Position numbers and translations under genes: made by a program
Virus record (IMG/VR): IMGVR_UViG_3300027749_002876
Span: 248,001 to 312,000 of that record
Reading direction: 5' to 3' (one strand)
DNA: 64,000 bases
Shown: positions 1 through 64,000 of the stretch, in pieces
Layout: each line of letters begins with the position of its first letter
Position numbering within the stretch: position 1 is the first letter of the stretch
Notes under the pieces: model-generated
What the model was told of the DNA's origin: nothing
The model's database searches: none
Seen by the model: the letters and a program-made list of their open reading frames with translations, nothing else

Positions 1-1
1 T

Positions 2-853
2 GAACAAACCACCATCAGCATCACGATGGACCTGCTTGATACGCAACATCTTATCACGATCACCATCAATAGTCAGGTCCAGAAAGTGACAACGTGATTG
101 CAATGCTTCTAAGTGATCCTGTAATTTCTTAGACTTCAAGTTGCCGAATTTCAAGTTAGTGATAAAGATAGCACTACCATTGAAGTTGAAAGTATTCGGG
201 ATACCTTCTTCACGCAACAAACGTGAATCACTGTTCCAGCAAATTCTACGTGTCTTACCTGAATCAAGTGCGGCCTTCAAAATGTTCAAACTCAAGTCAT
301 CAGTAAAAACACTATCACAATCATCAAAAATTAACACATTCTTTGTGTCAGAATATTTGTACAGTTGACTATACAAACCCAATGCTGTCATCGCACCTTT
401 CACAATTTGAAAGCGAACTTTCTTACCTGCAAGCTTGTCAAACATACTTGCTTTTTCCATTTGTGTCTCAACACCATAACTTTTGCCGACACCGGGCGGG
501 CCTGAAACAATCATAGCACGGATATCACCATTGATACAAGCACGTGACATTTCATCAAGGACCTCGAAACGAGTAGCAATACGGTCCATTGCTTCTGTTT
601 CAGTTTCTTTCACAACTTCTTTTGCAAATTTTACTGTATTTTCTATCACATTATCTCCATTCAAAAATTCAATTTGATTAATATTATCAACAAGTACCTT
701 AACTGCAGGGATATTGATTGCGAATTGACCGTCATTTTTTACAGTCACATAACTACCTTTTTTACTTGTCTGAAAACCCTTGACTAGTGTAAACTCAGTA
801 TTGACTACTGCTTGTTTACGATAAGAGCCAGAGAGAATGCGAATAGTAGACAT
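2..853 (-). CDS. P-loop (AAA-like) ATPase, partial (runs off the left end)
   Basis: Not in ORF track; manual translation from ATG at 853 gives MSTIRILSGSY...IVSGPPGVGKSYGV (Walker A); RBS-like AAGGAA and sigma70 promoter upstream. Confidence 0.8.
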   Translation of the reverse strand, partial: MSTIRILSGSYRKQAVVNTEFTLVKGFQTSKKGSYVTVKNDGQFAINIPAVKVLVDNINQIEFLNGDNVIENTVKFAKEVVKETETEAMDRIATRFEVLDEMSRACINGDIRAMIVSGPPGVGKSYGVETQMEKASMFDKLAGKKVRFQIVKGAMTALGLYSQLYKYSDTKNVLIFDDCDSVFTDDLSLNILKAALDSGKTRRICWNSDSRLLREEGIPNTFNFNGSAIFITNLKFGNLKSKKLQDHLEALQSRCHFLDLTIDGDRDKMLRIKQVHRDADGGLF

Positions 854-884
854 TTGTTTCCTTTATTTCAGTGTCAATACAAGT

Positions 885-913
885 ATTGTATCACGTTATC
901 CATTTATTGTCAA
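885..913 (-). promoter_or_regulatory. sigma70-type early promoter
   Basis: TTGACA-17nt-TACAAT on minus strand. Confidence 0.8.
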
Positions 914-923
914 ATTTTGTGCC

Positions 924-1301
924 TTATGCGGCCTTACGAAAATACATATAAGGCAAGCCCAATGTATAGCACAAGTACTCATCATCGCTTTGAGTATCCT
1001 CAGCTTCGTGGATCCAGCGCATTGCTGTTGTACGGTCCTTAGCACCAGCATCAACCAATGACTGAATCCGTTGCTCAAAAACAACAGTTGCAGTAGCTTC
1101 TGCCTCTTTGCGGGCCTTATCTTCGGCTTCAATAGCTACACCAAGTCCTTCAAACTCAGCTTCAAACTGTTCCAAAGTCCAAGTTGAAGTGTCAACACCG
1201 CGAGGGCGAACACCGTAAGCGTCCTTGTACATATCCCAGTAAAGTTCCCGGGCTTGTTCCAATTGTGTCAACTCTTCCCAAGATTTAAATTCTGTAGTCA
1301 T
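924..1301 (-). CDS. hypothetical early phage protein
   Basis: 125-aa ORF with RBS (GAGGA) and own promoter. Confidence 0.75.
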   Translation of the reverse strand: MTTEFKSWEELTQLEQARELYWDMYKDAYGVRPRGVDTSTWTLEQFEAEFEGLGVAIEAEDKARKEAEATATVVFEQRIQSLVDAGAKDRTTAMRWIHEAEDTQSDDEYLCYTLGLPYMYFRKAA

Positions 1302-1334
1302 TTTGTAGTCCTCTTCTTTACTGTCTAAGATTCT

Positions 1335-1363
1335 ATTATAGCAGAAAGCCCATTTATTGTCAA
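1335..1363 (-). promoter_or_regulatory. sigma70-type early promoter
   Basis: TTGACA-17nt-TATAAT, perfect consensus. Confidence 0.85.
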
Positions 1364-1572
1364 ATTTTGGCTATCAAACTAGCATGAATTTCATTCATTT
1401 CCGACTGTTCTACGTAGAAATCGGACCTAGGATCATAGTACTGGCCTTCACTGTTGTCATAATACAACACTCTTCCGGAGAAATTGAACGGGCCTTCTAG
1501 TCCGTTTCTAGGACCATATTTGGTACGCATTTCATCCATCTGATACTTGTCAGCAACAACACGATATCCCAT
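1360..1572 (-). CDS. hypothetical early phage protein
   Basis: 70-aa ORF with own promoter; TGA stop lies inside the next TTGACA. Confidence 0.7.
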   Translation of the reverse strand: MGYRVVADKYQMDEMRTKYGPRNGLEGPFNFSGRVLYYDNSEGQYYDPRSDFYVEQSEMNEIHASLIAKI

Positions 1573-1599
1573 AAATCCCTTTCAACTGAATAAGACTCT

Positions 1600-1628
1600 A
1601 TTATATAGCCAAATCCATTTATTGTCAA
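1600..1628 (-). promoter_or_regulatory. sigma70-type early promoter
   Basis: TTGACA-17nt-TATAAT. Confidence 0.85.
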
Positions 1629-1630
1629 AT

Positions 1631-2089
1631 TTAACCTATTGTGATATCTTCCATACCGGCAGCCCTCAAGCGAACAATATGACCTAACATAAAATTCTTA
1701 GATTCTAAGGCCTTCATAATACCAAGCCAACGATTTCTAAGTAATGCAATTTCATTAATCAATACTTCCATATCAATTACTTCATCTTCACCTTCAGCAT
1801 ACTTTTCAGCATCACGGCTTGTCAATGCTCTATTATATGCTTCTAAATACTTTTGAAAATGTTTTCGGCGAATTTTACGTAATTGGATATTGAGATAATT
1901 CAATACGGCTTCTATCTCTTGTAGTTGATTAAATCTATGCTCAGTAACTCCGGGTATTGCGGCAATGTTCTTTTCAACATTGCCATATACCTTTACTTCT
2001 TGTTTAGCTGAAATTAGTTCATTCTCATAATGAGAGATGAAGTCAGGTAACACACCAAGATTTTGGGTGATGCGTGTATACCAATTCAT
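1631..2089 (-). CDS. uvsY: UvsY-like recombination mediator
   Basis: 152-aa helical protein (YLEAYNRALTSRDAEKY) just downstream of UvsX and gp32-like genes. Confidence 0.65.
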   Translation of the reverse strand: MNWYTRITQNLGVLPDFISHYENELISAKQEVKVYGNVEKNIAAIPGVTEHRFNQLQEIEAVLNYLNIQLRKIRRKHFQKYLEAYNRALTSRDAEKYAEGEDEVIDMEVLINEIALLRNRWLGIMKALESKNFMLGHIVRLRAAGMEDITIG

Positions 2090-2341
2090 TTAATCCCATT
2101 CTTCGTCTGCGTCATCTTCATCATAATCTTCATACGATTCTTCAGTATCGTTGTGTGCCAAATTCTCTTTAAGAGCAGTTAGTACTTCTTTCTCACCCTT
2201 AAAGGTATTTTTGATATCGTCAGCTTCGTAATTGTTATCAATCAGTAGATTGATTAGTGAATCAGCCGCATCGCTACGGTCATTTAAATCAATATGAGAA
2301 CGCAATGCGTCCCATACTTCTGCAACAAAATCTAAGTTCAT
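2090..2341 (-). CDS. hypothetical acidic protein
   Basis: 83-aa ORF coupled between uvsX and uvsY; D/E-rich tail. Confidence 0.7.
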   Translation of the reverse strand: MNLDFVAEVWDALRSHIDLNDRSDAADSLINLLIDNNYEADDIKNTFKGEKEVLTALKENLAHNDTEESYEDYDEDDADEEWD

Positions 2342-3405
2342 TCTGTAACATCCTCCTCCGATGATACATTACTTATCTTTGTTGTTGATTTTTGTGAGTA
2401 CTCAATCATAACTTTGTCTAGGCAGCCATCACTATTTGCTTCCCAAGCTTTGCGAAACTTCTTAATGATTTCACCATCAAGTGTTGTGTAAACTAAACTG
2501 TTACCTTCTTTCTTAACAAGTTCAGCCTTCTCAATCATATCTAATAATCCTGAGTAAGGGCTCATGCCTGTTTCATAAGGAATCTTAACTTGAACACTTT
2601 CAAATGGTTTCGCATAGCGAGTTTTCATAATCTTACATGCGGCACGAATACCTCGTACATCACTAATCTTATTACCATCTTCATCTTCTTTAAGTTTCAA
2701 TTTCTTCATAGCAACTACAATACTAGAAGCATAAACGAAACCTTGACCACCTGATATTTTATCATCTGGATCAAACATATCCTGTGAAGCATATGTGTGA
2801 TTAGTAGCTACTAAGCCAATGCCTAGTGAACCGAACATATTAACACAGTTACGAACAAGTGCTGTTAGTGCTTTAGGCTTACGACCCATGTCACCTTTCA
2901 TATCACCTGCTTCAAACTGATTAACGTCTGTGGGTGTTAGTAACATACCTAAACTGTCAACTACGAACAATACCTTAGGACGATCTGTTTCTGGTAGTGT
3001 TTTGTAATCTTTAACAAACATAGAAATAGTTTTTCCTACTTCGTCAATCATTGCCATGTTTAGTTTTAATAGTTTATTTTCTTCTGTAGATACACCAAGT
3101 GCGTGTAGCCATGCTTCGTCAAGGGCATTCTCGGAGTCAACTAAGACTACAAAAATTCCTTGTTCTTGTGCGTGTCTGACGAGGTTTCCTGAACAGATGA
3201 ACGATTTTCCTGCGCCTGACTCTCCGGCAAAGACAGTAACTTTACCAAGAGGTACGCCTTTATTAAAGTCGCCGCTAATGAGATAATTGAGAGCATAGTT
3301 ACCAGTTGAGATCCAGTCAGTAGGATCGTTAAATCCTATTGATAGACCTTCAATACTTTTTGTAATGTCCTTACGGAACTTACTAATGTCAAAGGGTTTT
3401 GCCAT
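2338..3405 (-). CDS. uvsX: RecA/UvsX recombinase
   Basis: ISTGNYALNYLISG, Walker A GESGAGKS, DSENALD, VVDSL, TNHTY, SGGQG motifs. Confidence 0.93.
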   Translation of the reverse strand: MAKPFDISKFRKDITKSIEGLSIGFNDPTDWISTGNYALNYLISGDFNKGVPLGKVTVFAGESGAGKSFICSGNLVRHAQEQGIFVVLVDSENALDEAWLHALGVSTEENKLLKLNMAMIDEVGKTISMFVKDYKTLPETDRPKVLFVVDSLGMLLTPTDVNQFEAGDMKGDMGRKPKALTALVRNCVNMFGSLGIGLVATNHTYASQDMFDPDDKISGGQGFVYASSIVVAMKKLKLKEDEDGNKISDVRGIRAACKIMKTRYAKPFESVQVKIPYETGMSPYSGLLDMIEKAELVKKEGNSLVYTTLDGEIIKKFRKAWEANSDGCLDKVMIEYSQKSTTKISNVSSEEDVTE

Positions 3406-3597
3406 TTAATTATCCAATTCTAGTGCTAATGCTTCTTTGATTACTTCAAAGAGTTCTTCATCAGTGGTACAGAGAAATTTGTAATTCTTCCAATCATTCT
3501 CTGAATCTCTTCCACCTACTTCAACCATATAACCATTAGTATAACGATTGATTGTAAATGATTCATTTACTTTGCTTAAATTTTCTAGGTATTTCAT
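3406..3597 (-). CDS. hypothetical protein
   Basis: 63-aa ORF with AAGGA RBS, abuts uvsX. Confidence 0.7.
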   Translation of the reverse strand: MKYLENLSKVNESFTINRYTNGYMVEVGGRDSENDWKNYKFLCTTDEELFEVIKEALALELDN

Positions 3598-3605
3598 ATT
3601 ATTCC

Positions 3606-3839
3606 TTATTGCTTGTGTATGCCGTTAGTATATACATGTAACGGTTGTTTGTCAAGGTATTCTGGACAATTGTCCGCAATACGCTCAAGTTCGTAATCAT
3701 TTGGAAAATGTCGTAATGCGGTCCTTGCTTTGTCTCTAATAAGACTAGGCACTCTTGGTGTCTTGCCTGGATCGCATAACTCTTCCAACAACTTTTTACT
3801 TTGCTTTAAAGCACGGTATCGTTCGTCTGTTGTGGTCAT
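3606..3839 (-). CDS. hypothetical protein
   Basis: 77-aa ORF with RBS, in operon. Confidence 0.7.
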   Translation of the reverse strand: MTTTDERYRALKQSKKLLEELCDPGKTPRVPSLIRDKARTALRHFPNDYELERIADNCPEYLDKQPLHVYTNGIHKQ

Positions 3840-3877
3840 GGAATATTCCTTAGGAGGGGCCTGAGCCCCATTACCTA

Positions 3878-4879
3878 TTAAGACTTGTTTTGTCTAGCAC
3901 GAATCATTGCTAGAATGTCTTGTGCTTTGTCACTTGAAGGCTGTGCTGGCGGAATCTTAATTGATTCTGCGGCTGCCATTGCATCTTCTTCCCACGGCGC
4001 TGTAGAAGGTTCTGCTACGGGTGCAGTTGCGGGTGCTCTAGTTTCAGTAGTAGCTGTTGTTTGAACCGCGGTCGCTCCTGCAGGTGCTTCTAATCCATAT
4101 GGACGATAGTAACTACCCCAACGCTCATTATCAAAAGGTTGACCATCAACTGATGCCTCAAACATTTCTTTAATGATACGTAATTCTGCTTCATTTGGTT
4201 TCTTAGGTAAGAAGTCATTCATGTTAAACAAACCATGTGCTTCAATAGCGGCCTGTTCTGTTTCTGTCAATGGTGATTCTTTACGTGCCCAGTTACTTGT
4301 AGAATAATCTGCGTAACCACCTTTACTTGTTTTCTTAACGTTGAAGTCAAGACCACGCATAAGGTCTGTTGGCAATTCTTCCATTTCAGGATCCATCAAA
4401 CTAGATTTGATGATTGTGAAAATCTGTGGACTAATAACAAATCTGCGAATTGGATTTGCAGGAACTTTGTCATCACCCATTGGGTTCTGACGAACAAAAC
4501 CTTGAAATAGATAACTGCGTTTCTTCCAATACTTGTTTGCCATTTCTTTCAGTGTTTCGTCTTTATACCAAGGACGAACTTCGGCCAGTACTGGGCAAGC
4601 ATCGCCATACATTTCCATACACGGAACTTGTACAACTGTTTGCTTAATGTTAGTATCACCTTTTACTCCATTGAATGGAAGTTTAATAATCTGACGTTCA
4701 ACCCAAAAGAATGTGTTAGAATTATTCGCATCTGGCAAGAAACGAATTGTAGCTGTTGTGCCTTCGTCCATATTCCAGTGTGGATAAATTGAGTTGTCAG
4801 ATTGTGTTCCTGAACCCTTGTTGTTTGATTTGTTGTCTTGTGCCGCGATACGGGCACGAATGTCTGCTAATGATGCCAT
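3878..4879 (-). CDS. single-stranded DNA-binding protein (T4 gp32-like)
   Basis: TATIRFLPD, VPC...CPV Zn-like motif, DFNVKKTSKGGYADYSTSNW; adjacent to uvsX. Confidence 0.88.
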   Translation of the reverse strand: MASLADIRARIAAQDNKSNNKGSGTQSDNSIYPHWNMDEGTTATIRFLPDANNSNTFFWVERQIIKLPFNGVKGDTNIKQTVVQVPCMEMYGDACPVLAEVRPWYKDETLKEMANKYWKKRSYLFQGFVRQNPMGDDKVPANPIRRFVISPQIFTIIKSSLMDPEMEELPTDLMRGLDFNVKKTSKGGYADYSTSNWARKESPLTETEQAAIEAHGLFNMNDFLPKKPNEAELRIIKEMFEASVDGQPFDNERWGSYYRPYGLEAPAGATAVQTTATTETRAPATAPVAEPSTAPWEEDAMAAAESIKIPPAQPSSDKAQDILAMIRARQNKS

Positions 4880-4960
4880 GATAATATTTCCTTATAAAAT
4901 TGAGATGGTCTCGTTTTTTAATATTCGCTACTTCCCTATGAAGTAACTAACATTAGAGAT

Positions 4961-4999
4961 AGTATAGCAAAACTATCTGTTAATGTCAATAGTATTTAT
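4961..4999 (-). promoter_or_regulatory. tandem early (sigma70) and late-type promoter of the ssb gene
   Basis: TTGACA(4984-4989)-17nt-TATACT(4961-4966) and ATAAATA at 4993-4999. Confidence 0.65.
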
Positions 5000-5026
5000 C
5001 CCTTTTGCGGGTAAACACATTTTTTC

Positions 5027-6271
5027 CTACGGTTTTTTAACCCTTTTAATAGATGAAAGATTTATGATTCTGTTTAACATATCTATACTTTCGTTAGATA
5101 ATTCTAATTGTGGATCGGGCTTTTGTTGAAATAAAGCATTTTTAGCAATTTTTAAGAAATTAGCCATCATTTCAGATGATGGCATAACACCCTGGTCAAG
5201 TTGTAGTTTTATATAAACTGCTTCATCTTGTAAGGTATCTAATATTTGTTTTTTAGTATACGGTGGATTCGCATTACTTAATTCTTGTTTATAGGCACTA
5301 ATGAAATGCTTATATAAAAATGGAATATTTATTTCCATCCATTTATTAAACTGGTCGTTACTCCAATTTAATCTACCTTCTTCGTTTAATTGTAGTGCTT
5401 CTTTTAAGTTATGATTAATATCTTCTGCCTGTATATCAACATTAGGACCAACCAAATTTGGATAATTAACATTTTGATTGCCACCCTGCTGATCACCTTG
5501 CTTATTTGCAAGTGATTTATAAAGTTGTGTTACAGCGTTTAATAAACCACGTATTTCAGTTGCATCATTTTTTGCACCTGCTTGTAAAGTTTTCAATTCG
5601 TTAGCATCTTTTGCAAATTGTTGAAGTTGAGTTGAAGTATCTGCAAGTTGTTGTGATGTTTGTTTTTTATAATCATTGGTGTTATCTCTATAAGTGGAGA
5701 ATCTTTCTTCTTTATCATCCAATTCTTTTTGAGTAGCTTGAAGTTTTTTGTAAACAGCATCATAGTTAACCGTTGCCTTACTATCAATACTGTTTACTAA
5801 ACTTTGTAATTTTTTAACATCACTATTTTCTGCTGAGGGGTTAGAAGCCAAAGCCATAATTTGTGCTTCCATTTCTTTATACTGCTTAGGATCCAAATTT
5901 GGTTTATCTTTTAATTCTTCTAATTGCTTTTGTAGTTTCTCTAATTCATCACCACTTACTTTTGCTTTTTGTCTAGCGTCAGCACCGCCGGCAGTTACTC
6001 TAGCAGTTAATTGTTTAATTCTTTCAACTTCATCTTCATTGGCATCTAATTCTCCCTGAAGAGTTTGAATAGCATTTCGTTGTGTATTGATTAGATTATT
6101 TTGAGAGGCATCAATTTTTTGTTGTTGATTTAACTTATCAGCCATATACAATGATAATGCCTGTTGGCTATCATAACCGGGAAACTTTAACATGGCTCTC
6201 TGCATTAAATCCTGATCTAAAGATAATGCAGGAGTACTTGGTGCTTCTCTCAACAATGCTGATATTTTCAT
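5027..6271 (-). CDS. coiled-coil protein, probable internal head protein
   Basis: 414 aa, Q/K/E-rich heptads; N-terminal MKISALLRE-A and LxE sites like prohead-protease cleavage sites. Confidence 0.55.
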   Translation of the reverse strand: MKISALLREAPSTPALSLDQDLMQRAMLKFPGYDSQQALSLYMADKLNQQQKIDASQNNLINTQRNAIQTLQGELDANEDEVERIKQLTARVTAGGADARQKAKVSGDELEKLQKQLEELKDKPNLDPKQYKEMEAQIMALASNPSAENSDVKKLQSLVNSIDSKATVNYDAVYKKLQATQKELDDKEERFSTYRDNTNDYKKQTSQQLADTSTQLQQFAKDANELKTLQAGAKNDATEIRGLLNAVTQLYKSLANKQGDQQGGNQNVNYPNLVGPNVDIQAEDINHNLKEALQLNEEGRLNWSNDQFNKWMEINIPFLYKHFISAYKQELSNANPPYTKKQILDTLQDEAVYIKLQLDQGVMPSSEMMANFLKIAKNALFQQKPDPQLELSNESIDMLNRIINLSSIKRVKKP

Positions 6272-6272
6272 A

Positions 6273-7949
6273 TTACTTACTTAATAAACGTCTAATAGTA
6301 TCTAAGTCTTCTTGACCTTCTGTTACAGGTTTTTCTTTATCACTAAATTCAGCACGAATGTTTTGCATTGTTTTTTCACTGGCATGTTTTTGTCCTGCGG
6401 CACGTAGTTTATCCATACCTTTTTTACCGTACTTCTTAATACCAAAAGATGCTTGTAGTGCGCTTTCTTCAATATCATCTTCAATGATATCTGTATCATC
6501 ATTTGGTTTAGCCATGCTAGGTTTACCGTGCTGTGATCCTGCTGGTGCACCTACATCTTTTTGCATCTTTTTCAATAGTTCTTCATCACTGCCATGACCC
6601 AATTTATCTAATACTTTACCGCCAACGGTCTTAACAGCATCTTTGACTTTATCAAACATACCTTCATCCACACCATTTAGTTGGCGTGCTACTTGCTTGA
6701 CCCAACCACTAACATCACTTGACCCAATTTCTTCAACATCACCCACAAAGTCTGCAACATCGGCAATAGCAGCCAATACTTTATCAGGACCGTGCTTCAA
6801 TAATTCAGGGTGTTGACGTATGATGCGGCGAGTTATTGCACTTACAACTGGATCATCAATATCGTCTTCCGATTCTTCTAAATCAAATGCTCTTAAATTC
6901 TTAGCATCTGTTCTTACATTGTGTCCAAGTGTTTCAGCGCCAGGAGCTTCTGTTAAACTATCAGCCCATTCGCTTAACTCACCAACTTCTTTCATCTCTG
7001 CTACTTTCTTTTGTAGCTTGTTCAATATTGGCATTACACTTTCAATACGTGGGTCTAATGTCTCTTGCACAAACAACTCATTCAAATTGTTTTCTTCAGT
7101 TTCGTTTTCCATCAATGATGGTGTCCAGCTTTCAAAGTAAGTATTGTAACCACGATGACCAGTCATTCTACTTAATGTCTCACGTAAACCTTGATAGTGA
7201 TTGATACCTTCATTCACTAGACGTTGTGCAGATTCATTGAACTGACCATTACGTGTAGCACGAACAAACGCACCCATCTTTTGATATTCTTCTACTAAAC
7301 TTGTAACGTGATTCCAACGTTCACCGTGTGGCTTATCACCTTCAGCAATTAGTCGACCATATACTCTAGCAACACCTGGCTTGATAGTTGGAGCTAAGAA
7401 TCTTTCACCCTCTTGGTTCTCTAAAAAGATTTTAGCAATATTACGATAACGTTGCTCACCTTCTTCAATTTGGCGAGTGTGCTGTATTACAATCTTTACA
7501 TTTGGTACAGCATCGTTGTAGCTTGCTTTTTTACCCATTGGGTAATAACCTTCTGATATTCTTTCTTGCTTTTTCATATATTCCCTTTTTGCCATATCGT
7601 GTTTCAAATGGTCAACATTTTTTAACTCAAAACTCAATTGATATTTTTGTGAGAAACGTTTCAATTGATTTAATATTTTATACCAAGATTCATCTTCCCC
7701 ATGACTTTCTTCTTTTTCACTACTTGCTACTTCATCGCTAAAATATATACATAACTTATGTAATCCATCAATAGAGATAGTTACTTTACCGTAATCTTCC
7801 CCGTCTTTGATGAAGTTGAATTGAAATACTTCTGCTTCCTCAGGAGTAGGAATTTCCTTACCTGAGGTATCAAGCATTGTAGGGTCAAACCCTTTACTGT
7901 GTAAAAGGTCAAATAATGAACGGTTTAATGATTCTGTGTTTTTTGGCAT
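6273..7949 (-). CDS. probable prohead core/internal protein
   Basis: 558 aa, many (I/L)xE motifs (ISEG, LTEA, LEES, IEES); downstream of terminase; late-type promoter 4 nt before ATG. Confidence 0.55.
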   Translation of the reverse strand: MPKNTESLNRSLFDLLHSKGFDPTMLDTSGKEIPTPEEAEVFQFNFIKDGEDYGKVTISIDGLHKLCIYFSDEVASSEKEESHGEDESWYKILNQLKRFSQKYQLSFELKNVDHLKHDMAKREYMKKQERISEGYYPMGKKASYNDAVPNVKIVIQHTRQIEEGEQRYRNIAKIFLENQEGERFLAPTIKPGVARVYGRLIAEGDKPHGERWNHVTSLVEEYQKMGAFVRATRNGQFNESAQRLVNEGINHYQGLRETLSRMTGHRGYNTYFESWTPSLMENETEENNLNELFVQETLDPRIESVMPILNKLQKKVAEMKEVGELSEWADSLTEAPGAETLGHNVRTDAKNLRAFDLEESEDDIDDPVVSAITRRIIRQHPELLKHGPDKVLAAIADVADFVGDVEEIGSSDVSGWVKQVARQLNGVDEGMFDKVKDAVKTVGGKVLDKLGHGSDEELLKKMQKDVGAPAGSQHGKPSMAKPNDDTDIIEDDIEESALQASFGIKKYGKKGMDKLRAAGQKHASEKTMQNIRAEFSDKEKPVTEGQEDLDTIRRLLSK

Positions 7950-7953
7950 AATG

Positions 7954-7960
7954 TATTTAT
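7954..7960 (-). promoter_or_regulatory. T4-late-type promoter
   Basis: GATAAATA directly upstream of ATG 7949. Confidence 0.55.
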
Positions 7961-7970
7961 CAAATATTGT

Positions 7971-9518
7971 TTAACCCAGTACCGCATAGAAGGGCAATGG
8001 CATGATGACTTCATCATGGTCACGTATTTGGTTCTCTAAGTCAAAATGATAGTCACTTAATTGCTGTAGCATACGTGTCACTAACAAACTAGCCATAATC
8101 AAGTCATCTGTATCACCAATTTTTGCGGCATAACTACCACCATGTGCAACAAATGCTTTTAATTCACTTATAAGACTACGACTATTTACGGTCATTTTCT
8201 TGCTTTCAACCAATGTTTTGAACTTAGCACAACTTGCTAATTTACTCTTATTAGTAGTATTGAATCCTCTACGTCCTTTACCTGCTTCACTGATAAAGAT
8301 ACCCGGAATATTACTTTCCCCGTATTCATTTAATGAAATGATCGCGGCTTCACCAATTCCATTACATTCAATACTGTAATAGATGTTATTAGGTTCATTG
8401 GTGCATTCTACTATATATTTGCTTATTTGTGCTAATAGTTTAATTTGGCTAGGGATATCTGTTTTATTGTGTTTCCACTCACCCACTTGAGTAGTAGTGT
8501 TTGCTTCAAATATTTGAATAGCAGATGGGTCGCCACCTGTACCAAGACTTGGATCCAATCCTATACAATATATATTACCTTTTGTTGGTTTTTGATACCA
8601 ACGAACTTGTCCTATACGACTTACGGGTTCTATACCTTCCATCATTAACAATGTGTTTGGATTAATCAATGTTTCATCCGCAATAATAAATTCGCAACCA
8701 ATTTCTCGATTGAAACGATCTTCACCTAACTGTGCTTTTATTTCATCAGCCCATTGTTGATCTCGTCCGGGTTGTTCACTCCAATGCGCTCTGTATGCTC
8801 TAAATCCATTAACTCCTACTTCAGTGGTGTTACCAAAATCATCTTCAGTCTTGTTAGCACCTTTCCAGATATAAGCAAACTGATCCTCATCACTGTTTGG
8901 TGTACTTGTAATAATAGCTTTACCACCAGTTGACAATGTTGGTGTAATAGCTGTCCAAAATTCTTTAGCTATACTTGGACGAACGAATGCAAACTCATCT
9001 AAGTATAATAGTGTAATAGACATACCACGACCTGTATTTTCAGTAGTTGTTGCACTAACAATACGACTACCATTCTCAAAGTCTAATGAGCCTTTATTGT
9101 ATGTAGTAACACCTGCTTTAATATGATCGGGGCAGTTTTCATATGCATAACGTATACGTTGCATAATCTCCTGAGCACCTGTATATTTGTGTGCCGCAAC
9201 TAAGATAGTACTGTCTGGAACAAACATTGCATACCAAAGTAAATATCCGGCGGCTGAAGTTGATTTACCACTCTGTCGAGGCATCAAACTAATACTATAA
9301 CGATAGTTGTGATATGTTTCAATCAATCGTTTTTGATAAGCCCAGGGGTGATATACCATACTACCCTTTGTAGGGTGTTGTATCATAAAGAAGTTATCCA
9401 TAAAATATAGATAACCTGTATCTGGGTCACAGCATTTAATAAAATCCTGTAGTTCTTTATCAGTTTTAAAAACTGTTTTAGTGTACGGGTTCTTTACTAA
9501 TGAAGGTGTATTACTCAT
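7971..9518 (-). CDS. terminase large subunit (T4 gp17-like)
   Basis: PWAYQ adenine-binding motif, PRQSGKS Walker A, LYLDEFAF Walker B, TSTPN, GLDPSLG nuclease, DDLIMA. Confidence 0.95.
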   Translation of the reverse strand: MSNTPSLVKNPYTKTVFKTDKELQDFIKCCDPDTGYLYFMDNFFMIQHPTKGSMVYHPWAYQKRLIETYHNYRYSISLMPRQSGKSTSAAGYLLWYAMFVPDSTILVAAHKYTGAQEIMQRIRYAYENCPDHIKAGVTTYNKGSLDFENGSRIVSATTTENTGRGMSITLLYLDEFAFVRPSIAKEFWTAITPTLSTGGKAIITSTPNSDEDQFAYIWKGANKTEDDFGNTTEVGVNGFRAYRAHWSEQPGRDQQWADEIKAQLGEDRFNREIGCEFIIADETLINPNTLLMMEGIEPVSRIGQVRWYQKPTKGNIYCIGLDPSLGTGGDPSAIQIFEANTTTQVGEWKHNKTDIPSQIKLLAQISKYIVECTNEPNNIYYSIECNGIGEAAIISLNEYGESNIPGIFISEAGKGRRGFNTTNKSKLASCAKFKTLVESKKMTVNSRSLISELKAFVAHGGSYAAKIGDTDDLIMASLLVTRMLQQLSDYHFDLENQIRDHDEVIMPLPFYAVLG

Positions 9519-9524
9519 AGTGAG

Positions 9525-9532
9525 TATTTATA
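9525..9532 (-). promoter_or_regulatory. T4-late promoter
   Basis: exact TATAAATA 6 nt upstream of terminase ATG. Confidence 0.7.
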
Positions 9533-9540
9533 TCCATAAA

Positions 9541-9559
9541 AAAACGGCTAAGCCGTTTT
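9541..9559 (-). terminator. intrinsic terminator
   Basis: AAAACGGC-TTA-GCCGTTTT hairpin with T-run after methyltransferase stop. Confidence 0.7.
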
Positions 9560-10249
9560 TTATTTAATATCTAACGGTCGTTGTTTTGTAGCTACAATAC
9601 AGTAAAATACTTCTTTTGCATTATAATCTTCACCTTTTTCGTTTTTACCTTCTAGCGTGAATTCTAAATTGTTAAAGATATTAGCATCAAAGCCACATCG
9701 TGACAGTAATGCTGCCAATTGATTTTGACCTAAAATACTATAATGATTTAGGTTCCATTCATGCTTACGGTCACAATCCGGAGCAGGAACTTCAATGTAA
9801 ATCTTTGCACCTTGCTTTAATATACGATTGTATTCCATTAAACTAAAGATAGGATATGGACTATGTTCTAATGCATGGCGTAAGAAAATAAAATCAACAG
9901 ATTCATCATGGTATCCATCTTTTTGTGGTAAAAAACTTAAATCATACTTCTTGATAGTATGACCTTTATCTTCACAGATTTTAATATCACCCGGACTTAA
10001 TGTTACTCCAGTAAGATTAGTATATCCACGTTCTTTCATACCATCTAGAAAATAACCAGGACCACAACCTAAATCTAAGATTTTACTATCTTTTGGTAAA
10101 TTTAATGGATCAATGTATTGTTTAACAACTTGTGCGGTCAGACTCTCGTGTATCTGGCTGTTACCTTCGTCATATATGTGTGCTTGGTACAGGTATTCAT
10201 TGTAGAATTTAAGTTTTATGAGGTCTAGGGTGTTATTAATATCAATCAT
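9560..10249 (-). CDS. class I SAM-dependent methyltransferase
   Basis: ILDLGCGPG motif I; DFIFLRHALEH; RILKQGAKIYIEVP. Confidence 0.88.
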   Translation of the reverse strand: MIDINNTLDLIKLKFYNEYLYQAHIYDEGNSQIHESLTAQVVKQYIDPLNLPKDSKILDLGCGPGYFLDGMKERGYTNLTGVTLSPGDIKICEDKGHTIKKYDLSFLPQKDGYHDESVDFIFLRHALEHSPYPIFSLMEYNRILKQGAKIYIEVPAPDCDRKHEWNLNHYSILGQNQLAALLSRCGFDANIFNNLEFTLEGKNEKGEDYNAKEVFYCIVATKQRPLDIK

Positions 10250-10301
10250 TGAGATTCCTGTAATTTGATATAATTACTTATTCTCAATATAGGTGATGAA
10301 A

Positions 10302-10676
10302 TTATTTTCTTTTGTAACCTTTAAAAGGTTTAACCAAACTTGTAGTATTAGTGTCATCTGGTTCTTGTGATTTACTATAGGGTACAACATTTTTTTTATC
10401 TGTAGGTATAGTTTTAGTAGCTGAAACAAACATATTATGTTCTTCTTCAGTATATGGATGAACAGTGTTATATTTTTCAGCAAAACTGGCATTATCCATT
10501 TCTACTGCATCTTTACTTTTACCATCAGCCATGCTCATAGCCATCATTAAACGGTTTAAATGATATATGCGGTCATAACCGCCTATATCACGGCTTTTAG
10601 AAACACCAGGGGTAGCTTGACTATGATGGTGATGCATTTTGCCTTCACCTTCAGTTACAAATTCAGTTGCTCTCAT
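10302..10676 (-). CDS. probable internal head protein
   Basis: N-terminal MRATEFVTE-G resembles T4 capsid-targeting sequence; paralog of next gene (both end FKGYKRK). Confidence 0.6.
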   Translation of the reverse strand: MRATEFVTEGEGKMHHHHSQATPGVSKSRDIGGYDRIYHLNRLMMAMSMADGKSKDAVEMDNASFAEKYNTVHPYTEEEHNMFVSATKTIPTDKKNVVPYSKSQEPDDTNTTSLVKPFKGYKRK

Positions 10677-11068
10677 TTTCTTTTATATCCCTTAAATCCT
10701 TTAATCGGGCTTATTTTATCTACATCAGGTGCTTCTTCGCTAGCCATTGAACCAATTTGTTTTGCGTCACTAGGTGGCATACCCATAGAACGTAATGCAT
10801 CATGTATGTAATCTGCTACATGAGGATCATAACTTACTATGATTTCATTTTCACCAAATATTGATTCTTTACCATCAAATTCAGGGACACCATCTTTAGC
10901 ACGTTGTTGAGCTCCTTTAGCACCTGCAATTGCTACACCAAAGCGATATTGTAAATAAGGGTCTTGGTTCTTAAGTGCAGGAATTTTAAAAGCACCGGGT
11001 AATGCCAATCCTACATCACGTGTGATTGATCCTGTTTTACCTTCACTGATAAATTCTTTTGCTCTCAT
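10673..11068 (-). CDS. probable internal head protein
   Basis: N-terminal MRAKEFISE-G; ends FKGYKRK. Confidence 0.6.
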   Translation of the reverse strand: MRAKEFISEGKTGSITRDVGLALPGAFKIPALKNQDPYLQYRFGVAIAGAKGAQQRAKDGVPEFDGKESIFGENEIIVSYDPHVADYIHDALRSMGMPPSDAKQIGSMASEEAPDVDKISPIKGFKGYKRK

Positions 11069-11069
11069 A

Positions 11070-11648
11070 TTAAATACTACTGTTAAAAGTCACTTGAGAT
11101 GCAATAAAATGTGTTATATTTGCATTGGCAATTGGATTAGCTAGAATTCTGATATTTCCACCATTTACATCCATGTTATAGTTAGAAACTGCACTACCTG
11201 AAAAGGTTAGTCCATACCCGGTAAACTTGACAGATGCGTTACTATTTGTAATCTGTGCTGATATTGTAATGTCTTGGCTATCACTATTGGCTGGATTACT
11301 TGAACGAATTTGAAATACACCCTGTGTAAATGCATTAGCTGGATATTCATAGATAACTTGGTTAGCTGTTAATCCAGTAGTATATGTTGAATTTGTGTTG
11401 ACTGTTGTGAGAAATAAATTACTAAAGTTATTATTAATCTTACTAAACGCTGTACGTAATGGATCACCTAATCCGTCATTAGGAGTGGCTCCAATATTAA
11501 TATATTCTTGTGAACCGTAAGGTCCTTCACTGCTAACAAATGATAAGGTGTCAACTACTGGAATGGCTTCAACAACAACAGGTGTATTGACAATAGGTTC
11601 TGGAGTCTCTTTTGGTATCTTGCTTGCTTTGATAACTTTTTGTGTCAT
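11070..11648 (-). CDS. structural protein with T4 gp9/gp10-like N-terminal motif
   Basis: INIGATPNDGLGDPLRTAFSKINNNF motif; late-type ATAAATA at 11670-11676. Confidence 0.7.
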   Translation of the reverse strand: MTQKVIKASKIPKETPEPIVNTPVVVEAIPVVDTLSFVSSEGPYGSQEYINIGATPNDGLGDPLRTAFSKINNNFSNLFLTTVNTNSTYTTGLTANQVIYEYPANAFTQGVFQIRSSNPANSDSQDITISAQITNSNASVKFTGYGLTFSGSAVSNYNMDVNGGNIRILANPIANANITHFIASQVTFNSSI

Positions 11649-11675
11649 TATAATTCCTAGACTATAATGTATTTA

Positions 11676-11936
11676 TCAAAGGCCAAGCCAATTCTTCTTT
11701 GGGGCTTCAATAACTATAGGGGTTTTGCTACGTTGTATCTCTTGTAAAGCACGTATTGCTTCCATTTTAACTTGATTATCTGAACTCTTTGTCAAGTCAA
11801 TCAGTACACTAATACGTGCGGCTTCGCTCATTGTAGCATCTCTGCTGATAGCTTTCTGTGCTTCTAAGTATAACTCAAAATCATTGTTAGTGGCGCAACC
11901 AGCTAATAATACACTCAATAATATAAAATACTTCAT
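11676..11936 (-). CDS. lipoprotein
   Basis: signal peptide with lipobox LLAGC. Confidence 0.75.
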   Translation of the reverse strand: MKYFILLSVLLAGCATNNDFELYLEAQKAISRDATMSEAARISVLIDLTKSSDNQVKMEAIRALQEIQRSKTPIVIEAPKKNWLGL

Positions 11937-11945
11937 AATATGCTA

Positions 11946-12206
11946 TTATTTTACACTATCAAATATCTTTTTCTGTTCGTTATACCAATCTTGCCATCCA
12001 TCTACTTTAGTTGAACATTCGTAGTATAGTGAATAGTTCTGTACAATTACTTTCAACATGTCTGTAATTGCTACTTTATCACCTTCAATCTTTTTAAGAC
12101 TTTCGCATTTCTTCATCAATTCGGGGGTAGCATTGGGAAACTTTTGTTTAACTGGAACAACGGTTGAGCATCCAGCTAATAATAATACTATTAGAAGATA
12201 CTTCAT
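11946..12206 (-). CDS. o-spanin (Rz1-like outer membrane lipoprotein)
   Basis: lipobox LLAGC, Pro and two further Cys, overlaps end of the i-spanin-like gene. Confidence 0.75.
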   Translation of the reverse strand: MKYLLIVLLLAGCSTVVPVKQKFPNATPELMKKCESLKKIEGDKVAITDMLKVIVQNYSLYYECSTKVDGWQDWYNEQKKIFDSVK

Positions 12207-12655
12207 TTCTTATCTCCCATGCTAGCGGCTTTATTTAATGTATCAATTACATCTTTAGGTACTGGGCAGTTTTCAATGTACTTGATAACTTCTTCTTTTT
12301 TGATTACTTCTTTATCAATGTATTGGATAATGTCTTTACCCTTTTCACGGATAACCTTAGTCTTTTCTACTATTTTTTCTTGTATCTCTATGTTCTTATT
12401 AGCTGATTGTGCTTCAGCTTGAGCCATTTTAGCTTCCATCTCTTTGACTTTAAGTTCCCACTCTTTATAGTCGGCTAATCCACCCTCAAGGTATACAGCA
12501 AATACAAGTACAATAATGCTACATATTTGTATAGCAAATTGATATGTTTTGACAAAAGGAATGAATCCTAGGACGAATCCTGCTATTGTGCCCAAAATAC
12601 CTAATATAAATATTATATGTATTGCGGCGTCGGGTAGTAATGATAGGATAAACAT
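12203..12655 (-). CDS. i-spanin (Rz-like)
   Basis: N-terminal TM segments, coiled coil, C-terminal CPVP; TATAAATA at 12664-12671. Confidence 0.7.
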   Translation of the reverse strand: MFILSLLPDAAIHIIFILGILGTIAGFVLGFIPFVKTYQFAIQICSIIVLVFAVYLEGGLADYKEWELKVKEMEAKMAQAEAQSANKNIEIQEKIVEKTKVIREKGKDIIQYIDKEVIKKEEVIKYIENCPVPKDVIDTLNKAASMGDKK

Positions 12656-12673
12656 AGTATTCTTATTTATACT

Positions 12674-13753
12674 TTAGAAAAACAATTTTACTTTATCCGC
12701 TATATATTCTACTTCTTGATCGGTTAACTCAGGATACATGGGCAAACTTAATACTCCCCTACTTAACATTACGCTTATAGCCATTAAATCAGGTCTACTA
12801 ATATTCCTATCTTGTGCTAACGGTAAATCACCTAGTACATATTCATAATGAATCTTGCTATCTATTCCATGTTCTTTTAGATGTGACTGTAATCTATTTC
12901 TATCATCCATATACATTACAAACTTCTGATGTGCGTGCGGGTCCTTTGTATCAGATAAACAACGTAATGGTAGTTCTTTAAACTTATCACACCAATACTT
13001 AGCTATTTCACTTCTACGATTCTGCCATTCATCTATGTACTTTGCTCTAACTAATATCTGAGCACAATCTTGTTCACTCATTTTACTATTAGTGCCTACA
13101 TCATGGAATGCAGGCTTATTGTTATCTCTATATGTTGATGCAAACAAATATAAATGTTCATCATTCGTTACAATAGCACCACCATTACCTGAACTAGGTA
13201 AGTTCTTTGTAGGATCAAAGCTGATAGACATACCACTACCTACATCCCCATTACACACTAACCAATGTTGTGCTCCATCTACAATTACTGCATTTGCGCT
13301 AGCATACCCTGCAATAGGCCATGGCTTACGACCACCATATCCCATGACACACGTATATCCTTTTAAACTATTCTCTACTTCAATGACACCGTTCTTGTCT
13401 GTATCAACTAAGTCTACATCCCATCCCGCACTTAATAATGAATTTAGTGTTGCTGGGTAAGTTAAGTTAGGTATACGAATCTTAGGATTATTTTTGAATG
13501 TTTCTAAATGTTTATGTTTCTTATACCTAGCAATAATCTCTAATGCTTGTGTACCACTATGAACTGTGATAGCATATTGTGTTTTAGTACGATTCTTAAG
13601 CCATTCTTCAAACGAACGTGTATAATGCCCACTCACAAGCTGTCCGTCTTTAAGGGCACGGTCTGTGGCATCTAATAACTCATCTCTTAGATTACCGTAC
13701 TGTCTTTTTAGACCAAAATGTGCTATTACTAAGCCACTCATAATATTTTTCAA
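12674..13753 (-). CDS. DegT/DnrJ/EryC1/StrS family PLP-dependent sugar aminotransferase
   Basis: SGTQAL, VDGAQ, SFDPTKNL (PLP lysine), GNGGAIVT, LSLPMYP; start may be 13741. Confidence 0.9.
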   Translation of the reverse strand: MKNIMSGLVIAHFGLKRQYGNLRDELLDATDRALKDGQLVSGHYTRSFEEWLKNRTKTQYAITVHSGTQALEIIARYKKHKHLETFKNNPKIRIPNLTYPATLNSLLSAGWDVDLVDTDKNGVIEVENSLKGYTCVMGYGGRKPWPIAGYASANAVIVDGAQHWLVCNGDVGSGMSISFDPTKNLPSSGNGGAIVTNDEHLYLFASTYRDNNKPAFHDVGTNSKMSEQDCAQILVRAKYIDEWQNRRSEIAKYWCDKFKELPLRCLSDTKDPHAHQKFVMYMDDRNRLQSHLKEHGIDSKIHYEYVLGDLPLAQDRNISRPDLMAISVMLSRGVLSLPMYPELTDQEVEYIADKVKLFF

Positions 13754-14669
13754 ATCCTTCTTCTACATCAGTTTTAGGATCATATCCAAAGTCTTTGCGA
13801 GCGGCATCAATGTTCAATGCCCCACGACTTGGAAAATCTTTATCTTTATCTTTAACTACTAATGTTCCACCACCTGCTAGTTTCAATGCTAATTGTGCGG
13901 CTTCTAACAATGTACGACTGTGGCTCTTAGTAATGTTATATGTCTTGTTCTCTGTGTTATCACTTAATGCGGCTGCAACAATTCCATCTGCGGCATCTTC
14001 AACATAGGTAAAGTCTAATGTTTCATTAGCACCATTTACATTCAATGTACCGCCACGCATTGCAGTTAACATAAACTTAGCGATAACACGATCCTCAACA
14101 TCTAGTGGTCCATATACAGCACTTGGACGAATGATAGTATGAACAAGATTGGTCTTGCGTGTGTAATCTTTGACTAACCATTCACCTGCAAGTTTCATAA
14201 TACCATATTGTCCTTGTGGTTTACAGATAGCATCTTCTGTTACATCGTCAGTAAAGTCACCATACACCATTGAACTACTGATATAAATGAATTTACGTAC
14301 ATCATACTTATCGCTAGCTTCCAGCAAGTTGAGCAACCCTTCACTCATAACACGACTTCCCCAAGCGGGATTACTATTAACTACTTTTTGTCTTGGGAAG
14401 CTAGCCATGTGAATTACAATCTCTGGTTGCTCTACATTGAATATGTGGTCAACTGATTTAGCATCACAAATGTCTCTATCGTAGATATAACTATCTACTG
14501 CTATTTTCTTTCTACGTTCAGTCATCAAATAATTAATTTCATCTTGTGGGATTATACCATAGTTTGTTTTAGTATCCATGATAGATACTAGATGACCCTT
14601 GTCTTGCAATCGTTTAACTACATTGTGTCCAATGAGTCCCAATCCTCCCGTTACTAATATATTACTCAT
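13692..14669 (-). CDS. NAD-dependent nucleotide-sugar epimerase/dehydratase
   Basis: TGGLGLIG, SSSMVYG, YGIMK (YxxxK), DFTYVED. Confidence 0.92.
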   Translation of the reverse strand: MSNILVTGGLGLIGHNVVKRLQDKGHLVSIMDTKTNYGIIPQDEINYLMTERRKKIAVDSYIYDRDICDAKSVDHIFNVEQPEIVIHMASFPRQKVVNSNPAWGSRVMSEGLLNLLEASDKYDVRKFIYISSSMVYGDFTDDVTEDAICKPQGQYGIMKLAGEWLVKDYTRKTNLVHTIIRPSAVYGPLDVEDRVIAKFMLTAMRGGTLNVNGANETLDFTYVEDAADGIVAAALSDNTENKTYNITKSHSRTLLEAAQLALKLAGGGTLVVKDKDKDFPSRGALNIDAARKDFGYDPKTDVEEGFEKYYEWLSNSTFWSKKTVR

Positions 14670-14991
14670 ATTTTAACTTCCAAAATGTTAATTGTTTATG
14701 TGTTAGATATGCTCTAATTTGATATATGTGACCATAACTGTATAGGTCATGGTTACGATGCCAACTAGGTATAGGATTAGAGTTTTCCATTATCCACTTA
14801 CCTTGTTCTGTTTGTTGCCATTCATATATAGGTTGTGCCACCATTAAATCAGGATCTTCAACATCACCCATTCTAATAGTATGAACTACTTGAGTGATAG
14901 ATACTGATTCTTCACCTGTATCAGATATTTGTACCTGATACTTAGGTCTAAGTTCAATATCAGACTGCCATTGTTGCTTTGATAGGGCCAT
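14662..14991 (-). CDS. hypothetical phage protein
   Basis: 109-aa ORF coupled to neighbours; ends FWKLKYE. Confidence 0.65.
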   Translation of the reverse strand: MALSKQQWQSDIELRPKYQVQISDTGEESVSITQVVHTIRMGDVEDPDLMVAQPIYEWQQTEQGKWIMENSNPIPSWHRNHDLYSYGHIYQIRAYLTHKQLTFWKLKYE

Positions 14992-15859
14992 GACTTTGAT
15001 AATTCTCTAAATGTATATCTTGCATTGTCATCTCAAAGATGTTATTCTTTTCTGCGTTTAACATTAATGTAGGCAATGGATAAGGTTCACGTGTTAATTG
15101 TTCTTTAACTTGTTCAATATGATTTTTATAGATATGTGTATCACCTGTGCTGATTATAAGTTCTCCTACTTTCAAACCACAGTGATGTGCCAATAGATGT
15201 ATAAGTAATGCATAACTAGCAATATTAAAGGGGAGGCCTAAAAAAACATCCACGGATCTCTGATACATATGGCAAGATAGTTCACGATTTTTGTTAACAT
15301 AGAATTGACTCATAACGTGACAAGGGGGCAATGCCATTTGGTCTAGCTCGCTCACGTTCCAAGCACTTAGTATGTGCCTGCGCCCATTAGGATCTTCAGT
15401 TAATCCTTTAATGAGATTTGCCAATTGGTCTACTTCAATCTTGTCAACTGCGAGGCGTGTGCCACCTTTGTGTGCCGGGCCCATGTCTTTTTCTATGCGG
15501 TACTTATTCCAGTGACGCCATTGTACTCCGTAGATACGACCAATATCACCTTCAAATTTTGCTTTGTGTTTCCAATAGGGTGACAATGCATTTGGTGTCC
15601 ATATCGTAACGGTATCTTCTCTAGTACCATGGGTAATCTCTGCCAATCTACGCTCATCACTACTGCCTTCAATAAACCAAAGTAGTTCACCGACACAAGC
15701 TTTCCATGCAAGTTTTTTAGTAGTGACTGCGGGAAAGCCCCTACGCAAATCAAAGCGAAGGTGGCGTCCAAAAACACTATGTGTGCCAACACCAGTTCTG
15801 TCATCTTTAACTTCTCCGTTGTCTAGTATATCTTGTAATAATTCTTTATATTGTTTCAT
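14960..15859 (-). CDS. thyA: thymidylate synthase
   Basis: DRTGVGT, ELLWF, YGVQWR, MALPPCH, YQRSVDVFLGLPFNIASY, GDTHIY. Confidence 0.97.
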   Translation of the reverse strand: MKQYKELLQDILDNGEVKDDRTGVGTHSVFGRHLRFDLRRGFPAVTTKKLAWKACVGELLWFIEGSSDERRLAEITHGTREDTVTIWTPNALSPYWKHKAKFEGDIGRIYGVQWRHWNKYRIEKDMGPAHKGGTRLAVDKIEVDQLANLIKGLTEDPNGRRHILSAWNVSELDQMALPPCHVMSQFYVNKNRELSCHMYQRSVDVFLGLPFNIASYALLIHLLAHHCGLKVGELIISTGDTHIYKNHIEQVKEQLTREPYPLPTLMLNAEKNNIFEMTMQDIHLENYQSHGPIKATMAV

Positions 15860-15911
15860 AATTTATTATATCATAATATAAGGAAAGCCCCAACGAATCA
15901 GGGCTTTTTAA

Positions 15912-16208
15912 TTAAAGTTTACCTAATAGTCTATCAGTCTCTGGTTGTACTGTGTCAGCAATACTTTGAACATTAAGTACAAATTCTACGCTAACTATTA
16001 GTTCATCCAGTTCATCTAACTTACGACTAACTGCATCTTCAATTTGATCGGGATCCAATCCTTGTTGTAAAAACTTCGCAATGTTAATTGTTTGTTGCTT
16101 TTTACCTTTAAGTTTGATAATTAACTTTTTGATAAATTCAACAGGAATTTTATTCTTCTCAACATCTTCAAGTATGTGTTCCCACTTATCGATAAATTCT
16201 GGTGACAT
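15912..16208 (-). CDS. hypothetical protein
   Basis: 98-aa ORF, 1-nt stop/start overlap with upstream gene. Confidence 0.7.
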   Translation of the reverse strand: MSPEFIDKWEHILEDVEKNKIPVEFIKKLIIKLKGKKQQTINIAKFLQQGLDPDQIEDAVSRKLDELDELIVSVEFVLNVQSIADTVQPETDRLLGKL

Positions 16209-16876
16209 TAGACACTAACTTTAGTTTTCTTTGTTGTAGTTTTCTTTGGTTTAGTTACTTCAGCAGTAACGCCTTCAAGTAGTGCGGCTTCTTTATGTAA
16301 ACGTGCAGATTCTGCCATCAAACCTTTAGCTTCAATATCCATCTTAGCTGCCTGTTGACGTAAGTTTTGTGCAATAGCCTGATCACCTAACGCATCACCT
16401 GAGGCTTGTAGACCTGTTGGTACTGTTGCATCTTTAGCACCACGCATCTTACGTGCTACTGTAGCAGGATCTTGTATGCCACGTGACTTGTCTAATTCAG
16501 CCATTCTTTTAACAGCATCCTCACCCAATTTCATTTCATCTAGTATCTTGTTAAGTTCATCTAAACGAATTAATTGATTTGGTGAAGGTGTCATCAAAAT
16601 TTGACTTGTCTGAACCTTTTTCAATTGACCTTCTAAATGCAATACTTGTAAAATGGGTTTGCCATCTTTAGTATAGGTTCTGTTTAATGCATCGGCTAAA
16701 TGCTCACTATTCTGACCGATATCACTCTCAATACATTGAATCAATGGATCGTGTATATGCTGATTGATTGTCTCAGTATAAGTGACTAAACACATATGTG
16801 CTTCACCTGGTACTTCTCTAAATACTACTGCAACTTTTCTATCACCGTGTTTACCAACATGTCGTGTAAAACTCAT
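16208..16876 (-). CDS. hypothetical protein
   Basis: 222-aa ORF with GAGGAG RBS. Confidence 0.75.
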   Translation of the reverse strand: MSFTRHVGKHGDRKVAVVFREVPGEAHMCLVTYTETINQHIHDPLIQCIESDIGQNSEHLADALNRTYTKDGKPILQVLHLEGQLKKVQTSQILMTPSPNQLIRLDELNKILDEMKLGEDAVKRMAELDKSRGIQDPATVARKMRGAKDATVPTGLQASGDALGDQAIAQNLRQQAAKMDIEAKGLMAESARLHKEAALLEGVTAEVTKPKKTTTKKTKVSV

Positions 16877-16939
16877 AGTGTGTTCTCCTCTTATATAAGC
16901 TAAACATATTTAATGTGAATTAAACATGTTAAATTTTTT

Positions 16940-17185
16940 TTATGACCACTTAAGTTCATAAAACGTAGCATCCTTAGGGTTTTCGAATGCTATGTTACCC
17001 AAATTGTATTCTACTAGAAAAATTTGACTGACTGGTACAATACAAAATCTACCCTTGATATTATCTAATACCCATTGCTTTGAATTCATCGTCAATGGTG
17101 TATCACTTAATATAAAATGTTTTGGATAAAATTCTACTTCTCTTTTACCAAACCAAATATAGGGATCAATCTCATAGTCTATCAT
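16940..17185 (-). CDS. hypothetical protein
   Basis: 81 aa, ends FYELKWS; ATGA overlap. Confidence 0.65.
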   Translation of the reverse strand: MIDYEIDPYIWFGKREVEFYPKHFILSDTPLTMNSKQWVLDNIKGRFCIVPVSQIFLVEYNLGNIAFENPKDATFYELKWS

Positions 17186-17613
17186 TTTGTCAATGTATCT
17201 AATACTTTATACTTTTCATATGCTTCAACTACTGCAGGAGTTGAGTTATCATTGGTGGGAACAACTTGCATCCACAATCCTTGACCTAACCTTGCCGGAT
17301 GATTATACTGATAATGATGACCATCTTTGCGGCCTGCATTATCAAATACTCTAGGTTGATGAATCCTACCTGAGTAGTATAATCTCGTAGCTAATGCTTT
17401 TACATCAGTCAAATCATAATCACCCAATTCACTCAATTTAGAACGTCTTGGATAGGGATTACCCTCTGCGTAATATTGTTCTACTACTTGCATAAAAGTA
17501 TCATATGTAGGACATAATGTACGTGTTACAATGAACATAACCTCATCCTCGGACACTTCATTATGCATAAGACTAAGTAAGCAACCACCGAGGCTTGTAC
17601 CAATATACATCAT
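17182..17613 (-). CDS. hypothetical protein
   Basis: 143 aa, ATGA overlaps both sides. Confidence 0.7.
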   Translation of the reverse strand: MMYIGTSLGGCLLSLMHNEVSEDEVMFIVTRTLCPTYDTFMQVVEQYYAEGNPYPRRSKLSELGDYDLTDVKALATRLYYSGRIHQPRVFDNAGRKDGHHYQYNHPARLGQGLWMQVVPTNDNSTPAVVEAYEKYKVLDTLTK

Positions 17614-17984
17614 ACAATCAATTTCCTATCTTGTTTAAGATAATCACTATAAACTTTTTTACCATTACTTCTAATCCATTCTACAATGGGTTGTGGATCA
17701 ATTTCAAATACTTCTTTCAGTTCATCATAAGCCATTGTACTATTAAACTCATAAATCTCATACATACGTTGACTGTTTACTTTTGCACGTAGTAGCATCA
17801 TTTGTAATGGAATACCTATTGGCTGACTGGGGATTCGTTCTTCTTTAAGAATGGCAACAACTTTTTGTTTTTCCCATTCATTGTACTTATCCATATGCAA
17901 GTCAACATCATGTAGACTTTCAAGACCCAGCATATCCCACATTGCTAAGTAATGTTTAGTTTTCTTCTTTCTTGAGTATGACAT
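17610..17984 (-). CDS. hypothetical protein
   Basis: 124 aa in coupled operon. Confidence 0.7.
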   Translation of the reverse strand: MSYSRKKKTKHYLAMWDMLGLESLHDVDLHMDKYNEWEKQKVVAILKEERIPSQPIGIPLQMMLLRAKVNSQRMYEIYEFNSTMAYDELKEVFEIDPQPIVEWIRSNGKKVYSDYLKQDRKLIV

Positions 17985-18204
17985 ATAACATTTCTGCTTT
18001 GTTAATTATGTTTGCTAATGAAGGTTCTGTTTCTGCTAACTTAAGAATTTCTTTCCACTCATACCATTTAGTGATATAGTGCTTATTGGGATCCTCTTGT
18101 ACTAATGTTCTATCGGACGATCCACTCTTACGTGAGTAGACCGTCTTACCACCATCCGGGCTTTCGTAAATGATTATTTCTTCACAAGATTTAATCATCG
18201 ACAT
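17956..18204 (-). CDS. hypothetical protein
   Basis: 82 aa, IYESPDGGKTVY motif. Confidence 0.7.
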   Translation of the reverse strand: MSMIKSCEEIIIYESPDGGKTVYSRKSGSSDRTLVQEDPNKHYITKWYEWKEILKLAETEPSLANIINKAEMLYVILKKEEN

Positions 18205-18301
18205 CTTTTATCATTCCCAAAAATCTAGTTAAGGCAATAACAAAGAGCCAAAGCAAACCCAATATAAGTATTGAAATTATAATGTAGTCAAGATAGCTCA
18301 T
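18191..18301 (-). CDS. small single-pass membrane protein (36 aa)
   Basis: Below ORF-track cutoff; MSYLDYIIISILILGLLWLFVIALTRFLGMIKDVDD; TAATG overlap with VWA gene stop. Confidence 0.6.
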   Translation of the reverse strand: MSYLDYIIISILILGLLWLFVIALTRFLGMIKDVDD

Positions 18302-19572
18302 TATTTTTCATCATAGATAGCATAAGTCCCGAATGGGGGATTGGGATTCTTATCACCATGAATGATCCATGTTGTGTCACAATAATCACTATCACCCCAA
18401 CTACCACAGGGGTAGCCATCAGTGAATACAATCAATCGTTTAGGTACATTGCCAATATCTTTCAAGTAAGTAAAGATACAATCAAAGTCAGTACCACCAC
18501 CACCTTGAGGCTCATATGTATCAATCGTGTCCATATTCTCACTGTTAAAATCTTGTGGATTATAAATTTCAGTATCAAAACAGAATACATGAATCTTATA
18601 GCCATCAAACGCATCCATCATGCCACTGATTTCACCTAAGAATTGTTGTGCTTGTTTGTTACTAATACTACCTGACATGTCAATAGATACGACAACATCA
18701 ATTTCTTCTCCCGGTGTCATGCCGGGCATAATAGCATCCATATGCCAACCTCTACGTGAGGGACGCATCCAACTATAATCAGTACGAATAGCACTTGTCA
18801 AATTAGTTTGAATCAGTTCACGCCAAGGCATAACTGGGTTAGTATGTTGGCGAATCAATCTTTCAACACCTAGTGGTAACTGACCTGCTTCAGCACTACT
18901 TGCGGCATTGATAATAGCTTGTTTAACTTCTTGGCGAACACGCTCACGTTCTTCAGCACTCATTGAGGGACGTTTACCTTTACCTTCACCATTACCTTCA
19001 TTATCACCATCACCGTCACCATCCATGTGATCGTCAATCATCTGGTCAAGCAAATCTTCAATAGAGATTTTTTGAACATTCTTCATCAAATCATCATAGA
19101 TAGCTTCTGCCGCTTTACCATCATACTTTTGCTCATATAAGCAAGGCACTGATGTAATAAACTGACCCACTTTGTGACGTTTCAAATCTGCATTAACAGC
19201 ATAGTCATCAGCAATGTTCCAGATTTCGGGATCACGATTGTCACGGCGGCCCATGTGATCGTATACTACGTGTAACACTTCATGGCCAACTAGAAATTCA
19301 ACTTCCTTAGGCTTCAACATCATAATGAAGCGACTATTGTAATAGAACTTCTGACCATCAGTTGCCGCTGTACTACACCATAGATCGGCATTAATCAATT
19401 GCATACGTGTAGCAAGATTGCCAAAAAAACTATGACGTAACAATAGACCAATACGTGCTGTTACCAAACGCTCACGTGCTAGTGCATCAATTTTACTATC
19501 TGTAGGTCCTACTAGATTTTCAAATTTCTTACTGCGGCTACGTTTCTTTGTGGGATTTAATACTTCACTCAT
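18301..19572 (-). CDS. metallopeptidase (HExxH) + VWA domain protein (DUF2201-like)
   Basis: TAATDG, HEVLH, WNIADDYAVN; MIDAS DMSGS, GGGGTDF, VFTDG. Confidence 0.88.
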   Translation of the reverse strand: MSEVLNPTKKRSRSKKFENLVGPTDSKIDALARERLVTARIGLLLRHSFFGNLATRMQLINADLWCSTAATDGQKFYYNSRFIMMLKPKEVEFLVGHEVLHVVYDHMGRRDNRDPEIWNIADDYAVNADLKRHKVGQFITSVPCLYEQKYDGKAAEAIYDDLMKNVQKISIEDLLDQMIDDHMDGDGDGDNEGNGEGKGKRPSMSAEERERVRQEVKQAIINAASSAEAGQLPLGVERLIRQHTNPVMPWRELIQTNLTSAIRTDYSWMRPSRRGWHMDAIMPGMTPGEEIDVVVSIDMSGSISNKQAQQFLGEISGMMDAFDGYKIHVFCFDTEIYNPQDFNSENMDTIDTYEPQGGGGTDFDCIFTYLKDIGNVPKRLIVFTDGYPCGSWGDSDYCDTTWIIHGDKNPNPPFGTYAIYDEK

Positions 19573-19598
19573 AATGATCCTTTAGTGTTTATGTGTCT

Positions 19599-19627
19599 AT
19601 TATAGCACATTGTGTATTTACTGTCAA
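19599..19627 (-). promoter_or_regulatory. sigma70-type early promoter
   Basis: TTGACA-17nt-TATAAT. Confidence 0.85.
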
Positions 19628-19776
19628 ATTGACAAGCCACGATATCCTGCATCAAATGCAATACGTGCGTAATCCTGTGCGGATTCAATACTATACAAGG
19701 CCATTCCTTGGTCCTTTGTCATTCCTTTTGCCCGGGCACTTTGACCCAATGAATAAAAATAAACTTTTGCTTTCAT
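19624..19776 (-). CDS. small hypothetical protein (50 aa)
   Basis: Below ORF-track cutoff; AAAGGT RBS, MKAKVYFYSLGQSARAKG...FDAGYRGLSI; stop inside TTGACA. Confidence 0.6.
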   Translation of the reverse strand: MKAKVYFYSLGQSARAKGMTKDQGMALYSIESAQDYARIAFDAGYRGLSI

Positions 19777-19794
19777 ATATACCTTTATTAAAAA

Positions 19795-19823
19795 AGATGA
19801 GTATGTTCACACCATACTCATCT
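19795..19823 (-). terminator. intrinsic terminator
   Basis: 11-bp stem AGATGAGTATG/CATACTCATCT followed by T-run. Confidence 0.75.
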
Positions 19824-19829
19824 ATAAAA

Positions 19830-20933
19830 TCACTCGCCAGCTTGTACGATATACTTGCCGTATTTCTTGTGGAAGTCATCAAAGTGTTTCAATTGACTTG
19901 GCTCAATCGGCAACTTGTATGTCTTAAGTGCAATCTTTGCGCCCATCACAACCAACTCAGTTTCAAAGTTAGTCATAATATAGTTAAAGAAGTTGTCAGC
20001 CATTTCGTGGAATTTCTTACTGTCAACTTTCTTATTCTCAAGTGCATCACGCAATTCATAGCACATTGAAATTGTAAGAGAGTACATTGCCGAAATTTCT
20101 TTGACTGACAAGTCTTTTACTTTACCAGAAAGAATTTCACTTGGCTCGGGCATACGACCTGCAATTTTGCGGTGTGCGGCAAACTTAACAGCAAGACCTT
20201 CACCAACAGCACCACTAATCAAATTGAACAATGTATCACTATCAGTATCATCCTCATCATTCAACAAGTCACTAACGAAACACCAGCTACGGGGTGTAGC
20301 GAATGCTCTACTTGATGATTTGCCATCAAACTCATACAAATCTTGTTTAGCGAATGACAGATAACCCACAACGTCTTTGTGAATACCTTTGTTAACTGCC
20401 CATGTCTGCCATGATGTAAAATCGGCTCGCATTTCTAAGTGTAAGAAACGATTAGCGAGGGGCATCGGCATACGATATGTAACACCTTTATCACTATCAC
20501 GATTACCTGCCGCAACAATCACAACGTTATCGGGAAGTACATACTTACCAACTCTGCGATTCAAAATCAACTGATAACCGGCCGCTTGAACTGCGGGGCT
20601 AGCACTATTCATTTCATCTAAAAACAATACCACGATCGGGTATTGACTTGCTAGTCCCTCATCAGGCAAATCAACTGGTGATGCCCAATCCATTTTATTA
20701 ATATCACGATTGAAGTATGGGATACCACGAATATCAGTGGGTTCCATTTGTGCCATACGCAAGTCAATCATATGACCACCTAGTTCTGCCGTAACTTCTG
20801 CTACAACTTCACTTTTGCCGATGCCGGGAGGTCCCCATAAGAATAAGGGACGTTTTGCCTTGAAAGCTTTAAGAATAGCTTTGCGGGCTTGTACTGACGT
20901 AATTGTCAGATTGTCTGATACTGATGATGCCAT
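19830..20933 (-). CDS. MoxR-like AAA+ ATPase
   Basis: WGPPGIGKS, LFLDEMN, AAGNR, PLANRF, FATPRSW; next to VWA gene. Confidence 0.9.
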   Translation of the reverse strand: MASSVSDNLTITSVQARKAILKAFKAKRPLFLWGPPGIGKSEVVAEVTAELGGHMIDLRMAQMEPTDIRGIPYFNRDINKMDWASPVDLPDEGLASQYPIVVLFLDEMNSASPAVQAAGYQLILNRRVGKYVLPDNVVIVAAGNRDSDKGVTYRMPMPLANRFLHLEMRADFTSWQTWAVNKGIHKDVVGYLSFAKQDLYEFDGKSSSRAFATPRSWCFVSDLLNDEDDTDSDTLFNLISGAVGEGLAVKFAAHRKIAGRMPEPSEILSGKVKDLSVKEISAMYSLTISMCYELRDALENKKVDSKKFHEMADNFFNYIMTNFETELVVMGAKIALKTYKLPIEPSQLKHFDDFHKKYGKYIVQAGE

Positions 20934-20966
20934 TAAATGCTCCTGTTAAAAATATAAGATGATGTA

Positions 20967-21072
20967 ATTGTACACTATAACTGATTTATTGTCAAATCAA
21001 CTGACCCAATGTATGTTTATATACATAGGAATAGTATTTGTAAATTATAGCAGACATTGGATTTATTGTCAA
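20967..21072 (-). promoter_or_regulatory. two tandem sigma70-type early promoters
   Basis: TTGACA-17-TACAAT (20967-20995) and TTGACA-17-TATAAT (21044-21072). Confidence 0.8.
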
Positions 21073-21090
21073 ATTTGTGTTGTTGTGTTT

Positions 21091-21345
21091 TTACAACACT
21101 TGTGTAGATGAAAAGTTATTGATTCTGGCAATTTGCTCAATATGAGAATCAATAATAGATTGTTCTGTAGTTAATGATAATTCTCTAAAATAGAGAGTTT
21201 TACCTAATAATACTTTACCTTTATTATTTGTTTTTGTATAATCACTTGCAGAGATTAATAAACAAATTTCTTCATCACTATAGGGCCGTTTCTTCACTGA
21301 GACTCTGAAGTACAAAGTACTAACTGCATTTGCATTGAATTTCAT
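21091..21345 (-). CDS. hypothetical early protein
   Basis: 84 aa, AAGGT RBS, own promoter. Confidence 0.65.
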   Translation of the reverse strand: MKFNANAVSTLYFRVSVKKRPYSDEEICLLISASDYTKTNNKGKVLLGKTLYFRELSLTTEQSIIDSHIEQIARINNFSSTQVL

Positions 21346-21372
21346 AGATACCTTTTGACTGAATAAGACTCT

Positions 21373-21401
21373 ATTATATACCCAATTTGATTTATTGTCA
21401 A
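21373..21401 (-). promoter_or_regulatory. sigma70-type early promoter
   Basis: TTGACA-17nt-TATAAT. Confidence 0.85.
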
Positions 21402-21402
21402 A

Positions 21403-21657
21403 TTACTTCATTAGATTGGCCATCAATACTAGTTTTTCTAAGTGATTGATTGCTGTATTGATATCGGCTACTTTGTCATCAAGCATTTCGTATTTGCCCG
21501 TTCTACGCAGATTGACTTCTAGTTTGCTTAATTCAGTTACCATTTTGTCAATGTTTTTGTGCATACGATGTAAGTCTGGATTGTAGCCAATGCCATTCAT
21601 TTGACTATTTAAGTCACTACTTACTTTATTCCAATCTATTGCCCGTTCTATTTTCAT
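21403..21657 (-). CDS. hypothetical helical protein
   Basis: 84 aa; promoter TTGACT-17-TACAAT at 21664-21692 ends 6 nt before ATG. Confidence 0.7.
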   Translation of the reverse strand: MKIERAIDWNKVSSDLNSQMNGIGYNPDLHRMHKNIDKMVTELSKLEVNLRRTGKYEMLDDKVADINTAINHLEKLVLMANLMK

Positions 21658-21695
21658 AAAATGATTGTAACATAGTATGGATATTTAGTCAACAA

Positions 21696-21717
21696 AAAAG
21701 GCACCTAAGTGCCTTTT
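21696..21717 (-). terminator. intrinsic terminator
   Basis: AAAAGGCAC-loop-GTGCCTTTT hairpin after propeller gene array. Confidence 0.75.
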
Positions 21718-21734
21718 ATTTTGAGTTAGTGAGA

Positions 21735-22685
21735 TTATGCGTAACCGTAACTTGCGGCTGCTAGACTGTATCTAGCAGTACCTACTCCTGTAGTATCAGT
21801 TGCTGCCACACCTGTATTACTTACTAAGTTGGTTATTGCTGTTAGTCCCGAATTAGTTGATCCATATCCAAATATAGCAGTATCAACACCATAACTAGCG
21901 GCTGCTAGATCAGTTCTAGCAGTACCAACACCTGTTGTATCAGTTGCTACTATACCTGTATTGCTTACTTTGTTTGTTACTGACATATATGCAGAGGTAA
22001 CATCAAGCCCATAACCAAATATAGCTTGACCACTAGAACCATATCCTGCGGCTGCAAGTCCAATTCTGGCAGTACCAACACCGGTAGTATCCCCGGCAAC
22101 TACTCCTGTGTTGGACACTAAGTTGGTAATTGAATAATATCCTATACCAGATCGGTTTCCATATCCAAAAATAGCTTTATCTGTTCCGTACCCTGCGGCC
22201 GCAAGAAATCGTCTGATAGTACCGACACCTGTTGTATCTGTAGCTACCACACCTGTGTTTGATACTAGGTTAGTAAGTGAATATGTAGTGGCGTTTGCAT
22301 ATCCATAACCAAATATAGCTTTGTCAGTGCCATAACCGGCGGCTGCTAAACCAGCTCTAGCAGTACCTACTCCTGTAGTATCAGTTGCTACTACACCGGT
22401 GTTTGATACTAGGTTGGTTGCTGCCGTGTAACTAGTGCTTCCACCATAACCAAATAAGGCTTTATTTGTGCCATAACCTGCTGCCGCTAACTCATATCTA
22501 GCAGTACCAACACCTGTTGTATCAGTTGCTACTACACCGGTGTTTGATACTAGGTTGGTTATTGATACTCCGGGATTACTTCCTGCAGTACCATATCCAA
22601 ATATAGCTTTTTGTGAGGGAGGGGGAGGTAGAGTGATTGAGTAACCACCACTGAATGTTACCCCTGAAAAAACCATGTCTGCCAT
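21735..22685 (-). CDS. six-repeat Kelch-like beta-propeller protein, copy 1
   Basis: six ~48-aa repeats KAIFGYG-x(var)-SITNLVSNTGVVATDTTGVGTAR-xx-LAAAGYGTD. Confidence 0.8.
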   Translation of the reverse strand: MADMVFSGVTFSGGYSITLPPPPSQKAIFGYGTAGSNPGVSITNLVSNTGVVATDTTGVGTARYELAAAGYGTNKALFGYGGSTSYTAATNLVSNTGVVATDTTGVGTARAGLAAAGYGTDKAIFGYGYANATTYSLTNLVSNTGVVATDTTGVGTIRRFLAAAGYGTDKAIFGYGNRSGIGYYSITNLVSNTGVVAGDTTGVGTARIGLAAAGYGSSGQAIFGYGLDVTSAYMSVTNKVSNTGIVATDTTGVGTARTDLAAASYGVDTAIFGYGSTNSGLTAITNLVSNTGVAATDTTGVGTARYSLAAASYGYA

Positions 22686-22716
22686 AATATATTATCCTTT
22701 TGTTTTGTTTGTGAGA

Positions 22717-23649
22717 TTACGAACCAAATGTTGCGGCTGCAATGTAATTTCTAGCATAACCTACTCCTGTAGTATCAGTAGATACTACACCTGTATTTGA
22801 TACTAAATTGGTTATTGAAAGTGGACTACCGTTAGTGCCATAGCCAAATATAGCTTGTCCGGAGCTTCCATAGCCTGCAGCCGCCAAAGCATATCTAGTA
22901 GTACCAACACCAGTAGTATCTGTGGCAACTACGCCTGAATTAGAAACTTTATTGGTCATTGATAGTCCTGATCCAGTCCCTCCATATCCAAATATAGCTT
23001 TATCAGTTCCATAAGTTGCGGCAGCAAGATAACCTCTAGCAGTACCAACACCTGCAGTATCAGTAGCAACTACACCTGTATTTGATACTAGATTGGTTAT
23101 TGATACATCAGAAAAACCACTATCAAATCCATATCCAAAAATAGCTTTATCAGTTCCATAACCTGCGGCTGCTAATGCACCTCTAGCAGTACCTACACCT
23201 GTTGTATCTGTAGCAACTACCCCTGAATTAGAAACTTTATTGGTCATTGATATAGTATCAGATGTATACCCATATCCAAATATAGCCTTATCTGTGCCAT
23301 AACCTGCGGCAGCAAGATAACCTCTAGCAGTACCAACACCTGCAGTATCAGTAGCAACTACACCCGTGTTGCTTACTAGATTGGTTATAGATGAAGATAT
23401 ACCACTAACCAATCCATATCCAAATATTGCCTTGTCAGTGCCATAACTTGCGGCTGCCAACAAATTTCTAGCAGTACCTACACCTGAGGTATCATTAGCA
23501 ACTACACCGGTGCTTGATACAATGTTGGTTATTGATACTGCGCCGGATGAACCTGATCCATATCCAAAAATAGCTCTAATATTTGGGGGAGGTGCTGTAA
23601 TTGCAAATCCACCACTGAAATTTACACCTGAAAAAACTATGTCTGCCAT
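22717..23649 (-). CDS. six-repeat Kelch-like beta-propeller protein, copy 2
   Basis: same six-repeat architecture. Confidence 0.8.
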   Translation of the reverse strand: MADIVFSGVNFSGGFAITAPPPNIRAIFGYGSGSSGAVSITNIVSSTGVVANDTSGVGTARNLLAAASYGTDKAIFGYGLVSGISSSITNLVSNTGVVATDTAGVGTARGYLAAAGYGTDKAIFGYGYTSDTISMTNKVSNSGVVATDTTGVGTARGALAAAGYGTDKAIFGYGFDSGFSDVSITNLVSNTGVVATDTAGVGTARGYLAAATYGTDKAIFGYGGTGSGLSMTNKVSNSGVVATDTTGVGTTRYALAAAGYGSSGQAIFGYGTNGSPLSITNLVSNTGVVSTDTTGVGYARNYIAAATFGS

Positions 23650-23680
23650 ACTATGTTATCCTTTTGTTTTGTTTGTGAGA

Positions 23681-24637
23681 CTATCTACTGTAACTTGAGG
23701 CTGCTAGTTCTTGTCTAGCAGTACCGACACCAGTTGTATCCGTAGCAACTACACCCGTATTTGATACCAGGTTAGTGATTGCTGTTACTGTAGCAGATCC
23801 ATCATTTACACTACCATATCCAAAAATAGCTTTATCTGCACCGTATCCTGCGGCAGCCGGGTTTGCTCTTACGGTACCTACACCTGTAGTATCAGTAGCT
23901 ACTACACCTGTGTTACTTACTAAGTTGGTCACATTTGTAACAGGATATCCTACTCCATATCCAAATATAGCTTTATCAGTGCCATAAGTTGCGGCTCCTA
24001 ACTGACTTCTAGCGGTTCCAACTCCCGTAGTGTCTGTAGCAACTACACCCGTATTTGATACTAAGTTGGTCATTGATACTCGGGTAAAACCATTATCGGC
24101 TCCATATCCAAAAATAGCTTTGTCAGTTCCATAACCAGTGGCCGCAAGAGCTTGTCTAGCAGTACCAACACCTGTAGTATCTGTAGCAACAACACCTGTA
24201 TTTGACACTAGGTTGGTTATTGAGTACACGGTACTGCTTGTAGCACCATACCCAAATATAGCTTGTCCAGAGCTACCATATCCTGCGGCTGCTATATAAC
24301 TCCTAGCAGTACCTACACCTGTTGTATCACTAGCAACTACACCGGTGTTTGATACTAGATTGGTTACTGATTGATATACATTAGTATTATTCCTTCCATA
24401 ACCAAATATAGCTTTATCTGTACCATATACAGTGGCTGCTAGATTTACCCTAGTAGTGCCAACACCTGCAGTATCAGTAGCGACAACGCCTGTATTTGAT
24501 ACTAGGTTAGTTATTGATACATAAAGATTAGTGACAGTTGAACCATATCCAAATATTGCCTTAGCTGAGGGTGGAGGAGGTGTAATGCTAATCCCAGTAC
24601 CAATTGTTATTCCTGATCCAAATATTATATCTGCCAT
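23681..24637 (-). CDS. six-repeat Kelch-like beta-propeller protein, copy 3
   Basis: same six-repeat architecture. Confidence 0.8.
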   Translation of the reverse strand: MADIIFGSGITIGTGISITPPPPSAKAIFGYGSTVTNLYVSITNLVSNTGVVATDTAGVGTTRVNLAATVYGTDKAIFGYGRNNTNVYQSVTNLVSNTGVVASDTTGVGTARSYIAAAGYGSSGQAIFGYGATSSTVYSITNLVSNTGVVATDTTGVGTARQALAATGYGTDKAIFGYGADNGFTRVSMTNLVSNTGVVATDTTGVGTARSQLGAATYGTDKAIFGYGVGYPVTNVTNLVSNTGVVATDTTGVGTVRANPAAAGYGADKAIFGYGSVNDGSATVTAITNLVSNTGVVATDTTGVGTARQELAASSYSR

Positions 24638-24665
24638 ACTATCCTTTTATGTTATTTTTTATATA

Positions 24666-25031
24666 CTACACTTCAAGCCAAGATGTTGTATCTTCATCCC
24701 ATTTATACATTTTATCATCTGTTGGCATTGGTACTGGTGAGTCCCACAAGCATTTAGTTTCATTTAATGTCCATGAATTGTAAGGCTTTGGTGGTATGAA
24801 TGCGTCAAGTGTTTCATCATAAGTGTACCCAATACCAGCATAGTTTTTGCGATACGGTGTACCACTGTTTGAATGAACACCACCATAAGTGTTGTAACTT
24901 GTGCGCTTGCAGATTTGACCGCGGACTTCACCGTAATGTTGTTCCCAATCAATATTGTTTTCCCCTTCATCTTTACCTACTATAACTTCAGTAACAATAT
25001 TATTTTCATTTAAAAATGCGTAATGTGCCAT
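24666..25031 (-). CDS. conserved phage protein, possible fibre/appendage assembly factor
   Basis: MAHYAFL...RKNYAGIGYTYD...FIPPKP...W; follows Gly-rich gene; ATAAATA at 25059-25065. Confidence 0.55.
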   Translation of the reverse strand: MAHYAFLNENNIVTEVIVGKDEGENNIDWEQHYGEVRGQICKRTSYNTYGGVHSNSGTPYRKNYAGIGYTYDETLDAFIPPKPYNSWTLNETKCLWDSPVPMPTDDKMYKWDEDTTSWLEV

Positions 25032-25072
25032 GTTTTTTCCTTTTTTAATTATTAATACTATTTATGCTAAAT

Positions 25073-27283
25073 TTAGAAGGTAATAGTTCCTGTACCGGCA
25101 GTAAATCTATACACTCTGTAGCCAGAACGAGATGGTTGGTCATAAGTTAAACCACTACCAATTGTTAGGGCAGGGTAACTGGTTGGATAAGCAATAATAA
25201 CTACTCCTGATCCACCGTTCCATCCAACGCTACCGGCATTAGAAGTTCTAGATCCGCCTCCGCCGTTGCCTGAATTTGCTGTAGCATCTCCACTAACAGT
25301 ATTAGACCAATAAGCCTGACCCCCTGCCGAATATGCAACATCTGAACCAGTAATGCCTTGTAAGGCGGCGCCTCCTCCGGTACCGCCTCCGGTTACACCG
25401 GTATCTATATCAGTTTTAGATTGACCAACTCCATTAGAACCACCTCCACCGGATCCTATCCAACCTCTATAGACACCTACATTAGTTGATGTACCTCCAT
25501 TAAATCCTTGACCGGATGTTGCTGTTCCACCTGCCATAGCTCCCGGAGTGTTGGTTGAACCATAAGAAGCTCCGCCTCCAGAACCACCACTACCACCGGG
25601 GTTAGTTAAGCCTGCCCCATATCCTCCACCGATTGCGGTATATCCAGTTAAAACTGAGTTAGTTCCGGCGCCAGCATTACCAGAGGTTTGTTGTCCTGCA
25701 CTTCCTCCTGCGCCCACGGTGACTGTATAGGAACCACTGAATGAAGCTGTAGCATAACCACCACCTACCATACCACCAGCACCTCCACCACCACCAGAAC
25801 CACCGCCTCCACCTGCTACCACAAGATATTCAGAAAGAGTTGAAGGTGCTTCTGTAGTAATACTATTACTTGGTGCACTTGGACTACTCGTACCAACGCT
25901 ATTTGTTGCTGTAACTGTAAATGTATAACTAGTAGAACCAGTTAAACCAGTCATATTAATAGTACCACTACCTGCTTGGCTTAATGTACCGGTGATTCCA
26001 CCTGGACTACTTGTTGCTGTATAACTTGTAATTGTAGCACCGCCGTTGCTTGCTGGTTGAGTAAATGAAACTGTAGCTGTAGTTGCACCAGTAGCTGTTG
26101 CTGTACCTATTGTTGGAGCTCCGGATACTGTAGGTGCTGCAACAGTAATTGTTCCTGTACCCGCAGTAAATGTATATATTGTGTTTCCACCTGAAGTTGT
26201 TTTAGTATATGTTAGTCCTACACTAATTGATGATAAGTCAGCATAACTAGATGGATAGGAAATGATAACAATACCAGAGCCACCGTTAACTGTTTGTCGT
26301 TGTGGTGATACACCGCCGGCGCCTCCACCTGTATTTGTAGTTCCGTCTGTAGCTGATGCGGCTCCTGCTCCTCCACCTTGCCCACCAGTACCTCCGCCAC
26401 CTAAACCGCCAATACCCTTAAGTGTATTCCATGTTGTGTAATCTGCACCTGCACCACCACCACCTGCATAGTATGTAGATGTTCCGGTAATACTTGAAGC
26501 AAGACCTACACCTCCATTACCTGCTTGCCCTGCTGTTAAGTTGGCACCAACTGCGCCGGCGCCACCGCCTCCACCGCCTCCGCGATAACTGCCATTTTGA
26601 GAATCACCGCCGTTATTACCTTGACCAACTGTGCCAGTACCGCCATAATCAAAATATCCGCCAGCTCCTCCACCCGAACCACCATTCAAGCCATTAGAAT
26701 CAGCATAAGCACCACCGCCACCTAATGAAGTAATTGATGAGAACACGCTATCACCTCCATTTGCAGTTCCAACTCCACCTGCACCAACCGTTACTGTAAA
26801 TGTACCACTGACAGAAAATCCTGAAGCTGTTCTGTACCCGCCGGCTCCGCCTCCTCCGCCATGATATGCACCAGCACATCCGCCGCCACCTGCGACTACA
26901 AGGTAATTAACAGATGATGGTGCTGACGGTGCTGATGTAGTAATACTATTACTTGCACTACTTGCATTACTTGTTCCTATTGCATTGGTTGCTGTAACTG
27001 TAAATGTATAACTAGTAGAACCAGTTAAACCACTAACAGTAATAGTACCACTACCTGCTTGACTTAATGTACCGGTGATTCCACCGGGACTGCTTGTAGC
27101 TGTATAACTTGTTATAGTTGAGCCGCCATTACTTGCAGGTTGAGTAAATGCCACTGTGGCTGTAGTTGAACCAGTAGACGTTGCAGTACCTATTGTAGGT
27201 GCACCCGGTACTGAGGGTGGTGGAGGTGTAATACTAACTCCACCTGAAATTGATATTCCGCCTGTAAATACGATATCCGCCAT
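25073..27283 (-). CDS. virion-associated protein with two FN3 + glycine-rich domain units
   Basis: Start moved to MADIVF at 27283 (AAGGAA RBS); 2x [PGAPTIGTAT...YTFTVTATN FN3 + YLVVAGGG...GGSGIVII Gly-rich domain]. Confidence 0.8.
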   Translation of the reverse strand: MADIVFTGGISISGGVSITPPPPSVPGAPTIGTATSTGSTTATVAFTQPASNGGSTITSYTATSSPGGITGTLSQAGSGTITVSGLTGSTSYTFTVTATNAIGTSNASSASNSITTSAPSAPSSVNYLVVAGGGGCAGAYHGGGGGAGGYRTASGFSVSGTFTVTVGAGGVGTANGGDSVFSSITSLGGGGAYADSNGLNGGSGGGAGGYFDYGGTGTVGQGNNGGDSQNGSYRGGGGGGGAGAVGANLTAGQAGNGGVGLASSITGTSTYYAGGGGAGADYTTWNTLKGIGGLGGGGTGGQGGGAGAASATDGTTNTGGGAGGVSPQRQTVNGGSGIVIISYPSSYADLSSISVGLTYTKTTSGGNTIYTFTAGTGTITVAAPTVSGAPTIGTATATGATTATVSFTQPASNGGATITSYTATSSPGGITGTLSQAGSGTINMTGLTGSTSYTFTVTATNSVGTSSPSAPSNSITTEAPSTLSEYLVVAGGGGGSGGGGGAGGMVGGGYATASFSGSYTVTVGAGGSAGQQTSGNAGAGTNSVLTGYTAIGGGYGAGLTNPGGSGGSGGGASYGSTNTPGAMAGGTATSGQGFNGGTSTNVGVYRGWIGSGGGGSNGVGQSKTDIDTGVTGGGTGGGAALQGITGSDVAYSAGGQAYWSNTVSGDATANSGNGGGGSRTSNAGSVGWNGGSGVVIIAYPTSYPALTIGSGLTYDQPSRSGYRVYRFTAGTGTITF

Positions 27284-27320
27284 GATATATTCTTCCTTTA
27301 TAGTATTTAGCAAAAAACAA

Positions 27321-27342
27321 AAAAGGCTCAAAAAGAGCCTTT
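27321..27342 (-). terminator. intrinsic terminator, AGGCTC/GAGCCT family
   Basis: AAAAGGCTC-AAAAA-GAGCCTTT hairpin. Confidence 0.75.
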
Positions 27343-27362
27343 TTATTCAATCTCAATGGAGA

Positions 27363-28247
27363 TTAGAAGCGATGTGTTACACCAACTCCAACTTGTTTTA
27401 CGTCATTTGTTGTGCCTTTAGCGTCAACATTACGATAGTTGACACCTAAACTAGTACGCTTACTGAAGTTATAATCAGCACCCATTGCATAAGCTTTTAC
27501 ATCAGTATTTGTTTTACCATAACTAGCTTTTGCTGTGATTGCACCAAATTGCTGGCTTGCACCAATCAAATCACCAGTACGTGCTACGGCACCTTTGTCA
27601 TCACTATGTGTGTAAAATACTTGTGTATTGCCTAATTTTGCGCTACCAGCATACACTGTGCTTTTCTCAACACCTTGAGTATATTGTGCAACTGTTGCGT
27701 TAATACCAAACAATTTTGCACTTGCACTATAGCTAGTTGCTTCTGTACCTACACCATTTTGTGTGCGGTCATAAGTTGCAGTTACACCCTTCATTGGTGT
27801 TAATGCAAAGAATGTACCATTGCTGATACGCAGACCACGCAAGTTATGTACATCACCTGCAACACTACCATACAATGTGCCAAAAGCGTCATTGTTAGTG
27901 ATTGCTAAAAAGTGACTGTGTAGATTGCGACCCAAGTCAACACTACCAATACTATTTACTAAGCCGATTGTTGATTGACGATCACCTAGTTTAGTTGCGG
28001 CGCCACCTGTTGGATCATTAGCTGCCAAACTTGTATCTAATACTACACGAGCCTTCAAACCTGCACCAATGTTTTCTGTAGCAGAAAGTGTGATGTTGCT
28101 TGTTGGGTCAGTAGCTAGACTTGTTTTGCTAATAGCACCAGTTTTAGTATTGTCAACAAATTCGCTGATTTTACCATTTAAACTAACTTGTGCTGTAGCA
28201 ACCATTGTTGTTGCTGCCAATAATGTCGCTATTGCGATTTTCTTCAT
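27363..28247 (-). CDS. Gram-negative trimeric porin
   Basis: signal peptide MKKIAIATLLAATTMVATA, ENIGAGLKA, DRQSTIGL..GSVDLGR, GADYNFSKRT, C-terminal VGVTHRF beta-signal. Confidence 0.88.
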   Translation of the reverse strand: MKKIAIATLLAATTMVATAQVSLNGKISEFVDNTKTGAISKTSLATDPTSNITLSATENIGAGLKARVVLDTSLAANDPTGGAATKLGDRQSTIGLVNSIGSVDLGRNLHSHFLAITNNDAFGTLYGSVAGDVHNLRGLRISNGTFFALTPMKGVTATYDRTQNGVGTEATSYSASAKLFGINATVAQYTQGVEKSTVYAGSAKLGNTQVFYTHSDDKGAVARTGDLIGASQQFGAITAKASYGKTNTDVKAYAMGADYNFSKRTSLGVNYRNVDAKGTTNDVKQVGVGVTHRF

Positions 28248-28361
28248 AAGATTTTCCTTTAAAAATAAACCTGATTTCTCAGGCTAGACTAATATTTATG
28301 TTGTTTTTTATTGTTGATATAAAATAGTTGTTTGCGTAATAACAACGAGTTTAACGTGGAT

Positions 28362-28381
28362 AAAGGCTCTTTCGAGCCTTT
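28362..28381 (-). terminator. intrinsic terminator, AGGCTC/GAGCCT family
   Basis: AAAGGCTC-TTTC-GAGCCTTT hairpin. Confidence 0.7.
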
Positions 28382-28399
28382 GTTTTTGTGGTTGTTTGA

Positions 28400-29341
28400 T
28401 TATGCGTAACCGTAACTTGCGGCTGCTAGTCCACTTCTAGCAGTACCGACACCTGTAGTATCTGTAGCAACTACCCCGGTGTTTGATACTAGGTTGGTCA
28501 ACGATAGATAACTTTCTCTACCCCCGTATCCAAATATAGCAGTATCAACTCCATAGCCAGCGGCTGCTAGATAAGTTCTACCAGTACCGACAGCGGTAGT
28601 ATCTGTAGCAACAACTCCTGTGTTTGATACTAGGTTGGTCATTCCGTAATACGGGCTACCACCAGCTCCTAAACCAAATCCAAAGATAGCTTTATCGGTG
28701 CCAAAAGTTGCGGCGGCTAACGCATATCTGGCCTGCCCTACACCTGTTGTATCTGTAGCAACTACACCTGTATTTGATACTTTATTGGTTACTGATGTAG
28801 TGGTAGGCGTAGCAGAGTATCCATATCCAAAAATAGCTTTATCGGTACCATAACCTGCGGCTGCAGGGTTACTCCTAGCAGTGCCAACACCGGCTGTGTC
28901 GTTAGCAACTACACCTGTGTTACTTACTAGATTGGTTATTGCTGTTCTAACCCAGCTACCATTATTGTATATACCATAACCAAAGATGGCTTTATCTGTT
29001 CCATAGCCTGCGGCTGCTAGTCCACTTCTAGCAGTACCGACACCTGTAGTATCTGTAGCAACTACACCGGTATTTGATACTTTGTTGGTTATTGCGGTCT
29101 GTGGAGTACCATATCCATATATAGCTTTATCACTACCGTAGCCTGCGGCAGCTGGTTCGCTTCTAGCTGTACCAACACCTGTAGTATCTGCGGCAACTAC
29201 CCCTGTGTTACTTACTAGATTGGTCATTGATAAAGAAGGACCATTAGTACCATATCCAAATATTGCCTTACTTGTTGGGGGAGGAGGTTGTGGTGTTACA
29301 CTCAATCCACCCGTAAATGTTAGTCCACCTGTAAAATCCAT
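28400..29341 (-). CDS. six-repeat Kelch-like beta-propeller protein, copy 4
   Basis: same six-repeat architecture. Confidence 0.8.
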   Translation of the reverse strand: MDFTGGLTFTGGLSVTPQPPPPTSKAIFGYGTNGPSLSMTNLVSNTGVVAADTTGVGTARSEPAAAGYGSDKAIYGYGTPQTAITNKVSNTGVVATDTTGVGTARSGLAAAGYGTDKAIFGYGIYNNGSWVRTAITNLVSNTGVVANDTAGVGTARSNPAAAGYGTDKAIFGYGYSATPTTTSVTNKVSNTGVVATDTTGVGQARYALAAATFGTDKAIFGFGLGAGGSPYYGMTNLVSNTGVVATDTTAVGTGRTYLAAAGYGVDTAIFGYGGRESYLSLTNLVSNTGVVATDTTGVGTARSGLAAASYGYA

Positions 29342-29372
29342 AATATATTATCCTTTTGTTTTGTACTTCATA

Positions 29373-30317
29373 TTAAGTTGATCCGTAACTTGCGGCGGCT
29401 AGATGATACCTAGCAGTACCCACACCGGTTGTATTTGTAGCTACTACACCAGTATTTGATACCAGGTTGGTTATGGATGTGACATTAATCACACTACTAT
29501 ATCCATATCCAAATATAGCTTTATCATTATTATAAGTTGCGGCAGCTAATCCAAGCCTTGCAGTACCAACTCCAGTTGTATCCGTAGCAACAACACCAGT
29601 GTTTGATACTAGATTAGTTACTGCTGTATAACTAACGCCACCATTAAGAAAGCCGTAGCCAAATATGGCTTTATCAGTTCCATAACCTACGGCTGCTAGC
29701 TCACCTCTAGCAGTACCAACACCGGTAACATCATTGGCTACTACACCCGTATTTGATACTAGGTTAGTTAGTGAATAAGTTACGCTAGATTGAGTAGTAC
29801 CATAACCAAATATAGCAGTACCAGTTCCATAAGTTGCGGCTGCCAATCCAACTCTAGCTGTACCAACACCTGTAACATCATTTCCAACAACACCCGTATT
29901 TGATACTAGGTTGGTCATTGAATAAACGCCACCACCACCATAACCAAAAATAGCTTTATCTGTACCATAACCAGTGGCCGCAAGATTATTTCTAACAGTA
30001 CCAACACCAGTTGTATCTGTAGCAACAACACCTGTATTTGACACTAGATTAGTTATTGATACAGTACTTGCTCCAGTATATCCATATCCAAATATAGCTT
30101 TGTCGTTTCCATAGCCTGCGGCTGCTAGATAGTATCTAGCAGTGCCAACACCGGTAGTATCACCTGCAACTACACCTGTATTTGATACTTTGTTAGTCAT
30201 TGATACTGAGGGTGTACCTCCATATCCAAAAATAGCATATGTACTATATGAGGGTGGAGGTAGAGTTACTGAGTAACCACCACTAAATGTTACACCTGAA
30301 AAAACCATATCTGCCAT
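29373..30317 (-). CDS. six-repeat Kelch-like beta-propeller protein, copy 5
   Basis: same architecture; GATAAATA at 30336-30343 and AAGGAG RBS. Confidence 0.8.
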   Translation of the reverse strand: MADMVFSGVTFSGGYSVTLPPPSYSTYAIFGYGGTPSVSMTNKVSNTGVVAGDTTGVGTARYYLAAAGYGNDKAIFGYGYTGASTVSITNLVSNTGVVATDTTGVGTVRNNLAATGYGTDKAIFGYGGGGVYSMTNLVSNTGVVGNDVTGVGTARVGLAAATYGTGTAIFGYGTTQSSVTYSLTNLVSNTGVVANDVTGVGTARGELAAVGYGTDKAIFGYGFLNGGVSYTAVTNLVSNTGVVATDTTGVGTARLGLAAATYNNDKAIFGYGYSSVINVTSITNLVSNTGVVATNTTGVGTARYHLAAASYGST

Positions 30318-30352
30318 AATATATCTCCTTTAATGTATTTATCAGAAAAGAA

Positions 30353-30375
30353 AAAAGGCTCAAAAAGAGCCTTTT
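30353..30375 (-). terminator. intrinsic terminator, AGGCTC/GAGCCT family
   Basis: identical hairpin to 27321-27342. Confidence 0.75.
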
Positions 30376-30392
30376 ATAGTAGCATATATTGA

Positions 30393-31292
30393 TTACGCTA
30401 CGAATGGAGTGTATTCAATACCAGTTGTTGCTAGTCCAACTAAACCAATAGTTGTTTCAAAACTAGCTAATTCACTAGCAATAACTAATACATCAGCTTG
30501 ACTATACTTGTTAGTAGTCATCCAGTTTGTCAATGCAGTTACATCAGCTAATGTAGCAGTTGTACCCATTACATTTTTGTAAACGTGCTTGATAAATGTC
30601 TCATCGCTAACACCACCGGCATCAGTTTTGTAAGTGTCAGTAGCTAATAATGCTGTAGCTAACTGTTTGTTTGTCCAACCTGAATCAGCTAAATAGATAC
30701 CAATACCTTCATAAGCTTTGGTAACATCAGCAACTCCTAATGCGGCAGCTAGTAATGCGTATACATCACCTGCACGACCTGTAGCATCATAAGCAATAGC
30801 TTTGTCTGTGAACACAACACGTTCGTGGTCAGCAAGTTTGATTTCTAAATTACTAACTAATGTGCTGGCTAATGTTACCGCACTTGTAGTTTTAGTTGTA
30901 GTGAACTCTGTACTTGCACCGCCTGCTACATAAGTGTCAATACCAGTTGTACCAGTAACATCAACTACTACATCAACTGTGCCATCGCCAACACGACCTG
31001 TACCTACTACACCAAATGTAGCAATCTTACCTAATGTACCAACAGTAGCAACTGTAACGATTAAGTTGTTAGCAACTGTACCGCCTAATGCTGTACCAGC
31101 AAGAGTGATGGTATCACCAGCTAAGTAGCCGTGACCTGCACTTGCGGCTAATGAATCTAATACAACGGAATATACTCCGTTAGTTTTTGTAACATCAAAT
31201 GCGGCTTCAACACCTGCGCCACCTGTTAATCCAGTGATGTTTTGATAGGTAGTGTTTACCGGTTTGTCTTTGATTGTAATTGTAGTTGTCAT
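30393..31292 (-). CDS. S-layer-like protein with DUF4214-like C-terminal domain
   Basis: Start moved to MTTTITIK (AAGGAA RBS); ERVVFTDKAIAYD and SDETFIKHVYKNVMG resemble DUF4214 proteins; TTGACA-18-TATACT at 31325-31354. Confidence 0.6.
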   Translation of the reverse strand: MTTTITIKDKPVNTTYQNITGLTGGAGVEAAFDVTKTNGVYSVVLDSLAASAGHGYLAGDTITLAGTALGGTVANNLIVTVATVGTLGKIATFGVVGTGRVGDGTVDVVVDVTGTTGIDTYVAGGASTEFTTTKTTSAVTLASTLVSNLEIKLADHERVVFTDKAIAYDATGRAGDVYALLAAALGVADVTKAYEGIGIYLADSGWTNKQLATALLATDTYKTDAGGVSDETFIKHVYKNVMGTTATLADVTALTNWMTTNKYSQADVLVIASELASFETTIGLVGLATTGIEYTPFVA

Positions 31293-31384
31293 AAATTTCC
31301 TTTTTATATAAAAATAACTCAATAAGTATATAGCGTTTCTACTAGTACTGTCAATACTAATATTTTACGTAGGTGTGATTAGGA

Positions 31385-32065
31385 TCACATGTTGGCATGA
31401 AATATAGCTACTTTAACCAAACTATCTATGCTATTGACTAAAGGAATACTGTTTTGTTCTGTTTCTTTAACCGCTAGTGGTAATTCTGTACAACCTAGTA
31501 CTACTGCACTTGCCCCACGAACAATCAAACTATCTACCACCGGCATCAACATATTATGTGAGTTAACCATATCTCCTGCCTTAATTAAATCTATAGCAGG
31601 TTGTACTATGTTATTCATTTCTTCTATACTAGGAACAATACAATCCCAATCAGTTAAACGATTTTGATATAAGCCTAATTCAATTGTAGCTTGTGTTCCC
31701 ATTATACCTATTGTACCAGTAACATTTATATCACGTAATGAATTAGCTACACTATCTACAATGTGTAAAATAGGAACTTTAAATTTAACTAATTCATCAT
31801 ACCAGTAATGCGCTGTATTGCAAGGTATGACAATTATAGTACATCCAAGTGATTTCAATACTTGTATACCTTGTAGTAAGTATGGTAGTGGTCTGTCATC
31901 ACCATTACGTATACTTGTACTACGATCAGGTGTACGTGGTTCATTCCATAACACGAATGGAATATGTTCTTGGTCACAACTTGCAGGTGTTTGTTGTATA
32001 AGTCTGTTTATAAATTCAGCACTGGCTGCTGGACCCATTCCACCTAGTATACCTAAACGTTTCAT
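31385..32065 (-). CDS. aspartate/glutamate racemase family protein
   Basis: GILGGMGPAAS, both catalytic cysteines PCNTAH and GCTELP. Confidence 0.92.
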   Translation of the reverse strand: MKRLGILGGMGPAASAEFINRLIQQTPASCDQEHIPFVLWNEPRTPDRSTSIRNGDDRPLPYLLQGIQVLKSLGCTIIVIPCNTAHYWYDELVKFKVPILHIVDSVANSLRDINVTGTIGIMGTQATIELGLYQNRLTDWDCIVPSIEEMNNIVQPAIDLIKAGDMVNSHNMLMPVVDSLIVRGASAVVLGCTELPLAVKETEQNSIPLVNSIDSLVKVAIFHANM

Positions 32066-32670
32066 TTTTTATTAAACAATAAACTAGAAGCGATTATCAT
32101 CGCTGTTTGTGCGGCTTCTACATCTGTGGGCTGTTCTTTCCAACCTACACTAATCTGTCCAATGAACACGCCGGGTTCAGCTGGTACGCTAATACGACAC
32201 ATATAGTTTACACCGTATTCTTTGTATACAAAGCCAATAAGACTTTGTGGTTTTGAATATGGACTACAAGGAATCTTACCTGACATTAAACCAATGACAT
32301 CATTGTTGTTGTCATAGTTTTTACTAAATAATCCAACTTCTAACCCGTCATTTCTTTTATCTCTACCACCATTGCGTGTAGCTAAGTAAACAACTTTTCG
32401 TGTGTTAATTAATGTGTTGACTTCAAGAAAGGCAACCATTTCTACTTCAGTATTTTTTAATAAGAAATTGTATGCCTCATCATACTTACCGTTCATTTTA
32501 GGTAATGCTTGCTGGGCACGATAACTTGCTAAAAAGGCATCTTTTTCCGTATAAACTATCCAACCACCAAAGCCTAGTATACAGAGAAACACAACGGTAA
32601 ATAGGCGAAATGGACTTTCGCCTATATAGGTTAATAAACTAAAGAGAAAATCTTTAAGTTTGTCCACCAA
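32062..32670 (-). CDS. single-TM protein resembling T4 holin T (periplasmic GAF-like domain)
   Basis: 202 aa; amphipathic N-terminus, one TM, WIVYTEKDAFLASYR and GVNYMCRI..GVFIGQISVGWK resemble T4 gpT segments as recalled. Confidence 0.55.
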   Translation of the reverse strand: MVDKLKDFLFSLLTYIGESPFRLFTVVFLCILGFGGWIVYTEKDAFLASYRAQQALPKMNGKYDEAYNFLLKNTEVEMVAFLEVNTLINTRKVVYLATRNGGRDKRNDGLEVGLFSKNYDNNNDVIGLMSGKIPCSPYSKPQSLIGFVYKEYGVNYMCRISVPAEPGVFIGQISVGWKEQPTDVEAAQTAMIIASSLLFNKK

Positions 32671-33928
32671 TAGCTACCTCTTTGTCACAGACAAAAGCTG
32701 TTACTGCTACGTTACCATGTACGTGACTTGCTGTGCGGATCATATCCATTAATGGATCAACCGCAATTAGTAATACTAATACAGCCTCACTTGGTAGTTT
32801 TAGTAAGTCACAAACAACTGCTACTGTAGCAACTGTAAGAATACCAGTTGTTCCTGCACTTGCTAATCCAGCTAAGATACTACCAAATAACACAACTAAT
32901 AAACCAGTTACTCCCATAGGTGCACCGTAGATGTTGGCAATAAACACTGTAGCAATTGCGTAGTATACAATACTACCAATACGGTTAACTGTGAAACTTA
33001 GTGGTACGGTTAGTTCTACACCAGTTCTATCAAAATGTAATTTGTGTAGTGATTCTTGTGCATAGGGTATACATGCTAGACTACTACGTGAACTAACAGC
33101 AACAATCAATGTTTCTTTAGTCTCACGAATAACAGTCATTAGGCTCAATCCTGAACGTTGCCAAATAACAATAGTGCCAGCAATAACAACAAGTAATCCA
33201 CCAATGGCCTGTTGCATGATAAACTCAACCATGGTTAAGAAAATACCAACTCCAACCTTACCAACTTGGCTACTAATCATTGCCAATAATGCAAACGGTA
33301 GAAAGTAGTTTAAGAATTTAAAAATACTGATACTAGCCTGTTGTACGCTCTTTAGTATATCCACTAGCATTTCTTGACCAGTCGTTTTTAAGTTACCTAA
33401 TGCAATACCAAAGATTAAACAGAAGATAACAATCTTTAAGCTTTCGCCGGCGGCTAGTGTATTAAAAATATTTTCTGGAATAAACTTCTGTGCCATCTGC
33501 ATTGGGTCAACGTGTGGTGCAACAGGCATTGGTTCTTTTAGAGTAATGTTGAGATCGCTTCCAGATTCTTTATCGTTAACAATTGCACCAAGTTGTGCTT
33601 GTTTTGCAGGAGTCATTTCGCTGCCGGTCAATGCAACAGTACCAACACCAATTACTGCAGCCAAGAACATACTACCAACAAAACCAATGATAATTTTGCG
33701 TATCATTGCGGCACTGCCTTCTTTTTGTAGTAAACTGATAACACCAACCAAAATAGTTGCAAGTAAGAAAGGTATTACCACAACTTTAAGCAAGCTGATG
33801 TAAATTCCACCAACACTTTCAAAATTCATACTTTGTGCAGGTGCATATACTCCTGCCAATACTCCAAGTATAATTGAACTTAAAATAGTCCACGGACTAG
33901 ATAAGAAGTTTTTTAAATTAAATTTCAT
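32654..33928 (-). CDS. dicarboxylate/amino acid:cation symporter (DAACS family)
   Basis: multiple TM helices, YISLLKVVVIP, IPENIF, SSRSSLACIP, AVDPLMDMIRT. Confidence 0.92.
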   Translation of the reverse strand: MKFNLKNFLSSPWTILSSIILGVLAGVYAPAQSMNFESVGGIYISLLKVVVIPFLLATILVGVISLLQKEGSAAMIRKIIIGFVGSMFLAAVIGVGTVALTGSEMTPAKQAQLGAIVNDKESGSDLNITLKEPMPVAPHVDPMQMAQKFIPENIFNTLAAGESLKIVIFCLIFGIALGNLKTTGQEMLVDILKSVQQASISIFKFLNYFLPFALLAMISSQVGKVGVGIFLTMVEFIMQQAIGGLLVVIAGTIVIWQRSGLSLMTVIRETKETLIVAVSSRSSLACIPYAQESLHKLHFDRTGVELTVPLSFTVNRIGSIVYYAIATVFIANIYGAPMGVTGLLVVLFGSILAGLASAGTTGILTVATVAVVCDLLKLPSEAVLVLLIAVDPLMDMIRTASHVHGNVAVTAFVCDKEVAIGGQT

Positions 33929-33940
33929 TTTATTTCCTAA

Positions 33941-34759
33941 TTATTTCTTTTCAGCTTTGTATCGTTCCATTAACTTTTTAGTGTCAATGTTGTTGTATTC
34001 ATTTTTAATAACGTAATTAATAATGCTTAACAATTGCAGTGATTTAGGATTTACTGCGATAGCAATATTATCAACACTGTCACTGATTGTGATACTCTTT
34101 GTGCTAATTGCGGCTTCTGGTTTTTCAAAAGCGATTTTCTTAATCTCAAATTCATCACGATAAGCGGCTGCGATATCACCACGTGTAACTTTGTCAATAA
34201 TCACATCCCATTTATCTTCCGGGAGAAATACAGCATTAGGGAAATTAGTACGTGCAAATGTGTCATAGCTTGAGTTGCGAATGAAACTTATTTTACCATT
34301 GAAATTTCTAATCACTTGATATACTTCACGACCCTGACTGTTTTGGCTTAACCATAAACGATTGATAACTAAACTTTGTCTAAGTTTAATATAAGGATCA
34401 CTGAATCTAACTACTTGTAGTCTGGGCCCAGTTACAGATAATTTACTAACTGCAACGTCGGCACGACCATCTCTTACTTGCTCAACGACTTCGGCAAAAC
34501 TTTCTGCATCTCGTCTAAACTGTACTGGAACTCCAAGCATTACGCCAATTCTCCGTGCAATTTCAACGTCAAGACCATGTATATCATCCTCGCCCCCACT
34601 GAAGAAGGGAGGGTTATCTTTTTTGGTCATTGCCACAATAAGAACGTTTGCTTTCTTAATTGCGGCAATATCATTGGGTAGTGGTACGGTACTAGTTGGT
34701 AATTGTGCGTGGACAACTGAACTAAACAATACACATAATAATAGTAGTAGTTTTTTCAT
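33941..34759 (-). CDS. periplasmic amino-acid substrate-binding protein (family 3)
   Basis: signal peptide, DNPPFF, GLDVEIARRIG, GRADVAVSKLSVTGPR, FSDPY; ATAAATA 7 nt upstream. Confidence 0.9.
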   Translation of the reverse strand: MKKLLLLLCVLFSSVVHAQLPTSTVPLPNDIAAIKKANVLIVAMTKKDNPPFFSGGEDDIHGLDVEIARRIGVMLGVPVQFRRDAESFAEVVEQVRDGRADVAVSKLSVTGPRLQVVRFSDPYIKLRQSLVINRLWLSQNSQGREVYQVIRNFNGKISFIRNSSYDTFARTNFPNAVFLPEDKWDVIIDKVTRGDIAAAYRDEFEIKKIAFEKPEAAISTKSITISDSVDNIAIAVNPKSLQLLSIINYVIKNEYNNIDTKKLMERYKAEKK

Positions 34760-34801
34760 AGTGTTGTATTTATGCTATGAAAATACTAACTTAGCTAAAA
34801 T

Positions 34802-35422
34802 CTACTTATTTGCTAACGGATTGTCCATAGCTTTTTGTATTTTGTTATCAACTTCTCTTTTTAGTGTCTCTACTTCACGGTTAATTTCTCTACGTGCCGC
34901 AGTAAATTCACTGTTAATTTCTTTACGGGTTGATTCCATATCCTTGCGAATTGTGTTAGCTTCGTTTCTAGCTCTTTCTAAGTCTTCACGAACGGCCTTA
35001 CGCATATCACGCATTTCGCTTTCAGTTTCACGCTGTGCGTTCTTAACACTACGTTCTACTTGTTCTGTGACAGTTTCATTACGGCGAATATCATTCTTTA
35101 AGTCAGTTTTGATATCACGGGTGTAATCAGCACCTTTTTGACTGTTTTCCTCAATGACAGCTAATCGCTTATCAAATCCACTCAAGTCTGGTGCACTGTA
35201 TTCAGCTATCTTTTTCTTCATACCCACATAGTCTTTATACACTTCAAAGGCTCCGTATAATCCACCTAGCGTAGATGACACGATTGTGGCTGCTACCATA
35301 AGTTTAGCTGGGGTAAATTCATACCCACCAATACTGATAACAGTATCTTTACTAGCATACTTTTTTGCGGCTGCTTCAAGTTCATCAACTTTTGCGTTTA
35401 CGTCTTTTATTTCTTCTGTCAT
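34802..35422 (-). CDS. membrane-anchored coiled-coil protein
   Basis: hydrophobic segment, long R/E/K heptads, ends DNPLANK. Confidence 0.7.
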   Translation of the reverse strand: MTEEIKDVNAKVDELEAAAKKYASKDTVISIGGYEFTPAKLMVAATIVSSTLGGLYGAFEVYKDYVGMKKKIAEYSAPDLSGFDKRLAVIEENSQKGADYTRDIKTDLKNDIRRNETVTEQVERSVKNAQRETESEMRDMRKAVREDLERARNEANTIRKDMESTRKEINSEFTAARREINREVETLKREVDNKIQKAMDNPLANK

Positions 35423-35437
35423 TTTTTTCTCCTAAGT

Positions 35438-35626
35438 TTAATTCCAGCCCTGTGGCCATTTTGAATTGTTTGTTTTTTGGTCAGCCAACATTCTGATCCA
35501 TTCTTTACGCACAGCAAGATCATGCTTCATACGTTCTAATTGATCTAGTGAGTTATCACTATAAAAGATATAGTAAAATGGAATACCAAATCCAAAACCC
35601 AACATAAAATAAGCAATGTAGTCCAT
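35438..35626 (-). CDS. small membrane protein
   Basis: 62 aa, N-terminal hydrophobic helix. Confidence 0.6.
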   Translation of the reverse strand: MDYIAYFMLGFGFGIPFYYIFYSDNSLDQLERMKHDLAVRKEWIRMLADQKTNNSKWPQGWN

Positions 35627-35627
35627 A

Positions 35628-38099
35628 TTAATTTCCTAACTTATATTGTTGGTTAACCATTTCTTGATGTTTGGTATCACTACCACCAGTCAACCCACGT
35701 AGTAATCTAACATTGTCAACTGTTTGTTGATTCTTATATACTTCTTTTATTTCATAAAATGATGCATCTTTTAAAACAAAAGAATAAGCATTGAATCCAG
35801 TAGGTACACTAGCTATTAATGCAATGTCAATATTACCTGCTAATTCATTTGGCAACACATTTCTATTCACTGAGCTTGTGGGTTGAGTTATATTGTTTTG
35901 CATTAACTCAAATCGTTGTTGCATTATTATTTCTGATAATGGATTACCTGCTTTACCTATTCCACTAAAACTAGACATTTGATACTGATGTGTTTCAACT
36001 TCATATTGTATTGAATCTAATTTAGGTTGATATATTGGTGCTTGCTGTGGTAACATTGACACAGTACCAGAACTAGACAGTACTACAGGATTATAAGCAA
36101 ACAAATTACGGGTAACTACTATACCGGTGCCACTATTAGATTGTTGCTGAGTTTCAACCTCTAGTGTGGTAGGTGGTTTTAATATAACAACTTGTGTTGA
36201 TTGCGTTTCTTGTTGTAGTACTGGAGGGATATACACAAACTGCGGAGTTTGTATTACATTGATAGAATGTGATAATGCTTGTTGTGAATCCTGTTGTTGT
36301 ACTTGAGGACCTGCTCTACTTCCCTGTTGTTGTGTTTGCATACTATTTTGCGTAGTTTGTTGTTGATTAAATTGTGTTGATGATTGTATACTCGTTTGTG
36401 TTGATTGACTAGCAAATGTAGCGGATGTAGTTGCGCTACTAGCACTCATATCTTGGTTCATACTAACTAAAGCGTTACTAGTAGCTTGTGAACTTTGCAT
36501 TGTATTTTCTAATGTTTTTGCGGCATTAGATACTGCGACATTTTGTGTAGCTTTATCTTTATCTTGTGAAGATTTAACGACACTCATTGCTAACTTACTA
36601 GGGCCAGCGCCGCCACCTGATTGTTGTTGATTTGATGATCCGGATGCTTGAGTTTGTGCTGGACCACCTGCAGGTCCGGGTGATCCTGTTGGTGCAGGTT
36701 GTGATGGATCTGATTGTGCCACTGCTGTTTGCTGATTTGAATCTTGTGGTGGACTTGATTGTTGCTGTTGTTGCTGTTGCGATTGTTGTTGAGTTTGTTC
36801 TGGTTGTGTATTACCCTGATTTTGATCTAGTTGTCCAGTATTAGCAGACATTGAGGTTCCACCTGAGGATACAATAGCACCTGAGGCACTAGCAACTGTT
36901 GATCCTAATAACATATTCTTAGCAAACGCAACAGCATATCCAGAACACGATGCATTATACAATGGATTAGATACACACGGATCTGCTGTATAGACTAAAC
37001 TTGCTGAAAAATTACCTACAGATGATCCTGTACCTGAAGTGTTGCCAGTAAGGCTTACTCTGCCTAACGATATTTGATTCAAACTAGTTGGCAACAAATA
37101 CTGTCCACTTACTGATCCACTAGTTCCATCACCGGATAATGTATTACTTTTTGAATATATTGTTTGATTATTACTATTAGTAAGTCGTGCCGTAGCACTT
37201 ACTTGGGCTGGAATATTCATATACCAACTACAAGAACCATCTTGGTTAGTAGCTGTACAACCGTACCAACTTTGTCCTACATTGTAATCAAAACCATAAT
37301 TAAAGCCGTGTACAGTAGCACCAATACCGCCGTTCTTTAATGCTGTATTGATAGCAAATGATTGATTTACAGCACTACCCCATACATTACTATTGAAAAG
37401 ATTGTCACCGGTCGCAACTGTACTAAACTTAGGACAAGTTGTACTATAAGCAGGATTGAGGGCACATGGATCAACACGATATTTTAAACTGAAGCTGACA
37501 TTATAAATTTCAGGACCATAGTTTCCAGCCCAGAAGTTTGTATCTCTACCTACAAATCCTACTTGTGCGTTAGTATAATTTGATGCGGCAACTGGGTTAG
37601 CAAATGTTTCACTGAAGTTAAAGTTAGTCCAGTTATATTTTCTATTGGTTTGGTTTGTATAATCATAGTTAGCCATTAGACCCGAACTGCCATATAACTT
37701 AACATAAGCGGCTAGGTAATCTTGTTGGCCGTTATCCCACCCATTGCCGTTCTTGGCTGTAAACCCAAAGTTGAATCCACTAAGTTGTACACCATTACCG
37801 CCGGCAGCCAATGCTTTGTTTATGTTAACCACTTGATTTAAATCTACTTGGCCATAAGAATAGTTAATATATCCTCCGGGTCTAACACTGGGGTTTGGCC
37901 CGCAATTGCCTGCACCACCGGCACCAAAACATACTTGATTAACATAGACGCCATTATTCCAAGTGCTGGTTGTATCCGTAGCAGAATTACCGTAATTTAT
38001 TAAATTACCGGTAGTACTATCTACTTGACTATTACTTGAAAGCGTTATGAATGAGAACGCCAAGCAAAGCGCCAAAGCCAACTTTCTTGTAAGTGTCAT
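35628..38099 (-). CDS. large secreted protein, two beta-rich domains plus Q/S/T-rich region
   Basis: signal-like N-terminus; two DPC..NP.Y...C motifs; poly-Q tracts. Confidence 0.7.
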   Translation of the reverse strand: MTLTRKLALALCLAFSFITLSSNSQVDSTTGNLINYGNSATDTTSTWNNGVYVNQVCFGAGGAGNCGPNPSVRPGGYINYSYGQVDLNQVVNINKALAAGGNGVQLSGFNFGFTAKNGNGWDNGQQDYLAAYVKLYGSSGLMANYDYTNQTNRKYNWTNFNFSETFANPVAASNYTNAQVGFVGRDTNFWAGNYGPEIYNVSFSLKYRVDPCALNPAYSTTCPKFSTVATGDNLFNSNVWGSAVNQSFAINTALKNGGIGATVHGFNYGFDYNVGQSWYGCTATNQDGSCSWYMNIPAQVSATARLTNSNNQTIYSKSNTLSGDGTSGSVSGQYLLPTSLNQISLGRVSLTGNTSGTGSSVGNFSASLVYTADPCVSNPLYNASCSGYAVAFAKNMLLGSTVASASGAIVSSGGTSMSANTGQLDQNQGNTQPEQTQQQSQQQQQQQSSPPQDSNQQTAVAQSDPSQPAPTGSPGPAGGPAQTQASGSSNQQQSGGGAGPSKLAMSVVKSSQDKDKATQNVAVSNAAKTLENTMQSSQATSNALVSMNQDMSASSATTSATFASQSTQTSIQSSTQFNQQQTTQNSMQTQQQGSRAGPQVQQQDSQQALSHSINVIQTPQFVYIPPVLQQETQSTQVVILKPPTTLEVETQQQSNSGTGIVVTRNLFAYNPVVLSSSGTVSMLPQQAPIYQPKLDSIQYEVETHQYQMSSFSGIGKAGNPLSEIIMQQRFELMQNNITQPTSSVNRNVLPNELAGNIDIALIASVPTGFNAYSFVLKDASFYEIKEVYKNQQTVDNVRLLRGLTGGSDTKHQEMVNQQYKLGN

Positions 38100-39423
38100 C
38101 TATTTCTTCCTTTTGAAGTTTTGGTAACTTATCTGGATTTGCTTCCCAAGCTGCCTTAGCTTGTTCACCGATCTTACCTTCGTATGGGCAAGGGGTACCT
38201 GCAGCCAACATAGCATCAAATACTCTTCGGTCTTGACACATGGTAGCAACAGCGGCTACTTTCATACCCATGTCATATAGTGTTTTAGATAACTTTAATC
38301 GTTCACAATTTAAATCACGACTAGTACTACCTGCACCAACACCAAATATTTGTGTTTGAATACTACCACTTGTACCAGTACTACATAAATCAGCATTACC
38401 ACCACTCATCATTGCTGGAGCCACCGCAGTTGGTGGAGGTTGAATAACTTTCTGTGTGACCACACTTTCGTTTTTATTAATATTAGTCACTTCACCGCTG
38501 TTAATGTTTTGATTGACATTAGCATTTTGATTAACATTAGTGCTTGTACTAGTATTGTTGTTGTTATTTGTCATAGTACCGTTGTTGGTATTTTGATTAA
38601 TGTTAGTCATTGTACCACTATTGATGTTAGTGTTTGTGTTACTTGTTGTAGCCGTAGTGTTATTGATATTACGGTTAGTCATATCACCGGTATTAACATT
38701 GTTATTAGTATTTGTACTTGTGCTAGTGTTAACATTGTTGTTATTGTTAGTCATTGTACCATATTGATAATTTGTGTTAGTACTTGTGCTAACGTTATTG
38801 TTGTTATTAGTATTAGTGCTTGTGCTAACATTATTGTTATTGTAAGTCATTGTACCACTATTAATATTGTTATTTGTATTAACTGATGTACTTGCTGATG
38901 TACTGTTATTATTATTGTTAAACGTTTGAGTTCCGCTGTTTACATTATTGTTAGTATTAACATTGGTGCTCGAACTAGTGCTGGTATTAACATTGTTATT
39001 GTTGTTGGTCATAGTACCAGTATTAACGTTGTTATTGTTAAACGTTTGTGTTCCACTGTTGACGTTGTTATTATTGTTTGTATAGGTAACACTACCACTC
39101 ATAACGTTGTTATTGTTATTGTTGTTGGTCATTGTGCCACTGTTAACATTGTTATTGTTGTTGGTGTTAGTTGTGCCACCTGTTAAGTTGGTATTATTGT
39201 TATTAGTAATAGTTCCGCTGTTAACATTGTTAGTGTTAACTGTACTTACACTATTACTGGTACTGTTAGTATCAACCAAAGATTTACTATCATAAGTACC
39301 CTGATTAATAACCGTACTTGTTCCGGTAGTTGTTCCACCAGTAGAACCTGATGTAGTAGTAGTTTGTGCTTGCGTAGTGAATGCCATACCCAGCATGGCA
39401 ACTATAGCGAGAATCTTTTTCAT
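38032..39423 (-). CDS. secreted Asn/Thr-rich repeat protein with Cys-containing C-terminal domain
   Basis: signal peptide MKKILAIVAMLGMAFTTQA; repeated NNNNVNSGTMT; four Cys in C-terminal domain; hydrophobic tail. Confidence 0.75.
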   Translation of the reverse strand: MKKILAIVAMLGMAFTTQAQTTTTSGSTGGTTTGTSTVINQGTYDSKSLVDTNSTSNSVSTVNTNNVNSGTITNNNNTNLTGGTTNTNNNNNVNSGTMTNNNNNNNVMSGSVTYTNNNNNVNSGTQTFNNNNVNTGTMTNNNNNVNTSTSSSTNVNTNNNVNSGTQTFNNNNNSTSASTSVNTNNNINSGTMTYNNNNVSTSTNTNNNNNVSTSTNTNYQYGTMTNNNNNVNTSTSTNTNNNVNTGDMTNRNINNTTATTSNTNTNINSGTMTNINQNTNNGTMTNNNNNTSTSTNVNQNANVNQNINSGEVTNINKNESVVTQKVIQPPPTAVAPAMMSGGNADLCSTGTSGSIQTQIFGVGAGSTSRDLNCERLKLSKTLYDMGMKVAAVATMCQDRRVFDAMLAAGTPCPYEGKIGEQAKAAWEANPDKLPKLQKEEIDDTYKKVGFGALLGVLIHNAFK

Positions 39424-39494
39424 TTTTATTATCATCCTCTAGAGATAATATTTATTTGTTTTTTAGTTGAGAAATATCAAGCTTTATTAAATAG

Positions 39495-39515
39495 GAAAGG
39501 CTCTTAGAGCCTTTC
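39495..39515 (-). terminator. intrinsic terminator, AGGCTC/GAGCCT family
   Basis: GAAAGGCTC-TTA-GAGCCTTTC hairpin. Confidence 0.7.
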
Positions 39516-39532
39516 GTTTTGACTTTGATAAA

Positions 39533-40471
39533 TTATATACTATAATTTGAGGCGGCTAGTGCATATCTAGCAGTACCAACACCAGTAACGTCATTAGCAA
39601 CTACACCGGTGTTTGATACTAGGTTAGTTATTGCTGTTACACTTGCAGGTGAAAGTATCCTTCCATATCCAAATATTGCAGTATCTAAACCATAACCTGC
39701 GGCTGCTAGAATATATCTAGCGGTACCAACACCAGATGTATTAGTTGCAACTACACCTGTATTTGATACTTTATTGGTTATTGAAACATTTGGATTTCCA
39801 CCATAACCAAAAATAGCTTTATCTGTGCCATAAGTTGCGGCTGCTAATTGAGTTCTGGCAGTACCAACACCTGCAGTATCAGTAGCAACTACACCGGTAT
39901 TACTTACTAGATTGGTTATTGAAACTGGACCAACTGCGCCGTCTTCTCCAAATCCAAAAATTGCTTTATCTGTACCATAACCTGCGGCTGCTAGTGCATA
40001 TCTAGCAGTACCAACACCGGAAACGTCGGTGGAGACTACACCTGTGTTACTTACTAGGTTAGTTACTGCTGAGTAGGAGTAGGTATATCCATATCCAAAT
40101 ATAGCTTTATCAGTACCATAACCTGCCGCTCCTAGTTGACTTCTAGCAGTCCCTACTCCCGTAGTATCTGTAGCAACTACCCCTGTATTACTTACTAAAT
40201 TGGTCATTGATACAAGTCCGGAGTTGTTAAATCCATATCCAAATAGTGCTTTATCAGTACCATAGCCCGCTGCCGCTAGTTCATCTCTAGCAGTACCGAC
40301 TCCTGTTGTATCGGTTGCAACAACCCCAGTGTTACTTACTAGATTAGTTATTGATATATATGATGGGCTGGAATATCCATATCCAAAGATTGCTTTATAA
40401 GAGGGTGGGGGAGGTGCTGTAATTGCAAATCCACCACTGAAATTTACACCTGAAAAAATTATGTCTGCCAT
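39533..40471 (-). CDS. six-repeat Kelch-like beta-propeller protein, copy 6
   Basis: same architecture; GATAAATA at 40491-40498 and AAGGA RBS. Confidence 0.8.
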   Translation of the reverse strand: MADIIFSGVNFSGGFAITAPPPPSYKAIFGYGYSSPSYISITNLVSNTGVVATDTTGVGTARDELAAAGYGTDKALFGYGFNNSGLVSMTNLVSNTGVVATDTTGVGTARSQLGAAGYGTDKAIFGYGYTYSYSAVTNLVSNTGVVSTDVSGVGTARYALAAAGYGTDKAIFGFGEDGAVGPVSITNLVSNTGVVATDTAGVGTARTQLAAATYGTDKAIFGYGGNPNVSITNKVSNTGVVATNTSGVGTARYILAAAGYGLDTAIFGYGRILSPASVTAITNLVSNTGVVANDVTGVGTARYALAASNYSI

Positions 40472-40502
40472 ACTATATTATCCTTTAATGTATTTATCAA
40501 AA

Positions 40503-40528
40503 AGAATAGGCTCCGAAGAGCCTATTCT
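40503..40528 (-). terminator. terminator of tmRNA locus, AGGCTC/GAGCCT family
   Basis: AGAATAGGCTC-TTCG-GAGCCTATTCT on minus strand plus T-run. Confidence 0.8.
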
Positions 40529-40529
40529 G

Positions 40530-40870
40530 CTATTTTCTGTTACGAGGGATAACTCCCCTAGCTGCCTTTATCAGGCCGCAATGCTAAACTGTGAGTCGTT
40601 TGCGGTTACTTTTTTTGCTTCTACGACCGGGTTGCCCCAATCCTACGGCTTCTGCTTTGCCGAGCTGTCCACTCTGTTACTTGTTGCCCTGTCGAAACTT
40701 TTCAGGCCCATCATAAAAAGAATATTAAAAAAACCAAAATAATAACACTCAATATTCCACATGTATATTGATATTTTACTTCAGGATCCATATTGTCTCC
40801 TTATGGTGGACCTGGGGAGATTCGCACTCCCGTCCAGAACACCTTTCCCGTTACTTCATACAGCAATAAC
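40530..40870 (-). ncRNA. ssrA: circularly permuted (two-piece) tmRNA
   Basis: Acceptor piece ends GACGGGAGTGCGAATCTCCCCAGGTCCACCA (3' end 40804). Coding piece starts GGGCCTGAAAAGTTTCGAC (40709). Acceptor stem GGGCCTG/CAGGTCC has G3:U70. Tag frame 40603-40568 reads ANDSQFSIAA then TGA TAA. Outer ends approximate. Confidence 0.92.
40711..40791 (-). CDS. 26-aa hydrophobic peptide encoded in the tmRNA intervening segment
   Basis: TAAGGAG-5nt-ATG; MDPEVKYQYTCGILSVIILVFLIFFL; ends 1 nt before the coding-piece 5' G. Confidence 0.6.
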   Translation of the reverse strand: MDPEVKYQYTCGILSVIILVFLIFFL

Positions 40871-40871
40871 T

Positions 40872-43800
40872 TCAATTGTATTTAGCATTGAAATACTTTT
40901 TTAACCAAGGCCAATCATAACTTAGACGCAATTTGCCTAACTCACCATTGACTTGTTCAACATATTCTACAGCATGTTTTGCACCATCGATACTATATTG
41001 GGCATAGTCACCCTCACCCACAGTTGACCATATCTTTAATCGTTGTTTGCTATCAGGACTATCATCTAGTTTTAACTTGATAACTTCACGGAAACTGGTA
41101 CGCCATGTACTAAATTCATCAGTGTTATATCGTGCTACACCCGAATTAATCTCTACAACTTCATGCTCATTGTCTAATGTAAAGTCCAAACCTTTACCCA
41201 TATTACTTAACGTAATCTGTTTATGGTATGCAATCATAGCTTGGTGACCATACACTAATCCATTTACAGGGTTACTTGCGTAGAAGATATAATGTTTAGG
41301 TATCTGTAATCTATCTGGTTGCCATGTAAAATCAAATTTACTATTGATACGTAACTTAGCAAACACTGTAAACATCCAAGGTGTTTCACTAGCTGTTGCG
41401 GCTGCATGATAAGCCTGAACACGACCATTTACACCATCAACACGAACAACACGATTAGGCAATCCTTTAGTCACGTTTAGTAAGTGTTCATAGTTCTCAT
41501 CAGCTCCAACTTCACCGTTGCTAAGGAAAACTATATCCAGTGGCTTAGACTGTATTAGTTTATCAGCTTTACTGATGTATGGATAATCATACAACTCTTT
41601 CTTAACATATTCTTTAGCTTCTTTCGGCACAATAATACGTGTGCCACCGGTAGTAGTAATTAATATGTTTTTAGATTCTTTAGACCATAAACTTATTGGT
41701 TCATTGTCAACAACTTTTATTTCTTTGTTGTCTTCCGTGACAAACGTAGCATAAGGCCAATTAAAATCAGTATTAGTAATAGAGACATGTGTATCGCTTT
41801 CAGTTATAAAGTTTGGAGCAGGTAAACGCTTTACTCTTTGATGTTGGTTAAAGTTAATTTTCTCAATTTTTTCTAAATTATCTAATTCTTCTATCAGCAT
41901 ACGTAATTTATTGACATTGATAAAGAATGTATCACCAAACTTTTGCAAGTTACTAGGGAATACATGCAATTGTTCCAGTGAAAACGGATCACATATGTAT
42001 GTAAAATCAAAATTAGTATAGTCACATATAGAACTACATACCCAAACATAATGTTCTTTTTTAATACCTAACTCATACAACATATTTTTTAATGTAGTTA
42101 GGTAATCATTATCATATTTAATAACTTCAACATTCTTTTTAGTTTTATTTTCTAATAATGATGTAATATTATCAGTAGTATCATTACCGTAATCAATCAA
42201 ATAAACGTCATACAAGCAGTTACTAGCGACCGCTCGCTTTGTTTTTACAAAGTTAAGATTACTTAAATGTTCTATAATTTTAATATGTTTAGTATCTTCT
42301 ATGAATGTTTCTTTATTGACCATAAAGGTAGTTCCCCAATGGCTCCATTGTGTTCCAAATATATGAACCATTTTCATTTGCCATGGGCTAGGATAATAGT
42401 CAAATGTAAAATTTGTATAATCTAATTCACTATTCAGTATCCAACATACTTCAGTTTCAGACTTGTTAAGACAACGATTAATAGTATCAACCCAGCTATT
42501 TAAATAACGTGTTTTTTGTATTTTTGGATAGCGTTGTTTTAATTCTTCGAATCTTTGTTGGCTTTCATTGTTGTTCTTATCAACAAAAAACATTGATAGG
42601 TTACTGTCGATTTCCACTGTTTGTTCTTCAACATAGTTAAATTCTCTATGACCCATAGTGTATAATGGTCCGTTAACATAATAAGTTTGTGTGTTCTTAC
42701 TATATTCGTTACCAAATACATTTATGTGCCTAAAGTTTTCACTATTTGGTCTCCAGTTAAAATCAAATTTATCATAATTTAAGTCAGGGTTGATGACCCA
42801 AAATACTTCATCCGGATGTTCTGCAATCAAATCCTCAAGTGTTGTTTTAAGTTTATAACGATTAACTGTATTACGGTTTGTAGTAATTGTAGTTTCTGTT
42901 CGTTCCATCAACACAACTTCAGTTGCGCCTGGCACAGTGTATCTAGGACCATTATCTGCCCACTGGTAAATTTGAGGAGGACTATGTGGATTAGGTCTCC
43001 AACTAAAATCAAATGTATTGTAATCGTCTACATTACTCACATGCCAATTTTTTAATTCTGGTTTAGTAATAGCAACAATGCTTTTAACATATTTTCGTTC
43101 TGATGCCCCATAAGTCCAATATTCTACTGTAGGTTCTACTGTAGCGTCATTCCATTTGTTACCAAAAACATATACATATGGTGGACTTTTGGGATCAGGT
43201 CTCCATGAATAATCAAAATTGTCAACAGGTATTACTACTAGCCACTTGTTCATATCAGGTAATGTAGTTGCTACTACATCATCCATATATTTAAATTCAG
43301 TAGCACCTGGACAAGTGTAAGTGATAGTAGGTTCACGTACAGCATCGTTATATTTGTTACCCCATACATAGATATACGCAGGTTCACGCGGATCAGGTCT
43401 CCAGCTAAAATCAAATGAAGATTTATCAACTGGTATAAGAGTTTCCCATCTATTAAGCTGTGGCTTTACATCAACTATACCTACATATTTGCGTTCTGTT
43501 GCACCTGGTACATGATATTCTAATGTAGGTTCTACTTCTGCCGGAACATATTTGTTTCCCCATGTATATATGTAGGGTTTTTCAGTCTCATCGGGATGCC
43601 AACTAAGTTGGTCTTCTACTACAGCCTGATGTATAACCCAATTATCCTTTGTAGGCAGTGCTTTTGCTCTGGTTGCGTCAATATATTTTACAGCACTGTT
43701 CTCATTTACACCGTCTGCATAATATACAGGGCCGCCCGTCTTTTGCCATTGTGTTCCAAATTTATATATGTATGGTATATCTTCGATATCAGGATGCCAA

Positions 43801-45215
43801 CTAAAATCAAACTCGGATGTGTCAATACTATCCGGTGTGAACCAACTTGCCATGATATTATGTTCGGGCATTATCCAATTTTTCATATTAGGTAATGCTT
43901 TTGCTTTGACCTCATCAACATATTTTACATGACTATATTCATTTGCACCTTCAGAATAATAAATAGGTCCGCCTATCTTTTGCCATTGTGTTCCAAACTG
44001 ATACTTATATGGTCTATCTTCAATGCCGGGGTGCCAACTAAAATCAAATTCAGATACATCCACACCATCAGGGATAGACCAATTAGTCATGTTTGATAAT
44101 GCTTTAGCTACAGGGTAATCAATATATTTTACATCTGTTGCATTGTTGACAACATAGCGAGGACCACCTGCTTTACTCCATTGGTCGGGGAATTGATATA
44201 TAAAATCAGGTTCATTTGGTTTTGGTTCCCAACTATAATCAAAAGTAGATGCATCAATATATGAAGGTACTATCCAATTATCTTTAAACTGTTTACGTGT
44301 TAATCGGTATTCATCTATATATTTGTATTGTGTTGCACCTTCAACAGTGTATGTTGCAGAAATCTTATCTTCTGCTTTAGTCCATTGATTACCCCATGCA
44401 TAGATAAATGCGGGTTCACGTGGATCTGGTCTCCAACTAAAGTCAAATTCATTTTTGTCTATATCATCAGCAATGACCCAACGATCCCATTTGGGTTCTA
44501 GTGCTACTTCATCTGTCATATATTTTATAATAGAAGAACCTTCAGTATGATATTCCAATACACTTTTAACTTCTACTGGGAAGAATTTGCAACCCCAATG
44601 ATAAATGAATGCAGGTTCACGTGGATCTGGTCTCCAACTAAAGTCAAATTTGTTCTTGTCTATATCATCAGTAATAACCCAACGATCCCATTTGGGTTCT
44701 AGTGCTACTTCATCTGTCATATATTTTATATTGATAGCACCGGGCACACGATATTCTATTACATTTTTAACTTCTACTGGGAAGAATTTGCAACCCCAAT
44801 GATAAATGAATGGCGGATCAGTTGGATCAGGATGCCATGAAAAATCAAATTTAGTTTCATCAATTAAATCATGTAAGATCCATCTATCATTTTTTTCGTT
44901 GTGTCTAAGTACTGGTTGTACATCAGCACGATAAATTGTTAATGGTAATTTATTATCAGCATTACACAACCATGTGCCGCTGTCTTTCTGATGTTGACTT
45001 GGCCAAATATTATCATGTTCATATGCCCATACATCTTCATCCGGCAAGAATTCAAAATCAAAATCCCAATCAAAATTTCGATAATCACAGTACTCGTTGA
45101 TTATCCAAAAATGTTCTGTTGTGGCTTGTTTTCTGGCCTCGGCTAGATTACGTGCTTGTTTTTCTCTGGGGTGGGCGTTTGGTTTATTACCAAAATAAAA
45201 TACATCTCTTAGCAT
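40872..45215 (-). CDS. 1447-aa repeat protein with degenerate glycosyltransferase-like C-terminal domains
   Basis: about ten ~67-aa repeats FDFSW(H/R)PDPxEPxYIYxWG...YxVPGATExKY; C-terminus similar to 57248..58201 protein. Confidence 0.7.
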   Translation of the reverse strand: MLRDVFYFGNKPNAHPREKQARNLAEARKQATTEHFWIINEYCDYRNFDWDFDFEFLPDEDVWAYEHDNIWPSQHQKDSGTWLCNADNKLPLTIYRADVQPVLRHNEKNDRWILHDLIDETKFDFSWHPDPTDPPFIYHWGCKFFPVEVKNVIEYRVPGAINIKYMTDEVALEPKWDRWVITDDIDKNKFDFSWRPDPREPAFIYHWGCKFFPVEVKSVLEYHTEGSSIIKYMTDEVALEPKWDRWVIADDIDKNEFDFSWRPDPREPAFIYAWGNQWTKAEDKISATYTVEGATQYKYIDEYRLTRKQFKDNWIVPSYIDASTFDYSWEPKPNEPDFIYQFPDQWSKAGGPRYVVNNATDVKYIDYPVAKALSNMTNWSIPDGVDVSEFDFSWHPGIEDRPYKYQFGTQWQKIGGPIYYSEGANEYSHVKYVDEVKAKALPNMKNWIMPEHNIMASWFTPDSIDTSEFDFSWHPDIEDIPYIYKFGTQWQKTGGPVYYADGVNENSAVKYIDATRAKALPTKDNWVIHQAVVEDQLSWHPDETEKPYIYTWGNKYVPAEVEPTLEYHVPGATERKYVGIVDVKPQLNRWETLIPVDKSSFDFSWRPDPREPAYIYVWGNKYNDAVREPTITYTCPGATEFKYMDDVVATTLPDMNKWLVVIPVDNFDYSWRPDPKSPPYVYVFGNKWNDATVEPTVEYWTYGASERKYVKSIVAITKPELKNWHVSNVDDYNTFDFSWRPNPHSPPQIYQWADNGPRYTVPGATEVVLMERTETTITTNRNTVNRYKLKTTLEDLIAEHPDEVFWVINPDLNYDKFDFNWRPNSENFRHINVFGNEYSKNTQTYYVNGPLYTMGHREFNYVEEQTVEIDSNLSMFFVDKNNNESQQRFEELKQRYPKIQKTRYLNSWVDTINRCLNKSETEVCWILNSELDYTNFTFDYYPSPWQMKMVHIFGTQWSHWGTTFMVNKETFIEDTKHIKIIEHLSNLNFVKTKRAVASNCLYDVYLIDYGNDTTDNITSLLENKTKKNVEVIKYDNDYLTTLKNMLYELGIKKEHYVWVCSSICDYTNFDFTYICDPFSLEQLHVFPSNLQKFGDTFFINVNKLRMLIEELDNLEKIEKINFNQHQRVKRLPAPNFITESDTHVSITNTDFNWPYATFVTEDNKEIKVVDNEPISLWSKESKNILITTTGGTRIIVPKEAKEYVKKELYDYPYISKADKLIQSKPLDIVFLSNGEVGADENYEHLLNVTKGLPNRVVRVDGVNGRVQAYHAAATASETPWMFTVFAKLRINSKFDFTWQPDRLQIPKHYIFYASNPVNGLVYGHQAMIAYHKQITLSNMGKGLDFTLDNEHEVVEINSGVARYNTDEFSTWRTSFREVIKLKLDDSPDSKQRLKIWSTVGEGDYAQYSIDGAKHAVEYVEQVNGELGKLRLSYDWPWLKKYFNAKYN
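44405..44810. repeat. recent tandem duplication, 201-nt period
   Basis: TGGATCTGGTCTCCAACTAAAGTCAAATT at 44421 and 44622; near-identical 67-aa units. Confidence 0.85.
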
Positions 45216-45220
45216 TATTA

Positions 45221-45295
45221 TACTTATGAAAGTACAGGTATGTTGTAAAGTTTTTAAATTGATAATAAATGTTATATATTTTGTTGATATAAATA
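45221..45295. promoter_or_regulatory. divergent late-type promoters
   Basis: ATAAGTA (minus, 45221-45227) 5 nt before ATG 45215; TATAAATA (plus, 45288-45295) 6 nt before ATG 45302. Confidence 0.6.
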
Positions 45296-45301
45296 GTTCG
45301 T

Positions 45302-46396
45302 ATGCCTAAAAAGCATTTATCAATAACAGGAACACGCATGAGCAGAACACAATTTGAATTTACACCAGGAAAACCAATTAGAACATACGGAGCCAATGGC
45401 TCATGGAGAGATTGGAGCACCGATGAACTTGTGGGGGCAAAATTAAATTATCTATCAGGTTGGAAATGTGGTGCAGGCGTTGATAGCTTATTCATCGATA
45501 TGGATGGTGGTGTATGGACAGCTAGTTGTCGTGTAGGTGGCAAATTAGGTAGTGTTTGGGATGACTTTTCAGTTCCGGAAGATTGGATTGATTGTACTAA
45601 AAATGTATGTAGTTGCGGTGCTGACTTGTTTATCCCAAAAACTAGTCTTGTTGAATTCAAGCCATTACTACGAAAAGGACAAGAATTGCCAACTCAGGGT
45701 GAAATGTTAAATGAACAACTAACTGAGTTTGTAGGTATGGAACGAACACACGCTAGTACTCAAAAACAAATATATTGGGAAATAGGTCGTAGATGTAATT
45801 ATGATTGTAGTTATTGCTGGCCTTGGATACATAACAATACTGACCCACACAAGCCATTGGAAGATTTAATGAGAGCTACTCATTTGATTGAGAAAAAATT
45901 CACCAAAGGTGAAAGCGTTAACTTCATTATTAGTGGTGGTGAACCCACTGTTAATAAAGATTTCTTAGATTGGTTACGTTATTTAAATGCATGCGGACAT
46001 CATGTGAGCTTGCATAGTAATGGTAGTCGATTGCCTGACTATTACAAAGAAGTTATACATTACGGTGATTTGAACTTGAGTGTTCATTATGAGTTCTATA
46101 ACAGAGAAAAGTTTGTTAAAGTGGTTGAGGCTATTGCAAAAGAAAAATCAGAACACGGTGGTTGTGGTCACTTAGAAGTTAAGTTTATGATGGCTCCGCA
46201 CAACCGTGATGAGACATTGAGCTTAGAAGCTGAATTAAAAGAATTACCTCACTTTGTAGATTACTGCACCTGGGCTATTGTTCCTATACGAGGAGACATG
46301 AATAACAAAATCAGTTCACCTGATACCGGTTCAGGCAGTGAAGTTATGGAAGGCTACACTAAGGAAGATTACATTTTATTCGGAGATCGTAAATAA
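45302..46396 (+). CDS. radical SAM enzyme with N-terminal SPASM-like domain
   Basis: CNYDCSYC, SGGEPT, SNGSR; N-terminal WKC...C...CTKNVCSC. Confidence 0.9.
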   Translation: MPKKHLSITGTRMSRTQFEFTPGKPIRTYGANGSWRDWSTDELVGAKLNYLSGWKCGAGVDSLFIDMDGGVWTASCRVGGKLGSVWDDFSVPEDWIDCTKNVCSCGADLFIPKTSLVEFKPLLRKGQELPTQGEMLNEQLTEFVGMERTHASTQKQIYWEIGRRCNYDCSYCWPWIHNNTDPHKPLEDLMRATHLIEKKFTKGESVNFIISGGEPTVNKDFLDWLRYLNACGHHVSLHSNGSRLPDYYKEVIHYGDLNLSVHYEFYNREKFVKVVEAIAKEKSEHGGCGHLEVKFMMAPHNRDETLSLEAELKELPHFVDYCTWAIVPIRGDMNNKISSPDTGSGSEVMEGYTKEDYILFGDRK

Positions 46397-46397
46397 T

Positions 46398-48320
46398 ATG
46401 GAAAAAGACGAATGGATGGTAGAAACGTTAATACCAAGAAACACCGGTATACGCAAGAAGCCTAACATACAAGCTGTAACATATTTTAATGCTACTAGAA
46501 AAACTAAATTAGTACTAGCTGTAATGGGGTGCTGGGCTATTTGGATGCCACCATATAACTTAGGAAGACTAGCTTCATTAACTAGATCATCCGGATATGC
46601 AACAAAATGTTTTGATTTCAATGTTCAAAGTTATCACGACTTTAGAGAAATGTATCCTGGTTCTGATTTAGAGGATGCTTGGGGTACAGGTAATTGGTGG
46701 TGGTGGAAAGAACGTTATTTTGACAAAATACATGAAAGAAACATTCCACTACTAGAAAAATATGTGGATGAAATATTAGCAGAAGATCCGGATATTGTAG
46801 GATTAAGTTTATACTTTACTAACAGATTGCCGTCAGAGTGGGTAGCTAATGAAATTAAAAGACGTAGACCAAGTGTACTAATTATATTTGGTGGACCTGA
46901 ATGCCATTCAGAAGATTACGTTCCGCCCGAATCGGTCGACCACTGGTTTACGGGAGAATCTGAACAATTACTATTAGATTTTTTAGAGAAATACGAAACG
47001 GGTGAGAAGATTACTGAACGTCATTTGGGCAGTTTATATAGTTCTACTAGAATTGATATTGATAGTTTACCCTTCCCCGACTATTCTGATTTTGACTTTT
47101 CTAAGTATTTAGGACATTTATCAATTAATACTGAAATCAGCAGAGGGTGTATTGCTAAATGTAGCTTTTGTTCCGAAACATATTATTGGAAATATAGAGA
47201 TAGAGAAGCACATTCAATATTAGATGAGATAGAGCACCAAGTAAAAACCAACGAAATTGTTGCTGTTTCATTTGTTGATAGTTTAGTCAATGGCAATCTA
47301 AAAAGTCTCAAAGGTTTTGCTGAAGGATTAATTGATCGTAAATTAAACATTAGATGGTGGGGATATGCCAGATGTGATGGACGTATGGATGGTGCTTACT
47401 TTGATTTGCTTCGTGCTAGCGGTTGTGACGGATTCAGTTACGGAGTAGAAAGCGGTAGCCAAAAAGTATTAGACTTAATGCAGAAAAAAGTTAAAGTATC
47501 TGATATTAATGAAAATCTATATCATTCAGGTAGAGTGGGAATGACAGCTAATGCTAATTGGATTATCGGTGCGCCCGGAGAAGATATTGAGGCATTAGCG
47601 CATAGTATGAACCTTATTTGGAATCATAGAAATAATATACATTCAATTAGTCCAGGCAATGGTTTAGGTGACACGTTGGGTACTGACTATGATAATAGAG
47701 AAAAATACAACATAAACCCTCGTAACAAACCTTTCTTAGGACATTGGTACTCATTAGACTGGACTAATACTCAATTAAACAGATACATTAGAATGAAACT
47801 ATTTGTTATTCTTTTAAAGATAGCAAAAGATCATGGAGTGATTGTTAATCTTAATGGTGACAAAGGTATAACCTCACATTACGATTTAAAATTTGATGAT
47901 GACAATTATATTGTTGATAATATTGAATATGAGAATTTTGAATACCATCTATTAAAAACTGGTTACGGTTTTTTTGCTGACACCGTTGTGAATGAAGTAT
48001 TTTCTTTGTTCAGAATATTGTGGAGAATTAAAGGTGGTTTTGAAATTACGCTAAACTTTGAGCAAGAGGTTGATGTTGAGGCATTTGGTGGATTATTAAC
48101 TCATACACCACATACTTATAATGCAACACATTATTTCAAAATAGATAAAGAGGGTAATTTTCAATCTAATAATACATATGAGTTTTTTTATGAACCAGAA
48201 TCTTGGGATAGAATTGAGAATAAGAGTTTTAAATATGAAGGTAATGTTTCAGGTTATTGGGGTGAAGTAAAGATTGCTCCTGTGAAACGTCACATATGGA
48301 TAGAGAACAATATAAATTAA
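46398..48320 (+). CDS. cobalamin-binding (class B-type) radical SAM enzyme
   Basis: PPYNLGRL, DIVGLS, IIFGGPE, GESE, LPFPDY, SRGCIAKCSFC, GVESGSQKVL; start moved to MEKDEW (GGAG RBS). Confidence 0.9.
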   Translation: MEKDEWMVETLIPRNTGIRKKPNIQAVTYFNATRKTKLVLAVMGCWAIWMPPYNLGRLASLTRSSGYATKCFDFNVQSYHDFREMYPGSDLEDAWGTGNWWWWKERYFDKIHERNIPLLEKYVDEILAEDPDIVGLSLYFTNRLPSEWVANEIKRRRPSVLIIFGGPECHSEDYVPPESVDHWFTGESEQLLLDFLEKYETGEKITERHLGSLYSSTRIDIDSLPFPDYSDFDFSKYLGHLSINTEISRGCIAKCSFCSETYYWKYRDREAHSILDEIEHQVKTNEIVAVSFVDSLVNGNLKSLKGFAEGLIDRKLNIRWWGYARCDGRMDGAYFDLLRASGCDGFSYGVESGSQKVLDLMQKKVKVSDINENLYHSGRVGMTANANWIIGAPGEDIEALAHSMNLIWNHRNNIHSISPGNGLGDTLGTDYDNREKYNINPRNKPFLGHWYSLDWTNTQLNRYIRMKLFVILLKIAKDHGVIVNLNGDKGITSHYDLKFDDDNYIVDNIEYENFEYHLLKTGYGFFADTVVNEVFSLFRILWRIKGGFEITLNFEQEVDVEAFGGLLTHTPHTYNATHYFKIDKEGNFQSNNTYEFFYEPESWDRIENKSFKYEGNVSGYWGEVKIAPVKRHIWIENNIN

Positions 48321-48330
48321 GGTATATTAA

Positions 48331-49716
48331 ATGAATAACACTAAAACGTTTTGCAACATGGCATGGGATTATCCTATGTTCTTTATGTTTAAAAATGCAG
48401 TAGGTTACTGCTGTAGAACACCTAGAATAGATATTGATAATGAATTACTAGAGGAGATGAAAGAGGACTTTTGGTCTAATCATCCTAGCTTTGTCAATAG
48501 AAGAAAAGAATTAATCAATGGTATAAAAAGTAAAGATTGTGATACCTGTTGGCAATTAGAAGATGCTGGATTTAAAAGCTCTAGGAATGATGACCACTTC
48601 AATATGTTTATGAAGAAAAATTATCCCAATTTTAATGAAAAATTAGACCAGCGTTTATTTAAATTCTTTCCAGGCATTGAACGTAGTAACTATTCAAATG
48701 TAATTGAAATTGTATTGAATAACACATGTGATGCAAAATGTACATATTGTAGTGAACATTATAGTACTCAATGGGTAACTGAAAAAAAGAAGTTTGGTGG
48801 AATAAGTCCGTATTATACTGACATGAATGACAGAAATCCTAGAGCAGAAGAACTGTTCTGGTCATGGTATGAAAACAAAGTATTACATACTAATAAACGT
48901 TTTGGATTCATTGGTGGTGAACCGTTAATTATTGATGCATTATATGAATGTTTTGATAAATTAATTGAAATACATGAAAGAAAACAACTATCAATTCAGT
49001 CTGATGCGGATAAAATGGAACTATGTATTACTAGTAATATGAATACACCTCCTGCATATTTTGAAAAGTTTATGGGGTATGTGAAAAAACTAGAAAAACA
49101 TTTCAGAATTATCATTCAAGTAAGCGGTGAAAACGTAGGTGACGATTTAGAATATATACGACACGGTGTTAAATGGAAACGTTGGTCTAGAAATGTTGAA
49201 TATTTATTAGACAATACTAACATTACGCTAAACTTTTTACCATGCTTAAGCTTGTTAACTATTCCTAGATTTAACGAATACATACAATATGTAAACAAGT
49301 TAAACAAAAAATACGGAGTAATGAAAATACATCAAAACATTGTTACATGGCCAGTAGAACAAAGTCCTATGATAGCTCCTAAAGAATTTTCCCAGTACTT
49401 TGATCCATGCATTGACAGTGTGAATGAAATTCTTGCCGGAGAAATTAAGGATCGATTTATACGAGGTGAATATGAAAACCTATTATTGTGGCTTACAAAA
49501 ACACGTGAAGCTATTATAAGCAATCCAAGTGCAAGTGAACCTGTTGAGAATGCTAAAAAGTTTTATTCTTTTTTTAATGAGTTAGATCGTAGAAGAAATA
49601 CTAGTGTATTGAAAATATTTCCTGAAATAAAAGAATTTTATGACACAGGTAAACAGTTATATGAAGGCACAGTACAACCACGCATTATACCAATTGTAGC
49701 TGTGACAAATGAATAA
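48331..49716 (+). CDS. radical SAM enzyme with N-terminal twitch-like Cys domain
   Basis: FC...YCC...CDTCW; CDAKCTYC; IGGEPL. Confidence 0.88.
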   Translation: MNNTKTFCNMAWDYPMFFMFKNAVGYCCRTPRIDIDNELLEEMKEDFWSNHPSFVNRRKELINGIKSKDCDTCWQLEDAGFKSSRNDDHFNMFMKKNYPNFNEKLDQRLFKFFPGIERSNYSNVIEIVLNNTCDAKCTYCSEHYSTQWVTEKKKFGGISPYYTDMNDRNPRAEELFWSWYENKVLHTNKRFGFIGGEPLIIDALYECFDKLIEIHERKQLSIQSDADKMELCITSNMNTPPAYFEKFMGYVKKLEKHFRIIIQVSGENVGDDLEYIRHGVKWKRWSRNVEYLLDNTNITLNFLPCLSLLTIPRFNEYIQYVNKLNKKYGVMKIHQNIVTWPVEQSPMIAPKEFSQYFDPCIDSVNEILAGEIKDRFIRGEYENLLLWLTKTREAIISNPSASEPVENAKKFYSFFNELDRRRNTSVLKIFPEIKEFYDTGKQLYEGTVQPRIIPIVAVTNE

Positions 49717-50938
49717 CAATTTACCAAATAGTGCAACATTGTGTACACAATTATGGAATCATGCTGTTGTTGATATAGATAAGAAAAAAATCAGAGCATG
49801 TTGTAAAACTCCTTCTATACAATTAACAGATAATGATATTGCTACATACAAGCAAGATGCTTTTATTAATTTACCAGTAATACGTGAAGCAAGAAAAGAA
49901 ATGCTTGACGGTGAGAAGCCAGCTATGTGCCGCACCTGCTGGGATTTAGAAGCCAAAGGAAATTTTAGTTTTAGAACTGGGAATTTTGCTTGGCAAAACT
50001 ATTTTAAAGATTTAAATTACAGTGATTATACATTATCAAATCATCCAAATGATTTAGATATACAGTTGGATAACTATTGTGATTTAAAGTGTTTATATTG
50101 CAATGAAGAATTTAGTAGCCAATGGCAAGCAGAGAAACAAAAGTTTGGTGATATACAGTCTTTTATCCCTATACAAACAGCACATGATGACTTTGTTAAA
50201 ATTTTCTTTACATGGTTTAACACAGTAAAAGATAACTTTGAACGTATTGCTTTTTTAGGCGGGGAGCCATTAATCAGTCCTCGTTTCTATGAGTTACTTG
50301 ATATGATTCTTGAAGCGTACAATAATAAATTCCCCGATGAATTGGTGATTAATATCATAACTAATCTGAATACTACATCAAAATACTTAGAAAAATTTAT
50401 TGACACTATCAATCGTTATAAAGATAAAGTTAAGTTTAACATAAACATTTCACAAGAAGCATATGGGCAGCAAGCTGAAGCTATTAGACATGGTTTAGAT
50501 TTTAACAGATTTATGTTTAATTTTAATGAGTTAGCCAAAATTAAAGGGATTGTATTAAGCACTATAACTACTGTCAATGTATTGAGCCTAAGTACATTGT
50601 ATAAGTATTTAAAATTTGTGACTGAGATTGAAAAAGAACACAATGTTCACGTTATCATTTATCCAAACTTAGTGAGCTTTCCAGAACATTTACAAGTTTC
50701 ATTAATGGATAAACAGTTGGGTAAAGAATATATTGATTTGGCTATTGAAGCTTTATCCGAAAAAAATCACCAGGGGTACATTGACTTCTTAAATACATTA
50801 TACGATAAGTTTGTCTTTGAAGAAATCAGAGATACAGATAACCACAATTCTCTTATAAAAGAACTAGAAACTCTGTCTGTTAGACGAAACGTAAATTATA
50901 AGGAAATATTTAATGAGTACAAATACATCTGGGGATAA
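49709..50938 (+). CDS. radical SAM enzyme with N-terminal twitch-like Cys domain
   Basis: LC...ACC...CRTCW; CDLKCLYC; LGGEPL. Confidence 0.88.
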   Translation: MNNNLPNSATLCTQLWNHAVVDIDKKKIRACCKTPSIQLTDNDIATYKQDAFINLPVIREARKEMLDGEKPAMCRTCWDLEAKGNFSFRTGNFAWQNYFKDLNYSDYTLSNHPNDLDIQLDNYCDLKCLYCNEEFSSQWQAEKQKFGDIQSFIPIQTAHDDFVKIFFTWFNTVKDNFERIAFLGGEPLISPRFYELLDMILEAYNNKFPDELVINIITNLNTTSKYLEKFIDTINRYKDKVKFNINISQEAYGQQAEAIRHGLDFNRFMFNFNELAKIKGIVLSTITTVNVLSLSTLYKYLKFVTEIEKEHNVHVIIYPNLVSFPEHLQVSLMDKQLGKEYIDLAIEALSEKNHQGYIDFLNTLYDKFVFEEIRDTDNHNSLIKELETLSVRRNVNYKEIFNEYKYIWG

Positions 50939-52508
50939 CTCAGTTTGGGATTCACTGACACATGAACATGCTGAGTCAGGAAAAGTGTACAACGAAACAC
51001 TCGAGGTTATAACACCACCATTACAAAACTACATGGATGAACCTACCTTCCCTGCACAAGTTGATCCAGCTAACGTATCTTGTAAATTCAAATGGGATTA
51101 TCCTATTGTTAACTTGATGAGCGGTCATAGTAGAACATGTTGCCGTGTACCAAAACAAGTTATAACTCAACAAGACCTTGATATGTATGGCATAGATGCT
51201 ATTCAAAATTTACCATACGAACAAGATAGACGTAGAGAAAAGATTTTAGGTATTACACATGTTGATTGTGAATCTTGTGTAAGATTAGAATGGAATGGTG
51301 CTATTAGCCCTCGTAGTAATATGCAAGGGTTTGTTAATGAGTGGTTAATTACCCATCATAATGCATATCCACATAAAGTAAAAAATGTACAGAAATGGCA
51401 CGTTGACCATATGCCAACAAATGCCAATGACTTACCCTTCAATCATCCATTACTAAGAGCAGATCATCCTGATATGTTAGAAATTATCTTGGGTAATCAT
51501 TGTGATTTGAAATGTACATATTGTAGTATTCATTACAGCACTCAATGGCAAACTGAATTAATTAAGTTTGGTGATATCAAAAAAGAAGATATTGACCATC
51601 ATTTTCCGGCAGCGCCTGAAAAATTAGAACCTGTATTCTGGGAATGGTTCTATGATGTTGGTCGTCATTCTAGTAAAGTTATTAACATTCTAGGTGGCGA
51701 GCCTACATATATGCCAAAGTTTTATGATGTTATGGAAAAGTTAACAGCGGCTTACAAAGACTTAGGTAAGAAAGATAGACATGTTGAATTAGGTATATTA
51801 TCTAACATGAACACTAAACAACCACAAATGGATCGTTTTTTAAATCTATTACCTGAACTTACTAAGTATCTATTTTTAAGATTACAACCTAGCATTGAAG
51901 CTGTTGGTAAGAAAGCAGAATATATTAGATATGGTTTAGATTGGAATCGATTTGAAGGTAACATCAAAAGAATATTAGGAGAACGATCTAAGTATGGATT
52001 AACTCCTGACAACTTTGGCATGGGATTTCAAATGGCTTTGAATAGCTTTAGTATTTCAAGTTTACCAGACTTTATTCATTGGTCTAATGAATTGATTAAT
52101 GAGTTTGACTTTGAAATTGGATTGATGAAAAATGTGGTTAGTTTTCCTAGACACCATAATCCACACGTACTTACTCCTGACTTTGGTACTTACCTTGAAC
52201 AAGCACGTGATTATATTGAAATATATGCCGAGCGCAATGATAGACAAATCAGAAGATTATCAGCATTGCATCATGGTGTCCCCCCTCATGGTAGTTGGGT
52301 GAGCTATAATGTAGATTTATTAAACAGTTTAGTAGATTCTGTCAGTAGTGATTATCGCAGTGAATATGATGTTGAAAGCCGTGGCCATTGGTATCATTTT
52401 GTAGAATCTATGAAGCATAGAAGAAATATTGATGTATTAGAATATTATCCTGAAATGACAGAATTTTATAATTTGTGCAAGAAACATGCACAACATGGTG
52501 ATAAATAA
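50913..52508 (+). CDS. radical SAM enzyme with N-terminal twitch-like Cys domain
   Basis: SC...TCC...CESC; CDLKCTYC; LGGEPT. Confidence 0.88.
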   Translation: MSTNTSGDNSVWDSLTHEHAESGKVYNETLEVITPPLQNYMDEPTFPAQVDPANVSCKFKWDYPIVNLMSGHSRTCCRVPKQVITQQDLDMYGIDAIQNLPYEQDRRREKILGITHVDCESCVRLEWNGAISPRSNMQGFVNEWLITHHNAYPHKVKNVQKWHVDHMPTNANDLPFNHPLLRADHPDMLEIILGNHCDLKCTYCSIHYSTQWQTELIKFGDIKKEDIDHHFPAAPEKLEPVFWEWFYDVGRHSSKVINILGGEPTYMPKFYDVMEKLTAAYKDLGKKDRHVELGILSNMNTKQPQMDRFLNLLPELTKYLFLRLQPSIEAVGKKAEYIRYGLDWNRFEGNIKRILGERSKYGLTPDNFGMGFQMALNSFSISSLPDFIHWSNELINEFDFEIGLMKNVVSFPRHHNPHVLTPDFGTYLEQARDYIEIYAERNDRQIRRLSALHHGVPPHGSWVSYNVDLLNSLVDSVSSDYRSEYDVESRGHWYHFVESMKHRRNIDVLEYYPEMTEFYNLCKKHAQHGDK

Positions 52509-52512
52509 AAAA

Positions 52513-53187
52513 ATGAATATTACATTTACGTTAGATCCAAACAATAGATCGATATACTATATCAATTTAGAAGTAAGCCCTGAAATACTCGAAGAACTCA
52601 AGCAGGAAAATTGGGTACCTATTACTCCTACTCATTTAGATGAATATTATACAAAACGTCATCGTCTAGATGATGGATACGGAATAAAAGGTTTATTAGT
52701 ACGTAAAGTATACACTTTTATGAGGTCTTCTGAATTTAAAAAAACTATGTTAGACTTGATATGGAAAGATATGACATTTCAACATAAATGGGGTCCTCGT
52801 CTTAACTATGAAAAAATTAACAATTGTACCATTGTTGAATTTGGTTTTGATAAAGATTGTCCTGGATTTAGTACAGACCTTCATTTAGAAAATCGTTGTC
52901 AAATTGCATTTGGTAAGATTTTTTTTGTACCTGAGGATGCGGAAAATAAAAGCTCATATTTTTATAGAACAATAAATCGTGATGATCCTTTAAGAGTCCC
53001 TGTAGGTATGGGACTAGGTTGGCTATGTGTCAATACACATGAAGGTTGGCATGAAGGTTATAACGCTAGTGAGGAAGATAGATATTCATCTAGTATAAAT
53101 TTTACATTTGATATATTTAACAACGGCCATGTAAAAAGCGATGACGCCACTATTAAATATATACGTGGCGAAGCTGCTTCTATTTAA
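52513..53187 (+). CDS. 2OG-Fe(II) oxygenase-like protein
   Basis: DCPGFSTDLHLE, NTHEGWHEG, R-Y-S distal motif; start moved to MNITF after GATAAATA (52500-52507). Confidence 0.55.
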   Translation: MNITFTLDPNNRSIYYINLEVSPEILEELKQENWVPITPTHLDEYYTKRHRLDDGYGIKGLLVRKVYTFMRSSEFKKTMLDLIWKDMTFQHKWGPRLNYEKINNCTIVEFGFDKDCPGFSTDLHLENRCQIAFGKIFFVPEDAENKSSYFYRTINRDDPLRVPVGMGLGWLCVNTHEGWHEGYNASEEDRYSSSINFTFDIFNNGHVKSDDATIKYIRGEAASI

Positions 53188-54371
53188 TAATTTATTAATT
53201 TCCATAATTCAGGCAAATAGTCTTTCATATCTGTTTGTCTATAGTCATCGTGTAATTTTAAAAAGTTAATTAACTTAATTCTATATTCTTCTGCATTAGA
53301 ATATTCATATCCATCATCATTTGGTAGATTAATGAAATTAATGATAAATTCTTTGTGACCGGTGTCAGGAGATTTTAAATTATACTTACTAAAATCTATC
53401 TTATCTATTTTTTCTACTAATTTATTTTTTAATCTTGATGGTAAGTTTTTAAGACATAACATTTGTGGATCATGTATTAGATTTGCAAACATAATAAAAC
53501 AACCATACTTACTTAATTCATCTAATATTTCTTCTAAGTTTAAAATATTTAAAATACTAGCAGTTGGATAAATACCAACAAAGAAAGGGTGTGGTAATAC
53601 AGCATATTTTTTGATGTTATCATCTATTTTATTCCATTTTGCTGGCCAACGTTGATATTCAAATCTAGTACCAATATCATCTATACTCAAAAACAAATTT
53701 ATTCTTTTAAATTGTTTAAGTAATTCTATTAGTTCATCAGTATATACTGTACCATTTGTATTCAGTGTTAAACTAATATTTTTAGCTAAATTTTTATCTA
53801 CTAAAAATTTAATGTAATCCAATACTTCATCATTGATTAATGGTTCACCGCCGTATATTAATAGATATTCAAGATTGACTGACATATCATGCAATGCTTG
53901 TAATCGTTCACCTTCAAATTTATCTAATGATACCGTTTCATAGTAATCAGCTGGTATCAACGGTATATTTAATTTATTAAATTGTGTTTGCCATAAACTA
54001 CTTAGATAAGGACTACATATGCGACAAGCCAAATTACATTTATTAGATAGTTTTAAACTAAGGTAATTTACAACAGGCTTATCAATTCTATACCTGTTGT
54101 TATATTGATTTTGTTGACGTAAACTAAAAACTCCGGCTTCTTCTTCAGTCCAACATCTTATACATTCTTCTGGTTTCTCCCCTGCTAAGAATTTCTTTCG
54201 TAATGTATTAACATCTTCACTATTCCAAATAGTATCTAATCTATCTTCAAGTATATTATACATCCCGATCTGATCGGGTTTTTTAATTACTTTACGTATT
54301 TTACAGCATACTTGACATGAGCCTTCTGGACTTATTTCCAAACTGTTAAAGGGCATTGAACAAAAACTCAT
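53184..54371 (-). CDS. twitch-domain radical SAM enzyme
   Basis: FCSMPF..VCC..CIRCW; CNLACRIC; YGGEPL; NTNGT. Confidence 0.9.
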   Translation of the reverse strand: MSFCSMPFNSLEISPEGSCQVCCKIRKVIKKPDQIGMYNILEDRLDTIWNSEDVNTLRKKFLAGEKPEECIRCWTEEEAGVFSLRQQNQYNNRYRIDKPVVNYLSLKLSNKCNLACRICSPYLSSLWQTQFNKLNIPLIPADYYETVSLDKFEGERLQALHDMSVNLEYLLIYGGEPLINDEVLDYIKFLVDKNLAKNISLTLNTNGTVYTDELIELLKQFKRINLFLSIDDIGTRFEYQRWPAKWNKIDDNIKKYAVLPHPFFVGIYPTASILNILNLEEILDELSKYGCFIMFANLIHDPQMLCLKNLPSRLKNKLVEKIDKIDFSKYNLKSPDTGHKEFIINFINLPNDDGYEYSNAEEYRIKLINFLKLHDDYRQTDMKDYLPELWKLINY

Positions 54372-55594
54372 TCTAATAAACCTTTCAGTTCAGGGAACAA
54401 TTCAATTGTATTTTCTTTTCTAATACCATCTAATAATTTAGTTTCTATTTTTAAATTATCAATTTCAGTTTGTGTATCGTCTGAATACATATACTTTATA
54501 ACCTTATGTATTTCATTTATAGTAACATCAGTAAGAGTATATGATTCACATTTTTTAGCATATTCTAGCCAATGCTGTTCTACTAATTCTTTTTTATCTT
54601 TAGGTAAAGATGTAAGATTGTACATTACTGGGTCTGTTAGTATGTTATAATAGATGTTATCAATATGAATTATACCTTCATCAGCTAAAAACAAATGCAT
54701 TTTAGGTAAATGAAACGCATTCAATATGCTAATGGTAGGACATAATTGTAAATAGATATCTGGACAATTTTGTTTAATTGTTCTTAGATTAGATAAGATA
54801 TTATCCCATGTACTGCCATTGCGTATGATGCTGGCTTGTTCCCAACCAGCATCTAAACTTAGTGATAGTCGGACTTTCTTAAATAAATTCCAATAATCAG
54901 TTACCACATTTTTATCTTTAAATGTTAGGCGTGTACAATTTGTATTGTAACGCAATACCAAATCAAATTTCTTATGCTCAACTAGAATATCTAATATTTC
55001 GTAATGTTCTGCCAATAGTAATGGCTCTCCACCACAAAAATATATTTCTTCAATACTATCTAAATTGTTTTTGAAAAACTCAAAAAAATCATTCTTTTCA
55101 TCAAACGCTTTTTGCAATACAGGAACTTTTCTTTTCAAACTAGATACTGTTTCTTCTGCTATGCTACTACTATTGATATGGTCACATGTTCTGCATTTTA
55201 AATTACAGAGATTACTAAATCTTACGTCCCATGTGGCTATTTTATTTCCAACAAGATTGTTATTTTCATCAAATTCTAGTTTTTTAAATGCATCACCATA
55301 ATTTCTGTTACTAAACCATCTATAACTATGAGCACCATATGTTTGTTCAGGCAATGAACAACGATTACAGGACTCTGGTAATTTAGGTCCATTAATCATT
55401 TGTTGTTGCATTTCTGTTAGTTTGACATTAGAATTAGAATATATGTCAGACATTTTTTGAGTTTTTGTATCACCTAATATATAATTTTGATTGATACAAC
55501 ATGGGATGGCTCTTCCGTCTGTCCAAACACAAGCATGAATAAAAGGAAGAACACAAAAATGGTTAGAATTAAGTAAATGTTCTTTATCAATCAT
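54368..55594 (-). CDS. twitch-domain radical SAM enzyme
   Basis: FCVLPF..PCC..CNRC; CNLKCRTC; CGGEPL. Confidence 0.9.
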   Translation of the reverse strand: MIDKEHLLNSNHFCVLPFIHACVWTDGRAIPCCINQNYILGDTKTQKMSDIYSNSNVKLTEMQQQMINGPKLPESCNRCSLPEQTYGAHSYRWFSNRNYGDAFKKLEFDENNNLVGNKIATWDVRFSNLCNLKCRTCDHINSSSIAEETVSSLKRKVPVLQKAFDEKNDFFEFFKNNLDSIEEIYFCGGEPLLLAEHYEILDILVEHKKFDLVLRYNTNCTRLTFKDKNVVTDYWNLFKKVRLSLSLDAGWEQASIIRNGSTWDNILSNLRTIKQNCPDIYLQLCPTISILNAFHLPKMHLFLADEGIIHIDNIYYNILTDPVMYNLTSLPKDKKELVEQHWLEYAKKCESYTLTDVTINEIHKVIKYMYSDDTQTEIDNLKIETKLLDGIRKENTIELFPELKGLLE

Positions 55595-56307
55595 GTTGGT
55601 TGTTTGCTTATTAAAATATTTATATAGTCTTGTACTTCTTTGGCATTCTCTATCATTTCATAAGGGTTATCGGGTAATTGTTTTTCTAAACGAATATTAG
55701 TAATAATTGGAATTAAAAAATATCTAGTCAAATCATAAACAGCACGTTCATATCTTACAGTAAAGGTAGTATCCAGTTTATATTCCATAATTAATTTATC
55801 AAAATTTATAATTCTATTGTATAACCATGACATATTTGGAAAAAGTTTGGTAGGTATATGAATAGGATTATCATGTGTGCCGTGAAGTGAATTCCATTTA
55901 TTAGTAGAAAGACCAAATACATAACTTACCAAGTGATTTTCTATATTTTCTCTTTTTATAATTAGAAATTTAAAATTTAATGCATGTAGCTCATTTAATA
56001 TCTTTGTTGTAAAAGGTATATTATCTTCAGTTAAAAATAATTTTATTACCAATGATTGATCTTGATTACCAGTTTTTAAAAGGTTAAGTACATAATCAAT
56101 CTGCACTTCATGGGAATCGTATTTTGTAAAATCAGAAGGTATTGCACGTAATAAACGATTGTCATATTGTTCTATACAATAGGGATGTCCAACCGTAAAA
56201 GGCTCTGCTAAATTTTTCATGCCTGATCCTATTGATCTAGCTATCAATTCTGAAACATACTGACTACCAGATCTGGGTAGACCTATCAGACAAATTCTAG
56301 TAGTCAT
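55591..56307 (-). CDS. sulfotransferase-like protein
   Basis: GLPRSGS PAPS-binding loop, EPF, KREN...VS, VRYE. Confidence 0.7.
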   Translation of the reverse strand: MTTRICLIGLPRSGSQYVSELIARSIGSGMKNLAEPFTVGHPYCIEQYDNRLLRAIPSDFTKYDSHEVQIDYVLNLLKTGNQDQSLVIKLFLTEDNIPFTTKILNELHALNFKFLIIKRENIENHLVSYVFGLSTNKWNSLHGTHDNPIHIPTKLFPNMSWLYNRIINFDKLIMEYKLDTTFTVRYERAVYDLTRYFLIPIITNIRLEKQLPDNPYEMIENAKEVQDYINILISKQPT

Positions 56308-57254
56308 GCTACCTTTGTACTCATTATGTCAAAATTGCAATGGCACATTGTTTTATCACATAGTATTGGATCTTTTGGTACTTCAAAATTCTCAAAAATA
56401 TTCCCAATCTTGTCACCCACTCTACACCATCCTCTATATACATCACCTCTTAGGTCCACAATGATTTGCTCTACACCTGCATAACATTTCCAGCCACTCC
56501 AGTCATTTGTTTTTTGGCTAATAAATCTATGTGCGCTTGATACAATCTCAGTACCATCTTCTTGTACCATCTTCATTGCACCACGATAATAATCAAATGA
56601 TTTGGTGTACTTAATATGTTTAACAATCAATTCATGTTGTTTATCAAATATCTTTTTCTGAAACTCATCGTAGTCATACAATGTATCACCAAAGTCATGT
56701 ATCAATGGTTGTAATGCCATACTGATATTACCTATACCTTTAACTTTGTTTGCTATAGCATAACAAAAGTCAAATTTTTCAGGACTCATCATAATGTTAA
56801 CATGAGTTCTAACATCATTATTGATTAATTTAACTACTTGAACAAAGTGGTCAGCATCAGCAAACTCAGGATGAAAACTTAAACATACGTGGTCAAAGTA
56901 TTGTTTGTTATCTTCCCACCAACGTAACGTTCTACTACCATTACTGATTAATCCAACTTTAGCTCCCAACTCAGTGCAATGTTTGCATATCTCTATAAAA
57001 TGTTTGTATAATGTTACTTCACCACCAGTTAATTCAAAATAAACTTTACGCGGAGCAACTTGTTCTACTACACGTGAAATAAATTCTTTAACTAAATCAA
57101 TTTCAGGCCATTTAATACTACCTGAGTGTAAATTATCCGGACAATAACTACATTCAAAATTACAAGTGTTGCCTAAACACCAGTTAACTACAAACCATTC
57201 TTCATGCTCCGGAGTACTATGTGCTAATTTAATATATTTGTGTTCCATTACCAT
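56304..57254 (-). CDS. radical SAM enzyme with C-terminal SPASM-like domain
   Basis: CNFECSYC, TGGEVT, SNGSR; C-terminal WKC...WC...CDKTMCHC. Confidence 0.9.
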   Translation of the reverse strand: MVMEHKYIKLAHSTPEHEEWFVVNWCLGNTCNFECSYCPDNLHSGSIKWPEIDLVKEFISRVVEQVAPRKVYFELTGGEVTLYKHFIEICKHCTELGAKVGLISNGSRTLRWWEDNKQYFDHVCLSFHPEFADADHFVQVVKLINNDVRTHVNIMMSPEKFDFCYAIANKVKGIGNISMALQPLIHDFGDTLYDYDEFQKKIFDKQHELIVKHIKYTKSFDYYRGAMKMVQEDGTEIVSSAHRFISQKTNDWSGWKCYAGVEQIIVDLRGDVYRGWCRVGDKIGNIFENFEVPKDPILCDKTMCHCNFDIMSTKVA

Positions 57255-58201
57255 CCTTCTATTTTTCTAATAACATCCATCTCTTTAACTAACGGACCGA
57301 TGTTATATTTATCAGCTAGATAATGTCGTTTGAAGAACTTGCTTTGTTCTACATCATGCATACACATTGGTAAACCTAACTTATCATGCAATGCTTCACC
57401 TAACAAGTTTGCTTCTTTTTGTGGATCTCTATGTGAGTGTTCTTCCCATAATACAGTATAGTTATCAAACCATTGTACGTTGGCAGGATCCCATTCAGTT
57501 AACATAGTCATGTATGTGCCTAATCGTGCACCATAGATAGCCCACTCACCGTTCTCTACATCACGACCGATGTTGTGCCAAATTGTTAAGTTGTTTAAAT
57601 TACGACTAGCAACAGTTTCTTTAAATTCATCAATCGTAGGTCTTGCACCACGATTTAAACTCATCTTAACACCTTCACGAAAACCTGCACGCCAAGCTTG
57701 AAAGGGTGTATGATTGGGATATGTTGTACTGTAACAATCATACATAGACCAATATAAGTTATCCTTACTATCTAAGCAAAAGTCAGCAATACGTGATACA
57801 TCTCCATCTTTCTGATTCTCATGTGTTTGCATATTCATTACATAAGTCTTTGTCCAACTACTCATGCCACCATTACCATAACGTAGTCCATTGATACTAT
57901 TAGTTGCCTTCCAACGATATTGTGCTAAATGATAACTAGGGTCTTTATTGGTGAAATCAAATTGCATGTTGAAGAACCTTTCTTCAGGCATATTATCACC
58001 GTCAATTAAAATAAAACGTTCAGTGTCACTTGCCATTGCAGCCGCTTTATGCGCGGCATCACTACCTTTTATATTATCTACTCGTTTAGCCCAAGGAACC
58101 ATGTTCTTAATCTTAAGCCAAAATTCTTCTTTCTGCGGCTCGTCATAACTAAGATAGATGCAATCTAAATCGGCTACATCAATGATATCATTCGAGTTCA
58201 T
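57248..58201 (-). CDS. glycosyltransferase-like protein (GT-A)
   Basis: YLSYDEP, AHKAAA, ILIDGD (DxD), NGLRYGNGG, AWRAGFRE. Confidence 0.65.
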   Translation of the reverse strand: MNSNDIIDVADLDCIYLSYDEPQKEEFWLKIKNMVPWAKRVDNIKGSDAAHKAAAMASDTERFILIDGDNMPEERFFNMQFDFTNKDPSYHLAQYRWKATNSINGLRYGNGGMSSWTKTYVMNMQTHENQKDGDVSRIADFCLDSKDNLYWSMYDCYSTTYPNHTPFQAWRAGFREGVKMSLNRGARPTIDEFKETVASRNLNNLTIWHNIGRDVENGEWAIYGARLGTYMTMLTEWDPANVQWFDNYTVLWEEHSHRDPQKEANLLGEALHDKLGLPMCMHDVEQSKFFKRHYLADKYNIGPLVKEMDVIRKIEGW

Positions 58202-58547
58202 ATATGTTTAATTTCCATTTTGTTGTTTTACCGTCATATGAGCTATCAGCTATAATGCTTATATCTTCTGCAATGCAATCTACCCCATCATCACTATTGG
58301 GCATTAACTTATATACAACTGATTTAGGACCAGCTGTTGATAGTCTACCATCAATAACTCTTATGTCTGGTCTTGCGGCAGCAAAAGTTTGTGCATCAAT
58401 TACAATGTAATTGCCAGTCATTGATTTATCACCGGTATAACATACTACCGCCCCGTTTTCATCATAATATAATCTAAATTCGGGTGGTTCCATTTTAGGT
58501 TGTTCCCATATAACTATATATTCTACTTGGGTATTTTCTATGCTCAT
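58188..58547 (-). CDS. hypothetical protein
   Basis: 119 aa, coupled in operon. Confidence 0.65.
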   Translation of the reverse strand: MSIENTQVEYIVIWEQPKMEPPEFRLYYDENGAVVCYTGDKSMTGNYIVIDAQTFAAARPDIRVIDGRLSTAGPKSVVYKLMPNSDDGVDCIAEDISIIADSSYDGKTTKWKLNIYELE

Positions 58548-59299
58548 TTCATACTTTCTAATATTTTATCACTAAAATTCTTTATATGATAGTGAAAAGG
58601 ATATCGTTGTGGGACAGTTTGAATTCTAATATGATCCGGTAAACATTCATATACAAATGTATCAGTCCAATTTTCAGTTGGTGTTTCATTAATATATTGT
58701 TTCATATGCACCATTGACATATCAGTAAACGTTGGCATCATAGTGTTTTCCACACCCATAATATGACAAGCAATAGCGTATGCCCAATCAGTTGTTGCTA
58801 ACTCTTGTGCATTGCATCTTAATGACGATTTGTAATGTACCCAATTTTCAAACACATCTCTTACAATAGCAAAAAATTGTTTTGCAGTATCAGATTTTTT
58901 AAAATATGTAATTGCATTATATGCATCAGGTAAATTATTATCATCTATAAATCTACGATATACTCTATTGTCTGATATGTCTTGTTTGTAATTTCTAATT
59001 ATACTTGATACTACTATGTCTCTATGTGATAACACATCCCACCAATAGTCAATGTTTTTAGGAATGTACATATCTGCTTCTAGTTTAATTGTATACTCGT
59101 ATGGACTAGCATCATATACTTGCCAATCATTTTGTAATTTCCAATTAGTGTCAGGTGCTTGATCACCATATGGCAACATGTCTGTAGTTACTATAGTTAC
59201 ATTAGCATTGGGCATTACTCTTTTAATACTTTTTTCTAACACATTAGCACATTTAACATAGTCATCACCTTGCGCCATAATCACAAAGCCTTTGTTCAT
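58544..59299 (-). CDS. glycosyltransferase-like protein (GT-A)
   Basis: KGFVIMA, YDASPYEYTIKLEADM, TTDWAY. Confidence 0.65.
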   Translation of the reverse strand: MNKGFVIMAQGDDYVKCANVLEKSIKRVMPNANVTIVTTDMLPYGDQAPDTNWKLQNDWQVYDASPYEYTIKLEADMYIPKNIDYWWDVLSHRDIVVSSIIRNYKQDISDNRVYRRFIDDNNLPDAYNAITYFKKSDTAKQFFAIVRDVFENWVHYKSSLRCNAQELATTDWAYAIACHIMGVENTMMPTFTDMSMVHMKQYINETPTENWTDTFVYECLPDHIRIQTVPQRYPFHYHIKNFSDKILESMK

Positions 59300-60096
59300 A
59301 CTAACTCCATAAAGTTTTCTTTATTCATAACGTGGCAGTCCATATCTTTAACAATAATATATTCTTTACGAATTTTTCCTCGTTGCCAATTATCAAACAT
59401 CACCGTATATTCAGTATTAAAACTATCATCACTATTTTTATAAACCATAGTATTCTTGCCTATGTGAACTAAATTCCAAGGAATTAAATCTTCTACTGAA
59501 AGAGTATTGCCATTAGTAATACGTGTTGCAAGAGTGATAGCATAGTCATTGCGATAAGGGGAAGGAATAAATCCATGTAAATTTGCATAATGTTCATAAT
59601 TACGTTGAACCATACCCATTGAGTTAAATATCTGTTCTGCTCGTTTAGTTTTATTAAATCTAATAACTGTGGCCCATAATGTTTTAAATCCATATGGATT
59701 TAACATCTCTATTTGGGGGGTATTATACATTAGGAAATGTGTATCTTCGTGACAACAAAAATCAGTAGGTAACTCAAATGTCTTTAACAGTTTAGTTGAA
59801 TTAACTAAGTAGTCTGTATCTATTAATAATGTTTCATCATATGGAGTTAATTCAAATACCCGATATCTACCCTTATTAATCCATGTTTCTCGATCTCGTT
59901 TGTTACTTGTATCCGCAGTAGCGATAATAGTATTATCAAACACATAATCAATATTTTCAGGTATGGAAGTAGTATCTGTTATAATTGATACCGGTAAGTT
60001 TAAAAAGTGATTAATGCGTTTAGCTGTTGCAACAGCCATATCATAGTAGTTGAATTTAGTAGAGTTAAACGCAAATAGTATTACACCTTTGCTCAT
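59296..60096 (-). CDS. glycosyltransferase-like protein (GT-A)
   Basis: KGVILFA, ELTPYDETLLIDTDYL (DxD), YRNDYA; paralog of neighbour. Confidence 0.7.
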   Translation of the reverse strand: MSKGVILFAFNSTKFNYYDMAVATAKRINHFLNLPVSIITDTTSIPENIDYVFDNTIIATADTSNKRDRETWINKGRYRVFELTPYDETLLIDTDYLVNSTKLLKTFELPTDFCCHEDTHFLMYNTPQIEMLNPYGFKTLWATVIRFNKTKRAEQIFNSMGMVQRNYEHYANLHGFIPSPYRNDYAITLATRITNGNTLSVEDLIPWNLVHIGKNTMVYKNSDDSFNTEYTVMFDNWQRGKIRKEYIIVKDMDCHVMNKENFMELV

Positions 60097-60398
60097 CGTT
60101 TTTTCTCTAGTTCAACCCACTCAGTGTACCATTCTTCCATAGTTGCTTTATAAACTATATTGAGTTTATTCAATAATGATTTTCTGTTTATTTTAACTGG
60201 GTTATTAAAATTATCCACTAGAATAATCTCATCTTCATTAGAAGATGCTAGGAAGTTGATTGTTGATAGATTAGCACTCCATAAGCCATTTTGTTCAGCT
60301 ACGATAAGTTTACTTTCGTATTTGTCCTTTAAATATGCTTTTGCGCTATTATGATTGAAGCGGGCTTTGGCTTCGGTTATTAAAGTCTTGGTATCCAT
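60093..60398 (-). CDS. hypothetical protein
   Basis: 101 aa, AGGAG RBS, CTAAATA at 60414-60420. Confidence 0.7.
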   Translation of the reverse strand: MDTKTLITEAKARFNHNSAKAYLKDKYESKLIVAEQNGLWSANLSTINFLASSNEDEIILVDNFNNPVKINRKSLLNKLNIVYKATMEEWYTEWVELEKKR

Positions 60399-60445
60399 GT
60401 AATCTCCTAAGAGTATTTAGATGGATACAAAGACTTGTGAAAAAA

Positions 60446-61396
60446 TTATGAACCGGTAACTGATCCAGATAAAGTAATTGCACCCCAAGTGTTAGCCAAA
60501 GTATTGGCTTCTGGGGCTACTGCTGTAAGTGTCACCGTAGAACCAGAACCTACTGTTAACCCATCTGGAACTTCATCCCAAACTGTATATAACGTAATAA
60601 CAGAACCAGCATCACCATTAACACCTTGAGTGCCATTTGATTTAGCAACAACACGAATGAATGAGTTAACATACGCTGTGGCACCACCTGCTAATTGCGT
60701 GAATACATCAACATTACTATTGGTCATTGCAAAGTAACCACTGTTGGTACTGATAGTAGGTGCACCACCACCTCCACCGATTTTAGTAATACCATTATAT
60801 GATGTAGATGCAATTGTAATTGTACCTGAAGTTGGTGCGGACATTACAACAGTACCTACATTACTTGCCAAACCATTGAATAGTGTGTTGCCGGCTCCGG
60901 ATGTTGAAGTGTGCGTAGGTACGATTTTTAATTGTCCACCTGCGTTAAAGAAATAACGTGCGGCGTCTCCATTGGCAAAAGTTACAGTCTGCGTGAAAGT
61001 AAGAGCATTAAGCCAGCTACTACCATATGAAACAGCATTAGAACCAGTTGCACCTTGTGTTGCGGCATTCAATCTACTGTTATAAATTGTTGGTAGATTA
61101 GTTGATACAGCAGAAATATAAGTAATAGTTCCACCAGTAACTGGAGCAGATACACTACTAATTGATGTGCCTTGATGTGCGGCTGCGCTTGCTGTTTTGT
61201 TAATAAGATTAGCCCATTTACTTGCAGTAACACTATCACCTACTGCGACAGTTGCTTCAGCAGTTTGACCATAACCCGCAGATGTTCCACCAGTCGACCA
61301 AACAGTGTTTAGTGTACCAGAAGCTGTATTTGGGTTTGTACCTACTAGACCATTATAATCTGCGGCTTGTATTGATCCGTATTGTGCGTAAGTCAT
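60446..61396 (-). CDS. virion structural (tail/baseplate-associated) protein
   Basis: G/S/T-rich, AGYGQT, ARYFFNAGG motif; structural neighbourhood. Confidence 0.65.
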   Translation of the reverse strand: MTYAQYGSIQAADYNGLVGTNPNTASGTLNTVWSTGGTSAGYGQTAEATVAVGDSVTASKWANLINKTASAAAHQGTSISSVSAPVTGGTITYISAVSTNLPTIYNSRLNAATQGATGSNAVSYGSSWLNALTFTQTVTFANGDAARYFFNAGGQLKIVPTHTSTSGAGNTLFNGLASNVGTVVMSAPTSGTITIASTSYNGITKIGGGGGAPTISTNSGYFAMTNSNVDVFTQLAGGATAYVNSFIRVVAKSNGTQGVNGDAGSVITLYTVWDEVPDGLTVGSGSTVTLTAVAPEANTLANTWGAITLSGSVTGS

Positions 61397-61405
61397 TTAT
61401 TGTCC

Positions 61406-62641
61406 TTAATTAATTTTAACGAAGGCTTCTACTGTGCCCACATCATCTGTTGTTTTATTCTCTAATGCACGACCAATTACATTGAATGATGTTGCCTCCC
61501 CTGCCAATGCGGCTCGGGCAATTCCTTTTCCTGCACTTACTAATCGTTCACCTTTTTTAACTTTACCAGTTACTTTAACTTTAACTCGTCCACCGACTGC
61601 AATCGGAGGATGTGTTGCGTCATTACCGGCGGCTGAATTCATTAAGTATGCCGCTGTTGCTGATACAACTCCAAATACGTCTTCTGATAAATCATACTGG
61701 ACTGCGGTAATCTCTTTATCTCCGCCCATTTCAACAACAGTACCAGCATCATAATATGCGTCTGCTTCAAATCTTTCTGCCAAGTCAGCATATGTTGCAT
61801 TCAATCTTGAACCTGAACTTAGTGACCAGTTACCTGTAATAGTACCTGCTGTGATATTTGCACCAGTAGTTAATGTAGTACCATTAAATGTAGCAGTACC
61901 TCCGCCTACAGTACCGTTAAATGTTGGTAGATAATTTGCTACTGTAGCATTAGAATAAGTGCCGCCAAAATTGATTGCGTTACCATTGGCATAATAATAA
62001 TTATCTGTTCTAATACCAATGTTACCGCCACCTGTAATAACTAAATTACCACCTGTAATCCACATACTTGTACCAGCAATCCCATTGGCAGTACCTGCAC
62101 CATTTTGAGTTAGTACACCAGTTAACGTTACTGCGGTTGATTGTGAACCTGCATTAATACTTTGAGTAAACAATGATCCAATATTACCAGTACCAATGTT
62201 GGCAGTTCCTGAACTGATATTAGCAGTAGAACTAACTGAAATATTAGTGAAAACACCGTTTGCACCAGTTACATTATTAACGGCAGTGATATTATTTGCT
62301 GCCAAATTTCCAGTAACTTGAACTGAACCAAAAGTGGTAGTTGAATTTGCTGAACTTACTGCTAGTGAAACCCATGCATTTGCGTTTGATAATCCGTCTG
62401 TTGGGCAAACATACAAAGTATTAGCATTTGTGTTATACCATAATTGACCAGTTAATGGATTTGCAGGTGGCGTAGAATTTGAGAAGTTTTCTAATTGATG
62501 TACGAAATTTGTGTCTAATTGCTGACCATAACCAGCATAGTTTCTTCCTGGAAGACCAACTGATGTACTGGTCGTATTTATGGTTCCGTCAGCGATGGTT
62601 GTCAGTATAGTTCCATCACTTTTTACAATTGTATATGCCAT
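61406..62641 (-). CDS. tail fibre/baseplate wedge-like protein with C-terminal chaperone-like domain
   Basis: GRNYAGYG..NFVHQLENF..PANPLTGQLWY; YADLAERF...GRVKVKV...IGRALE. Confidence 0.7.
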   Translation of the reverse strand: MAYTIVKSDGTILTTIADGTINTTSTSVGLPGRNYAGYGQQLDTNFVHQLENFSNSTPPANPLTGQLWYNTNANTLYVCPTDGLSNANAWVSLAVSSANSTTTFGSVQVTGNLAANNITAVNNVTGANGVFTNISVSSTANISSGTANIGTGNIGSLFTQSINAGSQSTAVTLTGVLTQNGAGTANGIAGTSMWITGGNLVITGGGNIGIRTDNYYYANGNAINFGGTYSNATVANYLPTFNGTVGGGTATFNGTTLTTGANITAGTITGNWSLSSGSRLNATYADLAERFEADAYYDAGTVVEMGGDKEITAVQYDLSEDVFGVVSATAAYLMNSAAGNDATHPPIAVGGRVKVKVTGKVKKGERLVSAGKGIARAALAGEATSFNVIGRALENKTTDDVGTVEAFVKIN

Positions 62642-62674
62642 CTTGAATTACTCCGGGGTTCTATTTTATTTATC

Positions 62675-63295
62675 TTAAATTGTCACTAAGTTTGTTAGTG
62701 CTTGTATTCTAACTGTATAATCTATTTGAATCTGTCTATTTAAACTCTTTTGGACTGGGTGAAAAATAACATGTGTTAACAATCTTGTTACCACATTGCC
62801 GTTAGTATCAGTTCCGTAATTTGCCAATAAACCTAATTCGTCAAAAATATAGCTAGAATCAGTTTGTGTGCTATTATCAAATGCTGCCTGACCTGACGGC
62901 TCGCCGTAGTCTAGTAAACATTGTACTAAAATGTCTGTATACACACGGCCTGTCGTGTGCGATACAGTCATTTTATTTCTTGTAGGGTCTAGATTAAAAA
63001 CACTGGTATCATCTACGATTTTAGCGTAGGTTTGATTGTATAGTGCCGCATTCTGCCCTGTTGTATTTGGGGGTAGATAAGTGATAACTCCGGTTTCGTC
63101 AACTGACGCACCACCGTTACCAAATGCCATTTGATAGATTTCTCCGTAACCACGACTGCTTAATGTGTCAGCAATCGCTTCTGACATATTTTCGTAGTTA
63201 ATAGCATTATGCTTATCAACAAAAACTTCGCCGTTGTTAGGGTCATATACCTTTAAAAAACCCTCTACTTTATATGATAGTGTTATTACTGACAT
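62675..63295 (-). CDS. baseplate-associated structural protein
   Basis: NAINYENMS, MAFGNGG, FDELGL, THVIFHPVQKSLNR. Confidence 0.6.
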   Translation of the reverse strand: MSVITLSYKVEGFLKVYDPNNGEVFVDKHNAINYENMSEAIADTLSSRGYGEIYQMAFGNGGASVDETGVITYLPPNTTGQNAALYNQTYAKIVDDTSVFNLDPTRNKMTVSHTTGRVYTDILVQCLLDYGEPSGQAAFDNSTQTDSSYIFDELGLLANYGTDTNGNVVTRLLTHVIFHPVQKSLNRQIQIDYTVRIQALTNLVTI

Positions 63296-63450
63296 TAGTT
63301 ATCACCCCGTGTTTGAACCAATACTTCTTCAGTATTTGGATCTGTAATTTTTAGAAAAGATGAGAAATAAAACCCTCCGGACTCATTAGGTTTAACTTCT
63401 GCTCTAACCTCAGTTTGAGCATTTTCTGTATTTTCTTGTTTATTATTCAT
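63295..63450 (-). CDS. small protein (51 aa) resembling the N-terminus of the downstream gene
   Basis: Below ORF-track cutoff; ...SSFLKITDPNTEEVLVQTRGDN; TAATG overlap; GATAAATA 5 nt upstream. Confidence 0.65.
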   Translation of the reverse strand: MNNKQENTENAQTEVRAEVKPNESGGFYFSSFLKITDPNTEEVLVQTRGDN

Positions 63451-63465
63451 TTACTTATTTATCTT

Positions 63466-64000
63466 TCAGGGAACATCGGCATTTAAGAAATTAGCAGGAT
63501 ATGTTGTGCTAATCTGTAAAGGATCACCGTCTACTAGGTTATAGTTGAACGAATTCCAACTAAATCCGTTATAAACATCAGGTAACACATTTGACGATAA
63601 TATCCCGTAAACTGTCGTAAATTTAGGAATATATGTTAGTTTTCCGGTACCATTTGCACCACGTTGCAATCCAGATAAAGTATTCTCATCAAAATTGACA
63701 GTGGTGTAACGTATTTGCTCACCGTTAATATAAATTAAATTACCCAATATTACTGTTACAGTTAAATTATTCCCTACAATAATTGAAGGACTAGTTGGAT
63801 CTATATCTATTACTAATACTGGAGCTGTATTCTCTATTACAATACGATATTCTGCAGGATCAACTAACAAACTTGAGGTATTATTATATACAATAACTTC
63901 TGAAATTGTATTCTTATCACCATTGAGTCCTATACTCATTGTATCATCAACTACTACAGGAGCAGTTTCATTTTGTACAATAGACGCTGTAACTCTGGAT
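63466..64000 (-). CDS. C-terminal part of a large structural (baseplate-like) protein, partial
   Basis: frame stays open to the window end; IYINGEQIRY...LSGLQRGANGT. Confidence 0.65.
   Translation of the reverse strand, partial: SRVTASIVQNETAPVVVDDTMSIGLNGDKNTISEVIVYNNTSSLLVDPAEYRIVIENTAPVLVIDIDPTSPSIIVGNNLTVTVILGNLIYINGEQIRYTTVNFDENTLSGLQRGANGTGKLTYIPKFTTVYGILSSNVLPDVYNGFSWNSFNYNLVDGDPLQISTTYPANFLNADVP

What the first reader, a model, noticed from the sequence alone, without database searches (positions are those of the whole stretch)
21735..40475. Mosaic relationships among propeller genes point to ongoing recombination or gene conversion
Seen: copy 1 (21735) shares its N-terminus with copy 5 (MADMVFSGVTFSGGYS.TLPPP) but its last 30 nt (TTATGCGTAACCGTAACTTGCGGCTGCTAG on +) with copy 4. 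Copies 2 and 6 share a near-identical ~65-nt 5' end. Copy 2 contains an internal two-repeat duplication (GTARGYLAAA...SMTNKVSNSG twice). The YGSSGQAIF variant occurs at different repeat positions in copies 1, 2 and 3. Intergenic spacers (TATCCTTTTGTTTTGT) are conserved. Inference: repeat-level shuffling through the conserved framework, plausibly by the phage's own UvsX/UvsY, yields combinatorial diversity without a reverse transcriptase.
Basis: partly seen in the sequence, partly recalled or inferred. Interest (0 to 1): 0.72.

Follow-up and report, generated by a model that had tools for sequence, protein, structure and literature searches.

The report
Phage multigene family of hypervariable propellers
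A giant freshwater phage carries 17 old, deeply diverged copies (six in this window) of a six-bladed lectin-like propeller protein with unique variable loops, and the patchwork similarities between copies are mostly family background, not signs that the copies are still swapping pieces.

Summary
Six minus-strand genes of about 310 aa each encode a 22-aa leader, a proline linker and six 47-53-aa repeats.

The window is part of a 524,565-bp phage contig that holds 17 such genes. The model is a Kelch-type six-bladed propeller. The family profile weakly matches Photorhabdus PLL/PHL lectins.

Reasons the copies do not look like active recombination partners:
- The copies are only 67-72% identical in DNA, and synonymous sites are near saturation.
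- Repeats cluster neither by gene nor by position.
- Framework sites are in linkage equilibrium.
- All 98 variable loops are unique.
- Long exact tracts between different copies are no commoner (6.9 per 1000 repeat pairs) than between this phage and other phages (8.0).
- Such tracts are about 15 times commoner between blades of one gene (115 per 1000).

The real recombination footprints are therefore intragenic, and the two largest here copy a variable dipeptide between blades: c2 R2/R4 share 60 nt and c4 R2/R6 share 57 nt. There is one good inter-copy candidate, the c2/c6 5' end (65 of 66 nt identical).

Strains of a sister lineage that differ by 0.85-3.5% overall have almost identical propeller genes.

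Best reading: a gene family that grows and shrinks by duplication and loss, encoding probable glycan- or receptor-binding modules. It is not an ongoing shuffling system.

The parts
21735..22685 (-). c1, 316-aa leader plus six-blade propeller protein; last gene of the c3-c2-c1 unit
   Evidence: ORF and translation; repeat parsing
22717..23649 (-). c2, 310 aa; carries the internal R2-R3 / R4-R5 duplication
23681..24637 (-). c3, 318 aa
28400..29341 (-). c4, 313 aa; its leader class is shared with c10 and c11 elsewhere in the genome
29373..30317 (-). c5, 314 aa; first gene of the c5-c4 unit
39533..40471 (-). c6, 312 aa; single-gene unit between two hairpins; the copy that was modelled
22686..22716 (-). 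31-nt spacer between c2 and c1 with ribosome-binding site (AAAGGA)
23650..23680 (-). 31-nt spacer between c3 and c2
29342..29372 (-). 31-nt spacer between c5 and c4
23305..23364 (-). c2 repeat-2 framework tract, identical over 60 nt to 23017-23076 (repeat 4); an intragenic conversion or duplication
   Evidence: null maximum 48 nt
23017..23076 (-). c2 repeat-4 partner of the 60-nt tract
29009..29065 (-). c4 repeat-2 framework tract, identical over 57 nt to 28418-28474 (repeat 6); includes the variable dipeptide SG
28418..28474 (-). c4 repeat-6 partner of the 57-nt tract
23584..23636 (-). c2 leader tract, 53 nt identical to c6 at 40406-40458; best candidate for conversion between copies
40406..40458 (-). 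c6 partner of the 53-nt leader tract
25073..27283 (-). 736-aa FN3 / glycine-rich protein that starts with the same leader (MADIVFTGGISISGGVSITPPPP)
30336..30344 (-). TGATAAATA, resembling a T4 late promoter, 18 nt before the c5 start and just after a hairpin
   Evidence: the function is inferred
40491..40499 (-). TGATAAATA before c6
21696..21717 (-). terminator-like hairpin after c1
28358..28385 (-). terminator-like hairpin after c4
39495..39515 (-). terminator-like hairpin after c6
2338..3405 (-).
   Evidence: phrog_97, E=7.7e-70

Best explanation
The region holds six of 17 paralogues in a roughly 525-kb freshwater phage.

Architecture of each protein:
- A conserved leader of about 22 aa, then a proline linker, then a six-bladed Kelch-type propeller distantly related in sequence to the Photorhabdus PLL/PHL lectins.
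- Every blade has a nearly invariant framework: KAIFGYG ... S-I-TNLVSNTGVVATDTTGVGTAR-xx-LAAAGYGTD.
- Every blade has two hypervariable elements: a loop of 3-12 aa after FGYG, and the two residues after GTAR.
- In a four-stranded meander these two elements sit in the first-to-second and third-to-fourth strand connections, so they lie on the same face (inferred from topology, not measured on coordinates).

Gene organisation: small units with conserved 31-nt spacers carrying the ribosome-binding site. Several units have an upstream GATAAATA motif that resembles a T4 late promoter, and several end in a downstream hairpin.

Likely function (inferred): a repertoire of binding modules, probably recognising glycans or receptors, attached by the common leader. 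In other phages the same propeller is the C-terminal domain behind Mtd_N, ConA-like lectin or FN3 domains, or in a glycine-rich-domain protein.

How the diversity arose (shown by comparison):
- Old duplications and gene gain and loss. The syntenic slot holds 1, 2 or 5 copies in related phages.
- Divergence concentrated in the loops.
- Occasional short (40-85 nt) conversions, mostly between blades of one gene, confined to the framework plus the dipeptide.

The patchwork similarities between copies are mainly retained consensus states and saturation. They are not current exchange.
For: Fold and family:
- The model has 24 strands in six blades, and its best solved match is a Kelch domain at TM 0.72.
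- The ESM Atlas holds this exact protein at pLDDT 0.89, and its neighbours there are all viral except the distant eukaryotic Kelch clusters.
- The family profile hits PLL2 at E=1.4e-4 and PHL at E=8.7e-4, sharing the GTDxA[IL][FW] motif.
- Homologues are fused to Mtd_N and Laminin_G_3, to FN3 in syntenic relatives, and one BFVD match is annotated as a glycine-rich-domain protein.

Variability: entropy is concentrated in the loop and in the two post-TAR residues.

Age and lack of structure:
- Copies are 67-72% identical in DNA and 50-59% at third positions.
- The body tree is star-like, with terminal branches near 0.3 and internal branches below 0.07.
- On the repeat tree, label changes are close to random both for gene and for position.
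- Framework identity is 0.76 whatever the gene or repeat position.
- r2 is 0.0135 against an expectation of 0.0125 beyond 6 nt.

No homogenisation within the genome.

Intragenic tracts are enriched about 15-fold.

Copy number differs among syntenic relatives whose flanking genes are 83-95% identical in protein (two weaker pairs 76-80%).

Stability: independent assemblies are identical, and sister-lineage strains are almost identical in these genes.
Against: - PHI on all sites is significant (p<0.001 at w=50), though the effect is only 3% and it vanishes at third positions for 16 genes.
- Leader classes show more synonymous identity (pooled 0.71) than the bodies of the same pairs (0.57). The gene in L009 that shares the c1/c5 leader sits at background identity in its body, while its flanking genes are at 0.64-0.84 codon identity. 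Leader and body therefore have different histories or rates, which needs some past module exchange or gene replacement.
- One internal tract between c4 and c8 reaches global p=0.005.
- The function is not shown. The genes lie among metabolic and transport genes rather than tail genes. The promoter motif is only weakly enriched (6 matches against 2.2 expected). No virion data exist.
Confidence: 0.7

Rival explanations
1. The phage's own recombination machinery keeps exchanging repeats between the copies through the conserved framework, creating new combinations of loops.
For: - A UvsX-like gene is present and no reverse transcriptase was found.
- Repeats cluster neither by gene nor by position.
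- PHI on all sites is significant.
- The c2/c6 leader is nearly identical.
- SSGQ occurs at different positions.
Against: - No loop is shared by any two of the 98 repeats.
- Shared tracts between copies are no commoner than between different phages, and codon identity is likewise equal.
- Framework sites are in linkage equilibrium.
- The repeats are only 76% identical and rarely share more than 30 nt exactly, which is a poor substrate for homologous recombination (general knowledge; not tested here).
- Strains and independent assemblies show no variation in these genes.
Confidence: 0.08
2. Whole genes or bodies are exchanged between co-infecting related phages, using the conserved leader and the conserved 3' end and spacer as crossover anchors. 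The locus turns over by cassette replacement rather than by shuffling inside the genome.
For: - A gene in L009 has the c1/c5 leader at 85-89% DNA identity, but its body is at family background (63-81% per repeat), while its flanking genes are clearly orthologous.
- Copy number at the slot is 1, 2 or 5.
- Divergence between sister strains is patchy, and the propeller block lies in a low-divergence patch.
- The 3' end and downstream sequence are conserved across many copies.
Against: - No donor sequence was identified.
- AU tests on the body do not reject most leader-defined clades, so simple loss of signal remains possible.
- The anchors are short, about 60 nt and about 50 nt.
Confidence: 0.3
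3. The mosaics are assembly chimeras formed between repeated genes.
For: - Short-read contigs from public runs break inside these genes, and none spans a whole copy.
Against: - A chimera would carry segments 100% identical to its parents. c1 differs from c5 at 15 of 84 nt around the start, and apart from the 53-nt c2/c6 leader tract no window copy shares more than 42 nt exactly with another copy.
- The same sequence was assembled in the 171-kb and the 525-kb records.
- For other copies, contigs from other metagenomes are identical.
Confidence: 0.03
4. The propellers are not virion or adhesion modules. They act inside the infected cell, for example as Kelch-like adaptors that bind varied host or defence proteins, as poxvirus Kelch proteins do.
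For: - The best structural matches are substrate-adaptor Kelch domains.
- The genes lie among auxiliary genes: porin, racemase, transporter.
- Each unit has its own promoter-like motif and terminator, in the style of accessory genes inserted between core genes.
Against: - Sequence kinship is with secreted lectins.
- Fusions are to tail-fibre-type and lectin domains.
- The late-type promoter motif points the other way.
- No BTB or other adaptor domain is present.
Confidence: 0.2

Closest known systems
Photorhabdus PLL / PHL beta-propeller lectins (PDB 6RFZ, 5MXE; PMC5584973, PMC6943638, PMC12203525)
   Same: - They are the only solved proteins found by the family profile (E=1.4e-4 and 8.7e-4).
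- The repeats are of similar length and share the GTDxA[IL][FW] and S..GV[IV] motifs.
- P. laumondii also carries several paralogues (PMC12203525).
- PHL binds sugars between blades (PMC5584973).
   Different: - These have seven blades, against six here.
- No Pfam match reaches threshold.
- Their Trp-rich sugar-site residues are not evidently conserved here.
- The phage proteins have hypervariable loops and an N-terminal leader.
- Sugar binding is untested for the phage proteins.
Kelch-repeat six-bladed propellers (for example KLHL17 6HRL, KLHL12, Keap1)
   Same: Same fold and blade number in the model (TM 0.64-0.72).
   Different: About 14% sequence identity. No Kelch Pfam hit. No BTB/BACK partner domains.
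Highly conserved WD40 repeats of fungal NLR genes such as het-d and het-e of Podospora (PMC11761791, abstract listed; repeat exchange and diversifying selection are from my own knowledge)
   Same: A propeller repeat scaffold with a few hypervariable positions on one face. Sequence exchange between repeats occurs.
   Different: - There, repeats are very alike in DNA and repeat number varies (own knowledge).
- Here, repeats are 76% identical, the number is fixed at six in 16 of 17 genes, and exchange between genes is at background.
Diversity-generating retroelements acting on phage receptor-binding proteins (Mtd of Bordetella phage BPP-1; tentaclins, PMC10743442)
   Same: Hypervariable binding surface on a phage protein. 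Some homologues carry the Mtd_N domain.
   Different: No reverse transcriptase in 525 kb. No template/variable repeat pair. The fold is a propeller, not a C-type lectin.
Phages that carry several receptor-binding proteins at once (multi-tailspike or branched-fibre phages such as CBA120 and phi92; from my own knowledge)
   Same: Several paralogous binding modules share a common N-terminal attachment segment.
   Different: Seventeen small monomer-sized propellers, with no recognisable tailspike or fibre shaft. Attachment to the virion is not shown.

Membership tests
Kelch-type six-bladed beta-propeller (fold) | Six four-stranded antiparallel blades around a central axis | tested here: met
   24 strands in six repeats. 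Foldseek TM 0.72 to KLHL17 and other Kelch domains. The Atlas model of the same protein has pLDDT 0.89.
Kelch repeat (sequence family, Pfam Kelch_1 and relatives) | Match to a Kelch Pfam model above threshold | tested here: not met
   No Pfam family at E<=0.1 for five of the six window copies, and only two sub-threshold unrelated hits for c4.
PLL-family propeller lectins (PF26607 Beta-prop_PLL) | Detectable sequence similarity to PLL/PHL | tested here: met
   The profile of 38 family members hits PLL2 at E=1.4e-4, PHL at 8.7e-4 and a further Photorhabdus laumondii protein (8Q7U) at 0.058, with no other significant hit.
PLL-family propeller lectins (PF26607 Beta-prop_PLL) | Seven blades | tested here: not met
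   Six repeats in 16 of 17 genes and in all 29 parsed homologues.
PLL-family propeller lectins (PF26607 Beta-prop_PLL) | Pfam model match above threshold | tested here: not met
   No hit in this Pfam copy for the window proteins or for P0075 and P0078. The Atlas reports PF26607 in 30% of one related cluster.
PLL-family propeller lectins (PF26607 Beta-prop_PLL) | Binds fucose or other sugars between blades | not testable with these tools
   Needs glycan arrays or co-crystals.
Diversity-generating retroelement target | Reverse transcriptase in the genome | tested here: not met
   PF00078 is absent from the 524,565-bp contig, and the control genomes gave hits.
Diversity-generating retroelement target | Template/variable repeat pair that differs mainly at adenines | tested here: not met
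   No exact match longer than 63 nt among the 17 genes. The matches that exist lie in the conserved framework, not in the loops.
Paralogues undergoing gene conversion between copies (concerted evolution) | Copies within a genome more alike than copies in different genomes; excess of shared tracts | tested here: not met
   Codon identity 0.568 against 0.556. Tracts of 30 nt or more: 6.9 against 8.0 per 1000 repeat pairs.
Intragenic repeat homogenisation (blade-to-blade conversion or duplication) | Excess of long identical tracts between repeats of one gene | tested here: met
   115 per 1000 within genes against about 7 between genes. Tracts of 63, 60 and 57 nt against a null maximum of 48.
Highly conserved, shuffling repeat arrays (fungal NLR type) | Repeats nearly identical in DNA, with variable repeat number | tested here: not met
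   Mean framework identity is 0.76. The repeat number is six in all but the truncated c15.
T4-type late gene | TATAAATA-type late promoter upstream and a T4-type late sigma factor in the genome | tested here: inconclusive
   A GATAAATA-type motif lies about 18-22 nt before the start of c5, c6, c7, c8, c12, c15 and c17, with near variants before c9 and c13. Enrichment in the window is weak (6 against 2.2). I did not search for the late sigma factor.

The most novel reading that the evidence does not exclude
The phage carries a germline-style repertoire of 17 lectin-like propellers, with 98 different loops on one face. All carry the same short leader, which docks them, together with the FN3/glycine-rich protein that has the same leader, onto a common site of the virion. 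This would give multivalent or interchangeable recognition of host surface glycans. Blade-to-blade conversion would keep the scaffold uniform while selection keeps every loop distinct. That would be a route to binding diversity in a phage that needs neither a retroelement nor tail-fibre mosaicism.
Probability: 0.2. Interest if true: 0.8.

Novelty: new variant of a known kind. Interest (0 to 1): 0.42.

Why it matters
As stated, the finding would have been a new diversity-generating mechanism in phages. The evidence does not support that.

What remains is a large protein family found so far only in viruses and, as far as my searches went, not described in the literature. One search found more than 2,400 homologues, almost all unnamed.

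The family is a lectin-like six-bladed propeller with an antibody-like split between an invariant framework and hypervariable loops. It is expanded to 17 copies in a 525-kb freshwater phage.

If these are host-recognition modules, they bear on how very large phages achieve host range. They could also serve as a natural scaffold for engineering binders.

The analysis also shows that apparent mosaicism in saturated repeat families can arise without recombination. A between-genome control separates the two cases.

Tried and rejected
- **Megablast and tblastn against the deposited phage collection:** no match. The repeats may have been masked, or close records withheld.
- **Pfam on the propellers:** no family at threshold. 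PHROGs gave only a weak unnamed family.
- **UvsY (PF11056) in the 525-kb contig:** nothing found, but the control genomes also gave no hit, so this is uninformative.
- **Public read data:** only Logan contigs were available. They fragment inside the repeats. The many 'joints' have short sides (21-58 nt) and extra letters between them, as expected from other family members in the metagenome. I do not count them as chimeras.
- **AU tests of leader-defined clades on the body alignment:** too little signal to show incongruence. Only c4+c10+c11 gave p=0.015, which does not survive correction for eight tests.
- **PHI:** significant on all sites, but the effect is 3% and may come from adjacent codons. 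It is not significant at third positions for the 16 genes. I gave it little weight.
- **Framework identity of single repeat pairs:** the top value, 0.904, is about what the maximum of the repeat-pair comparisons (1,128 pairs in the eight-gene set) should be by chance. I used exact-tract length and adjacency instead.
- **Positional orthology of loops:** none found.
- **Literature searches:** I looked for a described phage propeller family of this kind and found nothing specific.
- **Not done:** I did not fetch the whole 525-kb contig, did not search for a T4-type late sigma factor, and could not inspect model coordinates to confirm that the variable elements share one face.

Full report
**What is there**

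Between 21735 and 40471 the minus strand carries six open reading frames of 310-318 aa:
- c1 21735-22685
- c2 22717-23649
- c3 23681-24637
- c4 28400-29341
- c5 29373-30317
- c6 39533-40471

Each begins with a leader of about 22 aa (MADxxFSGxxFSGGxxIT) and a run of prolines. Six repeats of 47-53 aa follow.

Every repeat has three parts:
- a 7-aa front (KAIFGYG);
- a loop of 3-12 aa with no conservation;
- a 34-aa back (S-I-TNLVSNTGVVATDTTGVGTAR-xx-LAAAGYGTD).

Entropy across 96 repeats is near zero except in the loop and in the two residues after TAR.

**Genome context**

The window lies in a 170,963-bp IMG/VR record. Over the 20 kb compared, that record is base-for-base identical to part of a 524,565-bp contig rated complete by CheckV.

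That contig holds 17 family members. Sixteen have six repeats and one is a truncated two-repeat gene.

**Fold and kinship**

- An AlphaFold2 model of c6, built on a 38-sequence alignment, has mean pLDDT 73.7 and 24 strands in six blades.
- Foldseek places it with Kelch domains (KLHL17 TM 0.72, about 14% identity) and with uncharacterised proteins of uncultured tailed phages.
- The ESM Atlas holds this exact protein at pLDDT 0.89. All its neighbours there are viral except the distant eukaryotic Kelch clusters. One neighbouring cluster is named after the PLL lectin propeller.
- No Pfam model matches at threshold.
- A profile of the family, searched against all PDB sequences, finds only the Photorhabdus lectins PLL2 (E=1.4e-4), PHL (8.7e-4) and a further Photorhabdus laumondii protein (8Q7U, 0.058). 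The match shares a GTDxA[IL][FW] motif.
- Those lectins are seven-bladed and bind fucose between blades (PMC5584973). The phage proteins have six blades, so I treat them as distant relatives, not as members.

**Clues to function**

- In other phages the same propeller is a C-terminal domain behind Mtd_N, behind a ConA-like lectin domain or behind other N-terminal extensions.
- In syntenic relatives it sits behind an FN3 domain.
- In this window the 736-aa FN3/glycine-rich protein (25073-27283) starts with the same leader.
- Seven copies (c5, c6, c7, c8, c12, c15, c17), all but c15 and c17 opening a transcription unit, carry a GATAAATA-type motif about 18-22 nt before the start codon, and c9 and c13 carry near variants; in c5, c6, c12 and c15 it follows directly after a hairpin. 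c1, c4, c6 and c12 are followed by hairpins. The motif resembles the T4 late promoter (my own knowledge). Its enrichment in the window is weak.
- The neighbouring genes are a porin, an Asp/Glu racemase, a dicarboxylate symporter and a solute-binding protein, not tail genes.

I infer a displayed binding module, probably for glycans, at moderate confidence. An intracellular adaptor role remains open.

**Checking the listed observations**

All are literally true (see the observation check). Three exceed chance:
- The c2/c6 5' end: 65 of 66 nt identical, with a 53-nt exact tract.
- The c2 internal duplication: repeat 2 against repeat 4 share 60 nt exactly, and repeat 3 against repeat 5 match at 84 of 102 nt. 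The loop between them is unrelated.
- The spacers: an exact 17-mer occurs three times against 0.08 expected.

The other three do not exceed family background:
- The c1/c5 leader match is older, with six of 20 same-residue codons differing, and is borderline (global p=0.09).
- The 30 nt shared by c1 and c4 is the family's consensus 3' end.
- SSGQ is a minor junction variant found across the family in other phages. It is written with two different Ser-Ser codon pairs and has flanks at background identity.

**Is there recombination between copies?**

- The copies are 67-72% identical in DNA and 50-59% at third positions.
- A maximum-likelihood tree of the repeat bodies is a star, with terminal branches near 0.3, internal branches below 0.07 and one supported pair.
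- It neither recovers nor, by AU test, convincingly rejects the leader-defined pairs.
- Across repeats, framework identity is 0.76 whether two repeats share a gene, share a position or share neither.
- On a tree of 96 repeats, the labels 'gene' and 'position' change almost as often as shuffled labels: 73 against 77.5, and 56 against 62.6.

But the same pattern is expected from saturation, so further tests were needed.

1. **Linkage between framework sites.** It is at the independence expectation beyond 6 nt (r2 0.0135 against 0.0125). There are no shared haplotype blocks.
2. **Between-genome control.** Repeats of different copies in this genome are no more alike at synonymous codons than they are to repeats from other phages (0.568 against 0.556).
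3. **Exact tracts of 30 nt or more, per 1000 repeat pairs.** The rate is 6.9 between copies of this genome, 8.0 between this phage and others, and 115 between blades of one gene.
4. **Loop reuse.** None of the 98 loops recurs, and loops carry no positional signal.
5. **Population stability.**
   - Contigs from other metagenomes are identical over 21 kb, including other copies. One 7.5-kb contig differs at three bases, all outside the propeller genes.
   - In a sister lineage, strains that differ by 0.85% and 3.5% overall differ by 2-3 bases in 2.2 kb of propeller genes.

A tract test that allows mismatches finds globally significant fragments only in leaders, plus one internal c4/c8 segment. 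It finds none at third positions. PHI is significant on all sites with a 3% effect, but not at third positions for the 16 genes.

**What recombination did happen**

- Long identical tracts are strongly enriched within genes. The exact lengths are:
  - c8 R1/R2: 63 nt;
  - c2 R2/R4: 60 nt;
  - c4 R2/R6: 57 nt;
  - c11, c12, c7 and c1 R1/R2: 42-52 nt.
  The null maximum is 48 nt.
- They lie almost entirely in the framework, reaching at most the first loop bases in c11 and c2. In c2 and c4 they copy the variable dipeptide after TAR. They homogenise rather than diversify.
- Pooled over leader-class pairs, same-residue codon identity is 0.71 in leaders against 0.57 in bodies.
- The gene in relative L009 that has the c1/c5 leader (85-89% DNA identity) has a body at family background, while the flanking genes are plainly orthologous at codon identity 0.64-0.84.
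- The slot between the conserved ATPase gene (19830-20933) and the 309-aa gene at 30393-31322 holds 5 propellers here and 2 in the L038 lineage.
- The slot is rearranged in L003, which has 1 propeller beside the ATPase gene. L009 shows 2 before its contig ends.

So the locus turns over by gene gain, loss and probably replacement, and leader and body have partly separate histories. This is past, gene-level mosaicism typical of phage accessory regions. It is not repeat-level combinatorial shuffling.

**Mis-assembly**

This is unlikely. No copy contains segments identical to two putative parents, and the sequence is reproduced in independent records. Short public contigs cannot span a copy, so long reads would still be welcome.

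**Verdict**

The object is a new viral variant of lectin/Kelch-like propellers, organised as a large and old multigene family.

Noticed in passing
whole window; G001 = IMGVR_UViG_3300027749_002876: The 171-kb record that contains the window is an identical piece of a 524,565-bp viral contig rated 100% complete. The phage is therefore a megaphage-sized genome. It encodes a UvsX-like recombinase (2338-3405) and a large terminase subunit (7971-9518).
   Followed up: partly
window 45302-57254: A cluster of at least seven genes matches radical-SAM families in PHROGs: 45302, 49709, 50913, 53184, 54368, 56304 and neighbours. This is unusual density for a phage.
   Followed up: no
window 27363-34759: An apparent amino-acid uptake and conversion set lies between the propeller genes: porin (27363-28247), Asp/Glu racemase (31385-32065), sodium:dicarboxylate symporter (32654-33928) and a family-3 solute-binding protein (33941-34759). 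Relatives conserve the porin, racemase and symporter at 85-91% protein identity.
   Followed up: partly
window 21401-21373 and 21072-21044, minus strand: Two perfect 12-of-12 sigma-70 consensus promoters (TTGACA-17-TATAAT) lie just downstream of the c1 terminator, ahead of an 84-aa ORF and the ATPase gene. Public-run depth spikes about 10-fold over 21274-21410, suggesting a segment shared by many phages in those samples.
   Followed up: no
G001:C1:454912-455283 (outside the window): c15 is a 123-aa family member with a leader and only two repeats. It is either a truncated copy or a remnant.
   Followed up: no
window 25073-27283: The FN3/glycine-rich protein carries the same N-terminal leader and proline linker as the propellers. 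The leader is therefore a module shared between different domain types. In relatives the slot holds two such glycine-rich genes.
   Followed up: partly
window 24666-25031: A 121-aa ORF (phrog_7759, unknown function) sits immediately upstream of c3. It recurs beside propeller genes in unrelated loci (L050, L073, L059-L067) at 43-59% identity. It may be a functional partner.
   Followed up: no
run X6 laid on window 21368-25045: A 2022 metagenome holds short contigs that are 100% identical to parts of c1 and c3, next to contigs 92-98% identical in flanking and other propeller parts. This is either a related strain with patchy divergence or a mixture. The short contigs cannot resolve it.
   Followed up: no

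What the first reader, a model, noticed from the sequence alone, without database searches (positions are those of the whole stretch)
21735..40471. Six-gene repertoire of Kelch-like propellers with an invariant scaffold and hypervariable, antibody-like loops
Seen: six paralogs, each exactly six ~48-aa repeats (36 in total). The framework (AIFGYG...TNLVSNTGVVATDTTGVGTAR..LAAA.YG) is almost invariant. The loop after GYG varies in length and sequence (TAGSNPGV, NRSGIGYY, FDSGFSDV, IYNNGSWVRT, EDGAVGPV, RILSPASV) and the two residues after GTAR also vary, with Tyr/Ser/Gly/Asn/Thr enrichment. Known: in Kelch propellers the corresponding two loops form the ligand-binding face. Inference: a diversified binding repertoire (receptor/glycan recognition or decoys) built on a repeat scaffold, reminiscent of variable lymphocyte receptors. 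I know of no description of this as a system.
Basis: partly seen in the sequence, partly recalled or inferred. Interest (0 to 1): 0.88.

Follow-up and report, generated by a model that had tools for sequence, protein, structure and literature searches.

The report
Phage propeller proteins with hypervariable face
A giant freshwater T4-like phage carries at least 14 copies (six in this window) of an unnamed six-bladed Kelch-type propeller protein whose scaffold is frozen while one face differs completely in every blade, which most likely makes them a set of late-expressed surface binding modules, although binding and virion location are not shown.

Summary
Six minus-strand genes (309-318 aa) each encode a roughly 25-aa N-terminal leader plus six 45-51-aa repeats. 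All 36 blades share an almost invariant framework. All 36 loops after GYG differ, as do most of the two-residue sites after GTAR.

An AlphaFold model built with 71 homologues is confident (pLDDT 94.9). Its best solved matches are KLHL and Keap1 Kelch domains (TM 0.76-0.85). No Pfam, NCBIfam or PDB sequence profile detects the family. By strand topology both variable sites lie on one face, and the two short loops on the other face are invariant.

Framework conservation reflects purifying selection (pN 0.10, pS 0.49), not recent gene conversion. The loops are randomised but compositionally constrained (G/S/T/Y/V-rich, no Lys).

The same 524-kb phage genome holds at least eight more copies, beside the major capsid gene and in the neck/sheath module. 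Relatives are all phage proteins, often fused to collagen, Laminin-G, Mtd_N or FN3 domains.

The genes have late-promoter-like elements. Loop sequences are identical in contigs from three lake samples, so the repertoire is inherited, not somatic or DGR-driven.

Most likely these are virion-surface binding modules. Binding and virion location remain inferred.

The parts
21735..22685 (-). K1, propeller paralog, 316 aa: 26-aa N-terminal leader (MADMVFSGVTFSGGYSITLPPPP) plus six blades
   Evidence: last gene of the unit that ends at the hairpin at 21696-21717
22717..23649 (-). K2, propeller paralog, 310 aa, six blades. Its first 22 codons plus ribosome-binding site are 98% identical in DNA to those of K6.
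   Evidence: family D9
23681..24637 (-). K3, propeller paralog, 318 aa, six blades
24666..25031 (-). 121-aa gene of unknown function (phrog_7759) lying between the glycine-rich protein and K3 in the same transcription unit, with CATAAATA upstream
25073..27283 (-). 736-aa protein (start taken at the ATG at 27283) with two FN3 and two Gly_rich_2 domains. It carries the same N-terminal leader (MADIVFTGGISISGGVSITPPPP) as the propellers. It is the first gene of the unit containing K3, K2 and K1.
   Evidence: A relative in another phage fuses a glycine-rich domain to the propeller (A0A6J5PIS4).
27284..27344 (-). Cassette of terminator hairpin, promoter-like element and ribosome-binding site upstream of the glycine-rich protein, 86% identical to the cassette upstream of K5
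   Evidence: family D11
28400..29341 (-). K4, propeller paralog, 313 aa, six blades. Its leader subtype (MDFTGGLTFTGGLSVTPQPPP) is the one used by copies beside the capsid gene elsewhere in the genome. A hairpin at 28358-28385 follows it.
29373..30317 (-). K5, propeller paralog, 314 aa, six blades
30318..30375 (-). Terminator hairpin (30353-30375), late-promoter-like GATAAATACATTA and ribosome-binding site upstream of K5
39533..40471 (-). K6, propeller paralog, 312 aa, six blades. This is the protein that was modelled. It is monocistronic, flanked by hairpins at 39495-39515 and 40503-40528.
40472..40528 (-). Terminator hairpin, late-promoter-like GATAAATACATTA and ribosome-binding site upstream of K6

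Best explanation
The six genes belong to a large, unnamed, phage-only family of six-bladed Kelch-type beta-propellers. The window's phage is a freshwater jumbo T4-like myovirus on a contig of 524 kb, and it carries at least 14 full-length copies.

Each protein has a short conserved N-terminal leader ending in a proline run, followed by six units in the order strand B, C, D, A. The C-terminal LAAA.YG strand therefore completes blade 1 and closes the ring.

One axial face carries the invariant A-B turn (GTDK) and C-D turn (SNTG). The other face carries six hypervariable B-C hairpin tips and six variable residue pairs at the end of the D-A loop. This second face is the one that Keap1 and KLHL Kelch domains use to bind substrates.

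I infer that each paralog presents one unique composite binding surface rich in Tyr, Ser, Gly and Thr. I also infer that the proteins are made late and displayed on the virion, docked through the shared N-terminal leader. They would then act as a germline-encoded panel of adhesins or auxiliary receptor-binding modules that widens or hedges what the phage can attach to.

Shown: the repeat anatomy, the fold, selection on the scaffold, loop composition, copy number, genomic context, domain fusions, and stability across samples.

Inferred: binding itself, the ligand class, virion display and the docking site.
For: Anatomy.

Fold: AlphaFold2 with a 71-sequence alignment gives pLDDT 94.9 and pTM 0.91. 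Foldseek against the PDB puts the KLHL17, KLHL12, KLHL20 and Keap1 Kelch domains first, with probability 1.00 and TM 0.76-0.85. The ESM Atlas structure search agrees.

Faces: the model's secondary-structure string shows the loop after GYG as an extended B-C hairpin (residues 26-45 of K6). In a four-stranded up-and-down blade, the B-C and D-A connections lie at the same end.

Selection: framework pS is 0.49 and pN 0.10, falling to 0.04 over the 24 most conserved codons. Ser is encoded by both TCN and AGY at the same framework position, so conservation acts at protein level. The loops are all distinct, restricted to 4-10 residues, G/S/T/Y/V-rich and free of Lys. The same pattern holds in 409 blades from about 80 loci.

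Late or structural context:
- GATAAATACATTA lies upstream of K5 and K6, and the same element precedes the gene next to TerL. TATAAATAC precedes TerL itself.
- Four paralogs lie downstream of the gp23 major capsid gene, after one intervening 326-aa ORF.
- Two paralogs lie between neck/sheath-stabiliser genes and the tail sheath gene.

Surface-type fusion partners in relatives: Mtd_N and Laminin_G_3, a collagen triple helix, multiple Laminin_G_3 domains and SBBP, fn3 and a glycine-rich domain. The N-terminal leader and promoter cassette are shared with the FN3/Gly_rich_2 protein in the window.

Precedent: jumbo phage CBB has three clustered Kelch-like proteins, one of them found in virions by mass spectrometry (PMC5259590).
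Against: There is no direct evidence that these proteins are in the virion or bind anything. No cultured phage carries the family: tblastn of K4 and K6 against 50,697 phage records found nothing, while the TerL control worked. No proteomics can therefore be borrowed.

The short forms have no recognisable trimerisation or fibre domain. A conventional tail fibre with an intramolecular-chaperone domain is encoded elsewhere in the window (61406-62641), so the propellers need not be the primary receptor-binding proteins.

The test for diversifying selection is inconclusive. pN at the two variable codons (0.65-0.67) exceeds framework pS (0.49-0.55), but pS at those same codons is also 0.67, which indicates saturation.

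Contigs from several samples show no loop microdiversity, although contigs drop rare variants.

The assignment of faces rests on topology, not on measured coordinates.
Confidence: 0.55

Rival explanations
1. The paralogs are intracellular host-takeover binders. Each would capture a different host protein inside the infected cell, as poxvirus Kelch proteins or the ankyrin and Kelch arrays of giant viruses do, and they would not be part of the virion.
For: The best structural matches are substrate-adaptor Kelch domains. There is no signal peptide and no fibre domain in the short forms. Six copies sit among accessory, host-like genes rather than in the core structural module.
Against: The genes carry late-promoter-like elements shared with packaging and structural genes. 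Other copies sit beside the capsid, neck and sheath genes. Fusion partners in relatives are extracellular or fibre-type domains: collagen, Laminin_G_3, Mtd_N and fn3. There is no BTB or other effector domain. The Lys- and Glu-poor, G/T/S/N/V-rich composition is typical of phage fibre proteins, which is my own knowledge rather than a test made here.
Confidence: 0.15
2. The proteins are structural or decoration components (capsid or neck cement, spacers) whose function lies in the invariant scaffold. The loops would then be simply unconstrained surface segments, not binding sites.
For: The variable sites sit at saturation with pN roughly equal to pS, which fits neutrality. The scaffold and the opposite face are extraordinarily conserved, as expected if a fixed partner is bound there. 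Four copies lie downstream of the major capsid gene, after one intervening ORF.
Against: Loop composition is far from the phage's proteome and far from what AT-rich neutral drift would give: no Lys, very little Glu, Ile or Leu, and 55% G/S/T/Y. Loop length stays within 4-10 residues, and no copy is disrupted in 14 genes and 84 blades. Fourteen intact paralogs with no two loops alike are hard to explain without selection for difference.
Confidence: 0.17
3. The proteins are multivalent propeller lectins of the PLL, tachylectin or AAL kind, with one sugar site per blade or per blade interface.
For: A few relatives carry a precomputed PF26607 (Beta-prop_PLL) flag. Laminin_G_3 lectin-like domains are frequent fusion partners.
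Against: Propeller lectins repeat the same binding residues in each blade, which is my own knowledge. Here the exposed residues differ in every blade. The PF26607 flag was not reproduced by hmmscan at E up to 0.01. Glycan binding through a single composite face is not excluded, and it is part of the best explanation.
Confidence: 0.08
4. The variation comes from an assembly artefact or from a hypermutation system (DGR, cassette switching).
For: Short-read assemblers can build chimeras in repeat arrays. Logan unitigs break at the repeats and show many cross-paralog joints.
Against: The same sequence appears in two IMG/VR assemblies from different samples. Logan contigs of 280-620 nt from three runs span several blades with no differences. 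No reverse transcriptase was found among the ORFs scanned. Loops differ in length, not only at adenine-templated positions. All copies are complete, separately translated genes.
Confidence: 0.03

Closest known systems
Kelch-repeat beta-propellers (Keap1 and KLHL substrate-binding domains)
   Same: Six four-stranded blades of about 48 aa. The order of features matches: Arg, strand A, short turn, strand B ending in a Gly-x-Gly, long B-C loop, strand C, turn, strand D. The ring is closed by a terminal strand. The B-C and D-A loops form one face, which is the ligand face in Keap1 and KLHL (TM 0.76-0.85).
   Different: Sequence similarity is undetectable (11-17% identity in the structural alignments; no Kelch HMM hit at E up to 1; no PDB profile hit). 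The GG doublet is replaced by GYG, and the conserved Trp is absent. There is no BTB/BACK domain. The blades are far more alike than in cellular Kelch proteins.
Kelch-like proteins of jumbo phages (CBB_550/552/554, BcepSaruman, phiKZ-like virion proteins)
   Same: They are Kelch-type propellers encoded in clusters by very large myoviruses, and at least one is a virion component (PMC5259590). They are structural neighbours in BFVD (BcepSaruman TM 0.78, Noxifer virion protein TM 0.56).
   Different: They are recognisable by Kelch profiles and have few copies. No frozen scaffold with a hypervariable face has been reported for them. Identity to this family is only 14-22%.
T-even gp38 adhesins (conserved glycine-rich motifs alternating with hypervariable segments)
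   Same: Both occur in T4-like phages and pair a conserved scaffold with short hypervariable loops grouped at one end. In gp38 these loops set receptor specificity. This comparison comes from my own knowledge and was not tested here.
   Different: The fold is unrelated (a polyglycine-II sandwich rather than a propeller). gp38 is a single copy at the tail-fibre tip, against at least 14 stand-alone genes here.
Multi-receptor-binding-protein phages with shared N-terminal anchors (for example branched tail-fibre or tailspike sets of large Klebsiella and Escherichia phages)
   Same: Many paralogous binding heads are encoded in one genome, and each carries a short conserved N-terminal adaptor. The adaptor is exchanged between paralogs: K2 and K6 are 98% identical over 81 nt.
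   Different: In those systems the heads are trimeric beta-helix depolymerases or fibres. Here the heads are monomer-sized propellers, and attachment is unproven.
DGR targets (Mtd), antibodies and VLRs
   Same: A fixed scaffold with concentrated variability and Tyr/Ser-rich contact loops. Some relatives carry an Mtd_N domain.
   Different: No reverse transcriptase or template repeat was found, there is no somatic assembly, and loops are stable across samples. Diversity is carried entirely by inherited paralogs and blades.

Membership tests
Kelch repeat family (Pfam Kelch_1-6) | Match to the Kelch sequence profiles | tested here: not met
   hmmscan of all six paralogs against Pfam-A at E up to 1 gave no Kelch family. 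A profile of 71 members against all PDB sequences gave no Kelch hit.
Kelch repeat family (Pfam Kelch_1-6) | Closed propeller of four-stranded blades of about 44-56 aa, most similar in structure to known Kelch domains | tested here: met
   The AlphaFold2 model has pLDDT 94.9. The top 50 PDB matches are Kelch domains or designed Kelch-like propellers, led by KLHL17/12/20 and Keap1 at TM 0.76-0.85 and probability 1.00.
Kelch repeat family (Pfam Kelch_1-6) | Signature residues: GG doublet after strand B, conserved Tyr and Trp, and Arg before strand A | tested here: inconclusive
   The sequence shows an invariant Arg before LAAA and G-Y-G in place of GG. No conserved Trp is present. The Kelch consensus was recalled from knowledge, not aligned here.
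Phage virion-surface adhesin or receptor-binding module | Presence in the virion | not testable with these tools
   No cultured relative exists. Support is contextual only: late-promoter-like elements, position beside capsid, neck and sheath genes, and fibre-type fusion partners.
Phage virion-surface adhesin or receptor-binding module | Variability concentrated at an exposed, distal surface | tested here: met
   Entropy is about 3.5 bits at the two post-Arg sites and 302 of 319 loops are distinct, while most of the 28 framework positions scored stay below 1 bit and the highest reaches 1.5 bits. The loop forms a protruding B-C hairpin in the model. The same-face argument is topological.
Phage virion-surface adhesin or receptor-binding module | Binding to a host-surface ligand | not testable with these tools
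   This needs recombinant protein and binding assays.
Diversity-generating retroelement target | Nearby reverse transcriptase and a template/variable repeat pair with adenine-specific differences | tested here: not met
   No reverse-transcriptase domain was found in the scanned ORFs of the window. Variable sites differ in length and at all bases. Loops are identical across samples.
Somatically diversified receptors (antibody or VLR type) | Diversity generated within an individual or population by rearrangement or conversion from silent cassettes | tested here: not met
   All copies are complete genes with their own ribosome-binding sites. Contigs from three lake runs match the window exactly in loop-bearing stretches. 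Contigs cannot exclude rare variants.
Beta-propeller lectins (PLL, PF26607) | Match to the family profile and the same binding residues repeated in each blade | tested here: not met
   Relatives flagged PF26607 gave no hit in hmmscan at E up to 0.01. The exposed residues differ in every blade.

The most novel reading that the evidence does not exclude
A megaphage carries a germline library of at least 14 propeller binders (84 blades; no loop recurs among the roughly 74 that were parsed cleanly) built on one frozen Kelch-type scaffold. The proteins would dock at several virion sites through interchangeable N-terminal leaders. This would give a single particle combinatorial recognition of many hosts or surfaces. 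It would also be a natural counterpart of engineered Tyr/Ser/Gly-loop binder scaffolds, present in hundreds of uncultured freshwater phages and not yet described as a system.
Probability: 0.3. Interest if true: 0.8.

Novelty: new variant of a known kind. Interest (0 to 1): 0.62.

Why it matters
If these proteins are surface binders, they would be an abundant and entirely uncharacterised class of phage host-recognition or adhesion modules in lakes. The family has 700 representatives at 50% identity, all viral where taxa are known.

They could also help explain how very large phages use extra coding capacity: many recognition heads per particle. The scaffold tolerates any short loop on one face while remaining foldable, and it is predicted with very high confidence. 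That makes it a candidate natural framework for binder engineering.

Labelled propellers could serve as probes to identify the unknown hosts of uncultured freshwater jumbo phages.

Tried and rejected
- **Single-sequence AlphaFold.** The model had pLDDT 47.6 and was unusable. It was replaced by the run with an alignment.
- **Cultured-phage searches.** Megablast and tblastn against 50,697 phage records found nothing for the region, K6, K4 or the glycine-rich protein. The TerL control worked, so the family appears absent from cultured phages. BLAST's low-complexity filter is a caveat.
- **Literature searches for Kelch in phages.** The hits opened turned out to be the author name Kelch. Only the CBB paper was relevant.
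- **Host identification with the symporter gene.** It returned only a 3-kb contig binned into an alphaproteobacterial MAG at 95% identity, probably phage DNA. It was not informative.
- **dN/dS as proof of diversifying selection.** pN at the variable codons exceeds framework pS (ratio 1.34 in the window, 1.21 family-wide). pS at those codons is equally high, so the sites are saturated and the test cannot separate neutrality from positive selection.
- **Read mapping for loop microdiversity.** Only assembled Logan contigs were available. They show identical loops in three runs but cannot reveal rare variants. The many joints are cross-paralog unitig paths, not rearrangements.
- **RNA evidence.** Two lake metatranscriptomes hold only 4% of K6's words. 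This is too weak to count as expression evidence, and the read-laying run had already been used.
- **Rejected mechanisms.** DGR, shufflon and silent-cassette mechanisms were considered and rejected for lack of any component.


Full report
**Setting**

The window comes from a T4-like jumbo myovirus. It encodes UvsX/RecA (2338-3405), gp32 (3878-4879), a T4-type large terminase (7971-9518) and a CobS/CobT-like pair (18301-20933).

Its terminase is closest, at about 50% identity, to those of Sinorhizobium phage Phosso (469 kb) and the Pseudomonas PA5oct group. The window matches two IMG/VR contigs from freshwater samples at 100% identity. One is 170,963 bp, the other 524,565 bp, and the offsets of the first within the second are consistent.

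**The observation**

Six minus-strand ORFs of 309-318 aa are paralogs. They lie at 21735-22685, 22717-23649, 23681-24637, 28400-29341, 29373-30317 and 39533-40471.

Each begins with a leader of about 25 aa of the form M-A-D-x-x-F-S-G-x-x-F-S-G-G-x-x-I-T followed by three or four prolines. Each then splits into exactly six units of 45-51 aa. A unit reads: AIFGYG, a loop of 4-10 residues, S/A-I-TNLVSNTGVVATDTTGVGTAR, two variable residues, LAAAGYG, and a short linker (mostly TDK).

The DNA repeat finder recovers 36 copies of the unit. The interval also contains unrelated genes, described below.

**How conserved, how variable, and why**

- **Framework.** Over 36 framework codons, the 36 blades have mean nucleotide identity 0.79, pS 0.49 and pN 0.10. 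Over the 24 most conserved codons pN is 0.04. The invariant Ser in TNLVS is encoded by both TCN and AGY codons. The sameness is therefore maintained on the protein, not produced by recent gene conversion.
- **Codon choice.** It is nevertheless position-specific (for example GCA-GCC-GCA for AAA). Synonymous sites are thus not fully randomised.
- **Loops.** All 36 are distinct. Same-length pairs are 16% identical in protein (10% expected from composition) and 33.5% identical in DNA (30% expected). They are effectively randomised.
- **Loop composition.** It is strongly constrained: G, S, T and Y make up 55%, Val 10%, Lys 0 of 258 residues against 7% in the rest of the window, and very little Glu, Ile, Leu or Met (chi-square p = 3e-33).
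- **Post-Arg pair.** The two residues after GTAR are 21% Tyr.
- **Family-wide.** The pattern holds in 409 blades from about 80 loci in other phages. Most of the 28 framework positions scored have entropy below 1 bit (the highest is 1.5), the two post-Arg positions have about 3.5 bits, and 302 of 319 loops are distinct.

A formal test for diversifying selection is inconclusive. pN at the two aligned variable codons (0.65 in the window, 0.67 family-wide) exceeds framework pS (0.49 and 0.55; ratios 1.34 and 1.21, bootstrap range 1.14-1.28). But pS at those codons is also 0.67, so they are saturated.

**Structure**

A single-sequence prediction failed (pLDDT 47.6). With an alignment of 71 family members, AlphaFold2 gives pLDDT 94.9 and pTM 0.91.

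Foldseek against the PDB lists Kelch domains of KLHL17, KLHL12, KLHL20 and Keap1 first. Probability is 1.00, TM is 0.76-0.85, and identity is 11-17%. The ESM Atlas holds the same protein with pTM 0.89 and gives the same neighbours.

The secondary-structure string shows the following for each unit:
- strand B (K-AIFG) runs into the variable loop as an extended hairpin with strand C (ITNLV);
- a tight SNTG turn follows;
- strand D is irregular (VVATDTT);
- the GVGTAR-xx connection leads to strand A (LAAAGY) of the next blade.

Because each gene starts with strand B and ends with strand A, the C-terminal strand completes blade 1 and closes the ring.

In an up-and-down four-stranded sheet, the A-B and C-D turns lie at one end and the B-C and D-A connections at the other. 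The two variable sites therefore share one face, and the invariant GTDK and SNTG turns form the opposite face. I could not obtain coordinates to measure this. From established knowledge of Keap1 and KLHL structures, the B-C/D-A face is the substrate-binding face.

**Family membership**

No Pfam family is hit at E up to 1, and no NCBIfam model is hit. A profile of the family finds no solved structure by sequence. PHROGs gives only a weak match to phrog_27227, which has unknown function. The family is Kelch-type by fold but not a detectable member by sequence.

The family is large:
- more than 2,400 clusters at 90% identity among the candidates scored, none with an informative name;
- 700 representatives at 50% identity;
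- every neighbouring ESM Atlas cluster is 100% viral, Uroviricota where the phylum is known.

Many relatives carry the propeller at the C-terminus of longer proteins. The N-terminal partners are Mtd_N, one to four Laminin_G_3 domains, a collagen triple helix, SBBP repeats, fn3 or a glycine-rich domain. These are the domains typical of phage fibres and surface proteins.

**More copies, and where they sit**

The same 524-kb genome has at least eight further six-bladed paralogs:
- four downstream of the prohead protease, scaffold and gp23 major capsid genes, after one intervening 326-aa ORF;
- two between neck/sheath-stabiliser genes and the tail sheath and tube genes;
- two at a fourth site.

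All 14 are 62-73% identical to each other, a star-like pattern expected when frameworks are the same and loops unrelated. The subtype of N-terminal leader tracks the genomic site. No loop recurs among those parsed.

**Expression signals**

K6 is flanked by hairpin terminators. K5-K4 form a second unit, and the glycine-rich protein, a 121-aa gene, K3, K2 and K1 form a third.

K5 and K6 are preceded by GATAAATACATTA a few bases before the ribosome-binding site. The same element precedes the gene next to the terminase and another gene at 11648, and TATAAATAC precedes the terminase. This resembles the T4 late promoter TATAAATA, which I know from the literature rather than from a test here.

The cassette of terminator, promoter-like element and ribosome-binding site is shared by K5 and the 736-aa FN3/Gly_rich_2 protein (86% over 57 nt). 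That protein also carries the same N-terminal leader. The leader-plus-RBS segments of K2 and K6 are 98% identical over 81 nt, although the genes are otherwise about 73% identical. This points to recent exchange of the leader module.

**Stability**

Logan contigs from three freshwater runs match loop-bearing stretches of K1-K3 with no differences. A fourth, more divergent strain shows no excess of differences in the propeller pieces that mapped. No reverse transcriptase or recombinase was found among the ORFs scanned. The diversity is therefore inherited in paralogs and blades, not generated on the fly.

**Interpretation**

The best-supported reading is a panel of late-expressed, virion-displayed binding modules. 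Each would offer one composite hypervariable face and be anchored by a short interchangeable leader.

The main rivals are:
- an intracellular set of host-protein binders;
- structural proteins whose loops are merely unconstrained;
- multivalent lectins;
- an artefact or a hypermutation system.

The nearest published precedent is the Kelch-like proteins of jumbo phages, one of which is a virion component in phage CBB (PMC5259590). The nearest functional analogy in T4-like phages is gp38 with its hypervariable segments between conserved glycine-rich motifs. That comparison is from my own knowledge.

**Verdict**

This is a new, sequence-distinct variant of a known kind of phage protein, notable for its frozen scaffold, its fully randomised face and its copy number.

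Noticed in passing
window 45302-57254: At least seven radical-SAM ORFs sit in one phage region on both strands. One has a B12-binding domain (46338-48320) and two have SPASM domains (53184-54371, 54368-55594). This is an unusually dense set for a phage and suggests a peptide- or sugar-modification pathway.
   Followed up: no
window 27363-28247, 31385-32065, 32654-33928, 33941-34759: Host-like genes are interleaved with the propeller paralogs: a Gram-negative porin (Porin_4), an Asp/Glu racemase, a sodium:dicarboxylate symporter and a family-3 solute-binding protein. The symporter is 95% identical to a 3-kb contig binned into an alphaproteobacterial MAG from Lac Pavin, which is probably mis-binned phage DNA.
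   Followed up: partly
window 40872-45215: A 1447-aa protein carries many repeats of roughly 45-50 aa of the type FDFSWRPDP.EP.FIY.WG. It has no hit in Pfam or NCBIfam.
   Followed up: no
window 35628-38099 and 38032-39435: Two proteins begin with signal-peptide-like N-termini and contain long Asn/Thr/Gln/Ser low-complexity tracts. The second has a 36-nt periodic DNA repeat. Neither has a family hit.
   Followed up: no
whole window; IMGVR_UViG_3300027749_002876: The window belongs to a 524,565-bp IMG/VR contig with T4-like core genes. Contigs of 171 kb and 78 kb from another sample map into it at constant offsets. If this is one genome, it is among the largest T4-like phages. The nearest cultured terminase is that of the 469-kb Sinorhizobium phage Phosso.
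   Followed up: partly
window 22620-22700, 23584-23664, 40406-40486: The N-terminal leader plus ribosome-binding site of K2 and K6 are 98% identical over 81 nt, and K1's is 81% identical. The rest of the genes are much more diverged. This looks like recent exchange of the leader module between paralogs 17 kb apart (family D9).
   Followed up: partly
L001 8908-9888: A 326-aa ORF lies between the gp23 major capsid gene and the first propeller paralog in the capsid-adjacent cluster. From its N-terminal sequence it looks like a GIY-YIG-type homing endonuclease, but no domain search was run on it.
   Followed up: no
window 61406-62641 and 60446-61396: A conventional tail-fibre gene has a fibre-type N-terminus and a C-terminal Peptidase_G2 intramolecular-chaperone domain. 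It is followed by a 316-aa Gly/Thr/Ser-rich protein without a family hit.
   Followed up: no
window 12674-14669: A DegT-type sugar aminotransferase and an NAD-dependent epimerase/dehydratase lie beside thymidylate synthase. The phage may therefore make a modified sugar.
   Followed up: no

What the first reader, a model, noticed from the sequence alone, without database searches (positions are those of the whole stretch)
22620..40471. A shared ~20-aa N-terminal peptide plus polyproline linker is fused to unrelated cargo domains
Seen: M(A)D(I/M)(V/I)F(S/T)G-x3-4-GG-x2-(I/V)T-x-PPPP type leaders begin all six propellers and also the 736-aa FN3/Gly-rich protein (MADIVFTGGISISGGVSITPPPPS), whose body is unrelated. 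It is not a Sec signal. Several of the genes have late-type promoters. Inference: a plug-in docking tag that attaches interchangeable display domains to one site on the virion; potentially usable for phage display.
Basis: partly seen in the sequence, partly recalled or inferred. Interest (0 to 1): 0.75.

Follow-up and report, generated by a model that had tools for sequence, protein, structure and literature searches.

The report
Shared N-terminal tag on jumbo-phage adhesins
A 524-kb freshwater jumbo phage puts the same roughly 20-residue glycine/threonine-rich peptide and a proline-rich spacer in front of 21 late-expressed proteins with unrelated sugar- or protein-binding domains; it is most likely a plug that fixes interchangeable binding modules to the virus particle, but no attachment has been shown.

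Summary
All seven genes begin with the peptide. The window is part of a complete 524,565-bp phage genome that has 21 such genes, always with the peptide at the N-terminus.

Cargos here and in about 58 related viral contigs:
- a Kelch-type six-blade propeller, and a second propeller-like repeat family
- FN3 + propeller
- FN3 + Gly_rich_2, and Gly-rich alone
- Gly-rich + LamG + SPRY
- 3x LamG

One LamG cargo carries seven leader subtypes in different phages, so leader and cargo recombine freely.

- AlphaFold2 leaves residues 1-26 unstructured on both cargos tested. The peptide is therefore not a propeller strand.
- It has almost no charge and no hydrophobic core, so it is not a secretion signal.
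- Conservation is at the protein level.
- A GATAAATA motif precedes 3 of the 7 window genes, and also the tail tube and baseplate genes.
- Elsewhere the same propeller carries N-terminal modules that match tail-fibre and baseplate families.

Best reading, about 50% confidence: an N-terminal docking peptide, like the conserved peptides of branched receptor-binding-protein systems (KP32, K1-5). The concept is known. This peptide family, its scale and its lectin-like cargos are new. No acceptor site and no virion data exist.

The parts
22614..22685 (-). Leader + Pro linker (MADMVFSGVTFSGGYSITLPPPPS) of the propeller gene 21735-22685. No promoter of its own; 31 nt behind the preceding leader gene.
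23581..23649 (-). Leader + linker (MADIVFSGVNFSGGFAITAPPPN) of the propeller gene 22717-23649, in an operon with its neighbours.
24566..24637 (-). Leader + linker (MADIIFGSGITIGTGISITPPPPS) of the propeller gene 23681-24637.
27212..27283 (-). Leader + linker (MADIVFTGGISISGGVSITPPPPS) of the 736-aa gene 25073-27283, whose body is fn3 + Gly_rich_2 + fn3 + Gly_rich_2.
29270..29341 (-). Short-subtype leader + linker (MDFTGGLTFTGGLSVTPQPPPPTS) of the propeller gene 28400-29341.
30249..30317 (-). Leader + linker (MADMVFSGVTFSGGYSVTLPPPS) of the propeller gene 29373-30317.
   Evidence: An exact metatranscriptome contig covers 30073-30315 (weak).
40400..40471 (-). Leader + linker (MADIIFSGVNFSGGFAITAPPPPS) of the propeller gene 39533-40471. 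This is the protein that was modelled.
39533..40399 (-). Six-blade Kelch-type beta-propeller cargo (residues 25-312), representative of the six window propellers.
   Evidence: AF2 pLDDT 88.5, first strand at residue 27. Foldseek to KLHL12/17/20 and Keap1, TM 0.75-0.85. Weak sequence match to Photorhabdus PLL lectins, E 3e-4.
27304..27311 (-). GCTAAATA late-type promoter-like motif, 20 nt upstream of the FN3/Gly-rich ATG and preceded by a GGCTC-TTTTT-GAGCC terminator hairpin with a T run.
30336..30343 (-). GATAAATA motif 18 nt upstream of the ATG of gene 29373-30317, behind a terminator hairpin.
40491..40498 (-). GATAAATA motif 19 nt upstream of the ATG of gene 39533-40471, behind a terminator hairpin.
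24666..25031 (-). 121-aa gene (phrog_7759, function unknown) inside the leader-gene cluster, with its own CATAAATA motif at 25059-25066. A similar gene lies upstream of another leader gene elsewhere in the genome. Whether it belongs to the system is uncertain.

Best explanation
The peptide is an N-terminal docking module. It is an uncharged stretch of about 18 residues with the pattern h-x-h-x-(G/S)-G-h-T-h-(S/T)-G-G-x-x-h-h (h = hydrophobic), probably two or three short beta-strands. A proline-rich or glycine-rich spacer of 3-8 residues follows it.

On its own the peptide is unstructured. The inference is that it folds against an acceptor site on a structural protein of the virion, most likely in the tail, baseplate or fibre apparatus. 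That would hold the C-terminal cargo away from the particle on the spacer.

The cargos are Kelch/PLL-like propellers, LamG, SPRY, FN3 and Gly-rich domains. They are binding modules, so the 21 tagged proteins would form a set of interchangeable adhesins made late in infection. Leader subtypes would match particular sockets or phage lineages, while cargos move between phages by recombination at the leader/cargo boundary.

Shown: the modular anatomy, the restriction to the N-terminus and to viruses, independence from the cargo fold, protein-level conservation and the late-type promoter motif.

Inferred: binding to the virion, and the nature of the acceptor.
For: 1. The complete genome has 21 leader genes. 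G001 is 524,565 bp and CheckV rates it 100% complete; the 171-kb record holding the window is 99.995% identical to its positions 177099-348061. The leader is always at the N-terminus.
2. The cargos are unrelated folds: Kelch-type propeller, fn3 + Gly_rich_2, Gly_rich_2 alone and 3x Laminin_G_3. In related contigs: fn3 + propeller, Gly-rich + Laminin_G_3 + SPRY, and a second propeller-like repeat family.
3. Leader and cargo combine freely. One LamG cargo, conserved from its first residues '(N/T)DPYFMYN(S/T)..LPG' onward (43-68% identity over the whole protein), carries seven leader subtypes, including the window's MADMVFSGVTFSGGYSITLP.
4. The leader is outside the cargo fold. AF2 gives no secondary structure for residues 1-26, with pLDDT 53-62 on the propeller and about 35 on the LamG protein. 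Leaderless structural neighbours align from residue 22-23 on.
5. Across 97 distinct leaders the hydrophobic positions are 92-100% conserved and the glycine positions (8, 13, 14) 90-97%. K+R make up 0.3% of residues.
6. The codons differ at synonymous sites: 27 synonymous against 31 non-synonymous codon differences among the four MAD-type leaders that share a register (six pairs). The conservation therefore acts on the peptide.
7. Among the 120 best propeller homologues, 27 carry the leader. The others carry Mtd_N or modules that match PHROG tail fibre, tail spike and baseplate-connector families. The LamG cargo homologue in phage DSL-LC04 lies in the same block as its tail tape measure, adaptor and lysis genes.
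8. Of the 77 GATAAATA sites in the genome, 37 lie 8-35 nt upstream of an ORF start, against a median of 3% for same-composition permutations. The motif precedes the tail tube gene, the baseplate wedge gene and 10 of the 21 leader genes.
9. The tag is confined to viruses: 57 stretches in IMG/VR against 0 in GTDB genomes. It occurs in a second complete jumbo phage of 349 kb, which has 8 leader genes.
10. There is experimental precedent. A 29-aa N-terminal conserved peptide is necessary for virion incorporation of KP32 RBP2 and can carry a foreign domain (PMC13352976). Peptides of 7 and 11 residues do the same job in K1-5-type phages (PMC6872550).
Against: - There is no virion proteomics or imaging for this phage or any relative. 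No cultured phage matched either the propeller or the FN3/Gly-rich protein.
- No acceptor was identified. Only the N-terminal 76 residues of T4 gp10 find a match (E 1.7e-4). No gp10 D2/D3-type branching domain was detected.
- In many related contigs the leader genes lie among replication and metabolic genes, not in a structural module. No neighbouring gene co-occurs consistently.
- Phage receptor-binding proteins are usually trimers. Kelch propellers are usually monomers, and nothing here shows oligomerisation.
- The evidence for transcription is minimal: three small exact contigs in one metatranscriptome, at depth 2-3.
Confidence: 0.5

Rival explanations
1. The leader is a self-association tag, like the foldon of T4 fibritin. 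Three or more beta-hairpins would pack into a small bundle that makes the cargos multivalent, with or without attachment to the virion.
For: - The motif consists of short amphipathic strands separated by GG turns, followed by a rigid Pro spacer.
- It is disordered in monomer models, as expected for a segment that folds on association.
- N-terminal anchors of phage fibres are usually trimeric (established knowledge).
Against: - Nothing here shows self-association.
- It would not explain why one genome keeps five leader subtypes, or why subtypes swap on one cargo.
- This reading can also coexist with docking rather than replace it.
Confidence: 0.15
2. The leader is a packaging signal that sends the proteins into the capsid, like the capsid targeting sequence of the T4 internal proteins, so that they are injected or released with the DNA.
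For: It is a short N-terminal tag shared by unrelated late proteins. The T4 capsid targeting sequence is a known precedent for such a tag (own knowledge).
Against: - The leaders have almost no Glu (D+E about 2%). They therefore lack the L/I-x-E type cleavage site used by T4-like prohead proteases.
- The cargos are adhesion and lectin-type modules.
- Elsewhere the same propeller sits behind tail-fibre-type N-termini.
- A rigid Pro spacer has no obvious role for a packaged protein.
Confidence: 0.07
3. The tagged proteins act inside the infected cell. The tag would plug a family of Kelch, SPRY and LamG recognition modules into one phage or host enzyme such as a protease or modifier, in the way BTB-Kelch or SOCS-SPRY substrate receptors plug into cullins.
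For: - Kelch and SPRY domains are classic substrate-receptor modules, and paralogue expansions of them are typical of large DNA viruses (established knowledge).
- The proteins have no secretion signal.
- The genes are scattered among non-structural genes.
Against: - The promoter motif is shared with tail and baseplate genes.
- FN3 and Gly_rich_2 cargos, and the alternative tail-fibre-like N-termini on the same propeller, point to the virion.
- No candidate enzyme partner was seen.
Confidence: 0.07
4. The shared 5' end is not a functional peptide. It would be either a structural strand of each cargo or a nucleotide-level element (translation initiation region) copied by gene conversion.
For: The upstream Shine-Dalgarno site and spacer are also conserved among the genes.
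Against: - AF2 places no strand in residues 1-26 on two different cargos.
- The leaders differ at synonymous sites while keeping the residue pattern.
- The same cargo accepts seven leader subtypes.
- Leaderless propellers fold from residue 22-23 on.
Confidence: 0.03

Closest known systems
Conserved N-terminal docking peptides of branched receptor-binding-protein systems: KP32 gp38 (29 aa), KP34, K1E/K1-5/SP6 (7 and 11 aa), and the Menlow and PhiK64-1/RaK2 groups
   Same: A short N-terminal peptide is shared by proteins with unrelated distal domains. It is separable from the cargo fold, and cargos are exchanged horizontally. In KP32 the peptide is necessary for virion incorporation and can carry a foreign domain (PMC13352976, PMC6872550).
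   Different: - Those peptides sit on enzymatic tailspikes (depolymerases) in phages with 2-11 such proteins, and dock on a T4gp10-like branching domain of another tailspike.
- Here the cargos are non-enzymatic binding modules (Kelch/PLL propeller, LamG, SPRY, FN3, Gly-rich).
- There are 21 tagged genes in five subtypes.
- The peptide is a Gly/Thr-rich motif followed by a poly-Pro spacer.
- No gp10-like branching domain was found, and docking is untested.
Modular tail fibres and tailspikes with a conserved N-terminal anchor domain (P22 tailspike head-binding domain, T7 gp17 N-terminus, CBA120 TSP1-4)
   Same: The N-terminus attaches and the C-terminus binds the target. Recombination occurs at the boundary. 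The same propeller is found behind such larger N-terminal modules in other phages.
   Different: Those anchors are folded domains of about 100-180 residues. This is a peptide of about 20 residues that is unstructured on its own.
T4 capsid targeting sequence of the internal proteins
   Same: A short N-terminal tag shared by unrelated late proteins, and usable to load foreign proteins into particles.
   Different: It is cleaved at an L/I-x-E site by the prohead protease and directs proteins into the head. The present leader has no such site, and its cargos look like external adhesins.
Hoc and other Ig-like, FN3 or lectin-like decoration proteins of phage particles
   Same: Weakly binding, surface-displayed accessory domains that are dispensable for assembly and are used for phage display.
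   Different: Hoc binds the capsid through a folded C-terminal domain and is a single gene. Here a family of 21 genes shares an N-terminal peptide.

Membership tests
Conserved docking peptide of branched RBP systems (KP32/K1-5 type) | A short conserved N-terminal peptide shared by proteins whose distal domains are unrelated | tested here: met
   21 genes in the genome; at least seven cargo architectures counting related contigs
Conserved docking peptide of branched RBP systems (KP32/K1-5 type) | The peptide is not part of the cargo fold | tested here: met
   AF2 gives residues 1-26 no secondary structure and low pLDDT on two cargos. Leader subtypes swap on one cargo. This rests on prediction only.
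Conserved docking peptide of branched RBP systems (KP32/K1-5 type) | A partner protein with a T4gp10-like (D2/D3) branching domain in the same genome | tested here: inconclusive
   T4 gp10 matches only through its N-terminal residues 2-77, to an 844-aa protein (E 1.7e-4). phrog_677 gives two weak hits. No profile-profile search for the D2/D3 domains was possible.
Conserved docking peptide of branched RBP systems (KP32/K1-5 type) | The peptide is required for incorporation of the protein into virions | not testable with these tools
   Needs virion proteomics or genetics. No cultured relative was found.
Sec, Tat or lipoprotein signal peptide | A basic n-region, a hydrophobic h-region of about 10 or more residues, and a cleavage site or lipobox | tested here: not met
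   K+R make up 0.3% of leader residues. Hydrophobic residues alternate with T, S and G, and there is no hydrophobic run.
T4-type capsid targeting sequence | An N-terminal tag ending in an L/I-x-E prohead-protease cleavage site | tested here: not met
   E makes up 0.7% of leader residues, and no L/I-x-E appears in the leader consensus or in the leaders printed (no explicit motif scan was run). The definition of the site is from my own knowledge of T4.
Beta-propeller 'velcro' N-terminal closing strand | The N-terminal segment forms a strand of the last blade | tested here: not met
   The first strand starts at residue 27. The C-terminal strand 306-309 has the register of the inner strand of blade 1. 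The closure is inferred from the repeat register.
Kelch-type six-blade beta-propeller (the cargo) | A six-blade fold that superposes on Kelch domains | tested here: met
   Foldseek E 5e-13 and TM 0.75-0.85 to KLHL12/17/20 and Keap1. ESM Atlas neighbours are Kelch and PLL-like propellers.
Kelch-type six-blade beta-propeller (the cargo) | A sequence match to the Pfam Kelch or Beta-prop_PLL models | tested here: not met
   None of the six window propellers has a Pfam hit. The only sequence link is a weak PDB profile match to Photorhabdus PLL2 and PHL lectins, E 3e-4.

The most novel reading that the evidence does not exclude
The tag is not a virion anchor. It is an adaptor that plugs a diversifying family of Kelch, SPRY and LamG recognition modules into one phage-encoded or host enzyme inside the cell. 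That would be a bacteriophage counterpart of the BTB-Kelch and SOCS-SPRY substrate-receptor families of eukaryotes and poxviruses, used against host proteins.
Probability: 0.07. Interest if true: 0.85.

Novelty: new variant of a known kind. Interest (0 to 1): 0.58.

Why it matters
Very large phages carry many unexplained paralogue families. Here one such family resolves into a simple grammar of tag + spacer + interchangeable binding domain, found in freshwater jumbo phages of about 350-525 kb.

If the tag is a docking peptide, it would explain how one particle can carry some twenty different adhesins, and how new specificities are acquired by recombination at a sharp boundary. It would also offer a very short natural handle, about 20 residues, for attaching foreign domains to a phage particle.

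The tag also makes the question testable. It defines exactly which proteins to look for in virion proteomes, and which peptide to use as bait to find the acceptor.

Tried and rejected
- **Homotrimer prediction of the propeller protein**. Verdict: no support and no evidence against. It is not used either way.
- **Profile of the 23-position leader against 1.84 billion representative proteins**. Only three hits passed E 1e-3: two propeller fragments and one unrelated repeat protein. The peptide is too short for a database of that size, so no new cargos came from this search.
- **Search with the FN3/Gly-rich protein**. FN3 repeats dominated the result. No hit passed the leader profile, although several N-termini look leader-like by eye (MSLSIGPGINIVGSVIITP, MNINNGVTLSNGFSVAPP).
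- **megablast and tblastn against cultured phages** for the region, the propeller and the FN3/Gly-rich protein. No match, so no proteomics-backed relative exists.
- **Leader profile against PDB sequences**. No hit at E up to 10.
- **Search for an acceptor.** T4 gp10 and phrog_677 gave only weak N-terminal matches. Neighbour clustering around leader genes in 58 contigs gave QueC-like, polymerase-like and Dps-like genes but no consistent structural partner.
- **Metatranscriptome**. Only three short exact contigs, with no transcript ends, so the promoter could not be confirmed.
- **Four large fibre proteins that share an MAxxPFxxVxGxSVG N-terminus.** They turned out to be paralogues along much of their length, not a second tag system.


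Full report
**What the window is.** The window encodes a T4-type large terminase and a UvsX-like recombinase. It belongs to a 170,963-bp IMG/VR virus record. That record is 99.995% identical, over its whole length, to positions 177099-348061 of IMGVR_UViG_3300027749_002876. This second record is 524,565 bp long and CheckV rates it 100% complete. A window coordinate equals the coordinate in that genome minus 248,000. The phage comes from fresh water. No cultured phage resembles the region at the DNA level, or matches the propeller or the FN3/Gly-rich protein at the protein level; the LamG cargo does have cultured-phage homologues.

**The observation.**
- Six genes of about 310 aa on the minus strand begin with the leader: 21735-22685, 22717-23649, 23681-24637, 28400-29341, 29373-30317 and 39533-40471. 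So does the 736-aa gene 25073-27283.
- Five propeller leaders and the 736-aa leader are of the MAD(I/M)(V/I)F type.
- Gene 28400-29341 has a shorter subtype, MDFTGGLTFTGGLSVTPQPPPP.
- The 736-aa protein is fn3 + Gly_rich_2 + fn3 + Gly_rich_2.
- The similarity is not chance. A profile built only from propeller leaders finds the 736-aa N-terminus at E 2.5e-7 among 3,941 six-frame ORFs, and the next unrelated ORF scores E 0.35.

**Extent in the genome.** The leader profile finds 21 ORFs in the complete genome, each time at the N-terminus.
- 17 are propellers, one of them truncated.
- One is the FN3/Gly-rich protein.
- One is a 284-aa protein that is leader + Gly_rich_2 only.
- Two are near-identical proteins of 668 and 670 aa that are leader + three Laminin_G_3 domains.
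- A 245-aa LamG protein has a more divergent, leader-like N-terminus.
- There are five leader subtypes: MAD.., MDF/MEI.., MDIGAG.., M(E/Q)FSGM.. and M(S/T)(I/V)T(I/V)TGG...

**Extent elsewhere.**
- Three degenerate DNA patterns for leader subtypes found 6, 57 and 9 stretches in IMG/VR. They come from about 58 contigs.
- The second pattern found nothing in 596 Gb of bacterial and archaeal genomes.
- The larger contigs are fragments estimated at 17-34% of their genomes. One is a complete 348,701-bp genome with 8 leader genes.
- Further cargos appear in these contigs: fn3 + propeller (401 aa), Gly-rich + Laminin_G_3 + SPRY (733 aa), Gly-rich alone (293 aa), and a second six-repeat family (YGWFGGG..RITYATDTATASVRGPL) without a Pfam match.
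- A search seeded on the first 40 residues of the LamG protein was the most telling result. The cargo is conserved from its first residues '(N/T)DPYFMYN(S/T)..LPG' onward, with 43-68% identity over the whole protein. In different metagenomic phages it carries seven leader subtypes, including the window's own MADMVFSGVTFSGGYSITLP.
- Leader and cargo are therefore independent modules with a sharp junction.

**Anatomy of the leader.** Across 97 distinct N-termini:
- Profile positions 3, 5, 9 and 11 are hydrophobic in 92-100% of sequences.
- Position 8 is Gly in 97%, position 10 is Thr/Ser in 93%, and positions 13 and 14 are Gly in 90% and 94%.
- Positions 19-23 are proline-rich. Some leaders have a Gly- or Ala-rich spacer there instead.
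- Lys+Arg make up 0.3% and Asp+Glu about 2% of residues.
- There is no basic n-region and no hydrophobic core, so this is not a signal peptide.
- The alternating pattern with GG turns suggests two or three short amphipathic beta-strands. That is an inference.
- Codon comparison shows many synonymous differences. Between the FN3/Gly-rich leader and that of gene 23681-24637, 12 codons are identical, 5 differ synonymously and 7 non-synonymously. Over the six pairs among the four MAD-type leaders that share a register, the totals are 27 synonymous and 31 non-synonymous. Selection therefore acts on the peptide, and the similarity is not a recent DNA copy.

**Is the leader part of the fold?** No, by every test available.
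- AlphaFold2 on the protein of gene 39533-40471 used a 41-sequence alignment and gave mean pLDDT 88.5. The model is a six-blade propeller whose first strand starts at residue 27. Residues 1-26 have no secondary structure, with pLDDT 53 (residues 1-10) and 62 (residues 11-20).
- The model matches the Kelch domains of KLHL12, KLHL17, KLHL20 and Keap1 at E about 5e-13 and TM 0.75-0.85.
- The ESM Atlas model (pTM 0.89) has the same neighbours. Leaderless neighbours align from residue 22-23 on.
- From the repeat register, the C-terminal strand 306-309 supplies the inner strand of blade 1, so the ring closes without the leader. This last point is an inference.
- On the LamG protein the leader again has no structure, with pLDDT about 35. 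That whole model is only moderate, at 69.7.
- By sequence, the propeller's only solved relatives are the Photorhabdus PLL2 and PHL lectins, and the match is weak (E 3e-4).

**Expression signals.**
- Three window genes have a terminator hairpin, a T run, a G(A/C)TAAATA motif, and then AAAGGA 7-9 nt before the ATG. They are 25073-27283, 29373-30317 and 39533-40471.
- The other four follow a neighbour by about 30 nt, or follow the 121-aa gene, which has a CATAAATA motif.
- In the whole genome, 37 of 77 GATAAATA sites lie 8-35 nt upstream of an ORF start. The median for same-composition permutations is 3%. In the window alone the count is not enriched: 10 sites against 5.9 expected.
- The motif precedes the tail tube gene (phrog_4542), the gp6-like baseplate wedge gene (phrog_10646, E 1e-256), several tail-fibre-like genes, and 10 of the 21 leader genes.
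- It resembles the T4 late promoter TATAAATA (my own knowledge).
- One lake metatranscriptome holds three short exact contigs, at depth 2-3. One lies on the FN3/Gly-rich gene and two on gene 29373-30317, including its leader codons. This is weak evidence of transcription.

**What the cargos say.**
- Among the 120 best propeller homologues, 27 carry the leader. Another 35 carry an N-terminal module of about 135-200 aa, and 22 carry one of two modules of about 62-65 aa. The rest have Mtd_N, Laminin_G_3 or other N-termini.
- The longer modules match PHROG families annotated as tail protein, tail spike, tail fibre or baseplate connector.
- The ~65-aa MALNPSG-type module (as M(A/T)LPSSGAISL...) and the MALVL.DRV..T N-terminus are also found on FN3 and Gly-rich proteins.
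- The closest cultured-phage homologue of the LamG cargo is in phage DSL-LC04. It lies in the same block as the tail tape measure, adaptor and lysis genes, and has yet another N-terminus.
- The cargos thus behave like the distal binding domains of tail fibres, whose N-terminal part is the piece that fits a particular phage.

**Interpretation.** The best-supported reading is that the leader is a docking peptide that attaches interchangeable binding modules to the virion. The polyproline segment would act as a spacer. The closest known system is the conserved N-terminal peptide of secondary receptor-binding proteins in branched systems.
- In KP32, deleting the first 29 residues abolishes incorporation of RBP2. 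The peptide can also carry the K1F endosialidase into the particle (PMC13352976).
- Peptides of 7 and 11 residues serve in K1E, K1-5 and SP6, and similar peptides are proposed for the 11-tailspike jumbo phage PhiK64-1 (PMC6872550).
- The differences here are the peptide itself, the number of tagged genes, the lectin-like rather than enzymatic cargos, and the lack of a detectable gp10-like branching domain.

Docking itself is inferred, not shown. No acceptor was found, and no gene co-occurs consistently with the leader genes. Rival readings remain open at lower probability: a self-association tag, a capsid-targeting signal, and an intracellular adaptor tag.

**Verdict.** I rate this a new variant of a known kind, of moderate to high interest. 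It gives a clear grammar for a large paralogue family in megaphages and a precise, testable hypothesis.

Noticed in passing
window 27363-28247, 31385-32065, 32654-33928, 33941-34759 (all minus strand): Host-like genes sit among the leader genes: a Gram-negative porin (Porin_4), an Asp/Glu racemase, a sodium:dicarboxylate symporter and a family-3 solute-binding protein. Together they look like a phage-borne amino-acid uptake and conversion set.
   Followed up: partly
P0241 (metagenomic protein, 96 aa); corresponds to window 27363-29341: In a relative, the leader and first blade of a propeller are fused in frame to the last 45 or so residues of the porin. This looks like a deletion spanning the junction of the propeller gene 28400-29341 and the porin gene.
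   Followed up: no
window 40872-45215 (-): A 1,447-aa ORF contains about a dozen repeats with the motifs 'FDFSW(R/H)PDP' and 'F/YIYxWGNK'. It has no Pfam or PHROG match.
   Followed up: no
window 46338-52508 (+): Three radical-SAM proteins lie in a run of four consecutive genes; one of them also has a B12-binding domain. They sit on the opposite strand, next to the repeat protein.
   Followed up: no
window 35628-38099 and 38032-39435 (-): Two proteins have N-terminal signal-like sequences and very long low-complexity regions, one Q-rich and the other N/T-rich with 'NNNNVNSGT' repeats. Neither has a family match apart from a weak phrog_20531 hit.
   Followed up: no
window 24666-25031 (-); full genome about 452.9-453.15 kb (+): A 121-aa phrog_7759 gene lies between two leader genes. 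A second gene ending in the same '..Y.WDE.TT.W' C-terminus lies directly upstream of another leader gene. It may be a helper for these proteins, or the adjacency may be coincidence.
   Followed up: partly
full genome (G001) 311469-329150 (-): A 5,894-aa ORF lies directly downstream of the gp6-like baseplate wedge gene. It has a weak match to a baseplate tail-fibre connector family near its N-terminus. It is a candidate platform for attached proteins.
   Followed up: partly
full genome (G001) about 172-175 kb and 520-522.5 kb: A block is duplicated: a leader + 3x LamG gene (670 and 668 aa) plus a Dps-like 145-aa gene. The upstream regions of the two copies are identical.
   Followed up: no
L073:476-1477:+, L090:10258-11217:- and others: A second six-repeat protein family (YGWFGGG...RITYATDTATASVRGPL) of about 320 aa carries the same leader in other jumbo-phage contigs. 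It has no Pfam match and is probably another propeller.
   Followed up: partly
P0126, P0225-P0230; L133:6287-6600:+ (phage DSL-LC04): Another recurrent N-terminal module, '..G(S/K)ASGVW(N/T)...(A/V)...W(P)', precedes FN3/Gly-rich and LamG cargos in other phages. It suggests a wider repertoire of short N-terminal modules on the same cargo families.
   Followed up: no
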